Source: Strigamia acuminata
Taxonomy: Eukaryota
Assembly (NCBI GenBank): GCA_949358305.1
Contig: OX442314.1
Coordinates: 6,138,001 to 6,202,000, forward strand
Reading direction: 5' to 3'
DNA: 64,000 bases
In this document: one piece after another, positions 1-64,000 of the stretch
How the letters are laid out: every line of letters begins with the position of its first letter
Numbering within the stretch: the stretch's first letter is position 1
Program-made: the position numbers and the translations under genes
The notes under the pieces: model-generated
Told to the model about the DNA's origin: nothing
Seen by the model: the letters and a program-made list of their open reading frames with translations, nothing else
Database searches by the model: none

Positions 1-601
1 CTAAACCAATCAGGTTAGAGCAAAAAAGTCAATTACAAAGTTGTAGAGCACCATCAAATTAGTACTATCCAACTTAATTTAGTCATCTTAAGTTAAATGT
101 TTTCTTTTTAAAAAGGAGACAAATCAGAAAAAAAATCACCAAAGTAAAATTTTTTATTCTTGTGATAAAATAATTATTGAGGCATTAAAAAAAGGCAGTG
201 GTTTTTCTTGTTTACTTGCATAATAATGCACGGTTGAATACGTTTATTTCAGTAATTCAGTATTTTTGGAGTAGAATTTTACGTTTTGTCACATGGCTGG
301 CTTTATTTTAGCTGATTTGTCTCCTTTTTAAAAAGAAAACATTTAACTTAAGATGACTAAGATAAGTTGGATAGTACTAATTTGATGGTGCTCTACAACT
401 TTCTAATTGGAAATTTTGCTGTATCTTGAACGGTTTAAAAGTTAGCTAGTGAATGACCTTGAAAATGACCTTCAAGGTCAAATTTGATGACATCATTGGA
501 TTGCTCTCACCCAACTTTCTATACGGTCACTTCATCAAAGTTGGCCTAGATGCAATTGCTCAGGAAATATTTGGAGGGAACAATACTTTTAGAACACCCT
601 G
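1..601. mobile_element. Non-autonomous Tc1/mariner-type (CAGGGTG/TA) foldback element, right part
   Basis: 1-127 is an inverted copy of ~313-440. The element ends ...CACCCTG|TA at 601-603. 480-603 is the reverse complement of 21534-21664, which begins TA|CAGGGTG. Confidence 0.6.
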
Positions 602-929
602 TATATTTAAAACTGTGATTAAAAAAACAAACAATATCTTGTATGTTTTTATTTTTTGAGTTTTATTTAAAGTAACAAAAACAACAATAAAAATAAACTG
701 AATGAAAAAATATGTGTGCTGTTTCGGTATCGTTTTGGAAGTGTACACTGTACGTCTTTCATAGTTTTCAAAAATTCGAATATAACACCATGGTGTTATA
801 GCTGAAGTGGTGTTATATTCGAATTTTTGCTCAATGTTTACAAACTTGCCATTTTCAGCAAAACTCGATAACAACACCATGGTGTTATATTCGGGGGAAG
901 ACGGTAGGTGGACATATTGGGGACTCTAT

Positions 930-1070
930 AATACGCGCGATATTCATATGCGCGACGTCGCGGTTAAGAATAAAAAAGGTATTCTTAACCGCGACGTCGC
1001 ATGTATGAATACTTATTATATTCATACGCGCGACATTCTGGGACGACATTATTCACATTCGCGACTTCTC
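930..1070. repeat. Palindromic CGCGAC/GTCGCG-rich array, left arm of an inverted pair flanking the Polinton target sequence
   Basis: 941-959 TATTCATATGCGCGACGTC is the exact reverse complement of 16999-17017. Internal hairpin GCGACGTCGCGGTTAAGAATA...TATTCTTAACCGCGACGTCGC. Confidence 0.7.
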
Positions 1071-1499
1071 GCTCAGACTGTAGTGTCTGTCAGCCAGCGA
1101 CACGTCGCTCAGCTGCCGCCGGGGACTCGGCCTCGGCTCGTCGTCCACCGCCAGCGAGCACATGCCGTTGCTGTCCACAGACCGGAAGTCCATGTCTTCA
1201 GCCGTCGAATCCCTGCGCTGCGTTGTTACCCGCCGCAGCGCAAGGAACCGTCCGCCGCCGTTCTTGCCCTCGTTGCTCGTGCTTTTCCTGCGCTTGCCCT
1301 TCTTCTCGTCCGAGCCGGACACCGAGCCCAAGTCCGGCTCGCCGAGCCTCTGTCTGCTCACGGTGGGCGTCGACGTGCACGTGACCTTATCGTAGGCCTG
1401 CGCGTAGCTGGGCACCATGGCCGACTCGGCGCCGAGCCCCTCGTCGTGCACCGCCACGATCTCAATCCTCGGCTTGTTCTGCTCGTTCTTGTCCGACTC
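1053..1499 (-). pseudogene. GC-rich ORF interrupted by the Polinton (3' part; ATG and codons 2-3 lie at 16924-16932)
   Basis: Removing the element and one TSD copy gives GCCAAC-ATG-GAG-TCG-GAC-AAG..., a 149-aa ORF MESDKNEQNKPRIEIVAVHDEGLG...KSRM* with strong Kozak context and high GC3. Product not recognised. Confidence 0.6.
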
Positions 1500-1937
1500 A
1501 GTAGTGGGTTAGTGGCAGTCTTGAAACAGGCGGTTCACGGTTCGGGGGTGGGGGGTGGTGAGGGTTAAGTGGGGGGAGATAAGGGGAGGGGGAGAAAAGG
1601 GGAGGGGGAAGATAAGGGGAGGGGGAGATAAGGGGAGGGAAAGATAAGTGGAGGGGGAGATAAGGGGAGGGGAGATAAGGAGAGGGGGAGATAAGGGGAG
1701 AGCTAAGTGGGGATGACTAATTGCCTCAATCAATCAATCTTATCATTCGATCAATGTGCCCTAGGCTATTATTTGTTATTGTTTTTCTTTACTTAAGTAC
1801 CTTGTTGTTGTTTTTCCCAAATTTTCAAAGGCCCCTTGTTTTTCTTTCCTTAAGCACCTTGTTGTTGTTTTTCCCAAATTTTCAAAGGACCCTTAGGCTA
1901 CTTTTAACCAAAGGAGAGATATTATTGGGTACTCATC
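1500..1937 (+). repeat. Left terminal inverted repeat of the Polinton
   Basis: Reverse complement of 16530-16923 with several substitutions and a different number of GGGGAGATAAGGGGAGG units. Confidence 0.95.
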
Positions 1938-1961
1938 AATGTCAGTGATGGAAAGGAATGG

Positions 1962-2010
1962 TAAAACAGGAAGTGAGCGGTTCAAAGGGGAGGAGTTATC
2001 CTGTATAAAT
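1962..2010 (+). promoter_or_regulatory. Putative promoter of the PC4-like gene (ETS-type AGGAAGTGA motif plus TATAAAT)
   Basis: 35-bp block 1962-1996 recurs with one mismatch at 3132-3166 upstream of alkB; TATAAAT at 2004-2010. Confidence 0.55.
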
Positions 2011-2056
2011 GCAACTCGCATTTTGGGATACTCACCATTTCTTTCACAAACAAGCT

Positions 2057-2710
2057 ATGACTACTACTTCAAGCAGCGGGATCTACTCTCTTGGTGGGGA
2101 GATCTATTGTCAAGTCAATCCATTTCATACCGATGTCTACATCCACCTGAGACGATTTCTGTCATACCCGAACGGAAAGCTGTATCCCTCTCGTGATGGT
2201 ATGTGCATGAACGTTAAGACATTTTACGAATTTGTGGAACATTGGAAGCAGATAACGAGTGAAATTGCGACTTTGAAATCCAAGAAATCATCAACCATTG
2301 AGTGCGAAGGTGGCGTTTTAGTCACCATATCTAAGTCGAAAACAGATGATGTATCTGTGATGATATGTCGTTCATTTGCACCAGAGAAGTTTATTCTGCT
2401 ATCGTATGAACAATGGCGTCAACTCAAGAAGCAGCGATCATCCATATTTTCGGGCATCGATGAAGTTCTGTCAATGTTGCATGAGACCAACCTTCAATTT
2501 CCAACTATTCTCGAGGAAACAACTGCAAGTCCATTTGTAACTCCAACCACATCTCAAGCTCCGATTGTTTTGAAAAAGAAAAAGGAGAGAAAGCAAATGA
2601 AGAAGAAACCATATCAGAGACCCATCCTTGGTGTACATTTTGTGGATTCATCTGATGAGGATGTTGATTCAAAACCTACCGGTGAACCTGCTGATACTGA
2701 TGATGAATAG
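2057..2710 (+). CDS. PC4/Sub1-like ssDNA-binding protein with basic/acidic tail
   Basis: YSLGGEIYCQVNPF..VYIHLRRF...LYPSRDGMCM matches the PC4 fold pattern; a second degenerate copy ends ILLSYEQWRQLK. The upstream ATG (2009) overlaps the TATA box, so ATG 2057 is preferred. Confidence 0.7.
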   Translation: MTTTSSSGIYSLGGEIYCQVNPFHTDVYIHLRRFLSYPNGKLYPSRDGMCMNVKTFYEFVEHWKQITSEIATLKSKKSSTIECEGGVLVTISKSKTDDVSVMICRSFAPEKFILLSYEQWRQLKKQRSSIFSGIDEVLSMLHETNLQFPTILEETTASPFVTPTTSQAPIVLKKKKERKQMKKKPYQRPILGVHFVDSSDEDVDSKPTGEPADTDDE

Positions 2711-2911
2711 ATTTTTACATAATTTGTTATTTGTATTGATAGAATAGAAATTGTATACTTTAGTTTAAATTTTTGTACTTATTTCTTTTTTTTTGTATTA
2801 ATTATATAAATAAAATTTGATTGAATAAGAATACATCTTTTTTCTTTCATTAATATCTTTAACAAATAAGTTAGGTTGTAAAAAGGCTATTTGTGTTATA
2901 TTAGTAGAAAT

Positions 2912-3215
2912 GGAGGATAAAACAGAAAGTGAGTGGCGCAAAGGTGTCCTCTGCTATGATTCGTTGAAACCATTTTAGACAAGTTTCAACATGTCTCAGC
3001 AATGGCACTGTATGGAAGGGAGGATAAAACAGAAAGTGAGTGGTGCAAATGTGTCCTCTGCTATGATTCGTTGAAACCATTTTAGACAAGTTTCAACATG
3101 TCTCAGCAATGGCACTGTTTGGAAGGGGGGATAAAACAGGAAGTGAGCGGTGCAAAGGGGAGGAGTCCTATGCTATAATTTCTTGAAACCACTTGGGGCA
3201 AGTTTAGACATGTCT
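2912..3215 (+). repeat. Tandem 107-bp repeat (two near-identical units and a third diverged unit) upstream of alkB
   Basis: Units start at ~2912, ~3019 and ~3126, each containing TAAAACAG(A/G)AAGTGAG. Confidence 0.9.
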
Positions 3216-3283
3216 CCGATTGGACAGCGGAAAAGGTTAACTGCTATATATACCAAGCTGATGTTTCTTTTGGATGAAAAAAC

Positions 3284-3982
3284 ATGGAGAAGACGACAAT
3301 AGAGCCTGTTTGTTGGAAAGATATTCTCAAGCAGGATTTACACTTGCAGTATGGACTTCTATTCAACAAAGAAGTAGCTGATTCTACATTTCAAAAGCTG
3401 GAAAATGAAATCACATACTATACAGGTAGACTGAGTCAAATCAAGATTTATGGCAAGTGGATCAATATACCGAGACAACAAGTTGCATTTGGTGATGCTG
3501 GATTGAAATATTCATTTTCCGGTAATACTTTACCGGTTAAAAGTTGGACTCCTCTTTTGCGTGATTTACGAGATGCCGTTCAATTTGTTACCGGACATGA
3601 ATTTAACTTTGTTCTCATTAATCGTTATGCAAATGGAAACCAGACTATTGGTGAACATCGAGATGATGAGGCGGGACTTCATCCAAACGCACCAATAGCA
3701 AGCCTATCTCTAGGACAAAACAGAAACTTTGTTCTTCGTCACGTGTCTCTTAAGCGAAAGTATACTATTCGCAACTCAGTTTTACCACCAAAGCCGATTT
3801 CTCTCACATTGGAACACGGTAGCATTCTGCTAATGCACCAACCTACAAACCGTTTTTGGTATCACAGTCTTCCAAAGCAAAGTTCTGCACTTCATCCGCG
3901 AATCAACTTAACTTTTAGAAACATCATTCAAAGTAAGTTCCATTTATTTAATGATATTATTATAAATGAATATTTATTTTAA
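3284..3982 (+). CDS. alkB: ALKBH2-like Fe(II)/2-oxoglutarate dioxygenase (AlkB family)
   Basis: KIYGKWINIPRQQVAFGD, YSFSG, FNFVLINRY, HRD (HxD), IASLSLG, LEHGS, WYHSLP, RINLTFR: all AlkB catalytic motifs intact and ALKBH2-like. The 3' end may be spliced (3933-3994). Confidence 0.93.
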   Translation: MEKTTIEPVCWKDILKQDLHLQYGLLFNKEVADSTFQKLENEITYYTGRLSQIKIYGKWINIPRQQVAFGDAGLKYSFSGNTLPVKSWTPLLRDLRDAVQFVTGHEFNFVLINRYANGNQTIGEHRDDEAGLHPNAPIASLSLGQNRNFVLRHVSLKRKYTIRNSVLPPKPISLTLEHGSILLMHQPTNRFWYHSLPKQSSALHPRINLTFRNIIQSKFHLFNDIIINEYLF

Positions 3983-3995
3983 TTCGTGTTTTAGA

Positions 3996-4655
3996 ATGAA
4001 TTCGGAACAATTAAAAAACGTAGGTTGTATTATTGACTTTGAGGGATTCCAGTTTGGTCCCGACTTTCTACTCAAGGAGCTCGGAGTGTGTTTTCTATAC
4101 AAGGATTCTACTTTAAGTTATCACTTTCGTGTTGGACAATTCGACAAACTAGAACCAAAATGGCAAAAAGTTGCTGCTTGGTTAAAACGCAATATCCACG
4201 GTATGAAGTTTGAAGATGGTCCTGATGATCTACCTCAAAGCTGGATTCCTTTTATCCTCACATCTTTACATATAAATTGTGTTCAGGAAGCCAACAGACC
4301 AATTATTGCATTCAAAGGTGGTCAAATTGAAAAAAAATGGTTAATCAAATGTGACATTCCATACCTCGACCTCGAATCATTGGGATGTCCGAAATATCAG
4401 GACCTTCATTTTAATCTTGATCCTGATTCAAAACCTTTATGTCACCTTCATGAATCCTTACTTCCCTCCAAGTTAATGCACTGTCCCCAAGCTGAGTGTC
4501 TTTGCTTTAAGGAGTGGTGTATTGAAACTCAAGACCATTCTTATCTCGACGATCTTGAAGCCCTCCTTCATGGAACGGGAAATGAAAATGCGAACGGAGA
4601 TGATGCGGCGAATCCGGGAACGGAAGAAAACCTTTCACAACTGGCCTGTTTCTAG
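3996..4655 (+). CDS. DEDD/DnaQ-like 3'-5' exonuclease-fold protein with Cys/His cluster
   Basis: IIDFEGF (ExoI-like DxE), LKELG, HG, FKGG..EK, DLE..GCP, CHLH...HC. ATG 3996 is in frame with the tracked ORF 3966-4655. Confidence 0.6.
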   Translation: MNSEQLKNVGCIIDFEGFQFGPDFLLKELGVCFLYKDSTLSYHFRVGQFDKLEPKWQKVAAWLKRNIHGMKFEDGPDDLPQSWIPFILTSLHINCVQEANRPIIAFKGGQIEKKWLIKCDIPYLDLESLGCPKYQDLHFNLDPDSKPLCHLHESLLPSKLMHCPQAECLCFKEWCIETQDHSYLDDLEALLHGTGNENANGDDAANPGTEENLSQLACF

Positions 4656-4896
4656 ACACATCGCCGACCCTTCCACCTTAGCCCGTGCTGGATTCAGATA
4701 CTTGAGTGAAAATGATCATGTTGAATGCGTCTACTGTCTCGGTCGATTAAAAGAGTGGAAACGTGGTGACATACCTCTTTTGGAACATTATTCTTGGTAC
4801 GCCTATTGTCCATTAATGAGAATTACTTTTGAAAAAGGACTGAATGAAGAGTGCTTGATTTATAATTCCATCTATGGGTTAGATACACCAGGTTGA
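4570..4896 (+). CDS. Single-BIR-domain inhibitor-of-apoptosis-like protein
   Basis: RKKTFHNWP...LARAGFRY..DHVECVYC-x16-H-x6-C exactly fits the BIR zinc-binding signature; no RING. First in-frame ATG at 4570. Confidence 0.9.
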   Translation: MEREMKMRTEMMRRIRERKKTFHNWPVSRHIADPSTLARAGFRYLSENDHVECVYCLGRLKEWKRGDIPLLEHYSWYAYCPLMRITFEKGLNEECLIYNSIYGLDTPG

Positions 4897-4925
4897 TAGA
4901 AACACCACATTTTGTAACAATTTCT

Positions 4926-5450
4926 TTATTTCTTTGTTTTACTTATTTGCACGATACAATTTTTATCATACAATGTTGACATCTTAAAATTAAAAATATG
5001 TTTAACAAATTTTGTAACTTTTTTATCATTGTAATATGGATTTCTTGGATTAAATTGATTTTTTATATAATCAAAGTCTTTTCCTTTACACCTATTATAA
5101 ATAAAATAAATGCAATAATATCCACATGCGAGACTACACGGTGATTGATAGGTTTGAGTAATCCTGTTGGTTAGTTTACATCCGATATTTTGAATAAAAG
5201 CAGTAATTTCTTTTGCTGGTGGTTTACCAAACGAATCAAAATATTCAATCGCACCGGGTACTTTCTCATCTCGAAACAATGCTACCCAATGTTCGCCTGG
5301 TTTTGTATGGGGATGAGTATTTACAACAAACGCGCATGTTTTGTTTGTTTGTTGCGATGAGGATAGCAAATCAATTGGATATACACCCTTAAAAATTTGC
5401 CTCGTCACTGAATTCTTAGATAAAATCTCCGTTATTTGGAGCGTGTTCAT
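4926..5450 (-). CDS. Adenain-like cysteine protease (virion maturation protease)
   Basis: VVNTH..PGEHWVA (His), EYFDSFG (Asp), YQ..S.ACGYYC (Gln/Cys). Confidence 0.95.
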   Translation of the reverse strand: MNTLQITEILSKNSVTRQIFKGVYPIDLLSSSQQTNKTCAFVVNTHPHTKPGEHWVALFRDEKVPGAIEYFDSFGKPPAKEITAFIQNIGCKLTNRITQTYQSPCSLACGYYCIYFIYNRCKGKDFDYIKNQFNPRNPYYNDKKVTKFVKHIFNFKMSTLYDKNCIVQISKTKK

Positions 5451-5458
5451 ACCTTGAG

Positions 5459-6796
5459 TTAAAATTCAGTAATGATATTCCTTGCTCTATCAATCTCCAG
5501 TATGGATTGATATTCCGCCAGTACTAATACGGTTATGGTTGCAGTTAAGGCTTTATTAAATCTCATTTCAATCCTAACATTTCCTTGTTTTACTAAATTC
5601 AAATGTGGTTGACCGGCGGATGCATCTTGCGTTAAATCAAATCCAAATAAAACATTTCCGCCTAAACAATAATCAGTATACGAAATGCCTAATCCTAAAT
5701 CTTTATCTGCTCTATTCATAGTTTGGTATAAGGTAATAAATTCACGAGCTGCTTGTCCTTTTGCAAAATCTGGCTTATATGGACTCATTGGTACTCCTTT
5801 TCCATCCAAAAATACTTGAAGAAAATTTATTCCTTGGTTTTCAAAATTATACGGATTACTGGCATATGATCCGCAGTAGGCAGTGTTTTTCACAAGACCA
5901 ATAATCAATCGGGATGGATATTGACCGAGAAATGCATTATCAATCATAGCAGTTTGCGATCCTGTAGCAATTGTAAATGTCTTAACTTCTACCCTTCTAA
6001 TGGGATATTTTGCATTACGTTGCTCTAATGCTTGATGATGAGCTAAGAGTACACTAGCGCTAGGAACTATCTTTTTTACAAATAAAGTTGCATCATTTAT
6101 AACTGTTTTATAGGCCGCCCCTTCCTTTTTTGAAATTAAACTAAATGCATCATTTTGTCTAGTAAGTGTAATTCGCAAGTCAACATTATTTATGAGATAA
6201 TGTGGTTGAGAAAAGATATCGCAGTGAAGTCTTCCAAACATCTGTAATTTTCCACAATCACCATCCTGCATGAGTCGATGATATCGTTTATAAATTCCAA
6301 ACTCCTCGTTAAAATCTGCTACTGTTGGATCTAAATCATCAAATGATCCTCCTGTATCCTCATAATACATCTCCACTGTTTTATAACTCTTTTTGGCATC
6401 ATTTGAAAAACTGAGAATTGTTTCGAGATAACTTCTATAACAATAATTTGAATCGGAAGCTGACACTAGCTTATCATTTAGTCTAACATCTATTTGACTG
6501 AACAATGAATGTAGGAATAAATTTGTAGGAGAAACCTTAGCTGTTTTTGTAATTACAGCCCCAGCACCATCGGTTACAGTTACATTTAGTAACAAGTATG
6601 TTTGACTCAAGTCAATGTACGTATCAGCAGTACCCTTGATTGAAAAATCTAATGGCTGTCCTGCAGTTACGGCTGTAATTGGATGGTATTCACTCCAATA
6701 ATTATCTTCCACAGTTATTTGTGTGAGTGGTAATCCAAAAATGTCTAGTTCTGGAGTCGCGCCTTCGGCAGATGATTCATGGGGAAATTGCGGCAT
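5459..6796 (-). CDS. Major capsid protein (double jelly-roll, Polinton PY/hexon-like)
   Basis: ELDIF..P.TQ, YHPI, YIDLSQTYL, LHSLFSQIDV.LN, YRSYLETIL, NPYNF, FDLT.D, EYQSILEID motifs typical of Maverick MCPs; size and position fit. Confidence 0.88.
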   Translation of the reverse strand: MPQFPHESSAEGATPELDIFGLPLTQITVEDNYWSEYHPITAVTAGQPLDFSIKGTADTYIDLSQTYLLLNVTVTDGAGAVITKTAKVSPTNLFLHSLFSQIDVRLNDKLVSASDSNYCYRSYLETILSFSNDAKKSYKTVEMYYEDTGGSFDDLDPTVADFNEEFGIYKRYHRLMQDGDCGKLQMFGRLHCDIFSQPHYLINNVDLRITLTRQNDAFSLISKKEGAAYKTVINDATLFVKKIVPSASVLLAHHQALEQRNAKYPIRRVEVKTFTIATGSQTAMIDNAFLGQYPSRLIIGLVKNTAYCGSYASNPYNFENQGINFLQVFLDGKGVPMSPYKPDFAKGQAAREFITLYQTMNRADKDLGLGISYTDYCLGGNVLFGFDLTQDASAGQPHLNLVKQGNVRIEMRFNKALTATITVLVLAEYQSILEIDRARNIITEF

Positions 6797-6798
6797 GG

Positions 6799-7281
6799 CT
6801 AATCAAATATGTCAGGTCCAAGAAGTGAAGTTTTCCTTTTGCAGGACTTCCTACGCACGTTCTTCTTCGGTCGAGTTCGTCTCTTAGACTGATTCTTTTG
6901 TTTGGTTACACGTCTTTTCTTTTGTTTACCATCCATCCGCTTTTGTTTGCCTCCTTTCTGTACACCAATCTTTTTTAAAAAATCCGATTTGGTTCGAACA
7001 ACCTGATCTTTAAATGCATTTCCAAATTTTCTCTTGTTTACACGCATATCGGAAATTACGTCTAATCCTCTCTTCAAACCATACGTTGCTGCATCCAACG
7101 CTCCACTTCTCACAAAAGGCTTTACAATTCGAAATGCGTCACTTATAAGTGAACCCAAACCATGTCCTTGTTGATAGCGAGATCCTACAAATATAGGAAG
7201 ATCTGCTCCACCTATTTGCGCATGATTTGAGCAATATCTATCCATGCAGATTTGAGGGTTGTGTTCATAGTGAAATCTCAT
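6799..7281 (-). CDS. Basic virion core protein with QxG motifs
   Basis: QIGG, QQGHGLG.L...FR and QKGG motifs, K/R-rich tail ending DIF. ATG 7281 lies just after the penton stop. Confidence 0.65.
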   Translation of the reverse strand: MRFHYEHNPQICMDRYCSNHAQIGGADLPIFVGSRYQQGHGLGSLISDAFRIVKPFVRSGALDAATYGLKRGLDVISDMRVNKRKFGNAFKDQVVRTKSDFLKKIGVQKGGKQKRMDGKQKKRRVTKQKNQSKRRTRPKKNVRRKSCKRKTSLLGPDIFD

Positions 7282-7285
7282 CTTG

Positions 7286-8416
7286 TCAATCCAATCTCTT
7301 CCTGAAGTGTAACGTTGCAACGACACGTCCAAACTCGAATGGTACTTTTTCTCCGGTGTCACCCCTTATAAGCACTTGTATGGATTCAAATTGCAATTTT
7401 GCCAGCGGTTTATAATGTGGATTTTCAAAAGTTTGGGAGATGTATTGTCCTCGCTCTTTTCCTTGAATCTGTATTATTCTTAACAGTGGCGCTAAAGTAT
7501 CCCCAACAATGTTTGGTTGTATTAGATTGCAATACAAGTACATATGATATAGTCCAACTTGTTCATCCATTTTATGAAAAGCTTCTGTTGTTTTTGTAAT
7601 TACACGCAAATCATTAAAACCGAGAGTTGATGCCAAGGCTTTATCAAGAACCAGCTTGGTGTTAATTGGCAAGTTAATCTCAATTTTCTTTGATGATATA
7701 TTAAAACTAAATGGTGCTTTATCAATAACTACGAGTGCTTTAAGATTTAAAGCATCTACTAATTGATCAGGTCCCGAATAATTTCCAGGTTTCAAGCTTT
7801 GTTTCTGTTTACCATCAGTCTCCTTTTCAATTGATAAATTCCAATTTTTATCATTGATAAGATTTGGTGTGAGACGTGGAGAATCACGAGCCGTCTTGGA
7901 TTCATCAGCGTAAAAATCATCATCTTCATCTTTCACAAAACCTAACACATATGCCAGCCTCTGCGGGATCATGACTTGAAACTTAGGCATAATTATTATT
8001 TCAAATCTTAAACGAGTGGAATTCCAGTGAAATTTAATTCCTAATTTTTGCAATGCTTTGTCAAGATCTTTAACTTTCTCATCTTTCTTGGTTGGAGATG
8101 TTAAATTATTATTTAAAAAGTTAAGAAACTCGGATATTAGCTTATTCTGCGGTAGGGATGCATCCACAAATTTGAATGGTGGAAATTTGATTGCATTGAC
8201 TTCATCCTTTAGTATTCGAAAATCGGCACCTCGGGGCAATAGAGCAGTACTCCAGCTTCTTAGATAAAGGAATTCAACCAGACCCACTTCCCAATTTTCA
8301 TCTAAATTAATATATGATGGTAATTGCGTATGAAATTCCGTTAATGTATTATTCGGGTAATAATCTAAGCTGCTATTTGATGGAAGACTCACATAGAAAC
8401 TCTGTTCCGGATCCAT
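7286..8416 (-). CDS. Minor capsid protein (penton, single jelly-roll)
   Basis: FYVSLPSNSS..YPNNT...F...LP..I.L..WEVGL; C-terminal YLYCNLI....VGD..APLLRII, PHYKPL, G..VPF..G....LHFR. Confidence 0.88.
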   Translation of the reverse strand: MDPEQSFYVSLPSNSSLDYYPNNTLTEFHTQLPSYINLDENWEVGLVEFLYLRSWSTALLPRGADFRILKDEVNAIKFPPFKFVDASLPQNKLISEFLNFLNNNLTSPTKKDEKVKDLDKALQKLGIKFHWNSTRLRFEIIIMPKFQVMIPQRLAYVLGFVKDEDDDFYADESKTARDSPRLTPNLINDKNWNLSIEKETDGKQKQSLKPGNYSGPDQLVDALNLKALVVIDKAPFSFNISSKKIEINLPINTKLVLDKALASTLGFNDLRVITKTTEAFHKMDEQVGLYHMYLYCNLIQPNIVGDTLAPLLRIIQIQGKERGQYISQTFENPHYKPLAKLQFESIQVLIRGDTGEKVPFEFGRVVATLHFRKRLD

Positions 8417-8469
8417 GCCTGCTCACTTCTGATTGCATCATTGAGGTGACATCACCTCTTATATGAACA

Positions 8470-9069
8470 ATGTTTCATCATCCATTTAATGCTATTATTT
8501 CTGGAAGTTCGGGTACGGGCAAAACGGAGATATGCAAGAAAATCATCCGAAATGCGAGTAAAATGATTGATCCACCCCCACAAGATATTTGCTGGTACTA
8601 TTCAATATGGCAACCATGGTACATCGAATTTCCCAATGTGCAGTTCCACGAAGGATTACCCAATTTAAAGACTTTGGATTCATCAACGAGAAAGCTTTTC
8701 ATCATTGACGATCAAATGGAAAATTTAAATCAAGAGATTGGGTTATTGTGGACTAAATATTCGCACCATACGAGCACTAGTGTATTTTATTTGTGCCAAA
8801 ACATATTTCATCAAAGCAAATATCAACGAACTTTATCATTAAATAGTCACTATTTAATCCTTTTTCGAAATCCCAGAGATATGAATCAAATTGCAAAAGT
8901 AGGGAGTCAAATGTTCCCACAGCGAGGTAAATTTTTCATGTCAGCATTTAACGATGCAACAGCGCAAAGTTTTGGATATTTATTAATTGATTTGAAACCG
9001 GATACACCCCAAGATCAAAGAGTGAAGACTAATATATTTCCGGATGAATATACTATAGTTTACATATAG
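8470..9069 (+). CDS. Genome-packaging ATPase (FtsK/HerA, A32-like)
   Basis: Walker A GSSGTGKT, Walker B LFIIDD, SHH...YLCQNIF, RTLSLNSHYL, NPRD, GYLLID. Confidence 0.92.
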   Translation: MFHHPFNAIISGSSGTGKTEICKKIIRNASKMIDPPPQDICWYYSIWQPWYIEFPNVQFHEGLPNLKTLDSSTRKLFIIDDQMENLNQEIGLLWTKYSHHTSTSVFYLCQNIFHQSKYQRTLSLNSHYLILFRNPRDMNQIAKVGSQMFPQRGKFFMSAFNDATAQSFGYLLIDLKPDTPQDQRVKTNIFPDEYTIVYI

Positions 9070-9078
9070 ATTCCACCA

Positions 9079-9414
9079 ATGAAACGAGTAAGACGTCACG
9101 CTAATGTGCTCCGGGCCATTCCCGATTTAAATAAGAGACAAATCAAGGATTTTCTCAAACATTCTAACGATGATTTCTGTAAAACCATCTGTGAAATTTG
9201 TTTAAACATTATAAAAGGTACAATTAAGTTAGGAGCAAATCAGAAACAATCACTTTATCGAAGGAGAAGGTTGTTAAGAAAATTGGCCACTCCTACATCT
9301 TCATTCAAACAAAGACGGAACTTGGTCATTCAAACTGGTGGATTTTTACCACAACTACTCGCCCCAATTATTGGAGCATTAGTAGGTAAACTAATTAGTA
9401 AACGAAATGGCTAG
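9079..9414 (+). CDS. Small basic Polinton protein with C-terminal amphipathic helix
   Basis: ICEICLNII.G motif; QTGG followed by FLPQLLAPIIGALVGKLIS. Confidence 0.6.
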   Translation: MKRVRRHANVLRAIPDLNKRQIKDFLKHSNDDFCKTICEICLNIIKGTIKLGANQKQSLYRRRRLLRKLATPTSSFKQRRNLVIQTGGFLPQLLAPIIGALVGKLISKRNG

Positions 9415-10291
9415 GAAAATGGTTTTAGTACCGCAGGAAATGATGTCATCTTTACAATATTTGAAAAAGAACTATGATGATATTGATCCGCAATATCAAA
9501 AATTGCAAAAGATTGAATCGTCAATAGAGGAAATTTTCAATGATGCAAACTTGAATGATGAAATGAAAGCTAAACTTATATCGACACTTCAATCTCAATT
9601 TGGAAACTTCAAACAGAAGCTAATGAAACAATTAAATGCACCAAAAACTGTTACTATATCACCTCCAGCTCAATCCACATCTCCACCTCAATCACCACCA
9701 CCAATTGTTTCGCACTTATCCACATCTCAATCGCCATTTGTTCTTCAACCATTGGATAAAATAATGTTGAATAAAATGTCAAAAGATCAAAAGAAACAAG
9801 CTATTGCGTTAATGGAAGTTATGAATTTGAATCCAAGGTTGAAATGGAGCAATCTATCGGAAATGATTATAGATGGAGTAAAAATTCCAAATACAACCAA
9901 AGCTGATCTTATAAACTATGCCATAAGAAACCGCCCGAAGCAAAATGTAATTCCTATTGGTCAGTCAGAGTATATTAAAATTTTGATTGATTCAAATGTA
10001 CCAAAAGAATACATTATCAACAAGAATTTAAGAAAGGAATTAATTAGACCGATGAGCACTTCAACTCCCACAATTACTCGGGACATTCATAGAGATTCAT
10101 TAAGTGGAAATGAGTCCATCCTCAATAATCAAACACTATCAGATCAAGAGCTGGCAGACCTAGAGTACAGTTGGGCCCATTACGGAACACCAAACAAAAC
10201 TTCAAGATTTCATCAAGACCGAGACGAGAGTGCATTTAAATATAAAACACCAAGTTCCGGTTCACAAAAAAGGAAAAAAATAAAGAAATAA
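9407..10291 (+). CDS. Polinton protein of unknown function (MARKMVLVP start, coiled-coil and Pro/Ser-rich linker)
   Basis: 294-aa ORF packed between the ATPase-adjacent gene and the integrase; W...E.IIDG..IP.T...DLI pattern. Confidence 0.6.
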   Translation: MARKMVLVPQEMMSSLQYLKKNYDDIDPQYQKLQKIESSIEEIFNDANLNDEMKAKLISTLQSQFGNFKQKLMKQLNAPKTVTISPPAQSTSPPQSPPPIVSHLSTSQSPFVLQPLDKIMLNKMSKDQKKQAIALMEVMNLNPRLKWSNLSEMIIDGVKIPNTTKADLINYAIRNRPKQNVIPIGQSEYIKILIDSNVPKEYIINKNLRKELIRPMSTSTPTITRDIHRDSLSGNESILNNQTLSDQELADLEYSWAHYGTPNKTSRFHQDRDESAFKYKTPSSGSQKRKKIKK

Positions 10292-10331
10292 ACAGCATAT
10301 CTAGGAGCATAGAACAAAGGTAGAAAAACAT

Positions 10332-11426
10332 ATGGCAGAGCATCAATTGAAAGATATCTACTTTAATCTAAGAAATCCTGCCGGATTTAGTAGTCGAGAT
10401 AAATTGTTCCATGCTGCACGTAATCGGGGGGTACAAGTTACCAGAAAGGAGATTCAAGATTGGTTACAAGGACTAGACTCATATGCCTTACATAAACCAG
10501 TTCGATACAAGTTTCAACGCTCTAAGACTATTGTACCATCTATTAATTACCAATGGCAATCGGATTTGGTTGAAGTTGGAAACATAGCAAAGGAAAATGA
10601 TGGAAATAGATATTTAATGACTGTCATTGATGTATTTTCACGATATGCGTATATTGAAGCTTTACCAACAAAGTCTGCGCAACATATTATAAAAGCTTTT
10701 GAAACAATTCTAAAACGTGCCAAGACTAAACCCCTTTTTCTACAGACCGATAAGGGAAAAGAATACTTAAATAAAGCTTTTCAGGAATTCTTACTAAAAA
10801 ATAACATCAAACATTTTACAAGTGAAAATGATGATATTAAATGTTCACTTTGTGAAAGATTAAATCGGACCATAAAGCAGAAAATGTGGACTTATTTCAC
10901 ATATACCGGCAGACATCGATATATTGACCAACTGCAAACATTTATTGATTCGTATAATCATAGCGTTCATCGAACATTAGGAATGAAACCTGTTGATGTT
11001 ACGAAAGAGAAAGAACCGGCAGTGTTTTACCACTTATATGGTGATACAATAAATAAAAGACATAAAAAATTTAAGTTTAATATTGGTGATGGTGTTAGAA
11101 TATCAAAATCAAAAGTGGTTTTCCGAAAGGGATACAGGGGAAGCTATTCGCATCAAATTTATTATATTGCCAATCGATTAATCCGACCACCAGAAGTTGT
11201 CTATATGCTTAAAGATTACAATGATGAACCTTTACTCGGTACATTTTATGAATTTGAGTTGCAGAAAATTAATAAACCCAAGGATGCGGAGTATGCTGTA
11301 GAAACAGTATTAAAGTCTAAAGGCAAAGGTGCGAATAAATTATATTTTGTAAAGTGGATGGGTTATGGAGATGAATTTAATTCCTGGATTTCCGCTGATG
11401 ACTTACGAGACAACCCACCATTATAA
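10332..11426 (+). CDS. Retroviral-type (rve) integrase with C-terminal chromodomain
   Basis: WQSDL (D), QTDKGKEY (D), CERLNRTIK (E), YNHSVHRT; C-terminal YAVETVL...YFVKWMGY.DEFNSW chromodomain. Confidence 0.96.
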   Translation: MAEHQLKDIYFNLRNPAGFSSRDKLFHAARNRGVQVTRKEIQDWLQGLDSYALHKPVRYKFQRSKTIVPSINYQWQSDLVEVGNIAKENDGNRYLMTVIDVFSRYAYIEALPTKSAQHIIKAFETILKRAKTKPLFLQTDKGKEYLNKAFQEFLLKNNIKHFTSENDDIKCSLCERLNRTIKQKMWTYFTYTGRHRYIDQLQTFIDSYNHSVHRTLGMKPVDVTKEKEPAVFYHLYGDTINKRHKKFKFNIGDGVRISKSKVVFRKGYRGSYSHQIYYIANRLIRPPEVVYMLKDYNDEPLLGTFYEFELQKINKPKDAEYAVETVLKSKGKGANKLYFVKWMGYGDEFNSWISADDLRDNPPL

Positions 11427-11480
11427 TTTGTATACACATAAATAATAAAGATATATTTCGATCATTGCATATGCACTTGT

Positions 11481-11867
11481 TTATTTAACAATAGTTACAT
11501 TCGAATGGAGAAAAGAGATTGCTCGAGTTAATCTAATCCATTGATACCAATTTAAATTAATTCCTTTGATGGATGGACCAGCTCAGCTAAACTGTCTGAT
11601 ATCAAATATTACATCATCTCCACGTTTGCAAATATTTAGTTGTTTTCCATTTCCTAGATCAAAAGTGGAATTGCATCCATTGGATACAGGCAACATTTTC
11701 ACTACATCCACAGTTGGTTGGATTAAGGTTGGAGGAGAGTACATCAGAATCATGATTTGTAGAATAACGATACAACATCCAACAACAGAGAAACTTCCAG
11801 TCGTAATCCATAATTTATGATTTTCAAATAAGAGCATCAGGTTTTTCTGTAATCCTGCTCTGTCCAT
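11481..11867 (-). pseudogene. Hydrophobic-segment + PC4-like gene containing an in-frame TGA (11583-11585)
   Basis: FDLGNGKQLNIC..DVIFDIRQFS*AGPSIKGINLNWYQWIRL: the PC4 pattern continues in frame past the stop to TAA at 11481. N-terminal hydrophobic stretch FSVVGCCIVILQIMILMY. Confidence 0.65.
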
Positions 11868-12050
11868 GGTTTGTGAAAGAATGACACGATAATATATATA
11901 ATAATGGTTTTATTTTATAAAAATAATAATAATAATAATAATAATAATTTCATTTACAAAATAAATTACATGATAAGATAATGATATAATAATAATAAAA
12001 ATATGTAACAGTTTTGTTTACAAAATAAATAAATAAATAAATAACACTTT

Positions 12051-15000
12051 TTACAAAATAATATTGTAATGCCCATGAGCTAGAGTTGTTACACCATCAC
12101 TCAAAATGTACCTTTTATCATCTCCAGCAGACAAAGCAATTTTCTTTTGCAAAATTGTATATAATTCGTGATCGAAAGAGCGAATTTGATTTGATGAACG
12201 TGCGTTTTCTATTTTGTTGAATAGACACTCTTTGTAGTCTTTGTGGCGAAGTTGATTTCGCACACTTCGAGGTACACCTTTTGCTGTCTTTTTTTCTTGA
12301 TCTTTTGTTTTAAACGAATACATTTTACATCGAAGTCCGAGAAATTCCTGTATGCATTTCCCGGACATTTCGTCTTTAAACTTTCCAATTACCTTTTTAT
12401 TCTTTGTGCTGTATAGGGAGTGTGTGGAAGGATAATCTGAAGTGTCGAATTTTTCTAAATCTTTTTTCATGTCTGCATAAATATCATCTGTTTCGATATT
12501 ATACGTTAAACTATCCGTATCAGTAAAAAGCAACTTGGCTTTGTTCCCATATGTTTTTTTGATATGATTATAATGAAAATCATACATAAGGACTTTGCTA
12601 AGTTCTAGAATGCAAAAGCCCACGTATATGGGTCTATTTAATAGGATATTTCTTTTCTTTAAATGTACACCTACAAGATCTTCATTGAAAATCTTGAACT
12701 CGTGAAAAGTTGGTGAATTTAATAATTTAGTCACTCGCTTTGGATTTTGCACCAACCTCACATCAACACGTTTCCTGACGGATTTGAGCGACTTCCCAAA
12801 AACACTATTATTCATCAATTTGAAGAAGTCCTTTTGAAAACTATTGGTTGCTTGTTTTCGCAACTCAGTATTTAAGCCAATGTACTTTGCAAGCCAATCA
12901 GATTGTTCAAATTCCAGAATTTTATGAATTTTCGTGACTTTCATTCCCAATTTCAAATACAATTGGAGGTTTTGGTAGTGGATAATGTATTTTGTTTTGT
13001 TAGCAAGGTTAGGAACTAATTTGGGAGATGGGTGATGTTTTTGTTCTAGTAGGTTAAGGTGTTCGAGACTGTAGGGTGATAACATGTTTTCAGTTACTGT
13101 TAGTCGTTCGGGAGCAAGAGGATAATCGTTATGGGAATCATGGAGTTCTTTGGGATATTCTAAATCTACTTCCAAAATATATCCCTTTGTGCCGGTATCA
13201 CTAATGCTTAACACATCAAAATCATCGGTGGGCGGTATCCATTTGAAATTATGAGTTGGCAAATATTGGTTCATTGCCCAGCCGTACAAGTTATTCGCAT
13301 TGAGATAGATGATGTGATTGGATGGAAGGTCCTTTTTATAACCATCTATATCTTTGTGATTGGCTTTAGCAAATCGATGGCTAATCATTGATATACCACC
13401 GCGAATACCATTTTCAATAAAGACATGCATAAGCGGATCCGTTAACAGTTCTAATTTGACATCTGTTAGTTTCAGACATGCCCCCCACGAGAGACCGGGT
13501 GTTGTGAAATAATTGCAACAATCCAATTTATAAGTCTCTAAACAAATTGATCGAAAATTTTCAAAGACGTCAGCTAGCAGCAAAACGTCAATCAAAACAT
13601 AAAGGTCTTGATAAACACCGAGATTTAGGATATTGAATTTATCCCACACTTTCTTTGCATGAATATAATCAGATTCGGATACACTTTGCGCACTTAGAGT
13701 ACTGTAAAATGCAGATATGGGAGGAAGTTGGACTTCGTTGAATTTGATCCAAGAGTCCATGTACTCATATGGAAAAATACCTTTCCGTAATAACAAACCG
13801 ATTTGATCAGGTTTGAAATGTTGATTCATTATTCGGAATTGGTTTGGATCACTTTTGAATAAATTAGCAACCAATGATTCTAAAGATGCATTCATAAATT
13901 GCAGACTATCGAGAAATCGAAGATTTCCGAGTGAAAAAGTAATATATCGTTGCATGTTGGTTGGAATACAGCTTATTTCACGATCTTTATACTTTCCAAT
14001 TCCCTGCATTAACAAATGTGAATCATAATTTTTTAAGTTATGAAACACAACGGGAATTTGTTTAGATGTTCTGCGATACATCAGATTACAAAAATTATGA
14101 GCAGGGCCACGGAACTTGCCAGTAGCATGATCATGGTCCCTTACTTTCTTTTCATTTTTTAAAAATGTCTTATTACAAATGTGACAAGATGTAGCACTTT
14201 CCATAAACAATTTTTCTTCATTTGATAAATCCATTGGAAGATTTAAAGCCATAAGCTTTCCCAACTCTACTTCCAATTTAGTAATGTGATCAAGAAAATG
14301 ATCAACTGCATTTTCACCTCGATATACCGATGGAGGTTGATGCAGTTTACCCTCTGTATTGATTACGGCATAAGCATAACCTGATGGAACGTGCTTGGAC
14401 ACTTTTTGCACTTTGCTTGTCTCATCTTTTTTAACATTTTTAACAAGCAGTGACTCGAAATCTGCATATATTACAAATGGGACTTTAAATTGTTTATGGA
14501 AATCAGTAAAGTGCATCCATTTTGTTTCATCAGTGGGGTATTTAACTTTTTGAAGTCCATGGGTAGAGCAGTACTCCAAGTGATCTTTTAGTATCCGTTC
14601 TGACGAACATCTGTGCAGACAATATTTACAATAGTGAGCTTTGGGATCATGATGTGTCAATGAATGTAACAGTTTATTTAAATTTTTAATCCAGCAATAA
14701 TGTTGGGTTTGATCATTAGCAAAAAGTAACAAATTTATTTGGGTTTTATGTTCCAATTTGCTAATGTATAGAGGAAACACTTCTTTTTCGAAACCAAACA
14801 CATGAACGCTAATAGAATTCATAGTTTCGAACTTGGGGATTTGTTGAATACTCATTGGGAATGAAAGTCCGGTTAAATCTAAAGTGTTTCGATACATAGT
14901 ATAATTTGAAACACGATGAGGATTGGAAGGTGCAGTATGCAGAGCAGCTAAAACACTCCAGAGAAAGCACAAAGAATCTTCATTTTGCACATTTATTATT

Positions 15001-16436
15001 GCTTTCTTGTCTGCTAAAAATTTGGGAAGTGTGATATAAGATCTTCCAGCTAATGGGCGATATCTACCAATATTTATATGCATTTCTACCACCGCTTCAA
15101 ATACCCAACCACTACCATCTCGTTGAAATTCGGCGCAGGAACGTTTAATTTTCTCGTACGCCTCTAATAATTGGTTCTCGAGATCCGATTCAACGAGCGC
15201 AATATAGCAAATGCTTCGAAAACACGCAATGGTTTCCGTATCACCACTCTGTGAGGTTCGAGTGAAATGTATATTAACAGCGATATAATATTTTACCGCT
15301 TTCTTTTTAATCAATTGAAAATTTAAAATACGTTTCACTCGACTGTGGTGTTGAATGAAAAAGTGATTTAAATCACCACAATCATTACCGGGAATTTTAT
15401 ACGTGTTGACGTTTCCCTCTAATGCATCAACACACGGATCATCGCAGGGTAGTGGTTGCGGATGTGGAACGGCAGGTAGAGGATGAACATGAACTTGCAT
15501 GTGTTGAAGTAAATTTTTTTTTAAAGAAAAAGACTTTTTGCAAACATTGCAAGGAAATGTCTCTTTGCTGCGATTGTGAACTTTTTTAACATGTCGCAGC
15601 ATGTCATCTTTACGCTTAAAAACATTTGAACATATTTCACACTTGAATGTGCTTTTTGCAAGAGTATGTAAATGCAGAATATGTCGTTTCAAAGTAGAAT
15701 TACAAGAAAAGATTTTCTTGCAGTACTCACACAAATATACTTTCTGTCCACCTCCAATTTGTTGCACTAAAGTCATAGGAGATGGGGGATTGACGATGCG
15801 GCTTGTTCCTGCTTGCTGCAAATTTGGTTGATAGTGGTACACAGGAACTGGAGACTCGCACGATATCGATGGAATGCACGATTGAGATGACGCAGGTTCA
15901 GATTGATTGTCGCAGGTTGGAGTTGGCACAAGTTGAGATTGAATGACGTAGGATGGAGATGGTACAGGATGAGAGGGAATGATGACGGTAGGTGGTGAGA
16001 GTGGATAAATTGGAGAATAATTATAAATCCATGGAGAATCAATGTATCTATTTTCTTCATCGGGTAGAGGATTGGGTGTGTTTACTTGCGAAAAGAGAGA
16101 TTCTTCAATTTCCGTAAGCATCTCTTCAAATTCACAAATATTATGTTGCACTACTTGATTATGGAATTGATGGTTAATCAAGACAGGAACGGGAGACTCA
16201 CATGATGTCAGTGGATTGCATGATTGAGATGATGCAGGTTGAGATTGGTTGATGATGGTAGGCGATGAGAGTGGATAAATTGGAGAATGATTATAAATCC
16301 ATGGAGAATCATTGTATCCATTTTCTTCATCATCAACATCTAGCAGTGGATTAGGTGTGTTTACAGGAGGAAAGAGAGATTCTTCAATCTCCATAAACAA
16401 CTCTTCAAATTCAGACTGAATGTGGTTAAATTCCAT
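12051..16436 (-). CDS. polB: Family B DNA polymerase of Polinton type with N-terminal C2H2 zinc fingers and an EndoVII/HNH-like insertion; motif A Asp replaced by Asn
   Basis: YADFES (ExoI), FHNLKNYDSH (ExoII), RKGIFPYEY, YLNANNLYG (motif A), KLMNNSVFGK (B), FTDTDS (C); three CxxC-x12-H fingers; CHIC...DHDHATGKFRGPAHNFCN. ATG 16436 preferred because 16508 overlaps the TATA box. Confidence 0.95.
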   Translation of the reverse strand: MEFNHIQSEFEELFMEIEESLFPPVNTPNPLLDVDDEENGYNDSPWIYNHSPIYPLSSPTIINQSQPASSQSCNPLTSCESPVPVLINHQFHNQVVQHNICEFEEMLTEIEESLFSQVNTPNPLPDEENRYIDSPWIYNYSPIYPLSPPTVIIPSHPVPSPSYVIQSQLVPTPTCDNQSEPASSQSCIPSISCESPVPVYHYQPNLQQAGTSRIVNPPSPMTLVQQIGGGQKVYLCEYCKKIFSCNSTLKRHILHLHTLAKSTFKCEICSNVFKRKDDMLRHVKKVHNRSKETFPCNVCKKSFSLKKNLLQHMQVHVHPLPAVPHPQPLPCDDPCVDALEGNVNTYKIPGNDCGDLNHFFIQHHSRVKRILNFQLIKKKAVKYYIAVNIHFTRTSQSGDTETIACFRSICYIALVESDLENQLLEAYEKIKRSCAEFQRDGSGWVFEAVVEMHINIGRYRPLAGRSYITLPKFLADKKAIINVQNEDSLCFLWSVLAALHTAPSNPHRVSNYTMYRNTLDLTGLSFPMSIQQIPKFETMNSISVHVFGFEKEVFPLYISKLEHKTQINLLLFANDQTQHYCWIKNLNKLLHSLTHHDPKAHYCKYCLHRCSSERILKDHLEYCSTHGLQKVKYPTDETKWMHFTDFHKQFKVPFVIYADFESLLVKNVKKDETSKVQKVSKHVPSGYAYAVINTEGKLHQPPSVYRGENAVDHFLDHITKLEVELGKLMALNLPMDLSNEEKLFMESATSCHICNKTFLKNEKKVRDHDHATGKFRGPAHNFCNLMYRRTSKQIPVVFHNLKNYDSHLLMQGIGKYKDREISCIPTNMQRYITFSLGNLRFLDSLQFMNASLESLVANLFKSDPNQFRIMNQHFKPDQIGLLLRKGIFPYEYMDSWIKFNEVQLPPISAFYSTLSAQSVSESDYIHAKKVWDKFNILNLGVYQDLYVLIDVLLLADVFENFRSICLETYKLDCCNYFTTPGLSWGACLKLTDVKLELLTDPLMHVFIENGIRGGISMISHRFAKANHKDIDGYKKDLPSNHIIYLNANNLYGWAMNQYLPTHNFKWIPPTDDFDVLSISDTGTKGYILEVDLEYPKELHDSHNDYPLAPERLTVTENMLSPYSLEHLNLLEQKHHPSPKLVPNLANKTKYIIHYQNLQLYLKLGMKVTKIHKILEFEQSDWLAKYIGLNTELRKQATNSFQKDFFKLMNNSVFGKSLKSVRKRVDVRLVQNPKRVTKLLNSPTFHEFKIFNEDLVGVHLKKRNILLNRPIYVGFCILELSKVLMYDFHYNHIKKTYGNKAKLLFTDTDSLTYNIETDDIYADMKKDLEKFDTSDYPSTHSLYSTKNKKVIGKFKDEMSGKCIQEFLGLRCKMYSFKTKDQEKKTAKGVPRSVRNQLRHKDYKECLFNKIENARSSNQIRSFDHELYTILQKKIALSAGDDKRYILSDGVTTLAHGHYNIIL

Positions 16437-16529
16437 GATACAAACAGTTCCTAGCACTTGCAAGAAGTGAAGAGAAGAGAGTAGGGAATTGCAGGTATAT
16501 ATAGCCATTACTAGTTTCCCACTGGTTAA

Positions 16530-16923
16530 GATGACTACCCAATAATATCCCTCCTTTGGTTAAAAGTAGCCTAAGGGTCCTTTGAAAATTTGGGAAAAAC
16601 AACAACAAGGTACTTAAGTAAAGAAAAACAAGGGTCCTTTGAAAATTTGGGAAAAACAACAAGGTACTTAAGTATAGAAAAACAATAACAAATAATAGCC
16701 AAGGGTGCATTGATTGAATGATAAGATTGATTGATTGAAGCAATTAGTCACCCCCCCCCCACTTATCCTTTCCCTTATCTCCCCCTCCCCTTATCTCCCC
16801 CTCCCCTTATCTTCCCCCTCCCCTTTTCTCCCCCTCCCCTTATCTCCCCCCACTTAACCCTCACCACCCCCCACCCCCCGAACCGTGAACCGCCTGTTTC
16901 AAGACTGCCACTAACCCACTACT
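16530..16923 (-). repeat. Right terminal inverted repeat of the Polinton
   Basis: Reverse complement of 1500-1937; ends ...CCCACTACT followed by TSD CGACTC. Confidence 0.95.
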
Positions 16924-16998
16924 CGACTCCATGTTGGCCGTGCGCGCTCTCAGCGGCTGTGGCAGCGTCAACGAGCCGGCCACATGGTACTGGTTGTT

Positions 16999-17140
16999 GA
17001 CGTCGCGCATATGAATAATTTCCCACGTCGCGCATACGAATTGCGACAAGATTCGTAAGCGCGACATCGCGTGTGTGAATATATACTTCGTGCAACAGGA
17101 TTCGTAACCGCGACAAGCACTGTCGCGGTTACGAATATCG
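16999..17140. repeat. CGCGAC/GTCGCG-rich array, right arm matching 930-1070
   Basis: GACGTCGCGCATATGAATA inverted relative to 941-959; internal hairpin ATTCGTAACCGCGACA...TGTCGCGGTTACGAAT. Confidence 0.7.
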
Positions 17141-17699
17141 GGCTTATTATTCAACACCACATATTGGCATGTAGAATTTACATAAGTGATTTTATATTAC
17201 GTAAAACTACAGGGGGCGCTGTTTGTGCGTCAAAAAATGATGAATGGTCTGTATTGACTAAGGGATTTCAAACACTCCAGTATCCCCGCAATTGGGGAAA
17301 CTAGCAGTTATAAAAATCAACAATCAAAAATGAAGATTAACAAAATAAACAATACCAAATCATTTAACTAAAAAACATAACATTATAAATCATCCACTGG
17401 AAAACTGAAGAAGTCCGGCGGTCTCGTATTGCGTTTCGTCGCATACATCATGGCCACCCTGGCCTTAACAATATTACAGACATCTTCACTAAATAGTTAC
17501 CGACTCACAAACTCAAATTATTATTGTGTGACAGTTTTTAGAGTGTAATTTGTGTAAACACAAACATGTGACACTTAAAGGGGGGATTGTAGTTGCATAT
17601 ATTGTCTCCCTAACCAAATATCCATTCACATAGTGCTGTATCGCCCGAGGTAGCGCTATCCAGCAGAGTAAGTGATACATATGTGTATGCCGAACTGCG

Positions 17700-18270
17700 G
17701 TGTGACTGGATATGGTCCTGCCCAGGTGGTTGGGGTTTTACCACATGGGATGGGACACATATCGCTCACGTAAGAACGAGACAAGGACTCAGATTGTTGG
17801 GTTTTGGCCTTTAATCGTTGTCTAGGGGTTGGGTCACCTATCTCACTGTGCGGTGCCACTAGGCACGCTGCACCGGCGACCGACCCGTCACACACAGGGC
17901 GTAACCCCCATGGGTGACGTGGTCGGACGCCTCGGACGAACACTGCCGTACTTACCCGTAGGACCCATGTAGCCACTCATGGTACTGCAGCAGTCATCTC
18001 AACCTGCCACTGAGTGTCACAGTGGTGAGTGGTGAGAAGAGCAGAGTCGGCAGTTGTCTCTGCCATTGTTAGGACCGTGGCAGCTGCACCTGGCACGTCT
18101 TCACTCTCGGCTCCCTCAGCAACGTCTCTCTCTCAGCACACCACTCTGCTCTGTACCTCCCCTGCTAGGCCGGTCCACTCCTCAAAGAGGGGGATGGCTT
18201 GGGGCTGCCAGGCGGTGTGTGGAGTGACGTAGGCCACTAGGGTGGCCAAACGGTCACAGCAGTATTCCTT
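17700..18270 (+). repeat. Dispersed ~550-bp repeat, class unknown (copy 1)
   Basis: Shares blocks GATTGTTGG..TTTTGGCCTTTAATC, CCCATGTAGCC.CTCATGG, CAGTGGTGA.TGG and GGTGGCCAAACG.TCAC with copies at ~48250-48600 (-), ~54880-55500 (+) and ~57480-58040 (+). Confidence 0.7.
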
Positions 18271-18618
18271 TTGGGTAACCATACTGTTGATTGTATGTCG
18301 TCACATTGATCACGTGTCTTTAAGGCCAATAAGGTAATGGCTTATAAGCTTATTTACCAATTGAGGTTCTTCCTAAGAGTGGTTTATTAGGTTTAGGCTT
18401 AGCAAGCAGTTATGTTCTATTCCTGTTTTACACATGCTTTAGCGCACATGCTGTGCAGATTTATTCTGTAAAAATAACACGGAATAAACAGCTTTATTTT
18501 TATTATTGCAACGACCCTGAAGATTTATTTACATGCGACACGGAGCAGACATGTGGGCCTTCACATTTTGTTTAGGCGCACGTATTCATGTGCGATGAGC
18601 AATCTCGGCAAACATTTT

Positions 18619-19210
18619 TCAAGGATTTTGCAGCACAGAACAGCACCATTCCGTGTGACACAGAGTGGTAGGAACTTCGCAAATCCTCTCTATCGGCAGC
18701 TTGTGTCTACTGCATGACTTTATCCTGCACGGAATGGTTTGTAATGGAAATCGAGAAAAATTAGTGAGGTAGCAATCAAGGTTTATAATCGAAGCGCTGG
18801 CTCCAGTGTCGAGTTCCATCAGGAGATCCACATCTGCAACGCGCACAATCATGATAATTGGTTTAGTGCGAGGCAATTCCACTGAGTTAACTGCTTCGAT
18901 CGGCACATCTCGAATGGAATAAAATGTCATGTCTGGCAGCATCATGATTGAATGGACTGCTCGAGTTTTTTCTGCGGATGACTGACATGAGGGACGAATG
19001 TGGCCATTACGACCACAACCGTGGCAATTCGCATCCTTGAATCTACAATGTTCACACACACGGTCAGATTTGCCAGAAGACTGACAAAACGAGGTGACTT
19101 GCTTTGGTCCAGCGGTGTGGAGGAGTCCCTTGGCTTAGTGGTGCCTCTCGAGGAGCAGTTGCCACTTTTGTCTGCGAGTGCGGCCTGGCATCGTGAACTT
19201 TGTGCACATT
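18619..19210 (-). pseudogene. Degenerate Ty3/gypsy gag (zinc knuckle)-protease fragment related to the 32812-36771 element
   Basis: CRFKDANCHGCGRNGHIRPSC and LMELDTGAS align with CRFRDATCHGCGKTGHIKPVC and LMEMDTGAG; DNA at 19141-19208 resembles 35773-35848; frameshifted. Confidence 0.85.
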
Positions 19211-20082
19211 TGGAATGTTCGGCATTCTAATTCTGTATATGATAAATAATGAAATGAGAAGGAAGACACTAGCAATGAACACGATTGACTCGGTTCTGAA
19301 TTGACGTATGGCGGTGAGTCGTTCTGCTTCAGCGCTCGTCGCGTGTTCGGCGTCGATTCTAAATTGCACGCGGGCTTCGTTCCGCATCTTGGTTCTCGTC
19401 GCTGGCAACGAGACGTCTGGAACGGCAATCATCTCTAAATATTCTGGCGCGTTTCCTGGTTCGTTGGCTGCAACGTCCGGGATTTCCTCGCAAATCTCGG
19501 GAATAACTTCAAGTGAGATCTGACCACTCATACGAGCGGTTACACAGTAGGAACGGATCTCCGTTAATTCAATCAGGAATTCCTGAATCAATTTACCGTT
19601 CAAACCGGGCAGCTTGGGGTGATTCCTTCCTTCGTTTCTTCGCTTGCTGCGGCGTCAGAAGAGCGTCGAAGCCGTGGCTGACTGGGTTCACGAGACTCTT
19701 GCTTGGAAAAGAGTTTTATCCCTATCTTCTTCGCGGTGAAGATAGCCAAAAGTGTCTTTGAATATTGTGACAAATATTCAAAGAAGAGGCTGAATTATTC
19801 TCAATAACAATACAATTTCAATGATAAAGGTTGCAGTGTTGTTTTGAGCTGTTTCAGGTTCAAGTGTTGGGTTCAGACTGAATGTTAGAGAGGATTCTCC
19901 TCATGTTAACAGGATGTAGCATTTCCTGTAGCCCTAGATTTCCTCTGTTCCCACCAAAATTATAGGGGCTACATCCTGTGATCCCTGGATAATTTTGCAA
20001 CTCTTTTAGCACCAAATAAATTCATTACAAAATTACAATATTAAGGAAATTTCTTTATTCATAGTAATTTGGGATTACCACA

Positions 20083-20368
20083 ATTGTTACAAACAGTTAC
20101 AACACACAGAATTCTTTACTGTGTGTTGAAACACTACTTTTTTTTATTTTTTTTAAAAAAAAGGCCAATTTTATCATTACACTTGGTGAATAGGCTGCTG
20201 GACATGTGACATGGGACATCATGAATAGTGAATTATGAATTATGAGTAGTAATGATGTCATATGTCACAAGTATAATGATAAAATTGGCTTTTTTACTCA
20301 AAAAATAAAAAAGTAGTGTTACAACACACAGTAAAGAATTCTGTGTGTTGTAACTGTCTGAAACAATG
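20083..20368. mobile_element. MITE-like foldback element
   Basis: ~100-bp imperfect inverted arms (ACAGTTACAACACACAGAATTCTTTACTGTGTGTTG / CAACACACAGTAAAGAATTCTGTGTGTTGTAACTGT). Confidence 0.65.
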
Positions 20369-21535
20369 TGAAAGAGAGGTGCATTTAAATATAAGAAAAA
20401 ACATTGTTTAGGTTATCTAAATACTTTATTTAAAAAAATTTAAACAATTGTGGATTGCGCACTCCTTTAGTCTCTTTGTTAGCTTAAGGCATTAAAAACC
20501 TGTGAGATTGAGTGCAGCGTTTTCTATTGGTTTCTGGATATCTCTAAGCGCTGAAATTAGTGGGATTAATGAAATAGCGCTGTGGGTATCATGTAGTTAA
20601 GATCAAGTGTACAAGAAGAAATGATCTTTCAAACAGAAAAAGTTGCTGCTAAGGGTGGTGACGCTTTCAGTCGGTGTAGAAACAATTGTTTAGAGTTTAT
20701 GGTTGGAGACTTTCTTCCCTTCAGCACTGGTCTCCTTTGTTTTCTAATAACTTAGGGTAAAGAGGCGTGTTTACTGACTGACAATTCATAGTTTGGCTGA
20801 CAGGACTTAAACGATTAATTCTTTTAGCAATATTTTGATGGAATTTTGAAAATATCAGTTTTTTTTATTGGCTTTCTGTACTTACAGTTTCCAAGTTGCA
20901 TTTCGTGGATCCGTGGTACTCGATCTGTTTCGTCTTGCCACTGCAATGCGTTATATTGATGTTGTCTGTTGGGAGACTTTTTTTAAATTAATGACAGCTT
21001 AAATAAATTATCACAATGGCACGAGTCAAATTAATAATTGAAAAGTTGGTTTCAACTACCGGTAATCACCAGTTGAATGTCAGGAAACCAATCATTAAAA
21101 ATGTTTTGAAAGACATTTGTCAGAAGAAATAATTATGTTTAATGACTATGTAGTGCACGTTTCTTCTCCAAACTTGTTGTTGAAAATTCTATTGACATTT
21201 TTCGTGTCAGCATATTCGACGACGCAAAATGCTATTTTGCTATTTTGTGAATTTCAGATAAATTTATTAAAATTTGTTAAGAAATTATGAAAAAGTATTG
21301 AAATTTGTACCTTTTTGTTTGGGACTCTGTGCTGTACGATTTAAATGTCAACGGATATTGGGTCACGTGTCAAAAGTGTCAAAGTGTCAAAAAAACAAAA
21401 AAAAACGCAGAAATCACATGTAAAAATTAAATGCACGCATGAATGAGCAGATTAAAACATGACTAGGGAATCATCAAAGGATTTCTTTTAAATCTTTACC
21501 TTCGAGTTTAATTTTTATCATTTTTCATTGTTATA

Positions 21536-21812
21536 CAGGGTGTCCCAAAAGTCTGGATTCTTCCAAATATTTCCTGAGCAATTGCATCTAGGCCAACTTT
21601 GATGAAGCGATCATATACAATTAGGAAGTTGGGCGAGAGCAACCCAATGTTGTCATCAAATTTGTTAACTTAAGATGACTAAGATAAGTTGGATAGTACT
21701 GATTTGATGGTGCTCTACAACTTTGTAATTGGAAATTTTGCTCTAACCTGATTGGTTTAGAAGTTAGCAAGTGAATGACCTTGAAAATGGCCTTCAAGGT
21801 CAAGTTTGATGA
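21536..21812. mobile_element. Rearranged fragment of the same Tc1/mariner-type element as 1-601
   Basis: Starts TA|CAGGGTG; the first part is the reverse complement of 480-601, the second part a direct match to ~345-492. Confidence 0.6.
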
Positions 21813-22630
21813 CAAGAAACATGGCAAGAAACCGCACAAGGAAGCCTCCGACACAACAATTCCTAGAATTTTAGTATAAAAAAGTAAAAACCATGAATAA
21901 AAATACATTACAATACGGGATTAATAACAATTTCTTTTAATATAGTGAACCAACCACGCAGAAAGTTTCGTTGAGCCAGACGTGTCAATCAGGTGATGTT
22001 GTAATACCTCTATCGAAATTTGACTTGGTCAGTCAATTTTTTTTCCCCAACAATTTTCTAGATCTGTAATTTATGGTGTTAGAAGTTTTAGTGAAGAATT
22101 TGACTGTGGGACGAAAATTACGATAGAATGAACCTATTAATGTTTATGAGTTATTTTTTATTTATTCTTTTAAAAGATGAAGTGTGCATTCTAATTTAGT
22201 CACAACAACAATTTTTGCTCAATAATATGAAATGTGTTACATCAATAGGTAAAAGTACAAACTTACACAAGTTACCCAACTAAATATAAAATTGGGAACA
22301 GAAATAGCTTTAGTTTTTTTGCATTGAAACAAATATACGACGTCTCAAACGTGTGTTTATAATTCATTTATCAATACGATGTATAAAGTTCGTGGGGTGT
22401 TAGAAGGGCACAAAAAAAATCGCACTGGGCGCTCATATCATAAACCTAGAGACAGACTCTGACTTGACAATAATGATTTTTGCTGGTGCATGTTGAACTA
22501 ACAATTCGTGATGATTAAATATACATTTATTTTTTAATTTGTGACAAAAGAAATTTTCAATATTCTTATATGTGCTTAGCTACTACCGGTATTAGTAATA
22601 TCTTATTTACACCCATTAGAGTGTAAATCT

Positions 22631-25600
22631 TCAACCCATATCTTTATTCCGGTACCAATTATAAGCTTTTAAAATCCAATCGTACAAAGAGAGTAGTGAC
22701 ATTCCCAAACCCAGTCCTAGAATGCTACCGAAATCGCTTAAGAATTGAGATATTGGATATGCTTGTTTCTCTTCTACAATCTCTACAGAGCTATCAGCAA
22801 ATTGCAATAATAGACATGTAGACTCATCTTCTAGGTAAGTACTCTCCCGAAAAGTACTTTTGTAAAAAATATGTTTGCAAGGTTGTTTGCATTTGCATTG
22901 TTTTTGGTTCGAGTCAAGATTGCTTAAATACGCAAAATGAGCGGTAGTTACGGCACTTGTAGTGTTACAAACTGGCAAATTAGCTTTTCCCATGTATGGT
23001 AATCTGAAACAAAGAGGAGATTGGTCAAAGATGCAAATGGTTGCAGTTTATCTGCTGAAAAGGGTTAGGCGTTTTTCGAACAGATTCAATCTGTTGATGC
23101 AGCAAATGAATCTTTAATCGCTATCATGTCAAAACATGCTTGCAAGTTTGTGTGTGGTTAATGCTAACGCAATGACCCATTGCCAACCGATAATTGACAT
23201 CGGATTAGCTGATCAGTCGACGTTTAGAACACTAGCTGCATTCAAAAACTCTAAAACGTATGCAAAACTCGTTTCGTGTCTGTACGTGACGTCATTCCCA
23301 TTGAATAACATGGGAATGTTATTCAATGGGAATGACGTCATGTACAAACACGAAACGAGTTTTAGAGGCGTTTTTGAGTTTTTGAATGCAACTAGTGAAA
23401 ATGAAAATGTGTGATAAAATTGAAGCTGATGTATGAAAAGAAATGTGAACTATACCTGCAATTAACACCTCGAAATACATTGTTATGCCAGCAAGCACTT
23501 ATACACTTGAGATGAGCACTTTTGTCCTCTTCACATGGATTGCGCTTTGTATTTCTTCGTAGGATCTGTTTCGTAAAAGGAATCTTAGTATGAGCATTTA
23601 TATAATTATTTCATTTTCTACCTGAACGTCTCGAAGTACTACTTCGATGACAGACGCATTGTTTACGGTAAATGGTGTCAAAATGTTAACTCCCTCATCC
23701 CGATTATTTATGAATAGCTGCGTGTTATTATAATTCAAAATATTGAAAAAATAATTAATACTGTTTGTGCACAAAAAATATTTTTTCTCTTTTTCTATTC
23801 ACAATAAGCAGTAAATGTATATCCGAACAAAACAAACAATTTTTATAACTTTTCTCAAAAAAAGAGTAACCTAAAAACTTTATTTGCTTCTTTGTGGTTG
23901 AATAAATAGACTTTCTCGTTATCTTACTGAATTTAAGAATGCTGCTTAAAAAGACAGGGAGACTGTCAATTTAACACATTCCATTTTGTTTGAAAAATTT
24001 CGGGTGATGTCGAGTGAAAATGTTTTTTTTACACACCTTTAGCTGCGGATCACAAGCTCCTAAAGGAGTTAGATGTCTACTACACTCAATGTAAAGGTTA
24101 ATGGTATTTGTGCTTGTTTTATCTGTAAGTCAGCGAAAAAGTCAGAATTAATTTTCCAACTCTTCTGAAGGAAAGCAATTTTTACAGTTCAATTATTTTG
24201 GAAAAAATAAAAACATTGAAAAATTTCAGAATTCAAAAGTAGACTTTGAATACAACCATTAATTAACTAAAATCAGAAATTAATTTTATAAATTACCATT
24301 CCTTATTTGTGAACAATTACCAAATGGAAGTGAAATAAAATTAGTTGATGGTACCTGTAAACATAAAACTTTTATTGTTTGGTTTTTGTTTGAGGAATAT
24401 GACTTATTATATTACATCATTCTCATTATAGGTACCAATAAGTGTTAGGTCGATACTAAGCGATTCCCAGATGTTTTGCAATGACAATTTGCTGTTGAAC
24501 AATTGCCAGGGTGATATGTTGCCACACGTTTTATTGGGTTGTTTCAGTAAGTGTAATCGGGCTTCACGCATTTCTTCATTTTCTTTTTCGTCACAAATTG
24601 TGACAGAAGGAAAGTCGGAGTAGCGTCGTTGACTTATTCGAACGATTGTTGTGCTCGGTTCATCGAGGTAGTAATTGACACGAATGTGCAGGCAATACAA
24701 AGTAAATCCTGCAACAACTAATACGAATATTAACTTCAACTTTTCTAAGACTGTATGTATTTTGGTTTGCTTCTCAGGTTCATCGACTTTTTTTTTGCAC
24801 ATTTCATACAGACGCCTAATCTTATTGACGGATCTTTTTCGATGAATGTTTGATGCAACATAATATAAATACCAAATGATGTCAGGTAATGAGATTACGG
24901 ATAGCCCAATAAACAAGCCCAGATTGCCTCCTAAATCTGATAGTAAGGCAATAACGTCATATAAGTACCGTTGTTCAAAAACAGTTATTATCTCATCAGT
25001 TATTGCTAATGATAAACTTATCGTTTTATCATTATTAGCTATGCCTAAATCAGTATATGGAGTAAAAGTTATATGTTGACAAGGACGTTGACATCCGCAA
25101 GTAGCAATTGGTTCTTCATATAAAACCATTTTCCAAACGTGATTATACATCTCATCTGTATCATTTCCTATTTTGCAAAGTGGCAAATCTAACTTCAGGA
25201 ACGGAAATCTTGTATAGAATATATTTAATTAGCTGTTTAATTGTGATATCAAAGCAGAAGCATTTTCACCACATGTTCTTACCTGCATTTTAGCTTTTTA
25301 AATTTGTTAAGTAAGCAATTCCGATAGCATTCTCTGTATTCGTCTTCGTTAGAGCATGAACTGATCGGTGAATTTTGCAATATGAACTGCAATTGAATAA
25401 ATTAAAAGGTGTTGCCCAGGAATTTCAAGTCCTTAGATAAAACTTTACTTTTTTACAACTAAAATTTATTGTAGATGTTGAACCAGGATTCATCTCTGAT
25501 ACAGCAAAGTAATTTCCAACATTTTTGAATGTCAGCAAAACCTAGGGGCAAAGAGGAAAAAATTAATGTAGCAATTGCTATTGTAATTTAATCAAGTTAC

Positions 25601-26400
25601 CGCATAATAAGGCATATTGCATATCAAGTCGTAATTTTTTTTTAAATTTACTGTCAGTAACTTTCCGACAAATGATTTGCTAGAAGCGTCAGCTATGTCA
25701 ATGAATAATATTAGTGTAACAATGTAGGTATTGATAAATGCTTGTTTGTAGTTACCAAATCGAAATGTTGAACATATTCCGAATGCACTGTCAGTTTCCG
25801 TCTGAACAACAGAATTATTTGAATATCCCTATGCAAATATAGTTTAAATTGTGATTTTTAACTGAATTTCTCTATTGTTTGTTTTTTAATTTTAATTTTT
25901 ACCTTTATTTTTACACTGTCGATGTCATCAGTATTGTTAGTTGCTTTCCAAAGTGTATCCATATTGTAAGTTGGGTTTTTAATTCTCATTAGTGCAAAAA
26001 GCATGTCATTGCATGGAATGGATACTGATGTTTGGTTATTTGCTATAAGAAATTCTTTCCAAAGCCTATTCATTTTTTTTATATCTGAACTACAGACCAT
26101 TAAATCTGGTAAAGTAACATTTTCCGGTCTACTCGTTACGTCGACAGCTGTAGGATAACTGAAGTAATGCATTATTCTGTCATATGTCTGATATGTGAGC
26201 ATGCACATGCAAAATGTGAATAAAAGCAGCCAAAGGATGTGATGTTTGCTCCTCCAACGTTTCCTACTGTTTACGAAATCTTCCAATCCGATTATATCAC
26301 AGTTGGGTTTGTTGGCATAATAATTCAAAAATCGGTGAATTGTCAGACAGAGTTGTCTTTTCCTTCTTCTGTATCTCCACATCAAACTATTATTCTCCAT
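22631..26400 (-). CDS. Tandem double-subunit DEG/ENaC (pickpocket/ASIC-like) channel gene A, multi-exon
   Basis: Exon 26400-25903: TM1 + YFSYPTAV + LPDLMVC. Small exons with GICSTF and Cys-rich thumb. Central exon 25208-24416: CxCxxPC, TM2 LSDLGGNLGLFIGLS, linker, second TM1, FPSVTIC. Further exons (FGNCSQ; C..C...C). Last exon CKCKQPC...LSDFGSILGLGLGMS. GT-AG introns read in frame where I checked. Confidence 0.85.
23231..23396. mobile_element. Hairpin MITE in an intron of gene A
   Basis: Near-perfect palindrome ACTAG.TGCATTCAAAAACTC...GAGTTTTTGAATGCA.CTAGT; absent at the paralogous site in gene B (~39885). Confidence 0.75.
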
Positions 26401-27412
26401 TATTTTGCTACCTTCCAAGCTCGTAGAGTGACTGAATGACTTTGATCTAACTGTTTGTTTGCTTGAGCAAAGATGCAGAGGGATGGCTAAACTGAAAAAC
26501 GAAACAACATCCTTATTTTTTTAACATTGGTTGTTTCATACGCTAGTAAAATCCATCAATTAACCTTTATTCATGTCTTTGGGAGGAATATGGATTAATT
26601 CACTACCAAAGACCAAATAATATTATCGCCTTAAATATAGAAGAGAGAAGTAGACAAACGTTCTAAGCTTTGCTCTGTTTCTAGTTCATGACATGGGTCT
26701 CCAAAATTGTGCCAATTTACAAATATTTCAACAAATTTAACTAACGTCTACATAAATTGACACACACAGAGTTCAATTTTCCATTTTAAATTTACAATCT
26801 GAACAAAAGGTGTTTCTCAATGGCTAATCATAACTTCAGGACACTATTTCCATCTGGTTACGGACATGTTGTTAGTGTTTGTGTGGCGAAAGAGTGTAAC
26901 CGAGGCGCTGTAATCAATTCGACGCTAAATTTAATAATGATATGTGTTAACATGTGTTAATTCTTTTGAATTATCTGTGTGAGTTGTTCCTTATTGGGAA
27001 TTTATGTATTCTTAAATTATGGAACTCTTTTTAACTTGTAACAGGTTTATTTGCGTGAATTACATTTCAAGAAGAAATTGTCATTTCATAGTTAAAATAA
27101 TTTGTCAAACTTTATTAATCATTTATGATACAAATTTTGATGTTATTTAAGTTTATCTTCTTCTCTGGTATAGATATAAGTCCATTCTATAAAAGAGATT
27201 AGGATTTGAGTTTTATTTTATTGAAATTGTTTTCTAATAAATAATTAGAAGCATTTTTTGATTAAAGTTGAGATTTATTTTAAGTATAAATAAGTTTTAC
27301 TTACCTAGGATTGAAGCTAGATGTTCCTGATGCCAGTGTAACCTTAATCTTGTAAAGATGTATGTTAAATAGTATGCAAATACTTCATATTAGCATATAT
27401 TTAAGGGGGACT

Positions 27413-28949
27413 TGTGACGGTTACACTGTCGTGTATTTTGCTAGTTAAAGACATTTATTTTACCCATAGATGGCGCTAGAACGATATAGCGGCAATTTCG
27501 AAGTTTGATTATTTTCAGTAATTAAAATATAAATTATTATTTATATTTTAGTCTGTTTCAGGTCTAAACAGTTATTTAATATATTTTATGTTGTTTTAAC
27601 TAGTTTACTACATAATTCTGTTGAATTATGTATAAATTTTACATCTGATATTCACCCCTCGCCACCCACTGAAAGTTGGACTAATTCCGGATTACAGTCA
27701 AAAGACTTAATCCGAAATGTGTCCTGCGTATCCAGTTCCTGGAACGGACCTAGTAGAGGACTATGTCCTGGCTATCCGCTTCCTAGAGCCTAGGATTGGA
27801 AGGGTTTAGCTGACCAGTGATCCCATTGGATCGATGATCAACCTATTGTCCAGTACGAGTATATATTCCCGTGTAAACCGGATATATCGCTCGCTCTCTT
27901 GTTGGTATTCTGTTCCTGACACCACTTGAACCGGGTCTGGTGGACTTAGGGCCACTTGGGTGAATTTAGTTCACTTTGTTGTACTTAGGGACAATGGATA
28001 GCTGTAGCTATGGAAAGGTAACATTTATCAATTTAACATTTATTCTCAGAATTTCAGTACAGGCCGGATAAGAAATACTTGATATTTAGTGTAAGAATCT
28101 AGAGTGGGTCGAAGATCCACAGACACACTCCCGCCTCTTCATGCCAACATTCCGTTGTAGAAATAAGTGTAGAATCTAGAGTGGAATATTGCAATTTCAC
28201 AGACGCATTATTTGGGTAATCGACGTGGAGTTATTTCACGGTTACTCTCCCGCCAGCCAGAACCGAGTGGAGTAATTTCCCGGTAATGGATAACCTTTCT
28301 TACGAGAAACTGCTGATTCAATTCGCTGTTGGACGATGGAACATCTTAATTATTATTTTGATGTTGATTGCACTTGGGGCAAAAAATAGCTCGGCGCTAT
28401 TTTAATTTATTCTTTATTTTTTCAGTTATTTTATCCCGCTTCGTGAATATAATATCATGTGGAATTCTGTCGAATTTACATGAATATTTATTCAACTTAT
28501 TTCGTCATGTTGATGACCGCGCTTTGCAATTATTATCCATATAATAATTACAAGTGTGACGACTGCAGAAAAGTTAACCGCACCTCTCGGATATAATTCT
28601 AAGCCTAACCATTACACACCTTTTAGATCCAAACCAGAACCAGTTAGATGTAGAAACCATTCGAATCCATACTAAGACGACATCTTTTACGTCCCGACAA
28701 TAAGACCGATACATATTCTTGTTATCCGACTGAAAACCGCAAGTGATATTATTATAGGGCTTTTGCCGACCGATTGTATAGTTTAACTTGCAGAATTTCG
28801 ACCATTTGTCGGTCTAGTATTTATATAAGTTCAAACCGGAATAAATTGTCATAAGATTTGAGAAATCACAAGCCTCCGTATTTTACACTTTCACACAAGT
28901 TCTCGCTCTAATTCTTTAGCAATTGTATCTCGCAAAGTCAATCGTCACA
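27413..28949 (+). mobile_element. Long LTR-like sequence (3' LTR) preceded by a polypurine tract
   Basis: AAGGGGGA then TGTGACGG start; ends CGTCACA; shares motifs (AGATGGCGC, GTATCCAGTTCC) with 58995-60907; absent from the paralogous region upstream of gene B. Confidence 0.6.
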
Positions 28950-29295
28950 ATGTCTTTTGTATCTTTTCATGTCTTTTTTATGTCTTTTATATCTTTTTAT
29001 GTCTTTTGTATCTTTTTATGTCTTTTATATATTTTTATGTCTTTTATATCTTTTTATGTCTCTTATGTCTTTTTATGTATTTTATATTTTTTTATGTGTT
29101 TTATATGTTTTATATCTTTTTATGCCTTTTATATATTTTTACATCTTTTATATCTTTTTATGTCTTTTATGTCTTTTGTATCTTTTTATGTCTTTTATAT
29201 ATTTTTACGTCTTTTATATCTTTTTCATGAAATCTTTATGACTCTTCATGTTCTATTTATGTCTTTTCTATCTTTCTTTTTTTGTTTTTTATGTT
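28950..29295. repeat. T-rich low-complexity/minisatellite (TTTTATGTC/TTTTATATC units)
   Basis: Visible tandem units; produces spurious F/Y/L-rich ORFs in three frames. Confidence 0.9.
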
Positions 29296-30622
29296 TCTGG
29301 GAAGCAAGCTCAGCTATCATCCGTACCCGAAAACAACACCACGGTGTTTTATCTTCATTTCTTTAAAAATGCAATTTTAGAAACATTGTGGAAAAATTGG
29401 AATACAATACCATTTCAGCTGGAATGGCTAAGCCTGTGCGATTATTTTTCCAAGCAAATGTGAATACGATTATAGTATTCACTTGGCTGCGATATGTCAC
29501 AAAAGCAATATATCGCATCGAAAAAGTGATCTCGTAAAGCTTCAAATTGGCGCCTGGTTTGTGTAGGGGCCGGGATCCGTTTAAACGGCGAGAGTGACGG
29601 GCAATAGAGGCAATAACTGTGAAAACTGGCGTTTAAGAGAGTGTGGGGTTGTGTGAGATCGAGGGGGACGACGCGGTGGCGAGAACGCAAGCCAACATTC
29701 AGCGGGAGTTTCGGGCGATGTTGGATGACGCTGAATCGGAAGTGTAGAATTTTTGTCATAAATTATCAGAAATAACCCTTTGTTCCTTTGATTTCGTATA
29801 TGGAGACCACAAAAGACACAATACTGTACAATTGTTCTCGGCCCAAACAGACATGGTTTATTTTCGCAAGACCAGAAAATCGATTAATCAGTAAATACAA
29901 CTACTATCGTTTTTCAACACAAATACAATAAAAACAACTTATGAAAATTCAAAATAAACCCTGTTGCAGCCCAGTGCAAAGCTAAACATGTACAGTGCAA
30001 ATTATTCCTCAAGAAGATTGGCAAATTAAAAAAGGTACTCACACTTTATTGCCTGTTCAGCTGCAAAAACTCATTCATTTAGTAAGCACTGCATATTTCA
30101 TATAAACACACTTCTGGTTTCGTCTGTGAATTTTGTCCGAGACGTCCTGGCACTACGGCATCCTGTTGAAATTACGCAGGGTTGCTTTACGGCTGGCTTC
30201 TCTGCTTGGCAGCCATTCGATCTGATTGCGATATTGGTCGAAAGATCTCGGATTTTGGGCTGATAACTTGAGCTTGGAATAGGACTGCAGTCTATCAAAT
30301 TCTAAACTTGTTTGCTTGCTCCTAACACAGTACAGTTTTGTGTGCTACTATAGCTTGGCTCGGCTGACTGGCAACTGAATGCTATTGCTTTCTTTGGAAT
30401 AAAAGTTTAAGCAAGTTTGTGAATTTTACGATGTTTTTTATTCGTACTTAAAAAGGACATTAATCATTCATGAATTATATTTCCGGTGTTTTAATAATCA
30501 ATACTTTAGATTTTTGCAAAAGAAATATTAATAATATTTTGCAAAGAAATAAGATTACATCTTCCATGCAATTGACACAAATACCAGGAGCGAGTGAGCA
30601 ATATTTGTTCTATGCGCATAAA

Positions 30623-30988
30623 TGCTGGGCGCACACCTACAGCGATTTCGCATCGCGTCGCGATTTCGCAAGCGAAATCGACCTGTGAATCGCACGCAAT
30701 GCTACACTCATGTAGCTATTTCAGCTCTGCGAATTCAATCTTATGACGTCATTCCTGATCCGAAAAACCTGCCGGCCATTTCGGTTGAGAATGTTGATGA
30801 AATGACGTCATTTCACACAGCTCACCGATTGGCTGCGACAAGAATCGCAGGCGAAATAGTACTTGGGACAAGTACTATTTCGCAAAGTAGATTTCAAACA
30901 GGAGCGAAGGAAATAACGTCATCTGCGCATGAGCAATGGCAACGCGATTGCGACGCGATGCGAAATCGTGGTATGTGTGCGCCCAGCA
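30623..30988. mobile_element. MITE with TGCTGGGCGCACAC TIRs
   Basis: TIRs at both ends, flanked by TAAA on each side; absent at the paralogous site ~44830. Confidence 0.8.
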
Positions 30989-32004
30989 TAAAGGAGTTGT
31001 GACATGAAAAATATAACAGGACTTAAAATTGTGTATGTTTGTACGTGGTTATTAAATCTTAAGTCAAATTTTCAGTAAAAAATTTGATAACTGTGACAAT
31101 TGAATTTCATCAATATTAAGAGATTGCCCTTTGCGCTTCACTCCCTTGCATCAAAATCACAATTCTGTGTTGGTGAGGACTCTGTCGATATGCAGCTCTG
31201 ACACAAAATTCTACGAACATTAAGAATTTAGAATCCAACCAAATGTCAGGAAAACTAACATTTATATATCTTAATCATGGATTTTGTTTGTTGGATTTTC
31301 ATCGCCTGCTTAGAGAATAAATTAATTATTTGTTAGAAATAATGTACACCCTGATCCGAATGTGTTTGTAAATATATTTAATGAATTATCCGCGTGGTTT
31401 AATATTTATTGGTATCGATTATTGACGTTCAGTGCTTTGACGTTCGTGAGCTCCTGCAGTGAATGACCTGGCGGCCCGTGATTGGCTGCTACGTTCAATT
31501 AGAAGCAATACTCGTTAAAAACTAATATTGGGTCTTGGCTCCATCTAGCAAATCATTTATGATCATCAATGGATTCCTCGTCAATTTTTACCCTAGTATC
31601 AGGTGTTTTCTAAAATTTTTCTTCAATAAATGCTGTTTAGTGTTTCTTTTTAGTCTAGACTACCGGTAGTGTTCCTCGAAGGGGTCACTTGACACTCGAT
31701 GTATGGAAATTGTCTAGTCATATTTAATTAAGTTTCTCGTTTACCGGTACTGTATATAATTTTTGTTTTATTTTATTTTATTTCATACAACTTTTACTCG
31801 AATTTATACAATTAATAGTCCGATTTGAGAACAAATCATCCCATCCCAAACAATGATAATTTGCTTGGTCCGAAACTGAATGAACGTGTCCCGTCTTAGT
31901 GCACACAAGATGGCGATCTTGTACCGTAACATCGCGTCTGCAGATTTCGCGGCGTCAGCCGCGATGTTGTTGATTCTCAGAAAAGTAACCACAACTAAGA
32001 AACG

Positions 32005-32530
32005 AGGATGCACTTTTTGTAGCCAAAAATGCATTTTTAAGTTCCAAGAATGCACTTTGGTGTCCAAAATGCACTTTTTCGTGTCCAAAATGCACTTTTT
32101 CGTGTCCAAAATGCACTTTTTCATGTCCAAAATGCACTTTTTGGTGCCAAAAATGCACATTTGGATGCCAAAATTGCACTTTTGGGTGCCAAAATTGCAC
32201 TTTTGGGTGCCAAAATTGCACTTTTGGGTGCCAAAATTGCACTTTTGGGTGCCAAAATTGCACTTTTGGTGCCCAAAACGCACATTTGGAGCCAAAATTA
32301 GACGGCGATGCCATGTGGATATTCCAAAAGGCACATTTGTCTGGCCCAAATGCTCTTTGGTGGTAAAAAAAAAAACACTTTTTGGGGCCAGTAATGCACT
32401 TTTTGGTGCCAGTAATGCTCTTTTGGTGTCAAAAATGCACTTTTGGCGCCCAAAACTCACATTTGTGTGGCTCAAATGCTCTTTTGGTGCCCAAAATACA
32501 CGGCGATGCCACGTGGATATCCCAAAATGC
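32005..32530. repeat. 21-bp minisatellite (TGCACTTTTGGGTGCCAAAAT)n
   Basis: Tandem units visible; explains the overlapping heptapeptide-repeat ORFs on both strands. Confidence 0.9.
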
Positions 32531-32811
32531 AGCAAACAAAATCAAACCCTATCGTCGTGTCTGCAGACAAGAGCCAGGGTCGAGCTGTTGCGAGTTGCAA
32601 CAGAAAGTAGAAAATAAATCACTCAATCTAGGATGGACCGCTCTTGGTAAAATGGTGAAAGAGGAATAGGAAATCACGCTGTTTCACAGCCAAACGCGCT
32701 TTTGGGCGGCCATAAAAGTGGTTTTGGGACATCTTAGTGCCCGGTCCCGAAAACTGCCTTAAAATACGTCGGAAAAAAGACCAATTTAATTCGGCAAACG
32801 TGGACAGAAAC

Positions 32812-35800
32812 TAGTATATACTTTACTAATTGATTCTCATGTAGAAGGTGGTCGGAAATAACGGACAGTCTTGGTAAGGTTAAACTAACAAGTGATTTAT
32901 TTAATATGCAAAATACATAGGTGGCGCTGGGGGTACAGCGCCCAAAGCGAACATGGCGGTCACTACACAAAACATGCAGTGAAGCCGAACACAGCATCAT
33001 TCCCCATTAATGGAACATTAATCAACTTACAGAAAACAAACAAATGCATTAAGACTTGACAATGAACCAAATTAATTAATGATAAACAATTACACTTAAT
33101 TTCTTGGGTCGTGTCCGTAGAATTGTGTCGGGTTGCGCGTGCGCTGAGGGTGGCGATACGGAGTAACAGGAGTACGGACAGGAACAGGAGGAGGTGAAGG
33201 AGCTGGACTCACGTCCCGAACATTCGGTGGGTTGGGTGAATTGGGAGGAGCATCAGGCACTTGCGGTTGAGTAACAGGCGGTGTGTTTTGGGGATCTAAA
33301 TCCACATCGAGAAGCGTAAAATGCTTACGATTTCTCCCCCCCTCCGAAGGTTGAGTGCACAAGGTCTGGCGCTTTCTGAGTTGATCCACGTGTCTATTCC
33401 ACATCACGGCGTTTCCGACGGTGACATCGTAAGTGGTAGACGAAGTTTTGGATGAAATTACGCCAGGAACCCATCTTGAGGCGTGCACGACCAAACGCTC
33501 CGACAAGAACAAGAATGGTCCATGTGTGGAAAAGGCGGACCTGTGCTTATAAAAATTTATTAAGTCAGGTGTCTTTGATTTCCATCCGTCTCGAATGCAC
33601 TGCAGGACTGCTAGCAATTGGGCGTCTGCGTCGTAGGCTGCACGCAAGGCTGACTGAGATACAGGAAACTGTGAAATGGAAACAGAAAATATCTCGTTAA
33701 CATGCATATCGAGGTCTTCTCGACCATCGACTACGGGTTGAGGATTGCGGGACAGTCCATCTGCAATTTGATTGTCGACAGCAGGCACATGCTCTATTGC
33801 GTAATCGTAGGCGCTTAGGAATATTGCCCACCGGTGCAACCGAGCTGCAACAATCTGGTTGCATCCTTTCTTTTCACCGAAAATAGCCACGAGCGGCTTA
33901 TGGTCAGTCCGCAAAATAAACTTCCTGCCAAATAGGTGATGATGAAATCTGCAGACGCCATAAACGATCGCTAAACCTTCGCGGTCTATCTGCGCATAAT
34001 TTTTCTGTGCGCTGGACAATAGGGAACTGGCGAAGGCGATTGGGCGATCGATTCCTCCTTCCAAGTGGGAAATGAAGGCGCCCACGCCGACCGGCGAGAC
34101 ATCAACGGTTAAATAAAGTTGTTTCTTAGCGTCGTAGTGTGCCAGCGCTGAATCGACAGTCACTGCAGCCTTGACCTTTGTCCAGGCCTTGTGCTGTTCC
34201 GGTCCCCACGTCCGCGGAGTGTCATCGCGTGTCAAGCGGTAAAGCGGTTCTAATAAAGTGGATAAGTTATGAATAAATTTGCCGTAATAGTTTATGAGCC
34301 CCAGAAACGACTTCAATGATAACACGTCGTTGGGCTGCATGGCGTTGCGGAGTGGAGCCAATTTTGAGTCTACTGGCGTGATTCCTTGCTTGGAAATGTT
34401 CAGCCCTAGAAACTGCTCACACGCACGCAAAAACTTGCACTTTTTCCTATTTAATGTTAAATTGGCCTTATTAAATGCACCCAGGAGCTGGTCCAAGTTG
34501 CATAAGTGGGCTGCATTTGTGACACCGGTCACAGCCGAGTCATCAATGAACGGCTGCGTACTCTCGACTTTGGCGGTCAGTTTATCCATCTCTCGTTGGA
34601 AAATTGCTGGAGCACTTGAAATTCCATAAAAAAGACGGTTTACTGTAAAAAGTCCCAAGTGGGTGTTAATTGTGCACACAGCTTGTCTCTCCGCATCCAA
34701 CTCGAGCTGGTTGTAGGCGTGATTCATATCTAATGTAGAATATGTCTCACCACCCGACAACTTCGCAGCGACGTCTTCAAACAGAGGCAAGGGATAAGAG
34801 TTGGGGAGAACTGCTTTATTAATAGTTCTATTATAGCATCCCGCTATCTTTAGTGTGCCGTCTGATTTAAAGACATGCATAATGGGTGTCGCCCATTTAG
34901 AAGAAGCGACAGGAGTTATGATACCTAAATCCTGAAGTCTGCGCAGCTCTTCCTCCAGTCGTGGCTTCATCGCGAGCGGAACTGGATAATTCTTCAAAAA
35001 TATCGGTTGAAATGTCGGATCGATGTCGATGTGAACTTTGTGGACGTTGTAGCAACCGATTTCGTCTCGGAACACGTTTGCATGGCGTGCCAAAATCGTG
35101 TCCAAACCGTCGGACGATGTCTTATCGAGCTTCTCGGGCGATGGCGTCGATGTGGACAACGAAAATACTTCCGCGCCCACCAAATCGCCAGTTGCTGACA
35201 GCAAACCAAATGCTTCAAGCCAGTCGCGGCCAAGAAGTGGAATGGGACTGTGAGTTGCCACACACAGCGGTAGCCGGAACTCGCGATCACGGTGGCGGAC
35301 GGGAACTTCGCACACCCTTTCCATTCGGAGTGTCGTGCCGCCATACGTATTCATCTGGATCGGAAGGGGCTGCAACGGAAAATTGGAAAAATATTTAGTG
35401 TATGTTTCAAGATTCACAAAAGTAGCGCCTGCTCCCGTGTCCATTTCCATCAAGAGCTTAACATGAGCAACTTGAATGGCCATAATAATAGGTTGTGTGG
35501 CTTTAATGCCAATTGCGTTGACGGTCGTCGTCAGGTCCGGCTCGACAGCGTAGTACATAAGCTGCTGGGGCATCTCGATCGTGTGAACTCGAGCCTGCGA
35601 CTTCACGACTGCTCTGCAAACTGGTTTGATGTGGCCAGTTTTTCCGCAACCGTGGCACGTGGCGTCGCGAAAGCGGCACGCTTCACGCGTGTGCGACGTT
35701 TTGCCGCAAGAAGAGCACGCCGTCGCATTTCCTTTCGAGTTAGATGGATGGCGGACTGCTGGAAACGAGGTAGTGCCCCTCGAGGAGCGTTTGCTACCTT

Positions 35801-36771
35801 TCCTCGCATCATAACGTGGTTTGGAGTCGTTCTGAACTTTGTGCACAGGCGTAGCCGATGCATTTTGCGACGCGATCGTCGAAAATTCTTTCTGCGAAAC
35901 TTCTGCAGCTGCAGCGAACTCGACCGCATCATCAAACGTCAAATTCTTTTTCAAAGTGAGCGCTTGCTGCACTTGCTCGTTCTGGAGGCCACAAAGGAAA
36001 CGATTCCTTAATTCATTGGTTTTGTCAGTGAACTCACAATTTTGGGCCAAATCTTGCAGGGCGAGAGAATATTCCATAACCGTTTCATTCGGCAATCGAT
36101 CACGGCGGTGAAAACGGCGGATTTCTCCCAACACGAGCGGCTTCGGGCGGGCATTCTTTTGCATTAATGCCACCAATTCCGCATATTTCAAGTCTGACGG
36201 ATCTTTCGGCGCTGCGAGCGTGTCCAGCTGCTTGAAGGTGGGCATGCCGACGTACGCCAGCAGCGTGTGTACCTTCTCCTTGTCGTCTTCGATTTTATTG
36301 CAAGCAAAAATGCTCGTCATTCGCTTGCAATATAGGCCCCAATCTTCCGTTAAATCGTATTCCCGCGGTGTCCCTTTTAAAGCTGACATTTTGATGGCAA
36401 AAGTCGGCGATCGAGTACGAAAACGCGAGGAAAATTTGACAAAGAAACGATAGGCCTAACGTCGGGACAGCGTGGTCAGCAACGAGCCGAAGGAGTGGTC
36501 AAAAAGTTCGAAAAACACATAAAAACTTGCTTCACTACTGGATTCATTAGTTGAACGTGGATTTCGGATCCTATCTCGTCGCCATTTAGTATACACTTTA
36601 CTAATTGATTCTCATGTAGAAGGTGGTCGGAAATAACGGTCAGTCTTGGTAAGGTTAAACTAACAAGTGATTTATTTAATATGCAAAATACATAGGTGGC
36701 GCTGGGGGTACAGCGCCCAAAGCGAACATGGCGGTCACTACACAAAACATGCAGTGAAGCCGAACACAGCA
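32812..36771 (-). mobile_element. Ty3/gypsy (Mag-like) LTR retrotransposon, recent, integrase core deleted
   Basis: 185-bp LTRs at 32812-32996 and 36587-36771 (two mismatches seen); 5-bp TSD GAAAC; PBS TGGCGACGAG after the 5' LTR; PPT GGGGAATGA before the 3' LTR. Confidence 0.95.
33096..36389 (-). CDS. Gag-protease-RT-RNaseH polyprotein lacking integrase HHCC/DDE
   Basis: Two CCHC knuckles, MDTGA protease, LDMNHAY/FIDD RT, DVSPVGVGA..NYAQIDRE..TDHKPL..ADGLSR RNaseH; ERLVV runs almost directly into the RWVPG...RHVDQLR integrase tail. Confidence 0.92.
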   Translation of the reverse strand: MSALKGTPREYDLTEDWGLYCKRMTSIFACNKIEDDKEKVHTLLAYVGMPTFKQLDTLAAPKDPSDLKYAELVALMQKNARPKPLVLGEIRRFHRRDRLPNETVMEYSLALQDLAQNCEFTDKTNELRNRFLCGLQNEQVQQALTLKKNLTFDDAVEFAAAAEVSQKEFSTIASQNASATPVHKVQNDSKPRYDARKGSKRSSRGTTSFPAVRHPSNSKGNATACSSCGKTSHTREACRFRDATCHGCGKTGHIKPVCRAVVKSQARVHTIEMPQQLMYYAVEPDLTTTVNAIGIKATQPIIMAIQVAHVKLLMEMDTGAGATFVNLETYTKYFSNFPLQPLPIQMNTYGGTTLRMERVCEVPVRHRDREFRLPLCVATHSPIPLLGRDWLEAFGLLSATGDLVGAEVFSLSTSTPSPEKLDKTSSDGLDTILARHANVFRDEIGCYNVHKVHIDIDPTFQPIFLKNYPVPLAMKPRLEEELRRLQDLGIITPVASSKWATPIMHVFKSDGTLKIAGCYNRTINKAVLPNSYPLPLFEDVAAKLSGGETYSTLDMNHAYNQLELDAERQAVCTINTHLGLFTVNRLFYGISSAPAIFQREMDKLTAKVESTQPFIDDSAVTGVTNAAHLCNLDQLLGAFNKANLTLNRKKCKFLRACEQFLGLNISKQGITPVDSKLAPLRNAMQPNDVLSLKSFLGLINYYGKFIHNLSTLLEPLYRLTRDDTPRTWGPEQHKAWTKVKAAVTVDSALAHYDAKKQLYLTVDVSPVGVGAFISHLEGGIDRPIAFASSLLSSAQKNYAQIDREGLAIVYGVCRFHHHLFGRKFILRTDHKPLVAIFGEKKGCNQIVAARLHRWAIFLSAYDYAIEHVPAVDNQIADGLSRNPQPVVDGREDLDMHVNEIFSVSISQFPVSQSALRAAYDADAQLLAVLQCIRDGWKSKTPDLINFYKHRSAFSTHGPFLFLSERLVVHASRWVPGVISSKTSSTTYDVTVGNAVMWNRHVDQLRKRQTLCTQPSEGGRNRKHFTLLDVDLDPQNTPPVTQPQVPDAPPNSPNPPNVRDVSPAPSPPPVPVRTPVTPYRHPQRTRNPTQFYGHDPRN

Positions 36772-37588
36772 GAAACACGACGAGGAAGCCTAAATCTGAC
36801 TTTCGAACCAACAACGGTAAGCGATTTCTTGGCTTAGAATGAACTTATTGATGTTTATAATGCTATAAATTAATTTTTATTTTGCATTATGAAAGTACAA
36901 TGCACTTTAGAATTTTATTCTAACAACAAACAATTGCTCAGTAATTGCAATGGATCAAACACCAATTTCACTGTCTGTGCATTCAAAACAATGTAAGCCG
37001 TCTGTTACAAAACACGTGGGTTTAATCCACTTACAAAAACCATTTATAAACTACTTAGGGAGCTGGATGGGGTGCGCACACAAAATCGCACTGGGCGCTG
37101 ATAGATGTGGAACCAGGCCTGAATTTTACAATAATGATTCTTGCTCGTGCATGTCAAACTAACAATGCGTGTTCATTAAAAATTATGACAAAAAAATTTG
37201 AAAGCAAAAATAGATGAAAATAAATGTGGATTAATGGGCTTGGATATAAATTTATAGGTTTTATTTTATTTTTCTATTATGCGAGTACATTATAAACTGT
37301 TGGGAGATACACCAGTAGGTTACATCATTTAATAATATTTAATAAACTTCGCTAAGAAAATTGGTTGCCACATTTGAAAAATGTGGTTGGAATTGCAATT
37401 AACAAGCTTTTATTGCTTACATTTTGTGCGCATGCCTACTGCGACTAAAAATTGGACCGAGGCAAATAGTTGAAACAAATATCTTTAATAAAATCCTGTT
37501 TCATCTAAATTGCTTTTGAATGCATTTCGGTTTTTTTTTTACAATACTGATTTTTGTTCGTGCATGTCAAACTAACAATTTGTGTCGA

Positions 37589-37963
37589 TTAAGTACAATG
37601 TTTTTGTGCCATTGAGTGCAAATTGATTTCGTGATTTTTGTACCAATTATAAGCGTTTAAAATCCAATCGTAGAGTGACAGCAATGACATTCCCAAACCT
37701 AATCCTACAATGCTGCCCACATCGCTTCTCCTCTGTAGTCTCTGTAAAACTACCAAAGGTAAAAGTTATGATTGTTGTATGTCACTTATCAAATTTATTC
37801 CCACGAATACTGCTTCGGTAATAAATACTTCGCAAGGTTGTTTACATTTGCATCGTTTTTGATTCGCGTTATAATTATTTAAGTAGGTTAAATGACCGGT
37901 AGCTTCGTCTGTTGCATTGTTGCAGGCTGACAAATTAGGTTTTGCAGTATATGATTGGTAATC
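37589..37963 (-). pseudogene. Orphan, frameshifted terminal exon of a DEG/ENaC paralog
   Basis: Acceptor TTTGTTTCAG, then CKCKQPC in one frame and SDVGSIVGLGLGMSLLSLYDWIL in another, with a deletion between; no upstream exons of its own. Confidence 0.75.
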
Positions 37964-38468
37964 TGAAACAAACAGTAGTTCGGTTATGGAATTTTTACTT
38001 TTAATTTGATTAAATCTGTGGTAGAATGAACCTAAAAATGTTTTTGAATTATTCTTTATTTTTCCTTCTAAAAGATGCAGTGTACATTCGAATACAGTCA
38101 AAATAACAATTTTTGCTCAATAATTTGAAACGAGTTACATCAATAGGTAAAAGTACAAACTTGAACATTTAATAAACCGAGTCCAACTTCTGCTCATCTG
38201 CATAGAGCAAAACCACACTCGGCTATGGGGTGCATTAATACGCCATAAGTTATACCCAATTAAATATAAAATTGAGAACAGAAATGGTTTTAGTTTATTT
38301 TTTGTGTATTCAAACAAATATAAGACGATGTATAAAGTTTGTAGGGAGTTTGAAGGGCACAAAAAATTGCACTGGGCGCTGATAGACCTGGAGACAGACT
38401 CTGACTTTGACAATAATGATTTTTGCTGGTGCATGTTGAACTAACAATTCGTGATGATTAAATATACA

Positions 38469-38972
38469 TGCGTTCAATCTGGATTAGAAGAGGTGACTTT
38501 CACTTTCCTTCCTTTCCTCAAAGTCACTTTTCATTGAATGCACTTACTTACCACCATTTACCGTCTGCCACACGTGAATTTACCGTGTGCCACACGTGAA
38601 TCTACCGTGTGCCACACGTAAATTTACCGTGTGCCACACGTGTGAATTTACCGTGTGCCAAACGTGAATTTACCGTGTGCCAAACGTGAATTTACCGTGT
38701 GCCACACGTGAATTTACCGTGTGCCACACGTGTGAATTTATCGTGTTCATCGAGAACAAAATGGCTGCCACTGTAGCTGTGTTAAATGTGCAATCCGCAT
38801 GCGCACGCACATAAGTGACTTTTAAAAGGTGGAAAAAGAACTTTCCAGTTACTTTCCTTAAAGTCACTTAGGTGACTTTACTTAGTCAAAATGTGACGTA
38901 ATTATCGTCACTTCCGCCCTCTGAAAGGCAGTTAAATCAGTTAAGCGACTTTCTACTAGCAGATTGAACGCA
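38469..38972. mobile_element. MITE with TGCGTTCAATCTG TIRs containing a 22-bp minisatellite
   Basis: TIRs at both ends; internal (TTTACCGTGTGCCACACGTGAA)n at ~38557-38740; absent at the paralogous site ~22525. Confidence 0.75.
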
Positions 38973-38974
38973 CC

Positions 38975-39255
38975 TATTCATTTTTTAATCTGTGACAAAA
39001 GAAATTTTAAATATTCTTATGTGCTTAGTTAATACTGTATTAGTTACATTCATTTTTTAATCTGTGACAAAAGAAAATTTTAAATATTCTTATGTGCTTA
39101 CCGTAGCTAATATAAGTTACATTTATTTTTTAATCTGTGACAAAAGAAATTTTAAATATTCTTATGTGCTTAGCTAATATTAGTTACATTTACTTTTTAA
39201 TCTGTGACAAAAGAAATTTTAAATGTTCTTACAAGTGCTTAGCTAATATTAGTAA
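38975..39255. repeat. ~65-70 bp tandem repeat (about four units) downstream of gene B
   Basis: TTTTTAATCTGTGACAAAAGAAATTTTAAATATTCTTATGTGCTTA repeated; single copy at the paralogous site in gene A. Confidence 0.85.
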
Positions 39256-39272
39256 TACTTTATTTAAACCCA

Positions 39273-42200
39273 TTAGAGTGTAAATCTACAACCCAAATCT
39301 TGATTCCGATACCAATTATAAGTTTTTAAAATCCAATCGTACAAAGAGAGTAGGGACAGTCCCAAACCAAGTGATAGAATACTACCGAAATCGCTTAAGA
39401 ATTGAGATATTGGATATGCTTGTTTCTCTTCTACAATCTCTACAGAGCTATCAGCAAATTGGAATGTTAGAAAAGTGGATTGATGTACTAGATAATTACT
39501 CTCCCGAAAAGTACTTTTGTAAAAAATATGTTTGCAAGGTTGTTTACATTCGCATTGTTTTTGATTCGAGTCAAGATTGCTTAAATACGTGAAATGAGCG
39601 GTAGTTACGGCACTTGTAGTGTTACAAACGGGCAAATTAGGTTTTCCCATGTATGGTAATCTGAAACAAAGAGGAGATTAGTCAAAGATGCAAATGAATG
39701 CAGTTTATCTGCTGAAAGGGGTTATGTGTTTTTCGAACAGATTCAATCTGGTGTTTTTCAAATGAATCTTTAATCGCTATCATGTCAAAACATGCTTGCG
39801 AGTTTGTGTGTGGTTAATGCTAGTGCAATGACCCATTGCCAACTGATAACTGACCGCAGATTAGTTTATCAGTCGATGTTTAGAACAGCGAAAATGAAAA
39901 TAGATGTGATAAAATTTCGGCTGATGTATGAAAAGAAATGTGAACTATACCTGCACTTAACACCTCGAAATACATTGTTATACCGGCAAGCACTTTTACA
40001 CTTGAGATAAGCACTTTTGTCCGCTTCACATGGATCGCGCTTTGTATTTCTTCGTACGATCTATTTCGTAAAAGGAATCTTAGTGTGAGCATTTATATAA
40101 TTTATTTCATTTTTTACCAGAACGTCTCGAAGTACTACGAGTACTTGGATTCCAGGCGCATTGTTTACAATAAATGGTGTCAAAATGTTAACTCCCTCTT
40201 CCCGATTATTTATGAATAGCTGCGTGTTATTATAATCCAAAATATTTAAATTAACGATTAATACGGTTTCTGCACAAAAAATATTTTTTCTCTTTTTCTA
40301 TTCACAATTAGGAATAAATGTGTATCCGAACAAAACACAAACAATTTTTATAACTTTTTTCAGCTTTGGAGTAACCTAAAAACTTTATTTGCTAATTTGT
40401 GCTTGAATAAATAGACTTTCTCTTTATCTTACTGTATTTAAGAATGCTACAGAGACTGTCCATTTAATACATTCCATTTTGTTTGAAAAATTTCGGGTGA
40501 TGTCGAGTGAAAATGTTTTTTTACACACCTTTAGCTGCGGATCACAAGCTTCTGAAGGAGTTAGATGTCTTTTACACTCAATGTCAAGCCTAGTGGTTTT
40601 TGTGCTTGTTTTATCTGTAAAATAGGGTTAAGGTCAGAATTAATTTTCCAACTCTTCTGCAGGAAAGCAATTTTTACAGTTCAATTATTTTGGAAAAAAA
40701 ATAGAAACATTGAAAAATTTCAGAATTCAAAAGTAGACTTTGAATACAGAGTACAACCATTACCATTAATTAACTAAAATCAGAAATTAATTTTGTAAAT
40801 TACCATTCCTTATTTGTGAACAATTACCAAATGGAAGTGAAATAAAATTAATTGATGGTTTCTGTAAATAAAAAACTTTTATTATTTGGTTTTTGTATGA
40901 GGAATATGACTTATTATATTACATCATTCTGATTAGAGCTAATATACGTTAGGTCGATACTAAGCGATTTCCAGATATTTTTCAATGACAATTTGCTGTT
41001 GAACAATTGCCAGGGTGACATGTTGCCACAAGTTTTATTGGGTTGTTTCAGTAAGTCTAATCGGGCTTTGCGCATTTTTTCATCCCATTTTTCATCACAA
41101 ACTGTGAGAGAAGGATAGTCGGAGTAGCGTCGTTGACTTATTCGAATGATTGTTATGCCCGGTTCATCGAGGTAGTAATTGAAACGAATGTGCAGGCAAT
41201 ACAAAGTAAATCCTGCAACAAATAATACGAATATTAGCTTAAACTTTTCTAAGACTGTATGTATTTTGGTTTGCTCTTCAGTCTCATCGACTTTTTTTTT
41301 GCTCATTTCATACAGACGCCTAATCTTATTGACGGATCTTTTTCGGCGAATGTTTGATGCAACATAATATAAATACCAAATGATGTCAGGTAATGATATT
41401 ACGGATAGTCCAATAAACAAGCCCAGATTGCCTCCTAAATCTGATAGTAAGGCAATAACGTCATATAAGTACCGTTCTTCATAAACAGTTATTATCTCAT
41501 CAGTTATTGCTAATGTTAAACTCATCGTTTTATTATTTTTAGCTATGCCTAAATCAGTATGTGGTGTAAAAGTTATATGGTGACAAGAAGGTTGACAACC
41601 ACAATCAGCAATTGGTTCTTTAAATTTAACCGAGGACCAAACTTGAGAATACGTTTGATGTGCATCATTTCCGAACTTGCAAAGTGGCAAATCTAACTTC
41701 ATGGACGGAAATCTTGTATACAAAAAATTTCATCAGCTGTTTAATTGTGATACCAAACATGAAGCATTTTCACCACATGTTCTTACCTGCATTTTAGCTT
41801 TTTAAATTCGTTATGTAAGCAATTCCGATAGCATTCTCTGTATTCATCTTCGTTAGAGCATGAACTGATCGGTGACTTTTGCAATATGAACTACAAGTAC
41901 AATTGAAAACATTAAAAAGTGTTGCCCAGAAATTTCAAGTCCTTAGGTAAAAATTTACTTTGTTACAACTAAAATTTATTTCAATTGTAGAACCAGGATA
42001 CATCACTGATACAAAATAGTGATTTCCAACATTTTTGAATATCAGGTAAACCTAAGGGCAAAGAGGAAAAAATTAATGCAGCAATTGCTATTTTAATTTA
42101 ATCAAGTTACCCCATAATGAGGTTTATTGCACATCGAGTCGTAATTTTTTTTAAAATTCACTGTCAGTAACTTTCCGACAAATGATTTGCTAGAAGCTTC

Positions 42201-42908
42201 AGCTATGTCAATGAATAATGTTAGTATAACAATGGAGGTAGTGAAAAATGCTTGTTTGTAGTTACCAAATCGAAATGTTGTGAATATTCCGAATGCACTG
42301 TCAGTTTCCGTCTGAACAACAGAAGTATTTGAATATCCCTATGGAAATGTAGTTTAAATGGTAATTTTTAACTGAATTTCTCGATTGTTTTTTTTTATTT
42401 TAATTTTTACTTTCATTTTTACACTGTCGATGTCATCAGTATTGTTAGTTGCTTTCAAAAGTGTATCCATATCGTAAGTTGGGTTTTTAATTTGCAATAG
42501 TTCATAAAGCATGCTAGCGCATAGAATGGATTCTGATGTTTGTTTATTTGCTGTAGGAGTTTCTTCCCAAAGCCTATTCGTTTTCTTTGTGTCTGTACTA
42601 GAGACCATTAAGTCTGGTAAAGTAACATTTTCTGATCTACTCGTTACGTCGACAGCTGTAGGATAACTGAAGTAATGCATTATTCTGTCGTATGTCTGAT
42701 ATGTGAGCATGCACATGCAAAATGTGAATAAAAGCAGCCAAAGGATGTGATGTTTGCTCCTCCATCGTTTCCTACTGTTTACGAAATCTTCCAATCCGAT
42801 TATATCGCAGTTGGGTTTGTTGGCATCATCCTTCATTAGTTGGTGAATTGTCAGACGGAGTTGTCTTTTCCTTCTTCTGTATCTCCAGATCAAACTATTA
42901 TTGTCCAT
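39273..42908 (-). CDS. Tandem double-subunit DEG/ENaC gene B (close paralog of A)
   Basis: Same exon order as A; ORFs 42354-43010 (TM1), 40914-41723 (TM2-linker-TM1'), 39273-39650 (TM2'); introns also alignable with A. Confidence 0.85.
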
Positions 42909-45382
42909 TATTTTGGTACCTTCCAAGCTCGTAGAGTGACTGAATGAGTTTGATCTAACTGTTTGTTCTCTTGAGCAAACATGCAGAGGGACGGCTAAAC
43001 TGAAAAACAAAACACCATCATTATTTTTTTAACATTGGTTGTTTCATACGCCAGTAAAATCCATTAATCAACCTATAAGCATGTCTTTGGAAGGAATATG
43101 GATTATTCACTACCAAAGGCCAAATAATAGTATCGCCTTAAATATAGAAGAGAGGAATAGCCAAACGTCCTAAGCTTTGCTCTTTTTCTAGTTCATGACA
43201 TGGGTCTCCAAAATTCTGCTAATTTACAAATATGTCAACAAATTCAACTAACGTCTACATATATTGAAATACACAGAGTTCAATCTTCCATTTTAAATTT
43301 ACAGTTTGAACAAAAAGTGTTTCTCAATGGCTAATCGTTCAAGACACTATTTCATTCTGGTTACGGACATGTTGTTAGTGTTTGTGTGGCGAAAGAGTGT
43401 AACCGAGGCGCTGTAGTCAACTCGGCGCTAAATTTAATAATGATATGTGTGAAGTAGTGAACACTGCGACAATGCTTCACAATCCTACAAACCACTCAAT
43501 TGGCAACGAATGAAAAACAGCAGATCACTTGAATTTCTATTTTCTATCACAGCCAACTCCACTATTAAGGCGTACCGTATCGGGCAGGTGTACACGAACC
43601 TTACATGCACCGCAAAATTATTTGGTCTGGCCCTGCCAAGGCACTCGCAGGCGGAACTCGGAATTCGACACTGACCGACCCAAACCTAAAAAAGCAATTA
43701 CAAGTATCAACATCATCAACACCAGCTAACATCACATGTCTCAACAAACAAAAGCAGTTCCAGCCATCGATTATGGGTGAGTTAATTAAATGTTTGACCA
43801 AATATAAGCGGCTAATTTTTAAGTTGAAAATTTTGAATGGCTTGCGAATGATGTTGTAAATATCCAAATGGCCCTTGGCAGAAGAAAGATTCCCCATCTT
43901 TGGTAAAAGGAGAAGAATAGTTTAGCTTTGGATTAGATTGATAGTTGACACTAATCAGATGTCATAACCTGAATGCTTTAGGGCCCAACAAAGACAACAA
44001 AAGCGCCTTCGACGTGCGTTAAAACTTGCGTCATGCACAAGTTGTGGTGATGTGAAATATTAAACTTAACTTTCTCCTAAATTCAATGAAAATCTAATTG
44101 TTCAATTTCAAATTTCATTTAACTGTGAGACCAGAAAATCGATCAATCAGTAATTACAACTACTGTAGTTTTTCAACATAAATACGATAAATACGACTTA
44201 CGAAAAGTGAAAAGCTAAACATGTACAGTGCAAATCATCCCTCAAGAAGATTGGCAAATTAAAAAAGGTACTCACACTTGATTGCCTGTTCAGTTGCAAA
44301 AATCCACTCTTTTAGTAATTTCATATGAACACCTGGTTTCTTCTGTGAATTTTGTCCTTATGGTCTTGTAGAAAATGCGTGGGGTTGCATTACGGCTGGC
44401 TTCTCTGCTTGGCACCCATTCGATGTGATTGCGACATTGGTCGAAAGATCTCGGATTTTGGGCTGATGACTTGAGCTTGGAATAAGACTGCAGTCTATCA
44501 AATTGTAAACTTGTTTGCTCCTAACACCATACAGTTTTGTGTGCTACTATAGCTTGGCTCGGCCGACTTTGCTTCCTTTGCAATGAAAGTTTAAACAAGT
44601 TGGTGAATTTTACGATGTTTTTTTATTTGTACTTAGAAAGGACATTAATCATTCATGAATTATATTTCCGGTGTTTCAATAATCAATATGGTACTTTCGA
44701 GTTTTTAAGACATGATATTTTATTTCTTGCACAGGAAACATTAATAATATTTTGCAAGGATATACGATTACATCTTCCATGCAATTGACACAAATGCCAG
44801 GAGCAAGTGAGCAATATTTGTTCTATGCACATTAAAGGAGTTGTAACATGAAAAATACGACAGGATTTAAAATAATGTATTTTTATTCGTAGTTATCAAA
44901 TTTTCAGTCAAAAATTTGATAACTGTGAAAATTTTGTCAATATTAAGAAATGCTGCGATCCGTGTTTAATATCACAGTTGATTGCTGTTTGTAAAACTTA
45001 TATCGATAATTACGGTTTAAATGGTTGTCTAGGGGTTGAAATCGAATAAATACACAGGAAAGTTTTAATAAAAATAACACAAATGATTTATTAATGATAA
45101 ATTACAAATGATAAAAATAAACACAAAGCTAATAATGAGGGCAATTTAACAATGGAAAATGTGACGCTGGTACTGTATGCTGATGCAGATGGAAATTAAT
45201 TAATACATTGGGAAGTATAAAAGATGCTGAATGACAAAGAAATGAAAAATGATCTGAATTGTTGCTAAGTTTTGTTTTATTTTGACATTACAATTTGAAA
45301 TTGTTTGAAATGTATGCCAGATTGTGCTGAAATCGATTAAATTTATTGCCATAGGTGCACACAGTGGTTTTAAACAATTCTT

Positions 45383-48300
45383 TCAGGCAAAAACAGTTTT
45401 AATAAATTGGGTCACTTTTTGATTTCGAAACCAATTGTAACTGTTTAAAATGCAAATGTAAAAAGAGAGCAAAGACATTCCCAACGCTAATCCTAAAATG
45501 CTGCCAATATCACTTAATAATTGAGATATTGGATATTTTTGTTTCTCCTCTGTACTCTCTATAAAACTGTCAGCAAATTTCAATTCCAGAACTGTGTAGA
45601 AATTAAGGCTCATTTGTATTTCATGCATAGGAGCTTGGAAAAATATTTTTTTGCAAGGTGGTTTGCATTTGCATCGTTTTTGATTTGAATTATAGTTGTT
45701 TAAATATGTGGAATGCGCTGAAGAGATGTCTTCCGTCGTGTTGCAAAGTAACAAATTAGGTGCTGACATATAAGGCAATCTAAAACAGTAAGTTGTTTGA
45801 ATGTAATGTTGCCAGAATGTGTCAAAGAGAGACAACGAGTACCTGCAATCGATCATGTGATATAAATTGTTTTGAATGCAGGCATTTTGACACTCTACAT
45901 AGGCACCGTTGTTTCTTTCACATGGATTACGCTTAGTGTCTCTTCGTACAGTCTATTTCGAAAAATTTATTCATTACTATACTCTGGCATACAATAAGAG
46001 TGGCCTTTCTCCCATTGGTCCAGCCTCATTACTCCTAACTGTAGACTGTGTCATACCACCAGGAAAAGTAGTTTTATTTTTTTTAATTTTTTGATTATTA
46101 TAATGATTAAAATGATGTATTTTTATTCTATGCTGTTTATATTTCAATAATCATGTTTGTTCAGTTTATTGATTGCTTAGTCTAGAAAGCAAACAATTTT
46201 TGAATTCTTTTTCTGAGTACAATGTCTGTACATCAAGTGCAATTCTGGTGTTTGGGTCTATTTTTTAGTATCACTACACCAGTAAATTGGCTCGGCCAAT
46301 GGGAGAAAGGCCGCTCTTATAGTATGCTAGAGTATAAGTATTATTTGATTTAGGTTTGCTACCTTAAATGTTTGAAGCATTACTGAATTCACAAATCCAT
46401 ACTTCGCCATCGATGGTGCCAAAATGTTAATTTCCTCATCAGGATTGCTCAGATAAAACTGAAAGTTATTGAGTGATTATACATTCAATCTACAAATATT
46501 GTTAGAACTTTTATGGTCATATGTTAGTTTAAACCATTTCCCACAGGTTTGCTAATGGTTGTATCATACCCATAGATGCTGGTCACAAACTTTTGGATCT
46601 GGAGGGAAAAGCCATTCTAAAGTGATGATCATTTTAGCCGTTAACAGAGTTGACGTGTCTAAAAAATTAAAAAGTTTTTGATTAGGTTTAAACCTTCGTC
46701 CAGACAAGACCTCTTGTTGCGTGAAACCTTACAGTGGCAAATACCACAAGGTCCCAATTGCATGAGTACAAATACGGACAAAACCAGCACAGAGAACAGA
46801 AGAAGCTCAAGATGTACCGTACCGCCCCGTTTAAACGCCCGGGTTCAAAAAAGCGCCAGCCCCATTTTAGCGCCGGGCAGTCATCGGCGATTTACTAAAT
46901 TGGCGCCGGCCCCAAATAAGCGCCGGGCCCCCAAAAATCACCGATTTTTTGCAAAAAATCGGTGATTTTTGCGGGAAAATCACCTTTTTTTGCGAAAAAT
47001 CGGCGATTTTGCGGTTATGCGCCCGGTTCATTTAATCGCCGGGTTTCATATTGGCGCCGGGAGAAGCAGCTCAAAAAAAGAATTAAACGCCCGAGCGTTT
47101 AAACGGGGCGCTACGGTATCTTACATAAACTTAAATGAATAAATTACCTGCTTTTACATGTGAACAATGGCCAAAAGGAAGTGGATTAAGAGTTTTTGTA
47201 ACATCCATTTGCATTGCTTTATATCCAGTAATGTGCTACAAATATGAAATAATTGTAAAATAAATTCCTACAAAAGTGCTTTAGTCGTTTTACCTCACTT
47301 ATATCTTCCTTAACATTAAGATTTCTATGGATGTTCAACGAATCCCATATTTTTTTTAATGACAAATTCTTACTGAACAATTGCCAAGGCCGTATGTTAC
47401 TGCAGGATTTGTGCGGATGTTTAAGCAAATTTAATCTAGCTTTATCCAACCTCGGATTTTTTTGTTCCCCACAAAGAGTCACTGAGGGCAATTCAGTGCT
47501 GCGACGTTGCACTATACTAACGACTCTTATTACCGGTTCATCAATGTAGTAATTGAAACGAATTTGCATCAAGTATAAAGTAAATCCTGTACTAATTATT
47601 ACCAGTATTAACTTGAGCTTTGCAAAGAGTCCATTTGGTTTAATTTGCTGATTGCTAGCAATTGTTCTCCTTTTGCATATCTCGTAAAGTTTACGAATCT
47701 TCTTTACTGGTCGATTTTTAGAGATATTTGATAGAATGCAATAGACATACCAAATAATTTCGGTTATTGAAATTATGGACAAACCAAGAAACAGGCCGAG
47801 ATTGCCTCCTAAGTCTGAGAGTAAAGCAATAACATCGTACGTGTACCGTTCTTCATACACATTAATTTCTTTATGGGTTATTTCTAAAGACGTAGACATA
47901 ATTTTTCCATCATTTTCTTCCTCTCTATCAATGTACGGTTGGAAAATTAGTTTGTGACATGGACGGTGGCATAAACAATTAACAATTGGATCAGTGTTCT
48001 CAATTAATCCATTTGCCACACCGTATTGTTTGTGTGTGGTATTTGAACCTTGACAAAGTGGTAAATTTATCTTCATATCAATAAATGGAAATCTGCAAAG
48101 AAATTTAGTATCAAATTGAGTGGTGATGCGCCAGTTTGTGAGTGTTCAGACGGATACAATGTGGTCAAGGGGAGAACCATTAGGCGCTTGACGCGACACA
48201 CACTACTTGTATAAGATTTACCCAGAAATACATGAGTTCTGGTTATTGTTATAGCTTGTGACCGCTTGGCCACCCACGGATGACCAGCGTCACTGCCACC

Positions 48301-51300
48301 CGCCGTCCAATGCTCCTAAGGTCATCCCTCTTCGCAGAGTGGTATGACCCAGTATAGGAAAGAGGGAGCTGAGTGGTGTGGGGTGTGGAGGGAGAGAGAC
48401 AGAGAGAGAAGGATGCTGGGTCTCAACCGATACAGGTGTGTGAAGAAAGGTTTTGAAGCCAGCAATGGTAGTTGTGCCCTGTGCTGACCCTGCTCTCCTC
48501 CCCATTCACCACTGCAACACTCAGTAGTGTGATGATAGATCCACTACAGCCTCCATGAGCGGTTGCATGGGCCGTACAGGTGAGTACGGCAGAATGGTAT
48601 GTTTAACCGGCCACGTCATGTGTAGGGCGCGGGCTGATATTTGGTGGGGTGCAACAACGTTCAATACCTTTGTCGCCCAAATTTATTTTGTTCAATTTTT
48701 TTTTAAATTTTTTGCCAATTCCAATTCCAACTTACTGCCTGTAGTTGGTTGCAATACACAACAGGCTAGACAAAGATCTTCTAAAATCTTCACATTAACC
48801 TCACAAAAATTTTGAAATGCAATAAGGTATTGCGGATAATTAGTTCCCTGAATAACAATAATGACTTCAAATTATAATGTAGATTTTGAGAAATAAAAAA
48901 GTCGACTTGTTGGTTCAAAACTTCTTCAAGACGAAGTTTATTCTATGTAAAACACGACAATTAAAATAAAAAGGTGAAATGACTAAAAAGTCCATGCTAA
49001 AAGGTAAAGCGCATGGACAAGCAATGACGAGCTCCAAAAGGGGAGCACGAGATAATTGATGGCACATTGGCAATTAGGAGAGTTCTAGGAAGAGAGAGAA
49101 AAACGGTTCAAGGTGAATTAATCACTCCTAAAAGAACAAAATACAATTTCAAAGGAATTAAAATAAAGTGTAATCAAAATTAATAACTCATCAAAATCAA
49201 ATTATTACAACAACCAATGAACAATTAAAATCAACAATATATCAAAATTTCACATTATTATAAAAAAAACAAATAAACAATGGCAATAATAATTAAAACG
49301 TGTAAAATCGTGTCGGTTTTCACAAAAATCTCTCAAAATCTACATAAACCACCCAAAATTCTCCAAAAACCAGCAGAAACCAGCCAAAACTTTCAAAAGT
49401 GGAAGTTTGTAGCTATTGTAATTCCCCAAAGCGATGAATTTTGTAGGAAAAAAAAATAGTAACAACCTATGTTACTAATAGTTCATATTGAAAAAATTTA
49501 ATGCATCGATGATGAAGTGGGGCGCGGAAGATCGCCTTACTTAAAAATGGGTCGCAATGCTAAAAAGTTTGAGAACCCCTGGTCTAGGGGATTTAAGTGT
49601 CTTAGATGCATTTCCCTCAGCCTGCGTGTAGCGATTGAGTCTTTCTGACACCCGTGGTCGGTTTCACCTTCTCCGTCACGTCGGTGAGGCTTTACCGAGG
49701 GGCAATGTCCACCGAACGTGACCACGCTTGAACATTCAGGTCCCAGAGGGCGAGAGACTCACCACACCGATCTTGCAAGTCGGATTCGCAAACAGCATTG
49801 CACATGTGGTCGGATGCAACAGTTCGCTCTGCTGTCGGAATAACAACTTGTGGGTCCCTCCATTGACCCACACCACTTCCGAATGGTCATTTGGAGTTTT
49901 GGACCCACTGGTCATTTCCATGGTCCGCAGCTCCACCGCGCCAGACGAACGTGCAGTGCTTGGAGCTGCCGTAAGGACATTCTGGCGTGCAGGGAAGTGA
50001 TCTGCGCAGGGGCAGCCGGTCACAAGTTCCTACTAAATCCAGTTGAGACAAACAGTGGTTACCTGCAGGTCAGAGTGTTTCTTAATTTCTTTAAGAGACA
50101 TCTTTTGTAGCATTCTTTGTATTCGCTCTCACTGGTGCATGGATACTTTGAAGAATTGAGAAATACGTACTGCGAGAAAATTTAAACAGAATTAACATTT
50201 CAAGAAATTTTAACTTTTCAAATTCAAGGTTTACTTTGCTGAAACTCAAATTTATTTTTGGCTTAGTGTTGTGGTATTTATACGTCACGAAATTAAATTG
50301 TTTCTCAAAATCATTTGATGACAACACAATCTAAATTAGAAAAAAATAATTAGACACACAGACACATGGACCAAAGAAATAATTAAGTTTGGGATTTAGG
50401 ATGGGGATTTGGGGATGGTTTTGCACTTATTAACCCTCCCCACCCCAACCTAAGGTCAATTTTGACCCCAGAAAGTGTTTTTTATTTTTTTTTCTATCAA
50501 AATAAATGTATTTTTTTCTGATTTTTTTCGTATTTTGCTTTTTCGTCACTTGCAACAATAAAAAAAATATACGAACTGATAATTTTTAAAAAAAAATTTT
50601 GGGTTAATAACATCGATTTTGGGCTAATAACATAATTTTTTTGGTCCAAAATGTCATTTGTTGGTCCAAATTATCATTTTTTTGGTCCAAAATGCCAATT
50701 TTTAAATCTAAAATGTCATTTTTTGGTCTAAACTTGTTTTTTTCCGTTACGTCGCAAGGACGAATTTGTGCATGGCCGCCTGATCGGTACCGTCGGTATT
50801 ATGGCCGTGATTACGGTATACCGTACTGTGGTATTTTTGCCACTTACCCTTATCTTCAAACCCTATTTCTAATGATCTAAACACACTAAATCCAAAAACA
50901 ACAAAAAAACTACAATCAGAATCAAAATAAACATAAAATTAATGGAATGAAGTTGGACGCTCCACGCGTTCATGTGCTGCGGCGGCCATCTTTGTTGGGG
51001 TCAAAAATGACCCGGGTTGGGTGAGTAGGGATTTTTTTTTAGGTTGGGGCTGCTAGGGTTAAATTACGATTACATAGTAAGGAGAGTCAGAGCAAATTTC
51101 ATTGTCAGTTTTTTCAATATCTACGGTCAGCAATTTTCCTACGAACGATCGACTGGAATTCTTATCTGACCAATTATAAAATATTTTATTTGCCATTTAT
51201 TTTTCACTAGTGATAATAATTAATTTACGGAATTGAAATGCTAAACACATTCCTAATGGATGGTTAATTTCTGTCTGAATAACACTTTTGTCCGAATATC

Positions 51301-51861
51301 CCTATAAGAAAAGAAATTACTATACAAGTAATTAAAAACAAAATAAAATTAACAAATTGTTCCTTTTACTTTCATTTCCACGCGGACTATGTTTTTAGAC
51401 ATATTGGTCGCTTTCCAAAGTTCTTCCACATTGTAGGTTGGCTTTTTTGACAAAGTTTTCACCATGTTTGCGCATTTCAAGAATTCTTCTTTACTAGGCT
51501 TAACTTTTGGCTGAGTTTTGTTCCAAAGCTTAGCCATTTCCTTTGTGTTGCCACCACAGATCAACAAGTTGGGTAAAACTACGTCTTCCGATCTACTCGT
51601 CACATCAACCGCAGTAGGATAACTTAAGTAATGCATTGTTCTGTCGTACGTCTGATAAGTCAGCATGCACGTGCAAAATGAGAATAAAAGTAGCCAAAAG
51701 ACTTGCCTTTTGCCACAGTTAATTCCGCTATTTACGAAATCATCCAAACCAATTAAATTGCACATCGGTCGACTTGCATCATCTTTCATTAATTGACGTA
51801 TTTTCAGACGAAGTTTTCTCACTCCCCGTCCATTTCTTCTCGGAACATAATAATAGCGCAT
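45383..51861 (-). CDS. Tandem double-subunit DEG/ENaC gene C (introns expanded by repeats)
   Basis: ORFs 51349-51861 (TM1, LPNLLIC), 47219-48076 (LSDLGGNLGLFLGLS, linker, TM1', LPSVTLC), 45383-45856 (LSDIGSILGLALGMS); small intervening exons recognisable. Confidence 0.8.
45978..46336. mobile_element. MITE in an intron of gene C (related fragment at ~58180-58265)
   Basis: Inverted ends TATACTCTGGCATACAATAAGAGTGGCCTTTCTCCCATTGG / CCAATGGGAGAAAGGCCGCTCTTATAGTATGCTAGAGTATA. Confidence 0.7.
46817..47116. mobile_element. pogo/Tigger-like MITE (TA TSD, CCGTA termini)
   Basis: TA|CCGTACCGCCCCGTTTAAACGC ... GCGTTTAAACGGGGCGCTACGG|TA. Confidence 0.75.
48250..48600 (-). repeat. Dispersed repeat copy 2 (family of 17700-18270)
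   Basis: Reverse-complement matches to the GCTCATGGAGGCTG, CAGTGGTGAATGG and GGTGGCCAAGCGGTCAC blocks. Confidence 0.65.
50434..51058. mobile_element. piggyBac-type non-autonomous element in an intron of gene C
   Basis: TTAA|CCCT.....CCCCAACC ... GGTTGGGG.....AGGG|TTAA; subterminal inverted GGTCA.TTTTGACCCC. Confidence 0.75.
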
Positions 51862-52589
51862 GATTTTTGTTATTCAAATCAAACTTGTCCTTATCTAATA
51901 AGAGGTAAGTTAGAGAGCCGTTTGTTTGCTAGTGAAAAGAAAGACAACTTGTTGTTTATTTGTTGCCAAGTTAATAATCGACAAGCTTTTGTTTACTTGC
52001 AGTTTATTCCCTAGAAACATGTTAATGTTCTAAAAAAGTCATAAAATTACCAAAGGTGAATGTGTATTGATATACTGTAATGTCACATCGATGTAGAAAG
52101 CTAAAGTTACGTTCAATATAGTAAATTGACTAAACTTCCAAGGACTTATTTTGGTGTGTGTAACCTGTATTCAACTACTTTACACGTTTCTATCATTTCA
52201 TACTGATACATTGAATGAACATATTAATGTTTATAAATTATTTTTTTATTTTGTCATATCAAATTATAATCAAGAATAATAATTGAGTTATAGTATGAGA
52301 TTAAATTTCAAACATGAAAATTTAAAAAAAAAAACAATTTATGTTGATTAAATATAGAATTAATTTTTACATACGAGATTAAAAATATTTTTGTTTACAC
52401 AATTCGATAACAAAATCAAAAAACTGTTTTGTGTATCTGTCCATTCAGATTTTAGAATTAGTATATTTAAAATAAATTTAAAAAATAATAATAGGCCCAT
52501 TCAATGTTTTGTATGACTGAAAGTGGTTATACACAGGTCGCCGTGAAGGGAGAACAACAAGTAAGCTGATTCATGATTCTATAAAAGAT

Positions 52590-53450
52590 TATCAGTGATA
52601 ATCGCTTAGAATCGTAAATCATAAATAAAAATACCATGTTTATGGAGATCCGAGAATGTTATCACGGTTGTTGGGCTGCGTACGACATCGTTATTACAAC
52701 CGTTAATAAGACGTGACTTGCTACTTTCCATTGCTTTTCATAGCCATCATAATTTTCGAGCTGCCGTCTTGATTTTCGATAGGCAAAGACATTTTTCTGT
52801 GGTAGCCTCACCCAGATTGAAGAAGAAATTATTATCTACAATAAAGTTAATCATACATTAGTATTTTGGCGACAATCAACAAACTAAACATCATTTCCTA
52901 CTCACGGCTGCAAGACGCCATTATCCTCGCTATTCATTTTTATCACCAAATGGCGCTGCGTATATGAATCCACTTTTTTGTATGTTTTGGGATAGATTGG
53001 TTTTTTTAAACTCTGTTTTCGACCAAATTAAAAATAATTATTATTTAATTATTTAATTATTTAATTATATATTAATACGCAGCGACATATGGTGATGGAA
53101 ATTAATATATTTTAGGTAGAGAGGATAATGGTGTACAGTAAGTCGCAATGATGTTTAGATTGTTGATTGTCCACAAAATACTAATTTACGATTAATTTTA
53201 TTGCAGATAATGCTCCCTTCTTCAATTTGTTTGAAGTTACCACTGATAAAACATGTCTTTGTCGTATGAAAATCATGATGGCAACGAATACCAATGGAAA
53301 CAAGCAAGTCACATATTACTGTGATGTCATACGCAATCTAACGTTTGTGACACCATTCTCGGAACATCATAAACATGGTAGTTTAATTTATTACTTATTA
53401 TGACTCTACCGTAAGCTATTATCACCGACAATCTCTTAAAATCGTAAATT
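52590..53450. repeat. Diverged inverted repeat between head-to-head genes C and D (probable 5' exons/promoter)
   Basis: ~52590-52963 aligns in reverse with ~53076-53450, including a GT(A/G)AGT...TTG(C/T)AG intron-like segment on each arm; AT-rich spacer between. Confidence 0.7.
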
Positions 53451-53725
53451 AAAAGTTTTTGTTAGCTTCTTGCATTATATTTCTCTCTTGCAGATCTTTG
53501 TTAAAAACAATTTTTGAAACACAACTTCAACTTTGTGAATCAATGGGATTTTATGTCAATATTCTTGCAGTTTGGATAATTTTATGAGTTTTCTATGCAG
53601 TAGTGCGTTGCTTGGGAACAAATATTATGGGAGCAAACAAAAAAGCTTGTCGGTTATGAATTTAGCGACAAAACATACGTCAAGCTACTCCTCTCCACAA
53701 AGCTGAGGCATTTTTAACCTAAAAA

Positions 53726-56700
53726 ATGATGCGCAATACTTACGTGATGAGGAAAAATGGTCGAGGATTGAGAAAACTTCGCTTGAAAATTCATCAATTT
53801 ATGAAAGACGACGCAAATCGGCCAAGATGCAATTTAATTGGTTTGGATGATTTTGTAAATAATAGAATTAGTTGGCGCAATTGCCACGTATTTTGGCTGC
53901 TTTTATTCTCATGTTGCACGTGCATGCTCACTTATCAGACGTACAATAGAGTAATGCATTACTTAAGTTATCCTAAAGCGGTCGATGTAACCAGTCAATC
54001 AGATGATGTCATTTCACCAAACTTGATGATCTGTAGTAGCAATACAGTCGAAATGGCCCGGCTTTGGAATAAAACTTATCAGACCTTTAAAGATCCTAGA
54101 GACCGAATGTTGAAATGCGTAAACATGGTGAAAACTTTGGTGAATATCTCTACTCATGACGTGGATGAACTTTGGAAAGCGAGTAATGTGGCCAAACAGA
54201 TAGTTCGCGTAGACATGAAAGTAAAAAGAAATATTCGTAGTTGTGTTTTGAAATTATAAGTTTCTTTTCGTAGGGATTTACAAACAAAAGTTTTGTCCGT
54301 AAGGAAATTGACTCCACTTTAGGAATGTGCTCAGCGTTTCAATTTCGTAAATAAATTGTTGTTATTAATCGTGAATAGTAAGTGGCAAATAAAAATTTTA
54401 TTTGGTCAGATAAGAATTCGATTAGCTCTTTTGTCGGAAAATCACTGACAGTGGATATTGAAAAACCTGACGATCAAGTTTGCCGTATAGCTTCTTACCA
54501 TGTAAATGTTCATAACTAGAACATCATAACAAAACAAACCTAATTATTATTACTTTTTTCCTATACTTAGTTAGTGCTGTCACCCAATAATTTCGGAAAA
54601 CAAATTACGTTTATTGCTCGAACAAATCTTAAGGCTAAAACAAAATTTAGTTTGAGTTACAGCAAAGTACAGTTTGAAACTCAGAAATTTAAATTATTCC
54701 AGTGTTTATTTAATTTTACATTTCAGTACATATTTCTCAATACATCTTCGGATTTATGCTCCAGTGAAAGTGAATACAGAGAATGCCACAATAGTTGCCT
54801 GTTACGGAAATTGAAGGAAAATTTAACCTGCAGGTAAAATGTATGATTGTGCTTGTTTCTGTGACTGGTATGATCTTCGCCATGGAAGCCTGGGTTAGGT
54901 TACCATGGTTTGGGACGCATACTCACGTAATAACAGATTGTTGGTTGTTTGTCTATAATCGTTAGTCTATAGACTCCCATCACTCGGCAACCGAACCCCA
55001 GGTATGACGTGGTGGGTGAAACATCATTCTGTCGTACTTATCTGTACGACCCATTTAACTGCTCATGGAGGCTGTAATGGGCTTATCACCACAATACTGA
55101 CCGTCGCAGTGGTGAATGGGAAGGAGAGCAGTCAGCATGGAGCACAACAGCTCCTGCTGGCTCAGGACCTTCTTCACACGTAAAGCTGTCTTGGTTGAGA
55201 CCAAGCACTCTTCCTCGTGTCCTCACTCTACGGTGGTCGCTTTCCTACTCTCTTCTCTCCACACCACTCAGCTTCCTCCTTCCCTCACTGGGTCATACCA
55301 CTCCGCAAAGAAGAGATGACCTTGTCCCTTTTCCAGGTATTTTTCTCCTCCTTTTCGGTTGCGGCAATGGTACGAAAAGCTCGACGAAACGCTTCGGTCA
55401 CTCGGATTTCGGAAGATGCCTGCGTGCAACTGCGTGTACATCTATGGCACTTCGGCAGTGAAGCGGGTCAGCCTTGGGTGGCCCAGCGGTCACATCTCAT
55501 CTCCCCCCCGCGGAAAAGCAGGGACATAGGAGCCACACACAACACCCAATGAGGTTACACAGACCCAGATAATCACGACAGAGTGGAGCTGATTTCGTCC
55601 GAAGACGACAGCACCGCGTACCATATTCAAGGTGTAGCAACATTTGGGTGACGGGAATAAATATGTGATTGTGCTTGTCTCAATGAGCTTTAGAAAGTGC
55701 TGTAGAAAGTGCCCGGTCTAGCGAGGTACCTAGTCTTTAGAGTTTTTTTCTAGAACTATCAGACATTAAAACTATCAGACATTTAAAATTCACCATTTTA
55801 TGAAATTTATCGTATAATTTTAAAATTTTCAATTTAATGTCGTTTTTTGTATAATATTCAAAATTAAGTGATGATTTTGGTGTAACATTCAAAATTTGGT
55901 TTTCATGAGTCTAAAATTCAAAATTTGGATTTCTTTCTTGGCCTAAAATTCAAAATCTCAGTGCACAAGGTGGCAAAATGGCAATACTGTATATCGTATG
56001 TATTTATTTTGTCAATTTCTGCAGTTAAATTTTGGTTATTTAAGCAAAATAATAATTTATATATATATATATTTATATATGCATTTATCCTTAGTCTAAT
56101 CACATTTCATTCTGTATTTGTTTTAAGATTTCCATTTATTGATAAGAAGATAAATTTGCCACTTTGCAGAAGTTCTATTGACACTCACAAGCAATACTGT
56201 ATTGCTAATAAATTGATTCTAACCATCAATTCGGTTGCTAGTTGTTCATGTCACCGTCCGTGTCAACAACTGGTTATTCAAGCGTTCATTGATACAGAGC
56301 AAGCAGTTAATGAAAGTATCAAGTCTACATCTTTAGCGGTAACTGATGGGACAATCAATGTGTATGAAGAACGGCGCACATATGATGTTATTGCTTTACT
56401 CTCCGATTTAGGAGGCAATCTGGGCCTATTTCTTGGTCTATCTATACTTTCATTAACCGAAACACTTTGGTATTTATATTGCATTCTATTAAATTTTATC
56501 AAACGGAAACCAGTTAATAAAATTAATAAGATTCATCACATTTATGAAATGTTAAAAAGGAAAGCAATTTCTAGTAATCAGCAAATTATACCAAATGGAT
56601 TCTTTGCAAAGCTAGAGTTAATACTGGTAATAGTTAGCACAGGATTTACTTTATTTTTGTTGCAAATGCGTTTAAACCACTATATTGATGACCCTGCAAC

Positions 56701-57063
56701 TAAAGTCGTTAGTATAGTTCAACGGCAGATTATCAAATTTCCTTCTGTCACTGTTTGCGGTGAAAATTTTACGGCTGAGAGGAAAAAAGCCAGATTAAAG
56801 ACAAACGAAACCTGCAAACACAAATCGCCCTGTCAATTGTTCAATGAGAAATTGTCATTGGAAGATATATGGAATTCACTAAATGTGCATGAAACAATTA
56901 ATATCAATGATGATACAATTCGGGTAATAGTATTAAAACATTCTCGAAAATAATTATGCAGTTATTTTATACTTTTAGCAAATTACTGGATTTAAAGCAA
57001 CACTAGACATCACAAAAAATCTTATTCCACTTCCGTTTGGCCATTGTTCACAAATAAATGCAG
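53726..57063 (+). CDS. Tandem double-subunit DEG/ENaC gene D; second subunit incomplete within the window
   Basis: ORF 53726-54259 (TM1), small exons, ORF 55925-56953 (TM2-linker-TM1'-FPSVTVC), exon LPFGHCSQ ending ~57063; I could not find the remaining exons or TM2' before 64000. Confidence 0.75.
54880..55500 (+). repeat. Dispersed repeat copy 3
   Basis: Matches the blocks shared with 17700-18270 and 48250-48600. Confidence 0.65.
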
Positions 57064-57479
57064 GTACCGGTATTTTACTATTATTTTGTTTGCCCCTTTG
57101 AAATCTCATCATAACTTTAAGTTGGCTTCTCACAATTTAATCGAAAGCCCTTCTACTTGGTATTTTCCATAGTACTTTTAAGTTTTTACTAGCATGCAGT
57201 TAAAGGTGCATGTTGTAAAATCCGATTGGTCGAATGTTGCCACAACAGCAGCGCCAAGTTTGACAATTTCAAAAATAACAATTTCTCCCATTGGCCAAGC
57301 CATTTCACTTGTGTAGTGATACAAAAAATAGACCAAAACACCAGTATTGCATTCGATGTAGACATTGTAATCGATTGCCTAGGTACCGGCAAAAAATTCA
57401 AAACTGTGTTCTTTCTTGACAATGCAATCAATAAACTGAACAAACATGTGTTGTGACAGGTCGTCTCTCTCACGGCAAT

Positions 57480-58040
57480 CTGGGGATTGATCGCCCTGGG
57501 TGGGACCGGACCTTCACATAATAATGGAGACAGAGCCTCCGGATTGTTGGTTTTGGCCTTTAATCCGTTGTCTAGGGGTCGGAGTACCCATCACCCGTGC
57601 TGGTGCCAAAGGACACACCACACCTACAACCGCCCCATCACTCACAGGGTGGTTTGCCCGTGAGTGACGTGGTCAGTTGGCATAAGTCATTCTGCTGTGG
57701 TTACTTACCTAACAGCCCATGTAGCCGCTCATGGAGGCTGCAACAGGAACATCTACCTGTCACTGAGCGTCACAGTGATGAATGGCAGAAGAGCAGTCAA
57801 CTGGGACACTGCACTGCCCAGCCTGGCTGAGGGACCTCAAGAGCACACGTCCTCACCCTGTGCTGTCCAAACTCTTTCTCTGTCTCTCTCACCCTCTCTT
57901 TCCCCACACCACTCAGCTCTCTCCTTCCCCACTGGGTCAGTCTACCTCACAGGAGAGGGTGACCAGGGGCCAGAGAGCAGTGTGTGGAGTGACGTGGGTC
58001 ACCATGGGTAGCCACGGTGGCCAAACGATCACTGTGTTGA
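57480..58040 (+). repeat. Dispersed repeat copy 4
   Basis: GATTGTTGGTTTTGGCCTTTAATCCGTTGTCTAGGGGT ... GGTGGCCAAACGATCAC matches copy 1. Confidence 0.7.
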
Positions 58041-58994
58041 ATTAAAGCAGCATAAAACTGTATTTTATTAATGGAAAAACATTTTATTATAAAATACAAT
58101 TAAAATAAAACCATTACTGTATAATCATTACTTGTACATATAATAATCACAAAAATGAAAAGAAACCGAAACTAATTTTCCTGGTGGTAGTACACAGTCT
58201 CCAGTTAGGAGTAAAGAGACTCGGCCAATGGGAGAAAGGCCAACCTTATAGTGAGCTAGAGTATAAGTATTTTTGCTTCTGTCTGTCTACATTTAATTCT
58301 TGTGCACCCAAATAAGAACCTTGTAAGCATCAAAGTGTCTTCTACAAAGCTTAGGGTTATTGGTTCATTATCATTAGCAAGAATCATATGATAATTAAGT
58401 GTTAATTAAACGCTTACAATAAATATACAGAAGGCGAATTATACTCAAAACTTAGAGTCATTAGAGATCATTAGACCTGACAGCAAAAAAGGGTTTATAG
58501 GTTATGGTCTAAGAGGTCAGACATTCTCTTTGCTCATCCAATTATCCCTATTGGTTTCGTACTTCAGGTCTGTACAATTCCTAAAGTGGATATCAAAGGG
58601 TTTCATTAAATGAGCGATTAGTTGATTACTTTGATTATTTTGATTACGTAGTCGATTACTTGATGTGTCATGTGACTGGATTCAACCAATCCCGAGAATA
58701 ATCATTTCATCAAATAAGCAACTAAGCAACTAATCAATCACCCCAAACCATGATTTTCTGCTGACTTGGGCCGATTATAAGTGCTCTCTCAACTGAAACC
58801 AACATGGCGGCGCCAGACCCACTTCAACTACACAAGGTCATAATATAACAAAGTCTACTCAGTTTAGATTAAATTGAACACATGAAACGAGTTAGGTAGT
58901 TGCAATTATTATTTGTAGGAAGTTTTTTTTAAACAATTGCAGCGTATTTAGGTTACAATTTAAACAATTCCGCCTATAGGAGCAATAATCACAT

Positions 58995-60907
58995 TGTGAC
59001 GGTGACGACCACAACTCCCATTTAACAATGGTACCGGGAAGAGATCGCAATAAATAAACAGTGAATACAATACGAGATAAATACAAGACAGTTTATTGTT
59101 GGCAAACAATATGGATGAGCTAAATTATACATAGGACTAATGCCGACATTTGGCAAGTTAAATCAGCTATTAAACTATACAAAGAATTGGCCAACTGGCC
59201 CTAGAATAATATCACTACGGGTCTGGAATATGGGAGCGGTTTCCCCATCGCTCGACCTGATTATAGATGTCATCTTAAGCCGGATGGCTGTGTCCTGGAG
59301 TCCGATACGGCTTCGCTGGTTTCCTTGGTTCGCTGTGTAAACTATCGCACGTCGATAAATCGAATGATCTGAGCATTGCGGTTGACTTTGTCTGCACCGC
59401 CACAACTTTGGGAGGATATTGGTGTAAGTAAATGTATTTATTTACTTATCAATATTCCACTTATGAATTATATTTAATTCATATCGTTGTGAATTCTTAT
59501 TTAGATATTTCGGGAATAAGTTGTCGTCAACTTATCGGTTATATTGAGTTCAATATGAGATTAAGTCTTCTGACTTGATTTTGGTCCAACTGGTTGTCGA
59601 GTTTAAGTTTTTCTGTTATAAATAAAATGAAGATTAAGCTTCCCGTCGCAACACACAATTGCCATCGATTAGAATATACGCCTTGCCATGCAGAACGGTA
59701 TCAAGCGTCCCCGGCGTCGCAGCACGGTCGTCCATCGAGTGGTTGACGGTACCACGTACACAGGGGTCGATAGCTCGCGGCTCCGCACAGCAGTTTTATC
59801 TCTCGCGGTACTAATAATAGACCGACTGCTTTGGCATCGAATACCATGAGAATCAGCTTGCCAAACACTTGGTGCTACTCGTGGTTACTGTAAAACAGAC
59901 TGCTTTGGCACCATCAGGTGAAGGAACCGATTCTCAACAATACCGATGCTACTCGTGGTAACGGAATACGTTCATACCGAAAAAGACAACTTGGTCCTGT
60001 CCGGAGGATACTGAATTGCACAACGGCGGGTTCTCCTTCGGCGTCGCAACCGTAGACTGTAACATTTATGCAACATAATAATCCCAGCACTTCGACTTCA
60101 ATTGCCGGCGGTGGCATGATTCTGTAGAATCATGCAACGGTTCTTTGCGAATAAATCAACAAAGAACCAAAAGGTTTTTTACGTGAACAACGAATCATAT
60201 TTCTTAAGTAACAATACCAAACAGAAAATAATCAAACAGAGCTGCGGAATGGCCGATTGTTTGGGTTTATATAACCTGACTGGATTTAAGGATTAATCCA
60301 GTCATCCAATTGGAACATGGGTTCCACGAATCCCTCCAATCCCGTATCACCGGAAGTGGATACGGAGGAGCATTTATGCAATTTATGCTAATCCTTGTTA
60401 CAACCGGAACTGGATACCCAGGACCGGAAATGGGTTCCACCAATCAGATTGATCGGTTGACCGATTGATCGCTAAACATTCTGTCCCGCAGAAATGGAAG
60501 TTACATTGTATTTAACAATGTCAGATATTTAATATATATTTATATTAATATTTAACACAATTTATTCACTTGATTAAATATACGTTTATATTTAATCATG
60601 AGGTTTTCAAGTTCGTATTCGAATTTATCGCTAATTGCGATCGCGCCATCTAGTGGCAATATGGAGCATTGACAAATGCGGGTTTTAGCAGACGAATCTT
60701 CGTAATTATGCCGTGATACTTTAGTATCATGTGGAAATTAGTGTTTATTCTTAATAAACGAACATCTTTGTATTTGAAACATCATAAATGACTTTATTCT
60801 AGACATTTATCAGTTTTACACAGAATATTGTAAAAATACCATCATATTGGCGCAACAGCGCTTTCTTGATAGAAAATAGGCATTTATAGCCATTGTAAAC
60901 CGTCATA
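58995..60907 (-). mobile_element. Long (~1.9 kb) LTR-like sequence, same family as 27413-28949
   Basis: On the minus strand: PPT AAGGGGGA, start TATGACGG, end CCGTCACA; shared internal motifs with the 27413 copy. Confidence 0.6.
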
Positions 60908-61502
60908 CATCCCCCTTAATAACACAACTATATAATATTTTATAGAGTTTTCGTTATTCTCCTAATTAGCATAAATGCTATTTTCGGACTTGATGTATCT
61001 TGGAGATACTGTGACTTCCAATTTCGAATTTGAGTTTACATAAACTAACTTGAATTATCTAAGTTCTGGATTTCTGCCGAAATAATCTTTTCTAATAGCC
61101 TAAATTCAAGTCCAGAATTTATTTCCAAGTCTTCTTTTTGAAGAAACTTTCGTCATACATAAAATCATCATTTGTGTTATCACAAAATATTTATTTCATA
61201 TGCCTAGTCAGATGTATCGCTATAAATATACAATAAATAGCTTTTAGATGATAAGAGTTGACAATTTAAGAATCAAAATGTCCCCCTTAATTGTCATGAC
61301 CGGAGTCACTTGGTATTCTTTGTACAATTGACTAATTTTAATTTAAACTAGTTGTCTTTTAATACTGTAATATTACTTTTCGAGAATTGTTAATTTTAAC
61401 TTTATATTTTGTCCCCTTTTTCTTTAGAAGAGAGGTCATGATTTTTAGAAGAGGATTTTCTGTTTACACTATAATCGGGGAATCTTTGTGTATCATATCA
61501 TG

Positions 61503-62996
61503 TTAATCAACATGATTCTTTGCTAAATATTGAGCTCGCATATTTGCGAATTTCCGAGATCTCTCAGCCTGCTGTACTGATTTCTTTCGACGTTTTTCCT
61601 TTGGGCAGTTACATACAGTGTACTGACTTGGCAGTGTAAATGACCGTGACGACCCAACTTTTTGTTTTAGGTCATCTCTGGAAAACCATACATGAATGGG
61701 ACCCTCATTGGAAAACCATACGTGGAAAGGACCCATATTTGGAATTGTGAAATCCCGCAACAAACGAGGGGATCTATATTTGACTCTAAGTCGTGGAACT
61801 GATGATTGGAAACCTGGGTTTTCAGTCAGTTTTTGAACATGTTGGTTTGTACTTGAAGTTTCTTCATCACCAGCTGGACTTGGTGACCGAAAACGCTTTT
61901 TTGAAGTTCTTAATTCCTCTCGTTGAGATGAATTATTCTGGATATTGCAGGGTTGCTTTCCAGACGCAAATTGTTGTATCTCCGTCAGATTGACGACTGG
62001 GACGGGTTTTAGTCGTTGGTTACGGTATTGATTTCGAAATACGAATTGTTGCGCTTCGTTTATATTTTTAAATTCAGCTGAATTTAACTGGTATTGTTTA
62101 CAATACTGTTCGAATTGATACCGGATCTCCCGTGGGTTAGTCAAAAAACTTTCTTTTTTAGGTTTAAAATCATTCTCATTATCGTGTTGGTAATACTTTT
62201 TCAAGGGAAAAGTTTGCTTGACCTTTTTTCGATTTGAAATGGGCGTTAGGTAGAATTGTCTTGGCTGGGGACTCTTCTTGGTAGACAAATCATACGTCCG
62301 CAAACATGAGTTTGTGATCGGCGATCGGGCACGTTGTTGTACGTTATTTGACTGCAAATGTTTGTTTGGAGTCCGAATATCTTTCCTTTGCGTTGATATT
62401 GGTGGCCCAAAACTTTTGTTTACGGTTCCCAATTCTTTTGATAGCGGTAGGTTAATCGACAGATTAAGGCTAGCCACATATCGTTGTGCTTCAGCTGGAT
62501 TAGCATATCGAACTGAAATTAGCTGATCTCGATTGTAAACGAGTTTTAATTTGTTCTGAACAACCGACTGGTTAGTTAACGAACTCTCTGGACGAGAATT
62601 ATTAGGTTTATAATTCTTTTCCCCCTTATCTACCGAATTAGGTGGTTTAAACTTTTCTAACTTAGATCCCCTACTGGATGTTTGAAACATAGTATGAGAA
62701 TCTTGATTCACTAAGTTTCGGCTGTATGTTTGTGGATTCCGTACTGGATCTTGATGTGAAGATTGAGATTGGGTACGATCTCGCCAGTTCCTAGCTTTTA
62801 CATAGTCTGAAGCTTCGATTATATTTTTAAACTTGGTTTTATCCAGTCCATGACGATTACAATACAGAGTAAAATGATCGGGAATCTTTTCTGTTTGATC
62901 GCCAAGTGGTACAGAACTTAAATTTAAGTTTGTCTGCTTATTATTTCCTTTTGGATCGATCATATTCAATGGTTTTTGAGCCATAAAAAAATTCAA
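61503..62996 (-). CDS. Hypothetical 497-aa basic, low-complexity protein with an internally duplicated motif
   Basis: Long ORF in AT-rich DNA; F..YC....L....FKNI.EA..(Y/F)V occurs twice; lies just upstream of the PPT/LTR in the same orientation. Confidence 0.5.
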   Translation of the reverse strand: MNFFMAQKPLNMIDPKGNNKQTNLNLSSVPLGDQTEKIPDHFTLYCNRHGLDKTKFKNIIEASDYVKARNWRDRTQSQSSHQDPVRNPQTYSRNLVNQDSHTMFQTSSRGSKLEKFKPPNSVDKGEKNYKPNNSRPESSLTNQSVVQNKLKLVYNRDQLISVRYANPAEAQRYVASLNLSINLPLSKELGTVNKSFGPPISTQRKDIRTPNKHLQSNNVQQRARSPITNSCLRTYDLSTKKSPQPRQFYLTPISNRKKVKQTFPLKKYYQHDNENDFKPKKESFLTNPREIRYQFEQYCKQYQLNSAEFKNINEAQQFVFRNQYRNQRLKPVPVVNLTEIQQFASGKQPCNIQNNSSQREELRTSKKRFRSPSPAGDEETSSTNQHVQKLTENPGFQSSVPRLRVKYRSPRLLRDFTIPNMGPFHVWFSNEGPIHVWFSRDDLKQKVGSSRSFTLPSQYTVCNCPKEKRRKKSVQQAERSRKFANMRAQYLAKNHVD

Positions 62997-64000
62997 AATC
63001 TGACGATTTTAATTCTTTAATTTATAAAGAAGACGAATATAATACACTTTTCAACAAGAAACACTTCTAAACTTTACTTTTGACAAAATAAAATTAAACT
63101 TCGCGTTTGTTTGACACGTGTTAGCTTTTGCAGGTTACACGGCACAAAATTCGAATCGTGACTGAAATCGGGACGGCGTGGTCAAGATGACTCTGGAACA
63201 CGTCTTCTGGTCTGGTCTGGATGCGAATGATCAGTATCTGATCTGGTCCTCCTTTAATAGCAGGGGGCTGGGGATCCCTAGATCTCCCAACTTCTGATTG
63301 GCGGATGTTAGTGTCGGCCAATGGTATAAAGGACGTTACATCTATTTAGTAGTTCTCTACTAAGTCCGTTCCCTTCGAGATTCAATTTTACCGATAAAAT
63401 AAAATTCCTTCGGGAAGACATTCGTAAAATATTGTATTTTTCAAATGAAAATAAAATAAACTTACTTCAATCTTCTTGAACTTTGGGATTTTTACCAATC
63501 CAAATAATTAAATAACTTTTCTTCAAAAAATATTTTTCTTTTAATTATTCCGTTAGTGTGTGATATCGTTACAACCACAACTTTAATAAAGTTTTCTCAA
63601 ACTCTCAATTTTTCTTATTCTTATTCAATTATCGTTCAAATAATCATTCCTTTGTAATTGAAATCTATTTTCGATTCCCAACATTGTGTATTCATTTCCA
63701 ATAGGAAGAATAATTTGACCAAGTCTTTACTTTTTCGGGTTTAAATTCCATTTTTCGAGTGTGAAAAAATAAATTTTCACCATCCATCTCCCCCTTTTTT
63801 AACAAAATTTTTTTTAACAAATAAAAATTCGTTAAAATTCTTTAAATTTGTTTTGCGAGAAAAATTATCTAATTCTCTAATCTTCCAAAAGAAAATATTC
63901 GAAATTTTACTTTAAACGATAAAGTTATTGGTACAAATGTGTACTTGTTTTTCGGGAGAAAACTATTCGACAATCCTTTAGACTTTTGGGTAAAAATTAT

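Follow-up and report, generated by a model that had tools for sequence, protein, structure and literature searches.

The closest described relatives of the element reported here are the animal Polintons (Mavericks), including the adintoviruses, with which it has in common terminal inverted repeats (TIRs), a 6 bp target-site duplication (TSD), a protein-primed DNA polymerase (pPolB), an rve integrase, an adenain and an ATPase (PMC8502044). Polintons are 13-25 kb long with TIRs of 100-1500 bp and TSDs of 5-8 bp (10.1101/2023.08.22.554363), and IAP and Bcl2 homologues have been reported in adintoviruses, whose maps also carry the gene labels MAEL and SSDBP (Supplementary Fig. S2 text, PMC8502044). 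Animal Polintons are abundant, but most of what is said of their life cycle is inference. An accessory gene kept by purifying selection indicates what endangers such elements in the cell, which here would be DNA alkylation during replication, the sensing of dsRNA and the death of the cell.

ALKBH2 repairs both single-stranded and double-stranded DNA, its wedge going with a preference for dsDNA (PMC2965238), and its RKK patch contacts the opposite strand (PMC3413135). Virus-borne Fe/2OG dealkylases with AlkB domains are known from plant RNA viruses and from giant DNA viruses (PF13532; PMC10598087). An ECHC finger is common to MAEL and the arenaviral exonuclease (ExoN), of which the latter suppresses innate signalling, and the DEDD residues lost in animal MAEL are retained in protist MAEL (PMC7968707). 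The window, the 64 kb stretch of DNA that was analysed, contains a Polinton in which an ALKBH2-type dioxygenase, a DEDDh exonuclease and a single-BIR IAP-like protein are encoded side by side.

Structure of the element

The boundaries and core genes are as follows.

1494..1499, no strand: left TSD, 6 bp, CGACTC, the same hexamer standing at 16924-16929
1500..16923: Polinton, 15.4 kb, with TIRs, 6 bp TSD and empty site
1500..1937 (right edge approximate), + strand: left TIR, first letters AGTAGT, inverted match to the right TIR
16530..16923 (left edge approximate), - strand: right TIR, inverted match to the left TIR
16924..16929, no strand: right TSD, CGACTC, copy of the left hexamer
4926..5450, - strand: adenain-type maturation protease, PF00770 (Peptidase_C5) E=4e-7, above cut-off, convergent with the cassette
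5459..8416, - strand: three ORFs in the places of major capsid, small basic protein and minor capsid, putative, from position and resemblance
8470..9069, + strand: packaging ATPase-like ORF, Pox_A32 E=9e-4 and Adeno_IVa2 E=0.003, both under cut-off
10332..11426, + strand: retrovirus-like integrase with chromodomain, rve E=7.7e-18, Chromo E=9.9e-8
12051..16508, - strand: pPolB, 1485 aa, with Exo I and TDTDS motifs, PF02945 E=7e-7

The TIRs are 438 and 394 nt long and 85% alike, gaps included, and in three of the four sequencing runs contigs join position 1493 directly to 16924 with six letters shared, which represents the empty site. The element at 1500-16923 lies within the ranges of Polintons in size, TIRs and TSD. 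The three ORFs at 5459..8416 are putatively those of the major capsid, small basic and minor capsid proteins, an assignment that we base on their position and on resemblance; as candidates for the double jelly-roll major capsid and the penton of Polintons they gave zero matches to Pfam or other profiles and to PDB entries and a single-sequence fold model of pLDDT 31, and a search with a capsid-position ORF found no relative among the viral contigs searched. The pPolB was assigned by its Exo I motif, its motif A region and TDTDS, and no PolB profile in Pfam matched the ORF. Motif A deviates from the catalytic consensus in this copy, which may therefore not be autonomous. The original prediction had taken the cassette as support for a real viral life cycle, which an integrated cassette alone does not show; in this copy, moreover, motif A is altered. 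The pPolB ORF (12051-16508, - strand) also includes C2H2 fingers and an endonuclease-VII-like insert, reminiscent of pPolB2 Polintons, for which an HNH insert has been described (10.1101/2023.08.22.554363).

Other copies and selection

Copies were studied through the contigs of four sequencing runs; the three that contain the stretch come from two studies of a single organism. Contigs cover all 30 bins of the element in three of the four runs. Depth over the AlkB and ORF2 bins is about 375, 1270-1410 and 2520-2670 in the three runs, similar to the approximately 360-385, 810-1090 and 2470-3700 of the capsid-position and integrase bins, depth being distinct from copy number. In two or three of the runs, contigs with joints at 3224->16238, 12299->12893 and 2840->3113 bypass those stretches, a hint that some derivatives carry internal deletions and that the number of promoter-like blocks varies.

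AlkB-bearing contigs fall into classes that differ from the window at 14 of 550, 62 of 493 and 106 of 578 letters, the last gap-free, so that AlkB occurs in at least three sequence classes of the same species (about 97-100, 87 and 82% identical); the 82% class may represent a host gene instead of a Polinton family. Among the AlkB differences listed (40 of 167, sequence classes mixed), 19 are synonymous, where a proportion of about 0.29 is expected under neutrality (kappa 4; p=0.008). Synonymous changes make up 14 of 21 outside a variable loop (omega about 0.14-0.2) and 5 of 19 inside it, the loop having been delimited after the data were seen. None of the differences listed creates a stop and none touches a catalytic residue. 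AlkB and the accessory block are apparently under selection, judging by these substitutions, and the view that the cassette is absent from other copies and evolves neutrally fails on the depth, which is like that of the core genes, and on the synonymous excess among the listed AlkB differences.

Layout of the cassette

The accessory region comprises the following features.

1951..2010, + strand: first of the promoter-like motif copies (putative promoter role), core AAAACAGGAAGTGAG, and a TATA-like box
2009..2710, + strand: PC4-like ORF, 233 aa, predicted ssDNA-binding protein, PF02229 E=2.2e-5, 24.3 bits (cut-off 25 bits)
2906..3250, + strand: promoter-like block, three in tandem, copies 78-96% alike, followed by TATATA at about 3244
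3284..3932 (to 3982 if unspliced), + strand: ALKBH2-type Fe(II)/2OG dioxygenase, from Pfam, the human ALKBH2 match and the tree
3933..3994, + strand: candidate intron, 62 nt, GTAAGT...TTTTAG, 84% AT, from the splice-like pair and the tail lengths of homologues
3996..4655, + strand: DEDDh 3'-5' exonuclease with putative ECHC-type zinc site (ORF2), from a fold match; the domain ends at about 4541 and is followed by an acidic tail that overlaps the BIR ORF
4570..4896, + strand: single-BIR IAP-like protein, RING absent (ORF3), PF00653 E=9.2e-19

The three cassette ORFs (3284-3982, 3966-4655 and 4570-4896) all lie on the + strand between the TIRs; the original prediction of three close or overlapping same-strand ORFs inside TIRs is thus borne out by the ORF list and by the TIRs with their CGACTC duplication, and the repeated promoter block that it placed before them is found as motif copies at 2915, 3022 and 3129. 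The motif core, AAAACAG(G/A)AAGTGAG, has a further start at about 1963, before the PC4-like ORF. These are its four occurrences in the whole 64 kb, all on the + strand, with a TATA-like run after each group, and the PC4-like ORF at 2009-2710, with this motif in common, is part of the same block as the cassette. At its other end the cassette faces the protease gene on the opposite strand. The first + strand AATAAA 3' of the BIR is at position 5100, within the protease ORF, so that the cassette and protease transcripts would overlap.

The segment from 3933 to 3994 is probably a small terminal intron of the AlkB gene. No second GTAAGT/TTTTAG pair occurs within the element; the shuffle fraction is 0.032, the pattern having been picked after it had been seen. 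Beyond its last motif the AlkB protein would have a tail of 20 residues if unspliced and of 5 if spliced; tails of the homologues have a median of 7 residues (118 of 119 scored), and only three reach 20 or more. An 8 nt deletion at 3962 in one sequence class of the AlkB-bearing contigs would be poorly tolerated by a coding tail, and counts for the intron. In the spliced form the AlkB stop would overlap the ATG of ORF2 at 3996, the position from which ORF2 homologues align, and this ATG, rather than the ORF edge at 3966, is most likely the start of ORF2.

The ALKBH2-type dioxygenase

The AlkB ORF matches PF13532 (E=2.6e-28) and is nearer to human ALKBH2 (E=1e-64) than to ALKBH3 (2e-22). The HxD..H and RxxxxxR motifs, predicted to be intact, read H125-x-D127, H194, R206 and R212, completing the Fe/2OG catalytic residues, with N113 and Y115 also present. 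As in human ALKBH2 (PDB 3RZG, 3BTX and others), the whole catalytic domain is present, accompanied by the hydrophobic F1 wedge (I55-Y56-G57) and by E129, the equivalent of the base-recognition residue E175. The element protein differs from the human enzyme in its mobile-element location and in the RKK patch, which reads K-Q-S-S and has one basic residue, whereas 109 of 111 homologues have at least two. Q199 stands where 108 of the 111 scored homologues carry Arg, and the only other Gln at this place among them is in P0003, the sister protein in the tree (below). A contig of run X1 covers 3847-4060 with zero differing letters, so that Q199 is not an assembly slip, though X1 may be the source sample. 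In addition, the N-terminal extension of human ALKBH2 is lacking and with it the PCNA-binding APIM-like motif, which is found in only 40 of 119 homologues. Read from these residues, the protein is an ALKBH2 derivative in which the RKK patch has lost most of its basic character and the strand preference has possibly shifted.

The best 120 of 715 database matches are 45-57% identical to the element protein, and the named entries among them are all animal proteins, the majority annotated as ALKBH2. In a tree of 69 rows (40 of these 120 homologues, 28 of 86 AlkB loci and the window protein; no AU test) AlkB is placed in an ALKBH2 clade of eukaryotic and mainly animal sequences (90/86), away from five IMG/VR sequences (identity to IMG/VR AlkBs is 37-44%); it had been predicted to derive from a host ALKBH2, and the phylogeny groups it with animal-type ALKBH2 away from the AlkBs of viral contigs. 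Its sister is P0003 (220 aa; support 92/89, and 94 in a quick tree of 86 rows), which comes from a contig of just 1120 nt without gene context. An arthropod-rich grouping is weak (SH-aLRT 81 in the 86-row quick tree) and is an open fork in the 69-row tree; the terminal branch of the element protein is long (0.48-0.69). A giant-virus origin was considered and rejected, the tree grouping the gene with eukaryotic ALKBH2 instead, and it is thus of separate origin from the AlkBs of giant and plant viruses.

Of 86 AlkB loci on viral and metagenome contigs, 0 have a tblastn match to Polinton core genes, so that an AlkB-bearing Polinton is shown in one species only; a single-gene search for AlkB relatives among viral contigs found none. 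The original prediction further held that a spliced host ALKBH2 had been captured. An animal-type ALKBH2 it is, but the route through spliced mRNA is unproven, both because one-ORF ALKBH2 genes are present in three animal genomic contigs (L011, L012 and L027) and because the element's own gene probably has a terminal intron. In two of these contigs, L011 and L012, the one-ORF ALKBH2 lies head-to-head with a HIT-zinc-finger gene, with a second AlkB-family gene nearby.

The ORF2 exonuclease

ORF2 has no match in Pfam, NCBIfam, PHROG, PDB sequences or phage records, nor does a profile built from it match PDB. A Pfam Toxin_cobra-type assignment (E=0.093, under cut-off) was rejected, as the match runs over the zinc cysteines that belong to the exonuclease fold. 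Word-indexed searches returned no homologues of ORF2 or of the BIR protein; HMMER finds 388 clusters for ORF2 at E<=0.001, and the blank searches therefore reflect low sensitivity. The DEDD nuclease that had been predicted is recognizable in the structure model, which has a pLDDT of 95 and matches DEDDh exonucleases. The top Foldseek matches are all arenavirus NP exonucleases (E 2e-5), while VIA Z scores are 12.1 for S. aureus DinG (rmsd 3.0, 146 aligned), 11.9 for Lassa NP (rmsd 3.5, 150 aligned), 11.8 for LCMV NP, 11.3 for Pol III epsilon and 10.7 and 10.0 for Maelstrom. Since DinG is level with Lassa NP (ties within about 1 Z), RNA as the substrate of ORF2 is not settled by these scores. 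Among viruses, Drosophila-associated adintovirus 2 (E=8e-9) and ichnoviruses have structural homologues of ORF2; the best viral structural matches (BFVD) are A0A0K1Y8R3 (1022 aa, E=3e-15), which would be a large viral protein containing an ORF2-type domain, and Q4FEW2 (199 aa, E=1e-9).

Conservation was scored in an alignment of 115 sequences, the window protein and 114 of 150 listed matches, those excluded being mostly partial; other alignments of ORF2 gave no usable pattern. The catalytic set is present at D14 in 107 of the 115, D/E16 in 111, E112 in all 115, H162 in 112 and E167 in 110, and the ECHC-type zinc set, as conservation rather than geometry, at E28 in 113, C149 in 114, H152 in 115 and C163 in 115. 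A regex search found a fused BIR or AlkB motif in 0 of the 150 matches listed. Because it carries both sets, we predict that ORF2 has nuclease activity, and that its substrate is most likely RNA. The NP ExoN of arenaviruses (Lassa, LCMV, Mopeia) and the MAEL domain have the same DEDDh fold and, as far as conservation shows, the same ECHC-type residues and a catalytic His beside the last zinc Cys, but ORF2 stands alone as a protein of some 180 aa, is encoded by a DNA element, is 15-19% identical to NP and 7-12% to MAEL, and, unlike animal MAEL, keeps the acidic catalytic residues, as D-E/D-E-E. While a language-model score of 0.89 for Maelstrom offered a lead, PF13017 (Maelstrom) matches 0 of the 115 family members at E<=0.01, and from such comparisons we classify ORF2 as MAEL-like and not as a Maelstrom orthologue.

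The BIR protein

Where baculovirus IAP3 combines two BIRs with a RING, ORF3 has one BIR and no RING; like viral and cellular IAPs (baculovirus IAP3, cIAP2 BIR3, ML-IAP) it has a complete CCHC BIR with groove residues. The intact CxxC-x16-H-x6-C motif that had been predicted is read as C53-x2-C56-x16-H73-x6-C80, one complete BIR, in line with the PF00653 match. Aligned to cIAP2 BIR3, residues D67, E72 and W76 occupy what we take to be the positions of the peptide groove, beside which ORF3 has Arg where cIAP2 BIR3 has Gly.

Possible roles of the cassette

The three genes form an intact accessory block in a multicopy Polinton. We regard it as about an even prospect that this block serves as an early self-protection unit, acting on replicating DNA, dsRNA and cell death. 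Protein-primed polymerases displace one strand, and N1 of adenine and N3 of cytosine are exposed in single-stranded DNA. AlkB is predicted to strip replication-blocking 1-methyladenine and 3-methylcytosine from the element's own DNA, and, with the Arg of the RKK patch lost and the I-Y-G wedge kept, may tilt to single-stranded or forked substrates; the wedge is ALKBH2-like, favouring dsDNA (PMC2965238), so that the tilt towards ssDNA rests on one patch. ORF2 would degrade dsRNA, acting on RNA in the manner of the arenavirus NP ExoN, and the overlap of the convergent cassette and protease would be one local source of dsRNA. The lone BIR may blunt apoptosis not by ubiquitin ligase activity but by acting as a decoy that binds IAP antagonists or the N-termini of caspases. 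The block would be expressed from the repeated motif, and through the short intron the stop of AlkB would be coupled to the start of ORF2. IAP and MAEL are patchy among other adintoviruses (PMC8502044), and the three genes thus need not be one functional module.

A more specific history seems to us possible but rather doubtful, namely that a Polinton lineage captured an animal ALKBH2 long ago, retuned it for its own strand-displacement replication by loss of the opposite-strand Arg and the N-terminal extension, and paired it with an active arenavirus-like dsRNA exonuclease that suppresses RNAi. If this were true, the 'MAEL' genes of animal Polintons, a large family, would be an unrecognised class of RNAi suppressors of DNA viruses and would link Maelstrom to the arenavirus NP exonuclease; with their full catalytic set and likeness to the NP exonuclease, the 'MAEL' genes of adintoviruses make RNAi suppression cheaply and directly testable. 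An ALKBH2 in a 15 kb element is an independent capture of AlkB beside those of plant RNA viruses and giant viruses, and offers a natural variant for probing the role of the RKK patch.

Other roles for AlkB are conceivable. It might serve counter-silencing or anti-surveillance, erasing 3mC left by DNMTs, or m1A, m3C or 6mA on the RNA or DNA of the element, instead of repairing spontaneous damage. DNMT-made 3mC is repaired by ALKB2, and methylation is higher in those arthropods that have ALKB2 (PMC7343188); the neighbours of AlkB are of counter-defence type, RNA could be accepted now that the RKK Arg is lost, and the element is somewhat poorer in CpG (o/e 0.75) than its flanks (0.96). The flanks themselves, however, are without CpG depletion (0.75-1.19 in 6 kb bins), which leaves the originally proposed trigger, DNMT-generated 3mC, unsupported, while the retained E129 points to ordinary 1mA and 3mC. 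We also know of no efficient removal of 5mC or m6A by ALKBH2-type enzymes, and consider such a role unlikely. That AlkB is passive cargo, a host gene carried without benefit, is very unlikely: Polintons have been reported with host cargo genes (PMC11131425, citing Widen 2023), its terminal branch is long and, in the variable loop, 14 of the 19 changes listed alter the amino acid, yet its frame is open and gap-free at 82% DNA identity, synonymous changes are in excess, its GC3 (0.30) resembles that of the element core genes (0.23-0.33), and it sits behind the element's own repeated motif.

ORF2 could instead be a DNA exonuclease of replication or genome processing, forming a replication-support unit with AlkB and the PC4-like protein and leaving only the BIR to face host defence. 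The motif shared upstream of the PC4-like gene and the cassette fits such a unit, as do DinG, Pol III epsilon and ExoX, whose scores differ from those of the NP exonucleases by less than 1 Z, but the E..CxxH..HC..E arrangement of zinc and catalytic residues looks like that of the RNA-acting MAEL and NP domains, NP comes first in Foldseek and in identity (15-19%, against 8% for DinG and Pol III epsilon), and pPolB already has an Exo I motif; we judge this alternative improbable. The self-protection block remains our preferred reading of the three genes.

Comparison with catalogued Polinton genes

The original prediction implied that the cassette was new to Polintons. This seems to hold for ALKBH2, which was not found in print, but not for the IAP and the nuclease (MAEL), which are in adintoviruses (PMC8502044); two of the three genes are thus known kinds of adintovirus accessory gene, while ALKBH2 appears uncatalogued. 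MAEL is only a map label there, its catalytic residues undiscussed in the available text. The terms AlkB, 2OG, demethylase and oxygenase are absent from the main text and the readable part of the supplement of PMC8502044; in the available parts, AlkB has 0 mentions in PMC6431247 and PMC11161782, and demethylase and oxygenase have 0 in PMC11071296 and PMC11131425. Within the literature covered, to which Repbase and subscription journals are external, no published ALKBH2 in a Polinton was found among the matches listed; in one paper the AlkB mentioned is that of giant viruses, and one review (PMC9406493) contains both AlkB and Mavericks. A search for Maelstrom together with Polintons gave only unrelated matches in the text available. 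The idea that adomaviruses encode AlkB was not borne out, with 0 occurrences in the adomavirus preprint listing.

Surroundings of the element

A GC-rich stretch surrounds the Polinton (930-1499 and 16924-17140), and short inverted repeats with many GCGACGTCGC-like words lie on either side of it. This stretch may be a further element, probably a repeated one, that the Polinton interrupted when it inserted, and its left ORF has no Pfam match. The flanks code for DEG/ENaC (ASC) channels (PF00858), which marks the host as an animal, with a tandem and inverted array of such genes at 22500-60000 whose paralogues are 64-95% identical. Three tandem arrays of minisatellites lie at 28919-29268 (units of 19/9-10 nt), 32014-32501 (21 nt) and 38512-38779 (22 nt).

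What the first reader, a model, noticed from the sequence alone, without database searches (positions are those of the whole stretch)
22631..57063. Gene family encoding natural head-to-tail dimers of DEG/ENaC subunits (4-TM 'concatemer' channels)
Seen: in four paralogs (central ORFs 24407-25186, 40914-41723, 47219-48076, 55925-56953), a complete DEG/ENaC TM2 (LSDLGGNLGLF.GLS) is followed without a stop, inside one exon, by a ~40-aa basic linker and then a second TM1 with YxxEP/FPSVTxC. Each gene has one N-terminal TM1 exon, and A, B and C end in a second TM2 exon (LSD.GSILGL.LG.S). Established: DEG/ENaC subunits normally have two TMs and assemble as trimers. Inference: a covalent dimer does not fit a trimer alone, so it would need a separate third subunit (fixed 2+1 stoichiometry), link two trimers (3 dimers = 2 pores), or be cleaved at the basic linker. 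The open, conserved junction in the diverged A/B and C/D lineages argues for selection rather than read-through accident. I do not know whether this architecture has been described.
Basis: partly seen in the sequence, partly recalled or inferred. Interest (0 to 1): 0.88.

Follow-up and report, generated by a model that had tools for sequence, protein, structure and literature searches.

The report
Naturally fused double-subunit DEG/ENaC channels
Four neighbouring genes, likely from a soil centipede, carry two different sodium-channel (DEG/ENaC) subunits joined head to tail in one reading frame (three genes complete, one cut short), so the protein they are predicted to make would fill two of the three places in a pore and likely needs a separate third subunit, a layout I found in no paper I could search.

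Summary
In all four paralogs TM2, a 35-39 residue basic linker and a second TM1 lie in one exon. A, B and C give stop-free 11-exon GT-AG models of 791-812 aa; D lacks exons 8-11 in the window. The two halves are only 21-24% identical, yet repeat the same five introns in position and phase, so two whole paralogous genes fused. Both halves show purifying selection between A/B and C. Strigamia maritima has many unannotated models with the same junction; first halves and second halves each form a clade, pointing to one old fusion followed by family expansion. A model of one such protein folds as two complete subunits, closest to the centipede channels BRTNaC1 and PDPNaC1. The second half has a different pore-lining helix. 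Best reading: a covalent heterodimer completed by a third subunit (2+1), likely sensory. Furin cleavage is unlikely because the linker is cytoplasmic. Side finding: decapod crustaceans encode three DEG/ENaC repeats in one chain. No RNA, assembly or current was shown for the window's genes.

The parts
22631..26400 (-). Gene A, 11 predicted exons, 791 aa, TM1-ECD-TM2-linker-TM1-ECD-TM2
   Evidence: GT-AG model without internal stop; exons 26400-25903, 25828-25756, 25692-25601, 25541-25449, 25386-25283, 25208-24416, 24354-24297, 24122-24037, 23717-23622, 23565-23456, 23003-22631
24416..25208 (-). Gene A central exon 6: thumb and TM2 of repeat 1, linker (about 24847-24743), TM1 and start of the extracellular domain of repeat 2
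39273..42908 (-). Gene B, 11 predicted exons, 797 aa; recent duplicate of A (about 90% DNA identity)
   Evidence: central exon 41712-40923
45383..51861 (-). Gene C, 11 predicted exons, 812 aa
   Evidence: central exon 48092-47294; halves 47-49% identical to those of A
53726..57063 (+). Gene D, exons 1-7 open (581 aa); exons 8-11 not found in the window, so truncated or interrupted
   Evidence: central exon 56128-56923
37625..37984 (-). Orphan, broken copy of the last exon (thumb and TM2 of repeat 2) with an internal deletion and frameshift

Best explanation
These genes encode, in one reading frame, two different DEG/ENaC subunits joined by a short linker, and the predicted four-helix protein likely acts as a ready-made two-thirds of a trimeric channel that is completed by a separate single subunit (2+1). 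Shown: the continuous frame, the repeated exon plan, selection on both halves, a family with one clade of first halves and one of second halves, different pore helices in the two halves. Inferred: two tandem paralogs fused by loss of the stop, spacer and start between them; the full-length protein is made; the linker is cytoplasmic and stays uncut; the dimer fixes which subunit sits next to which and gives an asymmetric pore; the third place is taken by one of the animal's ordinary two-helix subunits; the role is sensory, as for the nearest characterised relatives.
For: Stop-free 11-exon models for A, B, C. Intron phases 0,1,0,0,2 occur in both halves; introns 3-5 fall in the same alignment column, intron 2 one column apart, intron 1 within 6 columns, although halves are 21-24% identical. 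dN/dS between A or B and C is 0.32-0.34 for half 1 and 0.40-0.43 for half 2; TM2 of repeat 1 0.13. 34 of 158 proteins held had a TM2-to-TM1 junction; of 30 proteins looked up, 18 are Strigamia maritima and 17 of those have the junction. First halves (13 rows) and second halves (16 rows) are separate clades, 97/96 and 97/89; a recent internal duplication in the window's subfamily is rejected, AU p 0.004. An AlphaFold2 model of the S. maritima dimer P0009 (pLDDT 69, pTM 0.62) aligns with whole DEG/ENaC subunits over both residues 46-387 and 422-785, best BRTNaC1 Z 21.4 and PDPNaC1 Z 19.8. At the positions of PDPNaC1 Gly375 and Ser376 (mapped), first halves have Gly in 14 of 14 and Asn in 13 of 14, second halves Gly in 1 of 11 and Asn in 1 of 11. 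Head-to-tail ASIC1a fusions of 2, 3 or 4 subunits give currents in oocytes (PMC4529235, passage). Fixed 2:1 make-ups exist: ASIC2a/3 (PMC10329638, title and passages); a human ENaC beta-gamma dimer structure is listed (9BTU). S. maritima keeps ordinary single subunits such as P0026.
Against: No RNA run was listed and the two runs laid behave as genomic DNA, so splicing and expression are predictions. No assembly was tested and no third subunit is identified. The linker's own dN/dS is loose (0.31-0.75 on 35 codons) and a neutral 35-codon stretch stays open 10-21% of the time per lineage, so the linker alone proves little. Between A and B overall dN/dS is 0.87, which could be relaxation in a young duplicate. 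D is incomplete. The His-Gly motif before TM1 is absent in both halves (alignments), though PDPNaC1 lacks it and conducts (PMC12714832, section 10). The tree used LG+G4, hand-picked rows and carries long-branch warnings; P0043 was put in the second-half group after the first tree was seen. The engineered ASIC1a dimer conducted without an added monomer, with breakdown bands present.
Confidence: 0.55

Rival explanations
1. The fused protein assembles by itself: two chains make one pore with one repeat left hanging, or three chains link two pores, giving paired or clustered channels.
For: An engineered ASIC1a dimer gave currents when expressed alone (PMC4529235, passage). Both halves keep a full fold and a GxS belt. 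It needs no unknown partner.
Against: A 35-39 residue linker leaves little room to reach a second pore (inference). The position-specific pore helices fit a fixed order better than a mix of 1-2-1 and 2-1-2 pores. Breakdown products could explain the ASIC1a dimer currents.
Confidence: 0.2
2. The same gene supplies its own third subunit: skipping five consecutive exons gives an in-frame, ordinary two-helix chimera of the two halves, which pairs with the full-length dimer.
For: All 15 of 15 such joins tested (5 each in A, B, C) are in frame, stop-free and 407-424 codons long.
Against: This follows automatically from the duplicated exon plan, so it is no sign of use. No transcript shows it.
Confidence: 0.1
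3. The two halves end up as separate subunits, by cutting of the linker or by transcripts that stop or start inside the central exon; the fusion only ensures joint expression.
For: The linker is basic (8-11 Lys/Arg) and predicted with low confidence (residues 391-421 under pLDDT 50 in P0009). B has an R-x-K-R site and D an AATAAA in the linker. Engineered concatemers show smaller bands.
Against: The linker is cytoplasmic by topology, where basic residues are expected. Furin site in 1 of 4, AATAAA in 1 of 4, GT[AG]AG donor in 0 of 4, and C has no Met in the linker. In this subfamily repeat 2 has lost its own N-terminal segment.
Confidence: 0.1
4. The protein is made whole but does not conduct; it serves as a ligand-binding or regulatory partner of other DEG/ENaC channels.
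For: No His-Gly motif; bulky residues at a pore-facing position of repeat 2; fast change of the extracellular domains between A and B.
Against: TM2 of repeat 1 is canonical and the most conserved part (dN/dS 0-0.22); PDPNaC1 conducts without His-Gly.
Confidence: 0.04
5. Assembly artefact or decayed read-through of two adjacent genes.
For: D is incomplete, there is an orphan broken exon, and the region is rich in mobile elements.
Against: Same junction in four diverged paralogs and in 17 S. maritima models from another data set; frame kept against intron indels; separate clades of halves.
Confidence: 0.01

Closest known systems
[quoted passage not shown]
   Same: Best solved matches by sequence (E 6e-20 for P0009; 6e-12 for C's central exon) and by fold (Z 21.4 and 19.8); similar compact extracellular domain; PDPNaC1 also lacks His-Gly.
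   Different: They are two-helix subunits of 421-431 aa solved as homotrimers; here two unlike subunits share one chain. About 20% identity, so heat or proton gating cannot be transferred.
DEG/ENaC/ASIC superfamily (Pfam ASC, PF00858), including heteromers of fixed make-up such as ENaC and ASIC2a/3
   Same: Each repeat has TM1, a cysteine-rich extracellular domain and TM2 with GxS.
   Different: The family is defined with two helices per polypeptide and three polypeptides per channel (PMC9822975, passage); here make-up would be partly fixed in the gene.
Engineered ASIC concatemers (PMC4529235, PMC10329638; passages)
   Same: Same head-to-tail join of a C-terminus to the next N-terminus; functional in oocytes.
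   Different: Man-made, with artificial linkers and like or chosen subunits; this one is natural and old.
Tandem channels of other families: K2P and TPC (two repeats), Nav/Cav (four repeats) (recalled, no call)
   Same: Gene duplication and fusion fix subunit order and allow an asymmetric pore.
   Different: Those pores are fourfold, so two or four repeats divide evenly; two repeats do not divide a threefold pore.
Unannotated three-repeat DEG/ENaC proteins of decapod crustaceans (database entries only: Halocaridina, Penaeus, Cherax, Petrolisthes, Palaemon)
   Same: Head-to-tail DEG/ENaC repeats with position-specific TM2 signatures.
   Different: Three repeats, enough for a whole pore; a separate clade (SH-aLRT 99, quick tree), so an independent origin is likely; in some the middle repeat has a shrunken extracellular domain.

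Membership tests
DEG/ENaC (PF00858) | Pfam ASC match in each repeat | tested here: met
   first exon, central exon (two stretches) and last exon above the curated cut-off in A and C; central exon of D
DEG/ENaC (PF00858) | TM1, large extracellular domain, TM2 in each repeat, with the palm/thumb fold | tested here: met
   for the window; fold shown on the S. maritima relative P0009, both halves, not on the window's own spliced proteins
DEG/ENaC (PF00858) | Only two transmembrane helices per polypeptide | tested here: not met
   1-2-1-2 order in A, B, C; this is the novelty. Each repeat is a family member, the whole chain is not a canonical subunit
DEG/ENaC (PF00858) | Cysteine-rich thumb | tested here: met
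   thumb cysteines align in all six halves of A, B, C; 13-17 Cys per half
DEG/ENaC (PF00858) | GxS belt in TM2 | tested here: met
   GLS in repeat 1 of A-D; GMS, GLS, GMS in repeat 2 of A, B, C
DEG/ENaC (PF00858) | His-Gly motif before TM1 (common, not universal) | tested here: not met
   Ile-Gly in repeat 1, segment absent in repeat 2; also absent from PDPNaC1
DEG/ENaC (PF00858) | Trimeric assembly | not tested
DEG/ENaC (PF00858) | Cation conduction | not testable with these tools
   needs electrophysiology
Centipede BRTNaC1/PDPNaC1 sensory channels | Orthology to BRTNaC1 or PDPNaC1 | not tested
   nearest solved relatives but not placed in the trees
Centipede BRTNaC1/PDPNaC1 sensory channels | Heat or proton gating, antennal expression | not testable with these tools
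   no RNA or functional data

The most novel reading that the evidence does not exclude
Arthropods have hard-wired DEG/ENaC subunit order into single genes several times: an old two-repeat family in geophilomorph centipedes that leaves one exchangeable slot (2+1, a combinatorial receptor system), a second, younger two- to three-repeat set in Strigamia, and single-chain three-repeat channels in decapods. This would be the trimeric counterpart of the step from Kv to TPC to Nav/Cav, with position-specific pore helices.
Probability: 0.5. Interest if true: 0.9.

Novelty: new variant of a known kind. Interest (0 to 1): 0.8.

Why it matters
DEG/ENaC channels are described as trimers of separate two-helix subunits, and labs build concatemers by hand to learn what each position does. 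A natural, expanded family of fused dimers, and natural three-repeat chains in crustaceans, would show how evolution specialises the three positions of the pore once order is fixed, give ready-made asymmetric channels for cryo-EM and recording, and add a large overlooked candidate sensory family in centipedes. It also means that long multi-ASC gene models should not all be dismissed as annotation merges.

Tried and rejected
No whole genome is held, so family size in this animal is unknown. No RNA holder listed; this is no evidence on expression. The two runs laid on 38500-46000 cover introns and show no GT-AG splice joints at the predicted introns among the 15 of 31 joints shown; 1144 and 1618 contigs laid, most under 99% alike, which hints at many paralogs but is no copy number; genes A and D, and most of C, were not covered. 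Metagenome scan: 458 pattern matches, none confirmed. Word-index homolog searches with the window profile and with the dimer profile returned 1 protein each, so no dimer was found outside Strigamia; these searches are weak. The fold of a three-repeat protein (P0083) was uninformative, pLDDT 41. Complex prediction and the protein atlas were not available: no verdict. The careful 100-row tree did not finish; the quick tree is cited for the decapod clade, and a careful 46-row tree for the centipede halves. Left out of the trees: units under 200 aa, fragments such as P0002, P0003, P0012, P0017, P0021, P0027, P0032, P0039, and about 30 single-subunit hits; two decapod rows held two repeats fused by a missed cut. 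Positive selection on extracellular domain 1 between A and B (dN/dS 1.36) is not significant (p 0.38). A shrunken extracellular domain was considered and rejected: repeats span 340-351 aa, like single subunits. Multi-repeat models from a midge, a beetle and a leech have repeats that are each other's nearest relatives and may be merged tandem genes; not counted as support. Literature: 10 searches found no natural tandem DEG/ENaC; searches are weak because the phrase used matched 0 times in the listed papers. Vizueta et al. 2020 is not held; most supplements of PMC4244043 were not searched; subscription papers are not covered. PMC8438182 (passages) notes 46 insect PPKs (8%) with three to five predicted helices, without interpretation in the passages seen. 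Earlier scan findings: none on this architecture.
Full report
Observation. Pfam ASC matches two stretches in the central exons of A, C and D, and one each in the first and last exons of A and C (B was not scanned). Reading splice sites by eye and checking them in a script gave 11-exon models for A (791 aa), B (797) and C (812), every intron GT-AG and no internal stop. D is open through exon 7; neither tblastn nor a profile of the late exons finds its exons 8-11 in the window. An orphan broken last exon lies at 37625-37984.

How the gene is built. Each half has five introns in phases 0,1,0,0,2. When the halves are aligned, introns 3, 4 and 5 fall in the same column, intron 2 one column apart and intron 1 within six columns, although the halves share only 21-24% identity. 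This checks the hand-made models and shows that two whole paralogous genes were joined, the last exon of one and the first exon of the next now being a single exon. No GT[AG]AG donor lies in any of the four linkers, an AATAAA in one, a furin-type site in one, and C has no Met there.

Selection. Between A or B and C (dS about 1) dN/dS is 0.32-0.34 for half 1, 0.40-0.43 for half 2 and 0.13 for TM2 of repeat 1; the linker gives 0.31-0.75 on 35 codons. A neutral linker would stay open in 10-21% of lineages, so it is weak evidence alone. Between the young duplicates A and B, exon gaps are 2 of 2 in frame while 12 of 13 intron gaps are not. Their amino-acid changes pile up outside the membrane (140 non-synonymous to 34 synonymous in the extracellular domains, 13 to 11 in helices and linker, Fisher p 0.008), but dN/dS 1.36 in domain 1 is not significantly above 1 (p 0.38). 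That pattern fits either receptor tuning or relaxation.

Family. A profile of the four central exons against 1.84 billion proteins gave 53 hits at E up to 1e-10. Of 158 proteins then held, 34 had TM2 followed by TM1 (one is an overlap artefact). Of 30 looked up, 18 are uncharacterised Strigamia maritima models, 17 with the junction; the search favours such proteins, so this is no genome-wide share. The closest is about 50% identical, so the window is likely from a related soil centipede. In a 46-row tree the first halves (13 rows, 97/96) and second halves (16 rows, 97/89) are separate clades; holding both halves of the window's subfamily together is rejected (AU p 0.004; hypothesis set after a first tree; LG+G4; long-branch warnings). 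P0043, scored as a single subunit, groups with second halves and begins with a first-half thumb, so it is likely a faulty dimer model. One old fusion followed by expansion is the simplest reading. Three further S. maritima models (P0005, P0006, P0008) have repeats that cluster with each other and with single subunits: a second, younger concatenation, and P0005 with P0006 suggest three repeats.

Structure and pore. An AlphaFold2 model of the S. maritima dimer P0009 (pLDDT 69, pTM 0.62; linker under 50) has four long helices and two beta-rich domains; both halves align with whole DEG/ENaC subunits, best BRTNaC1 and PDPNaC1 of Scolopendra, which are also the best sequence matches. These are heat- and proton-gated two-helix channels of antennae (PMC9974506 passages; PMC12714832 passages and section 10). 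Using the alignment, repeat 1 keeps Gly-Asn at PDPNaC1 positions 375-376 (14 of 14 and 13 of 14), repeat 2 rarely does (1 of 11 each), and 5 of 11 second repeats against 2 of 14 first repeats have Ser at position 378. In PDPNaC1, Ser376 is a pore site of proton block and Gly378Ser raises sodium selectivity. So the pore would be asymmetric (inference). The His-Gly motif is missing, as in PDPNaC1.

Mechanism. The linker joins TM2 to TM1 and is cytoplasmic by family topology, which explains its basic residues and argues against furin. Head-to-tail ASIC1a fusions of 2, 3 and 4 subunits conduct (PMC4529235 passage), so the join is workable. Two repeats cannot fill a threefold pore. I favour completion by a separate single subunit (0.55), because order-specific pore helices suit a fixed arrangement, fixed 2:1 heteromers occur in the family (PMC10329638), and S. 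maritima keeps single subunits. Self-assembly with a spare repeat or paired pores (0.2), a monomer made by five-exon skipping, which is in frame in 15 of 15 joins (0.1), and splitting (0.1) stay open.

Side finding. The same search returned proteins of 1001-1289 aa with three TM2 motifs from Halocaridina rubra and Penaeus vannamei and from unnamed Logan contigs; a further search added Cherax, Petrolisthes and Palaemon (10 hits). Pfam finds three ASC stretches in P0113, P0093 and P0080. The Logan contigs are 3.4-4.6 kb for frames of 3.0-3.8 kb, across several records per cluster, which suggests transcripts or intronless genes rather than merged models (inference). Their repeats form one clade in the quick tree (SH-aLRT 99) with position-specific TM2 signatures. 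A fold of one was uninformative.

Novelty. Ten literature searches found no natural tandem DEG/ENaC (two were weak). The S. maritima genome paper does not mention ENaC in its main text but lists sodium transport among lineage-specific expansions (PMC4244043 passages; supplements mostly unread). A review of insect PPKs counts 46 with three to five predicted helices without comment in the passages seen. A recent family paper defines the subunit as two-helix (PMC9822975 passage). The architecture already sits in UniProt as uncharacterised models. The library lacks subscription papers and Vizueta et al. 2020, so a prior mention cannot be excluded.

Verdict. A real, selected, likely undescribed architecture of a known family: new variant of a known kind, interest 0.8. 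The gene-level claim is strong; expression and assembly are inferred.

Noticed in passing
window 1500-16923: Maverick/Polinton-type element with terminal inverted repeats (1500-1937 and 16530-16923, about 86% alike), integrase with chromodomain, A32-like ATPase, adenovirus-type protease, AlkB-like oxygenase and a BIR/IAP ORF; the 1502-aa ORF looks like its polymerase by eye but matched only zinc fingers and endonuclease VII in Pfam.
   Followed up: partly
window 32812-36771: LTR retrotransposon between genes A and B; its two 185-bp ends are 98.9% identical, so the insertion is recent; RT and RNase H domains.
   Followed up: partly
window 42908-42266 (gene B, exons 1-2): Repeat 1 of B has lost both the Cys of the PxxTxC-type motif and the Cys of the FGxC motif; these two form a disulfide in ASIC1 (recalled). 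Paired loss would fit a folded, expressed protein.
   Followed up: no
window 57282-58278: Short inverted-repeat element right after exon 7 of gene D, similar to one in an intron of gene C; may relate to the break in D.
   Followed up: no
P0113, P0093, P0080, P0055, P0083, P0126, P0154, P0160-P0167: Three-repeat DEG/ENaC single chains, named ones all from decapod crustaceans; one subgroup has a much reduced middle extracellular domain. Candidate natural single-chain channels, worth their own study.
   Followed up: partly
P0005, P0006, P0008, P0012: A second, younger concatenation in Strigamia maritima with similar repeats, probably up to three per gene.
   Followed up: partly
P0013, P0028: Deep-branching dimers with a longer junction (68-69 against 41-62 residues) that keep a pre-TM1 segment in repeat 2, a likely trace of the second gene's original N-terminus.
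   Followed up: no
window 61503-63008: 501-codon minus-strand ORF with no Pfam match, downstream of gene D; possibly part of a mobile element.
   Followed up: no
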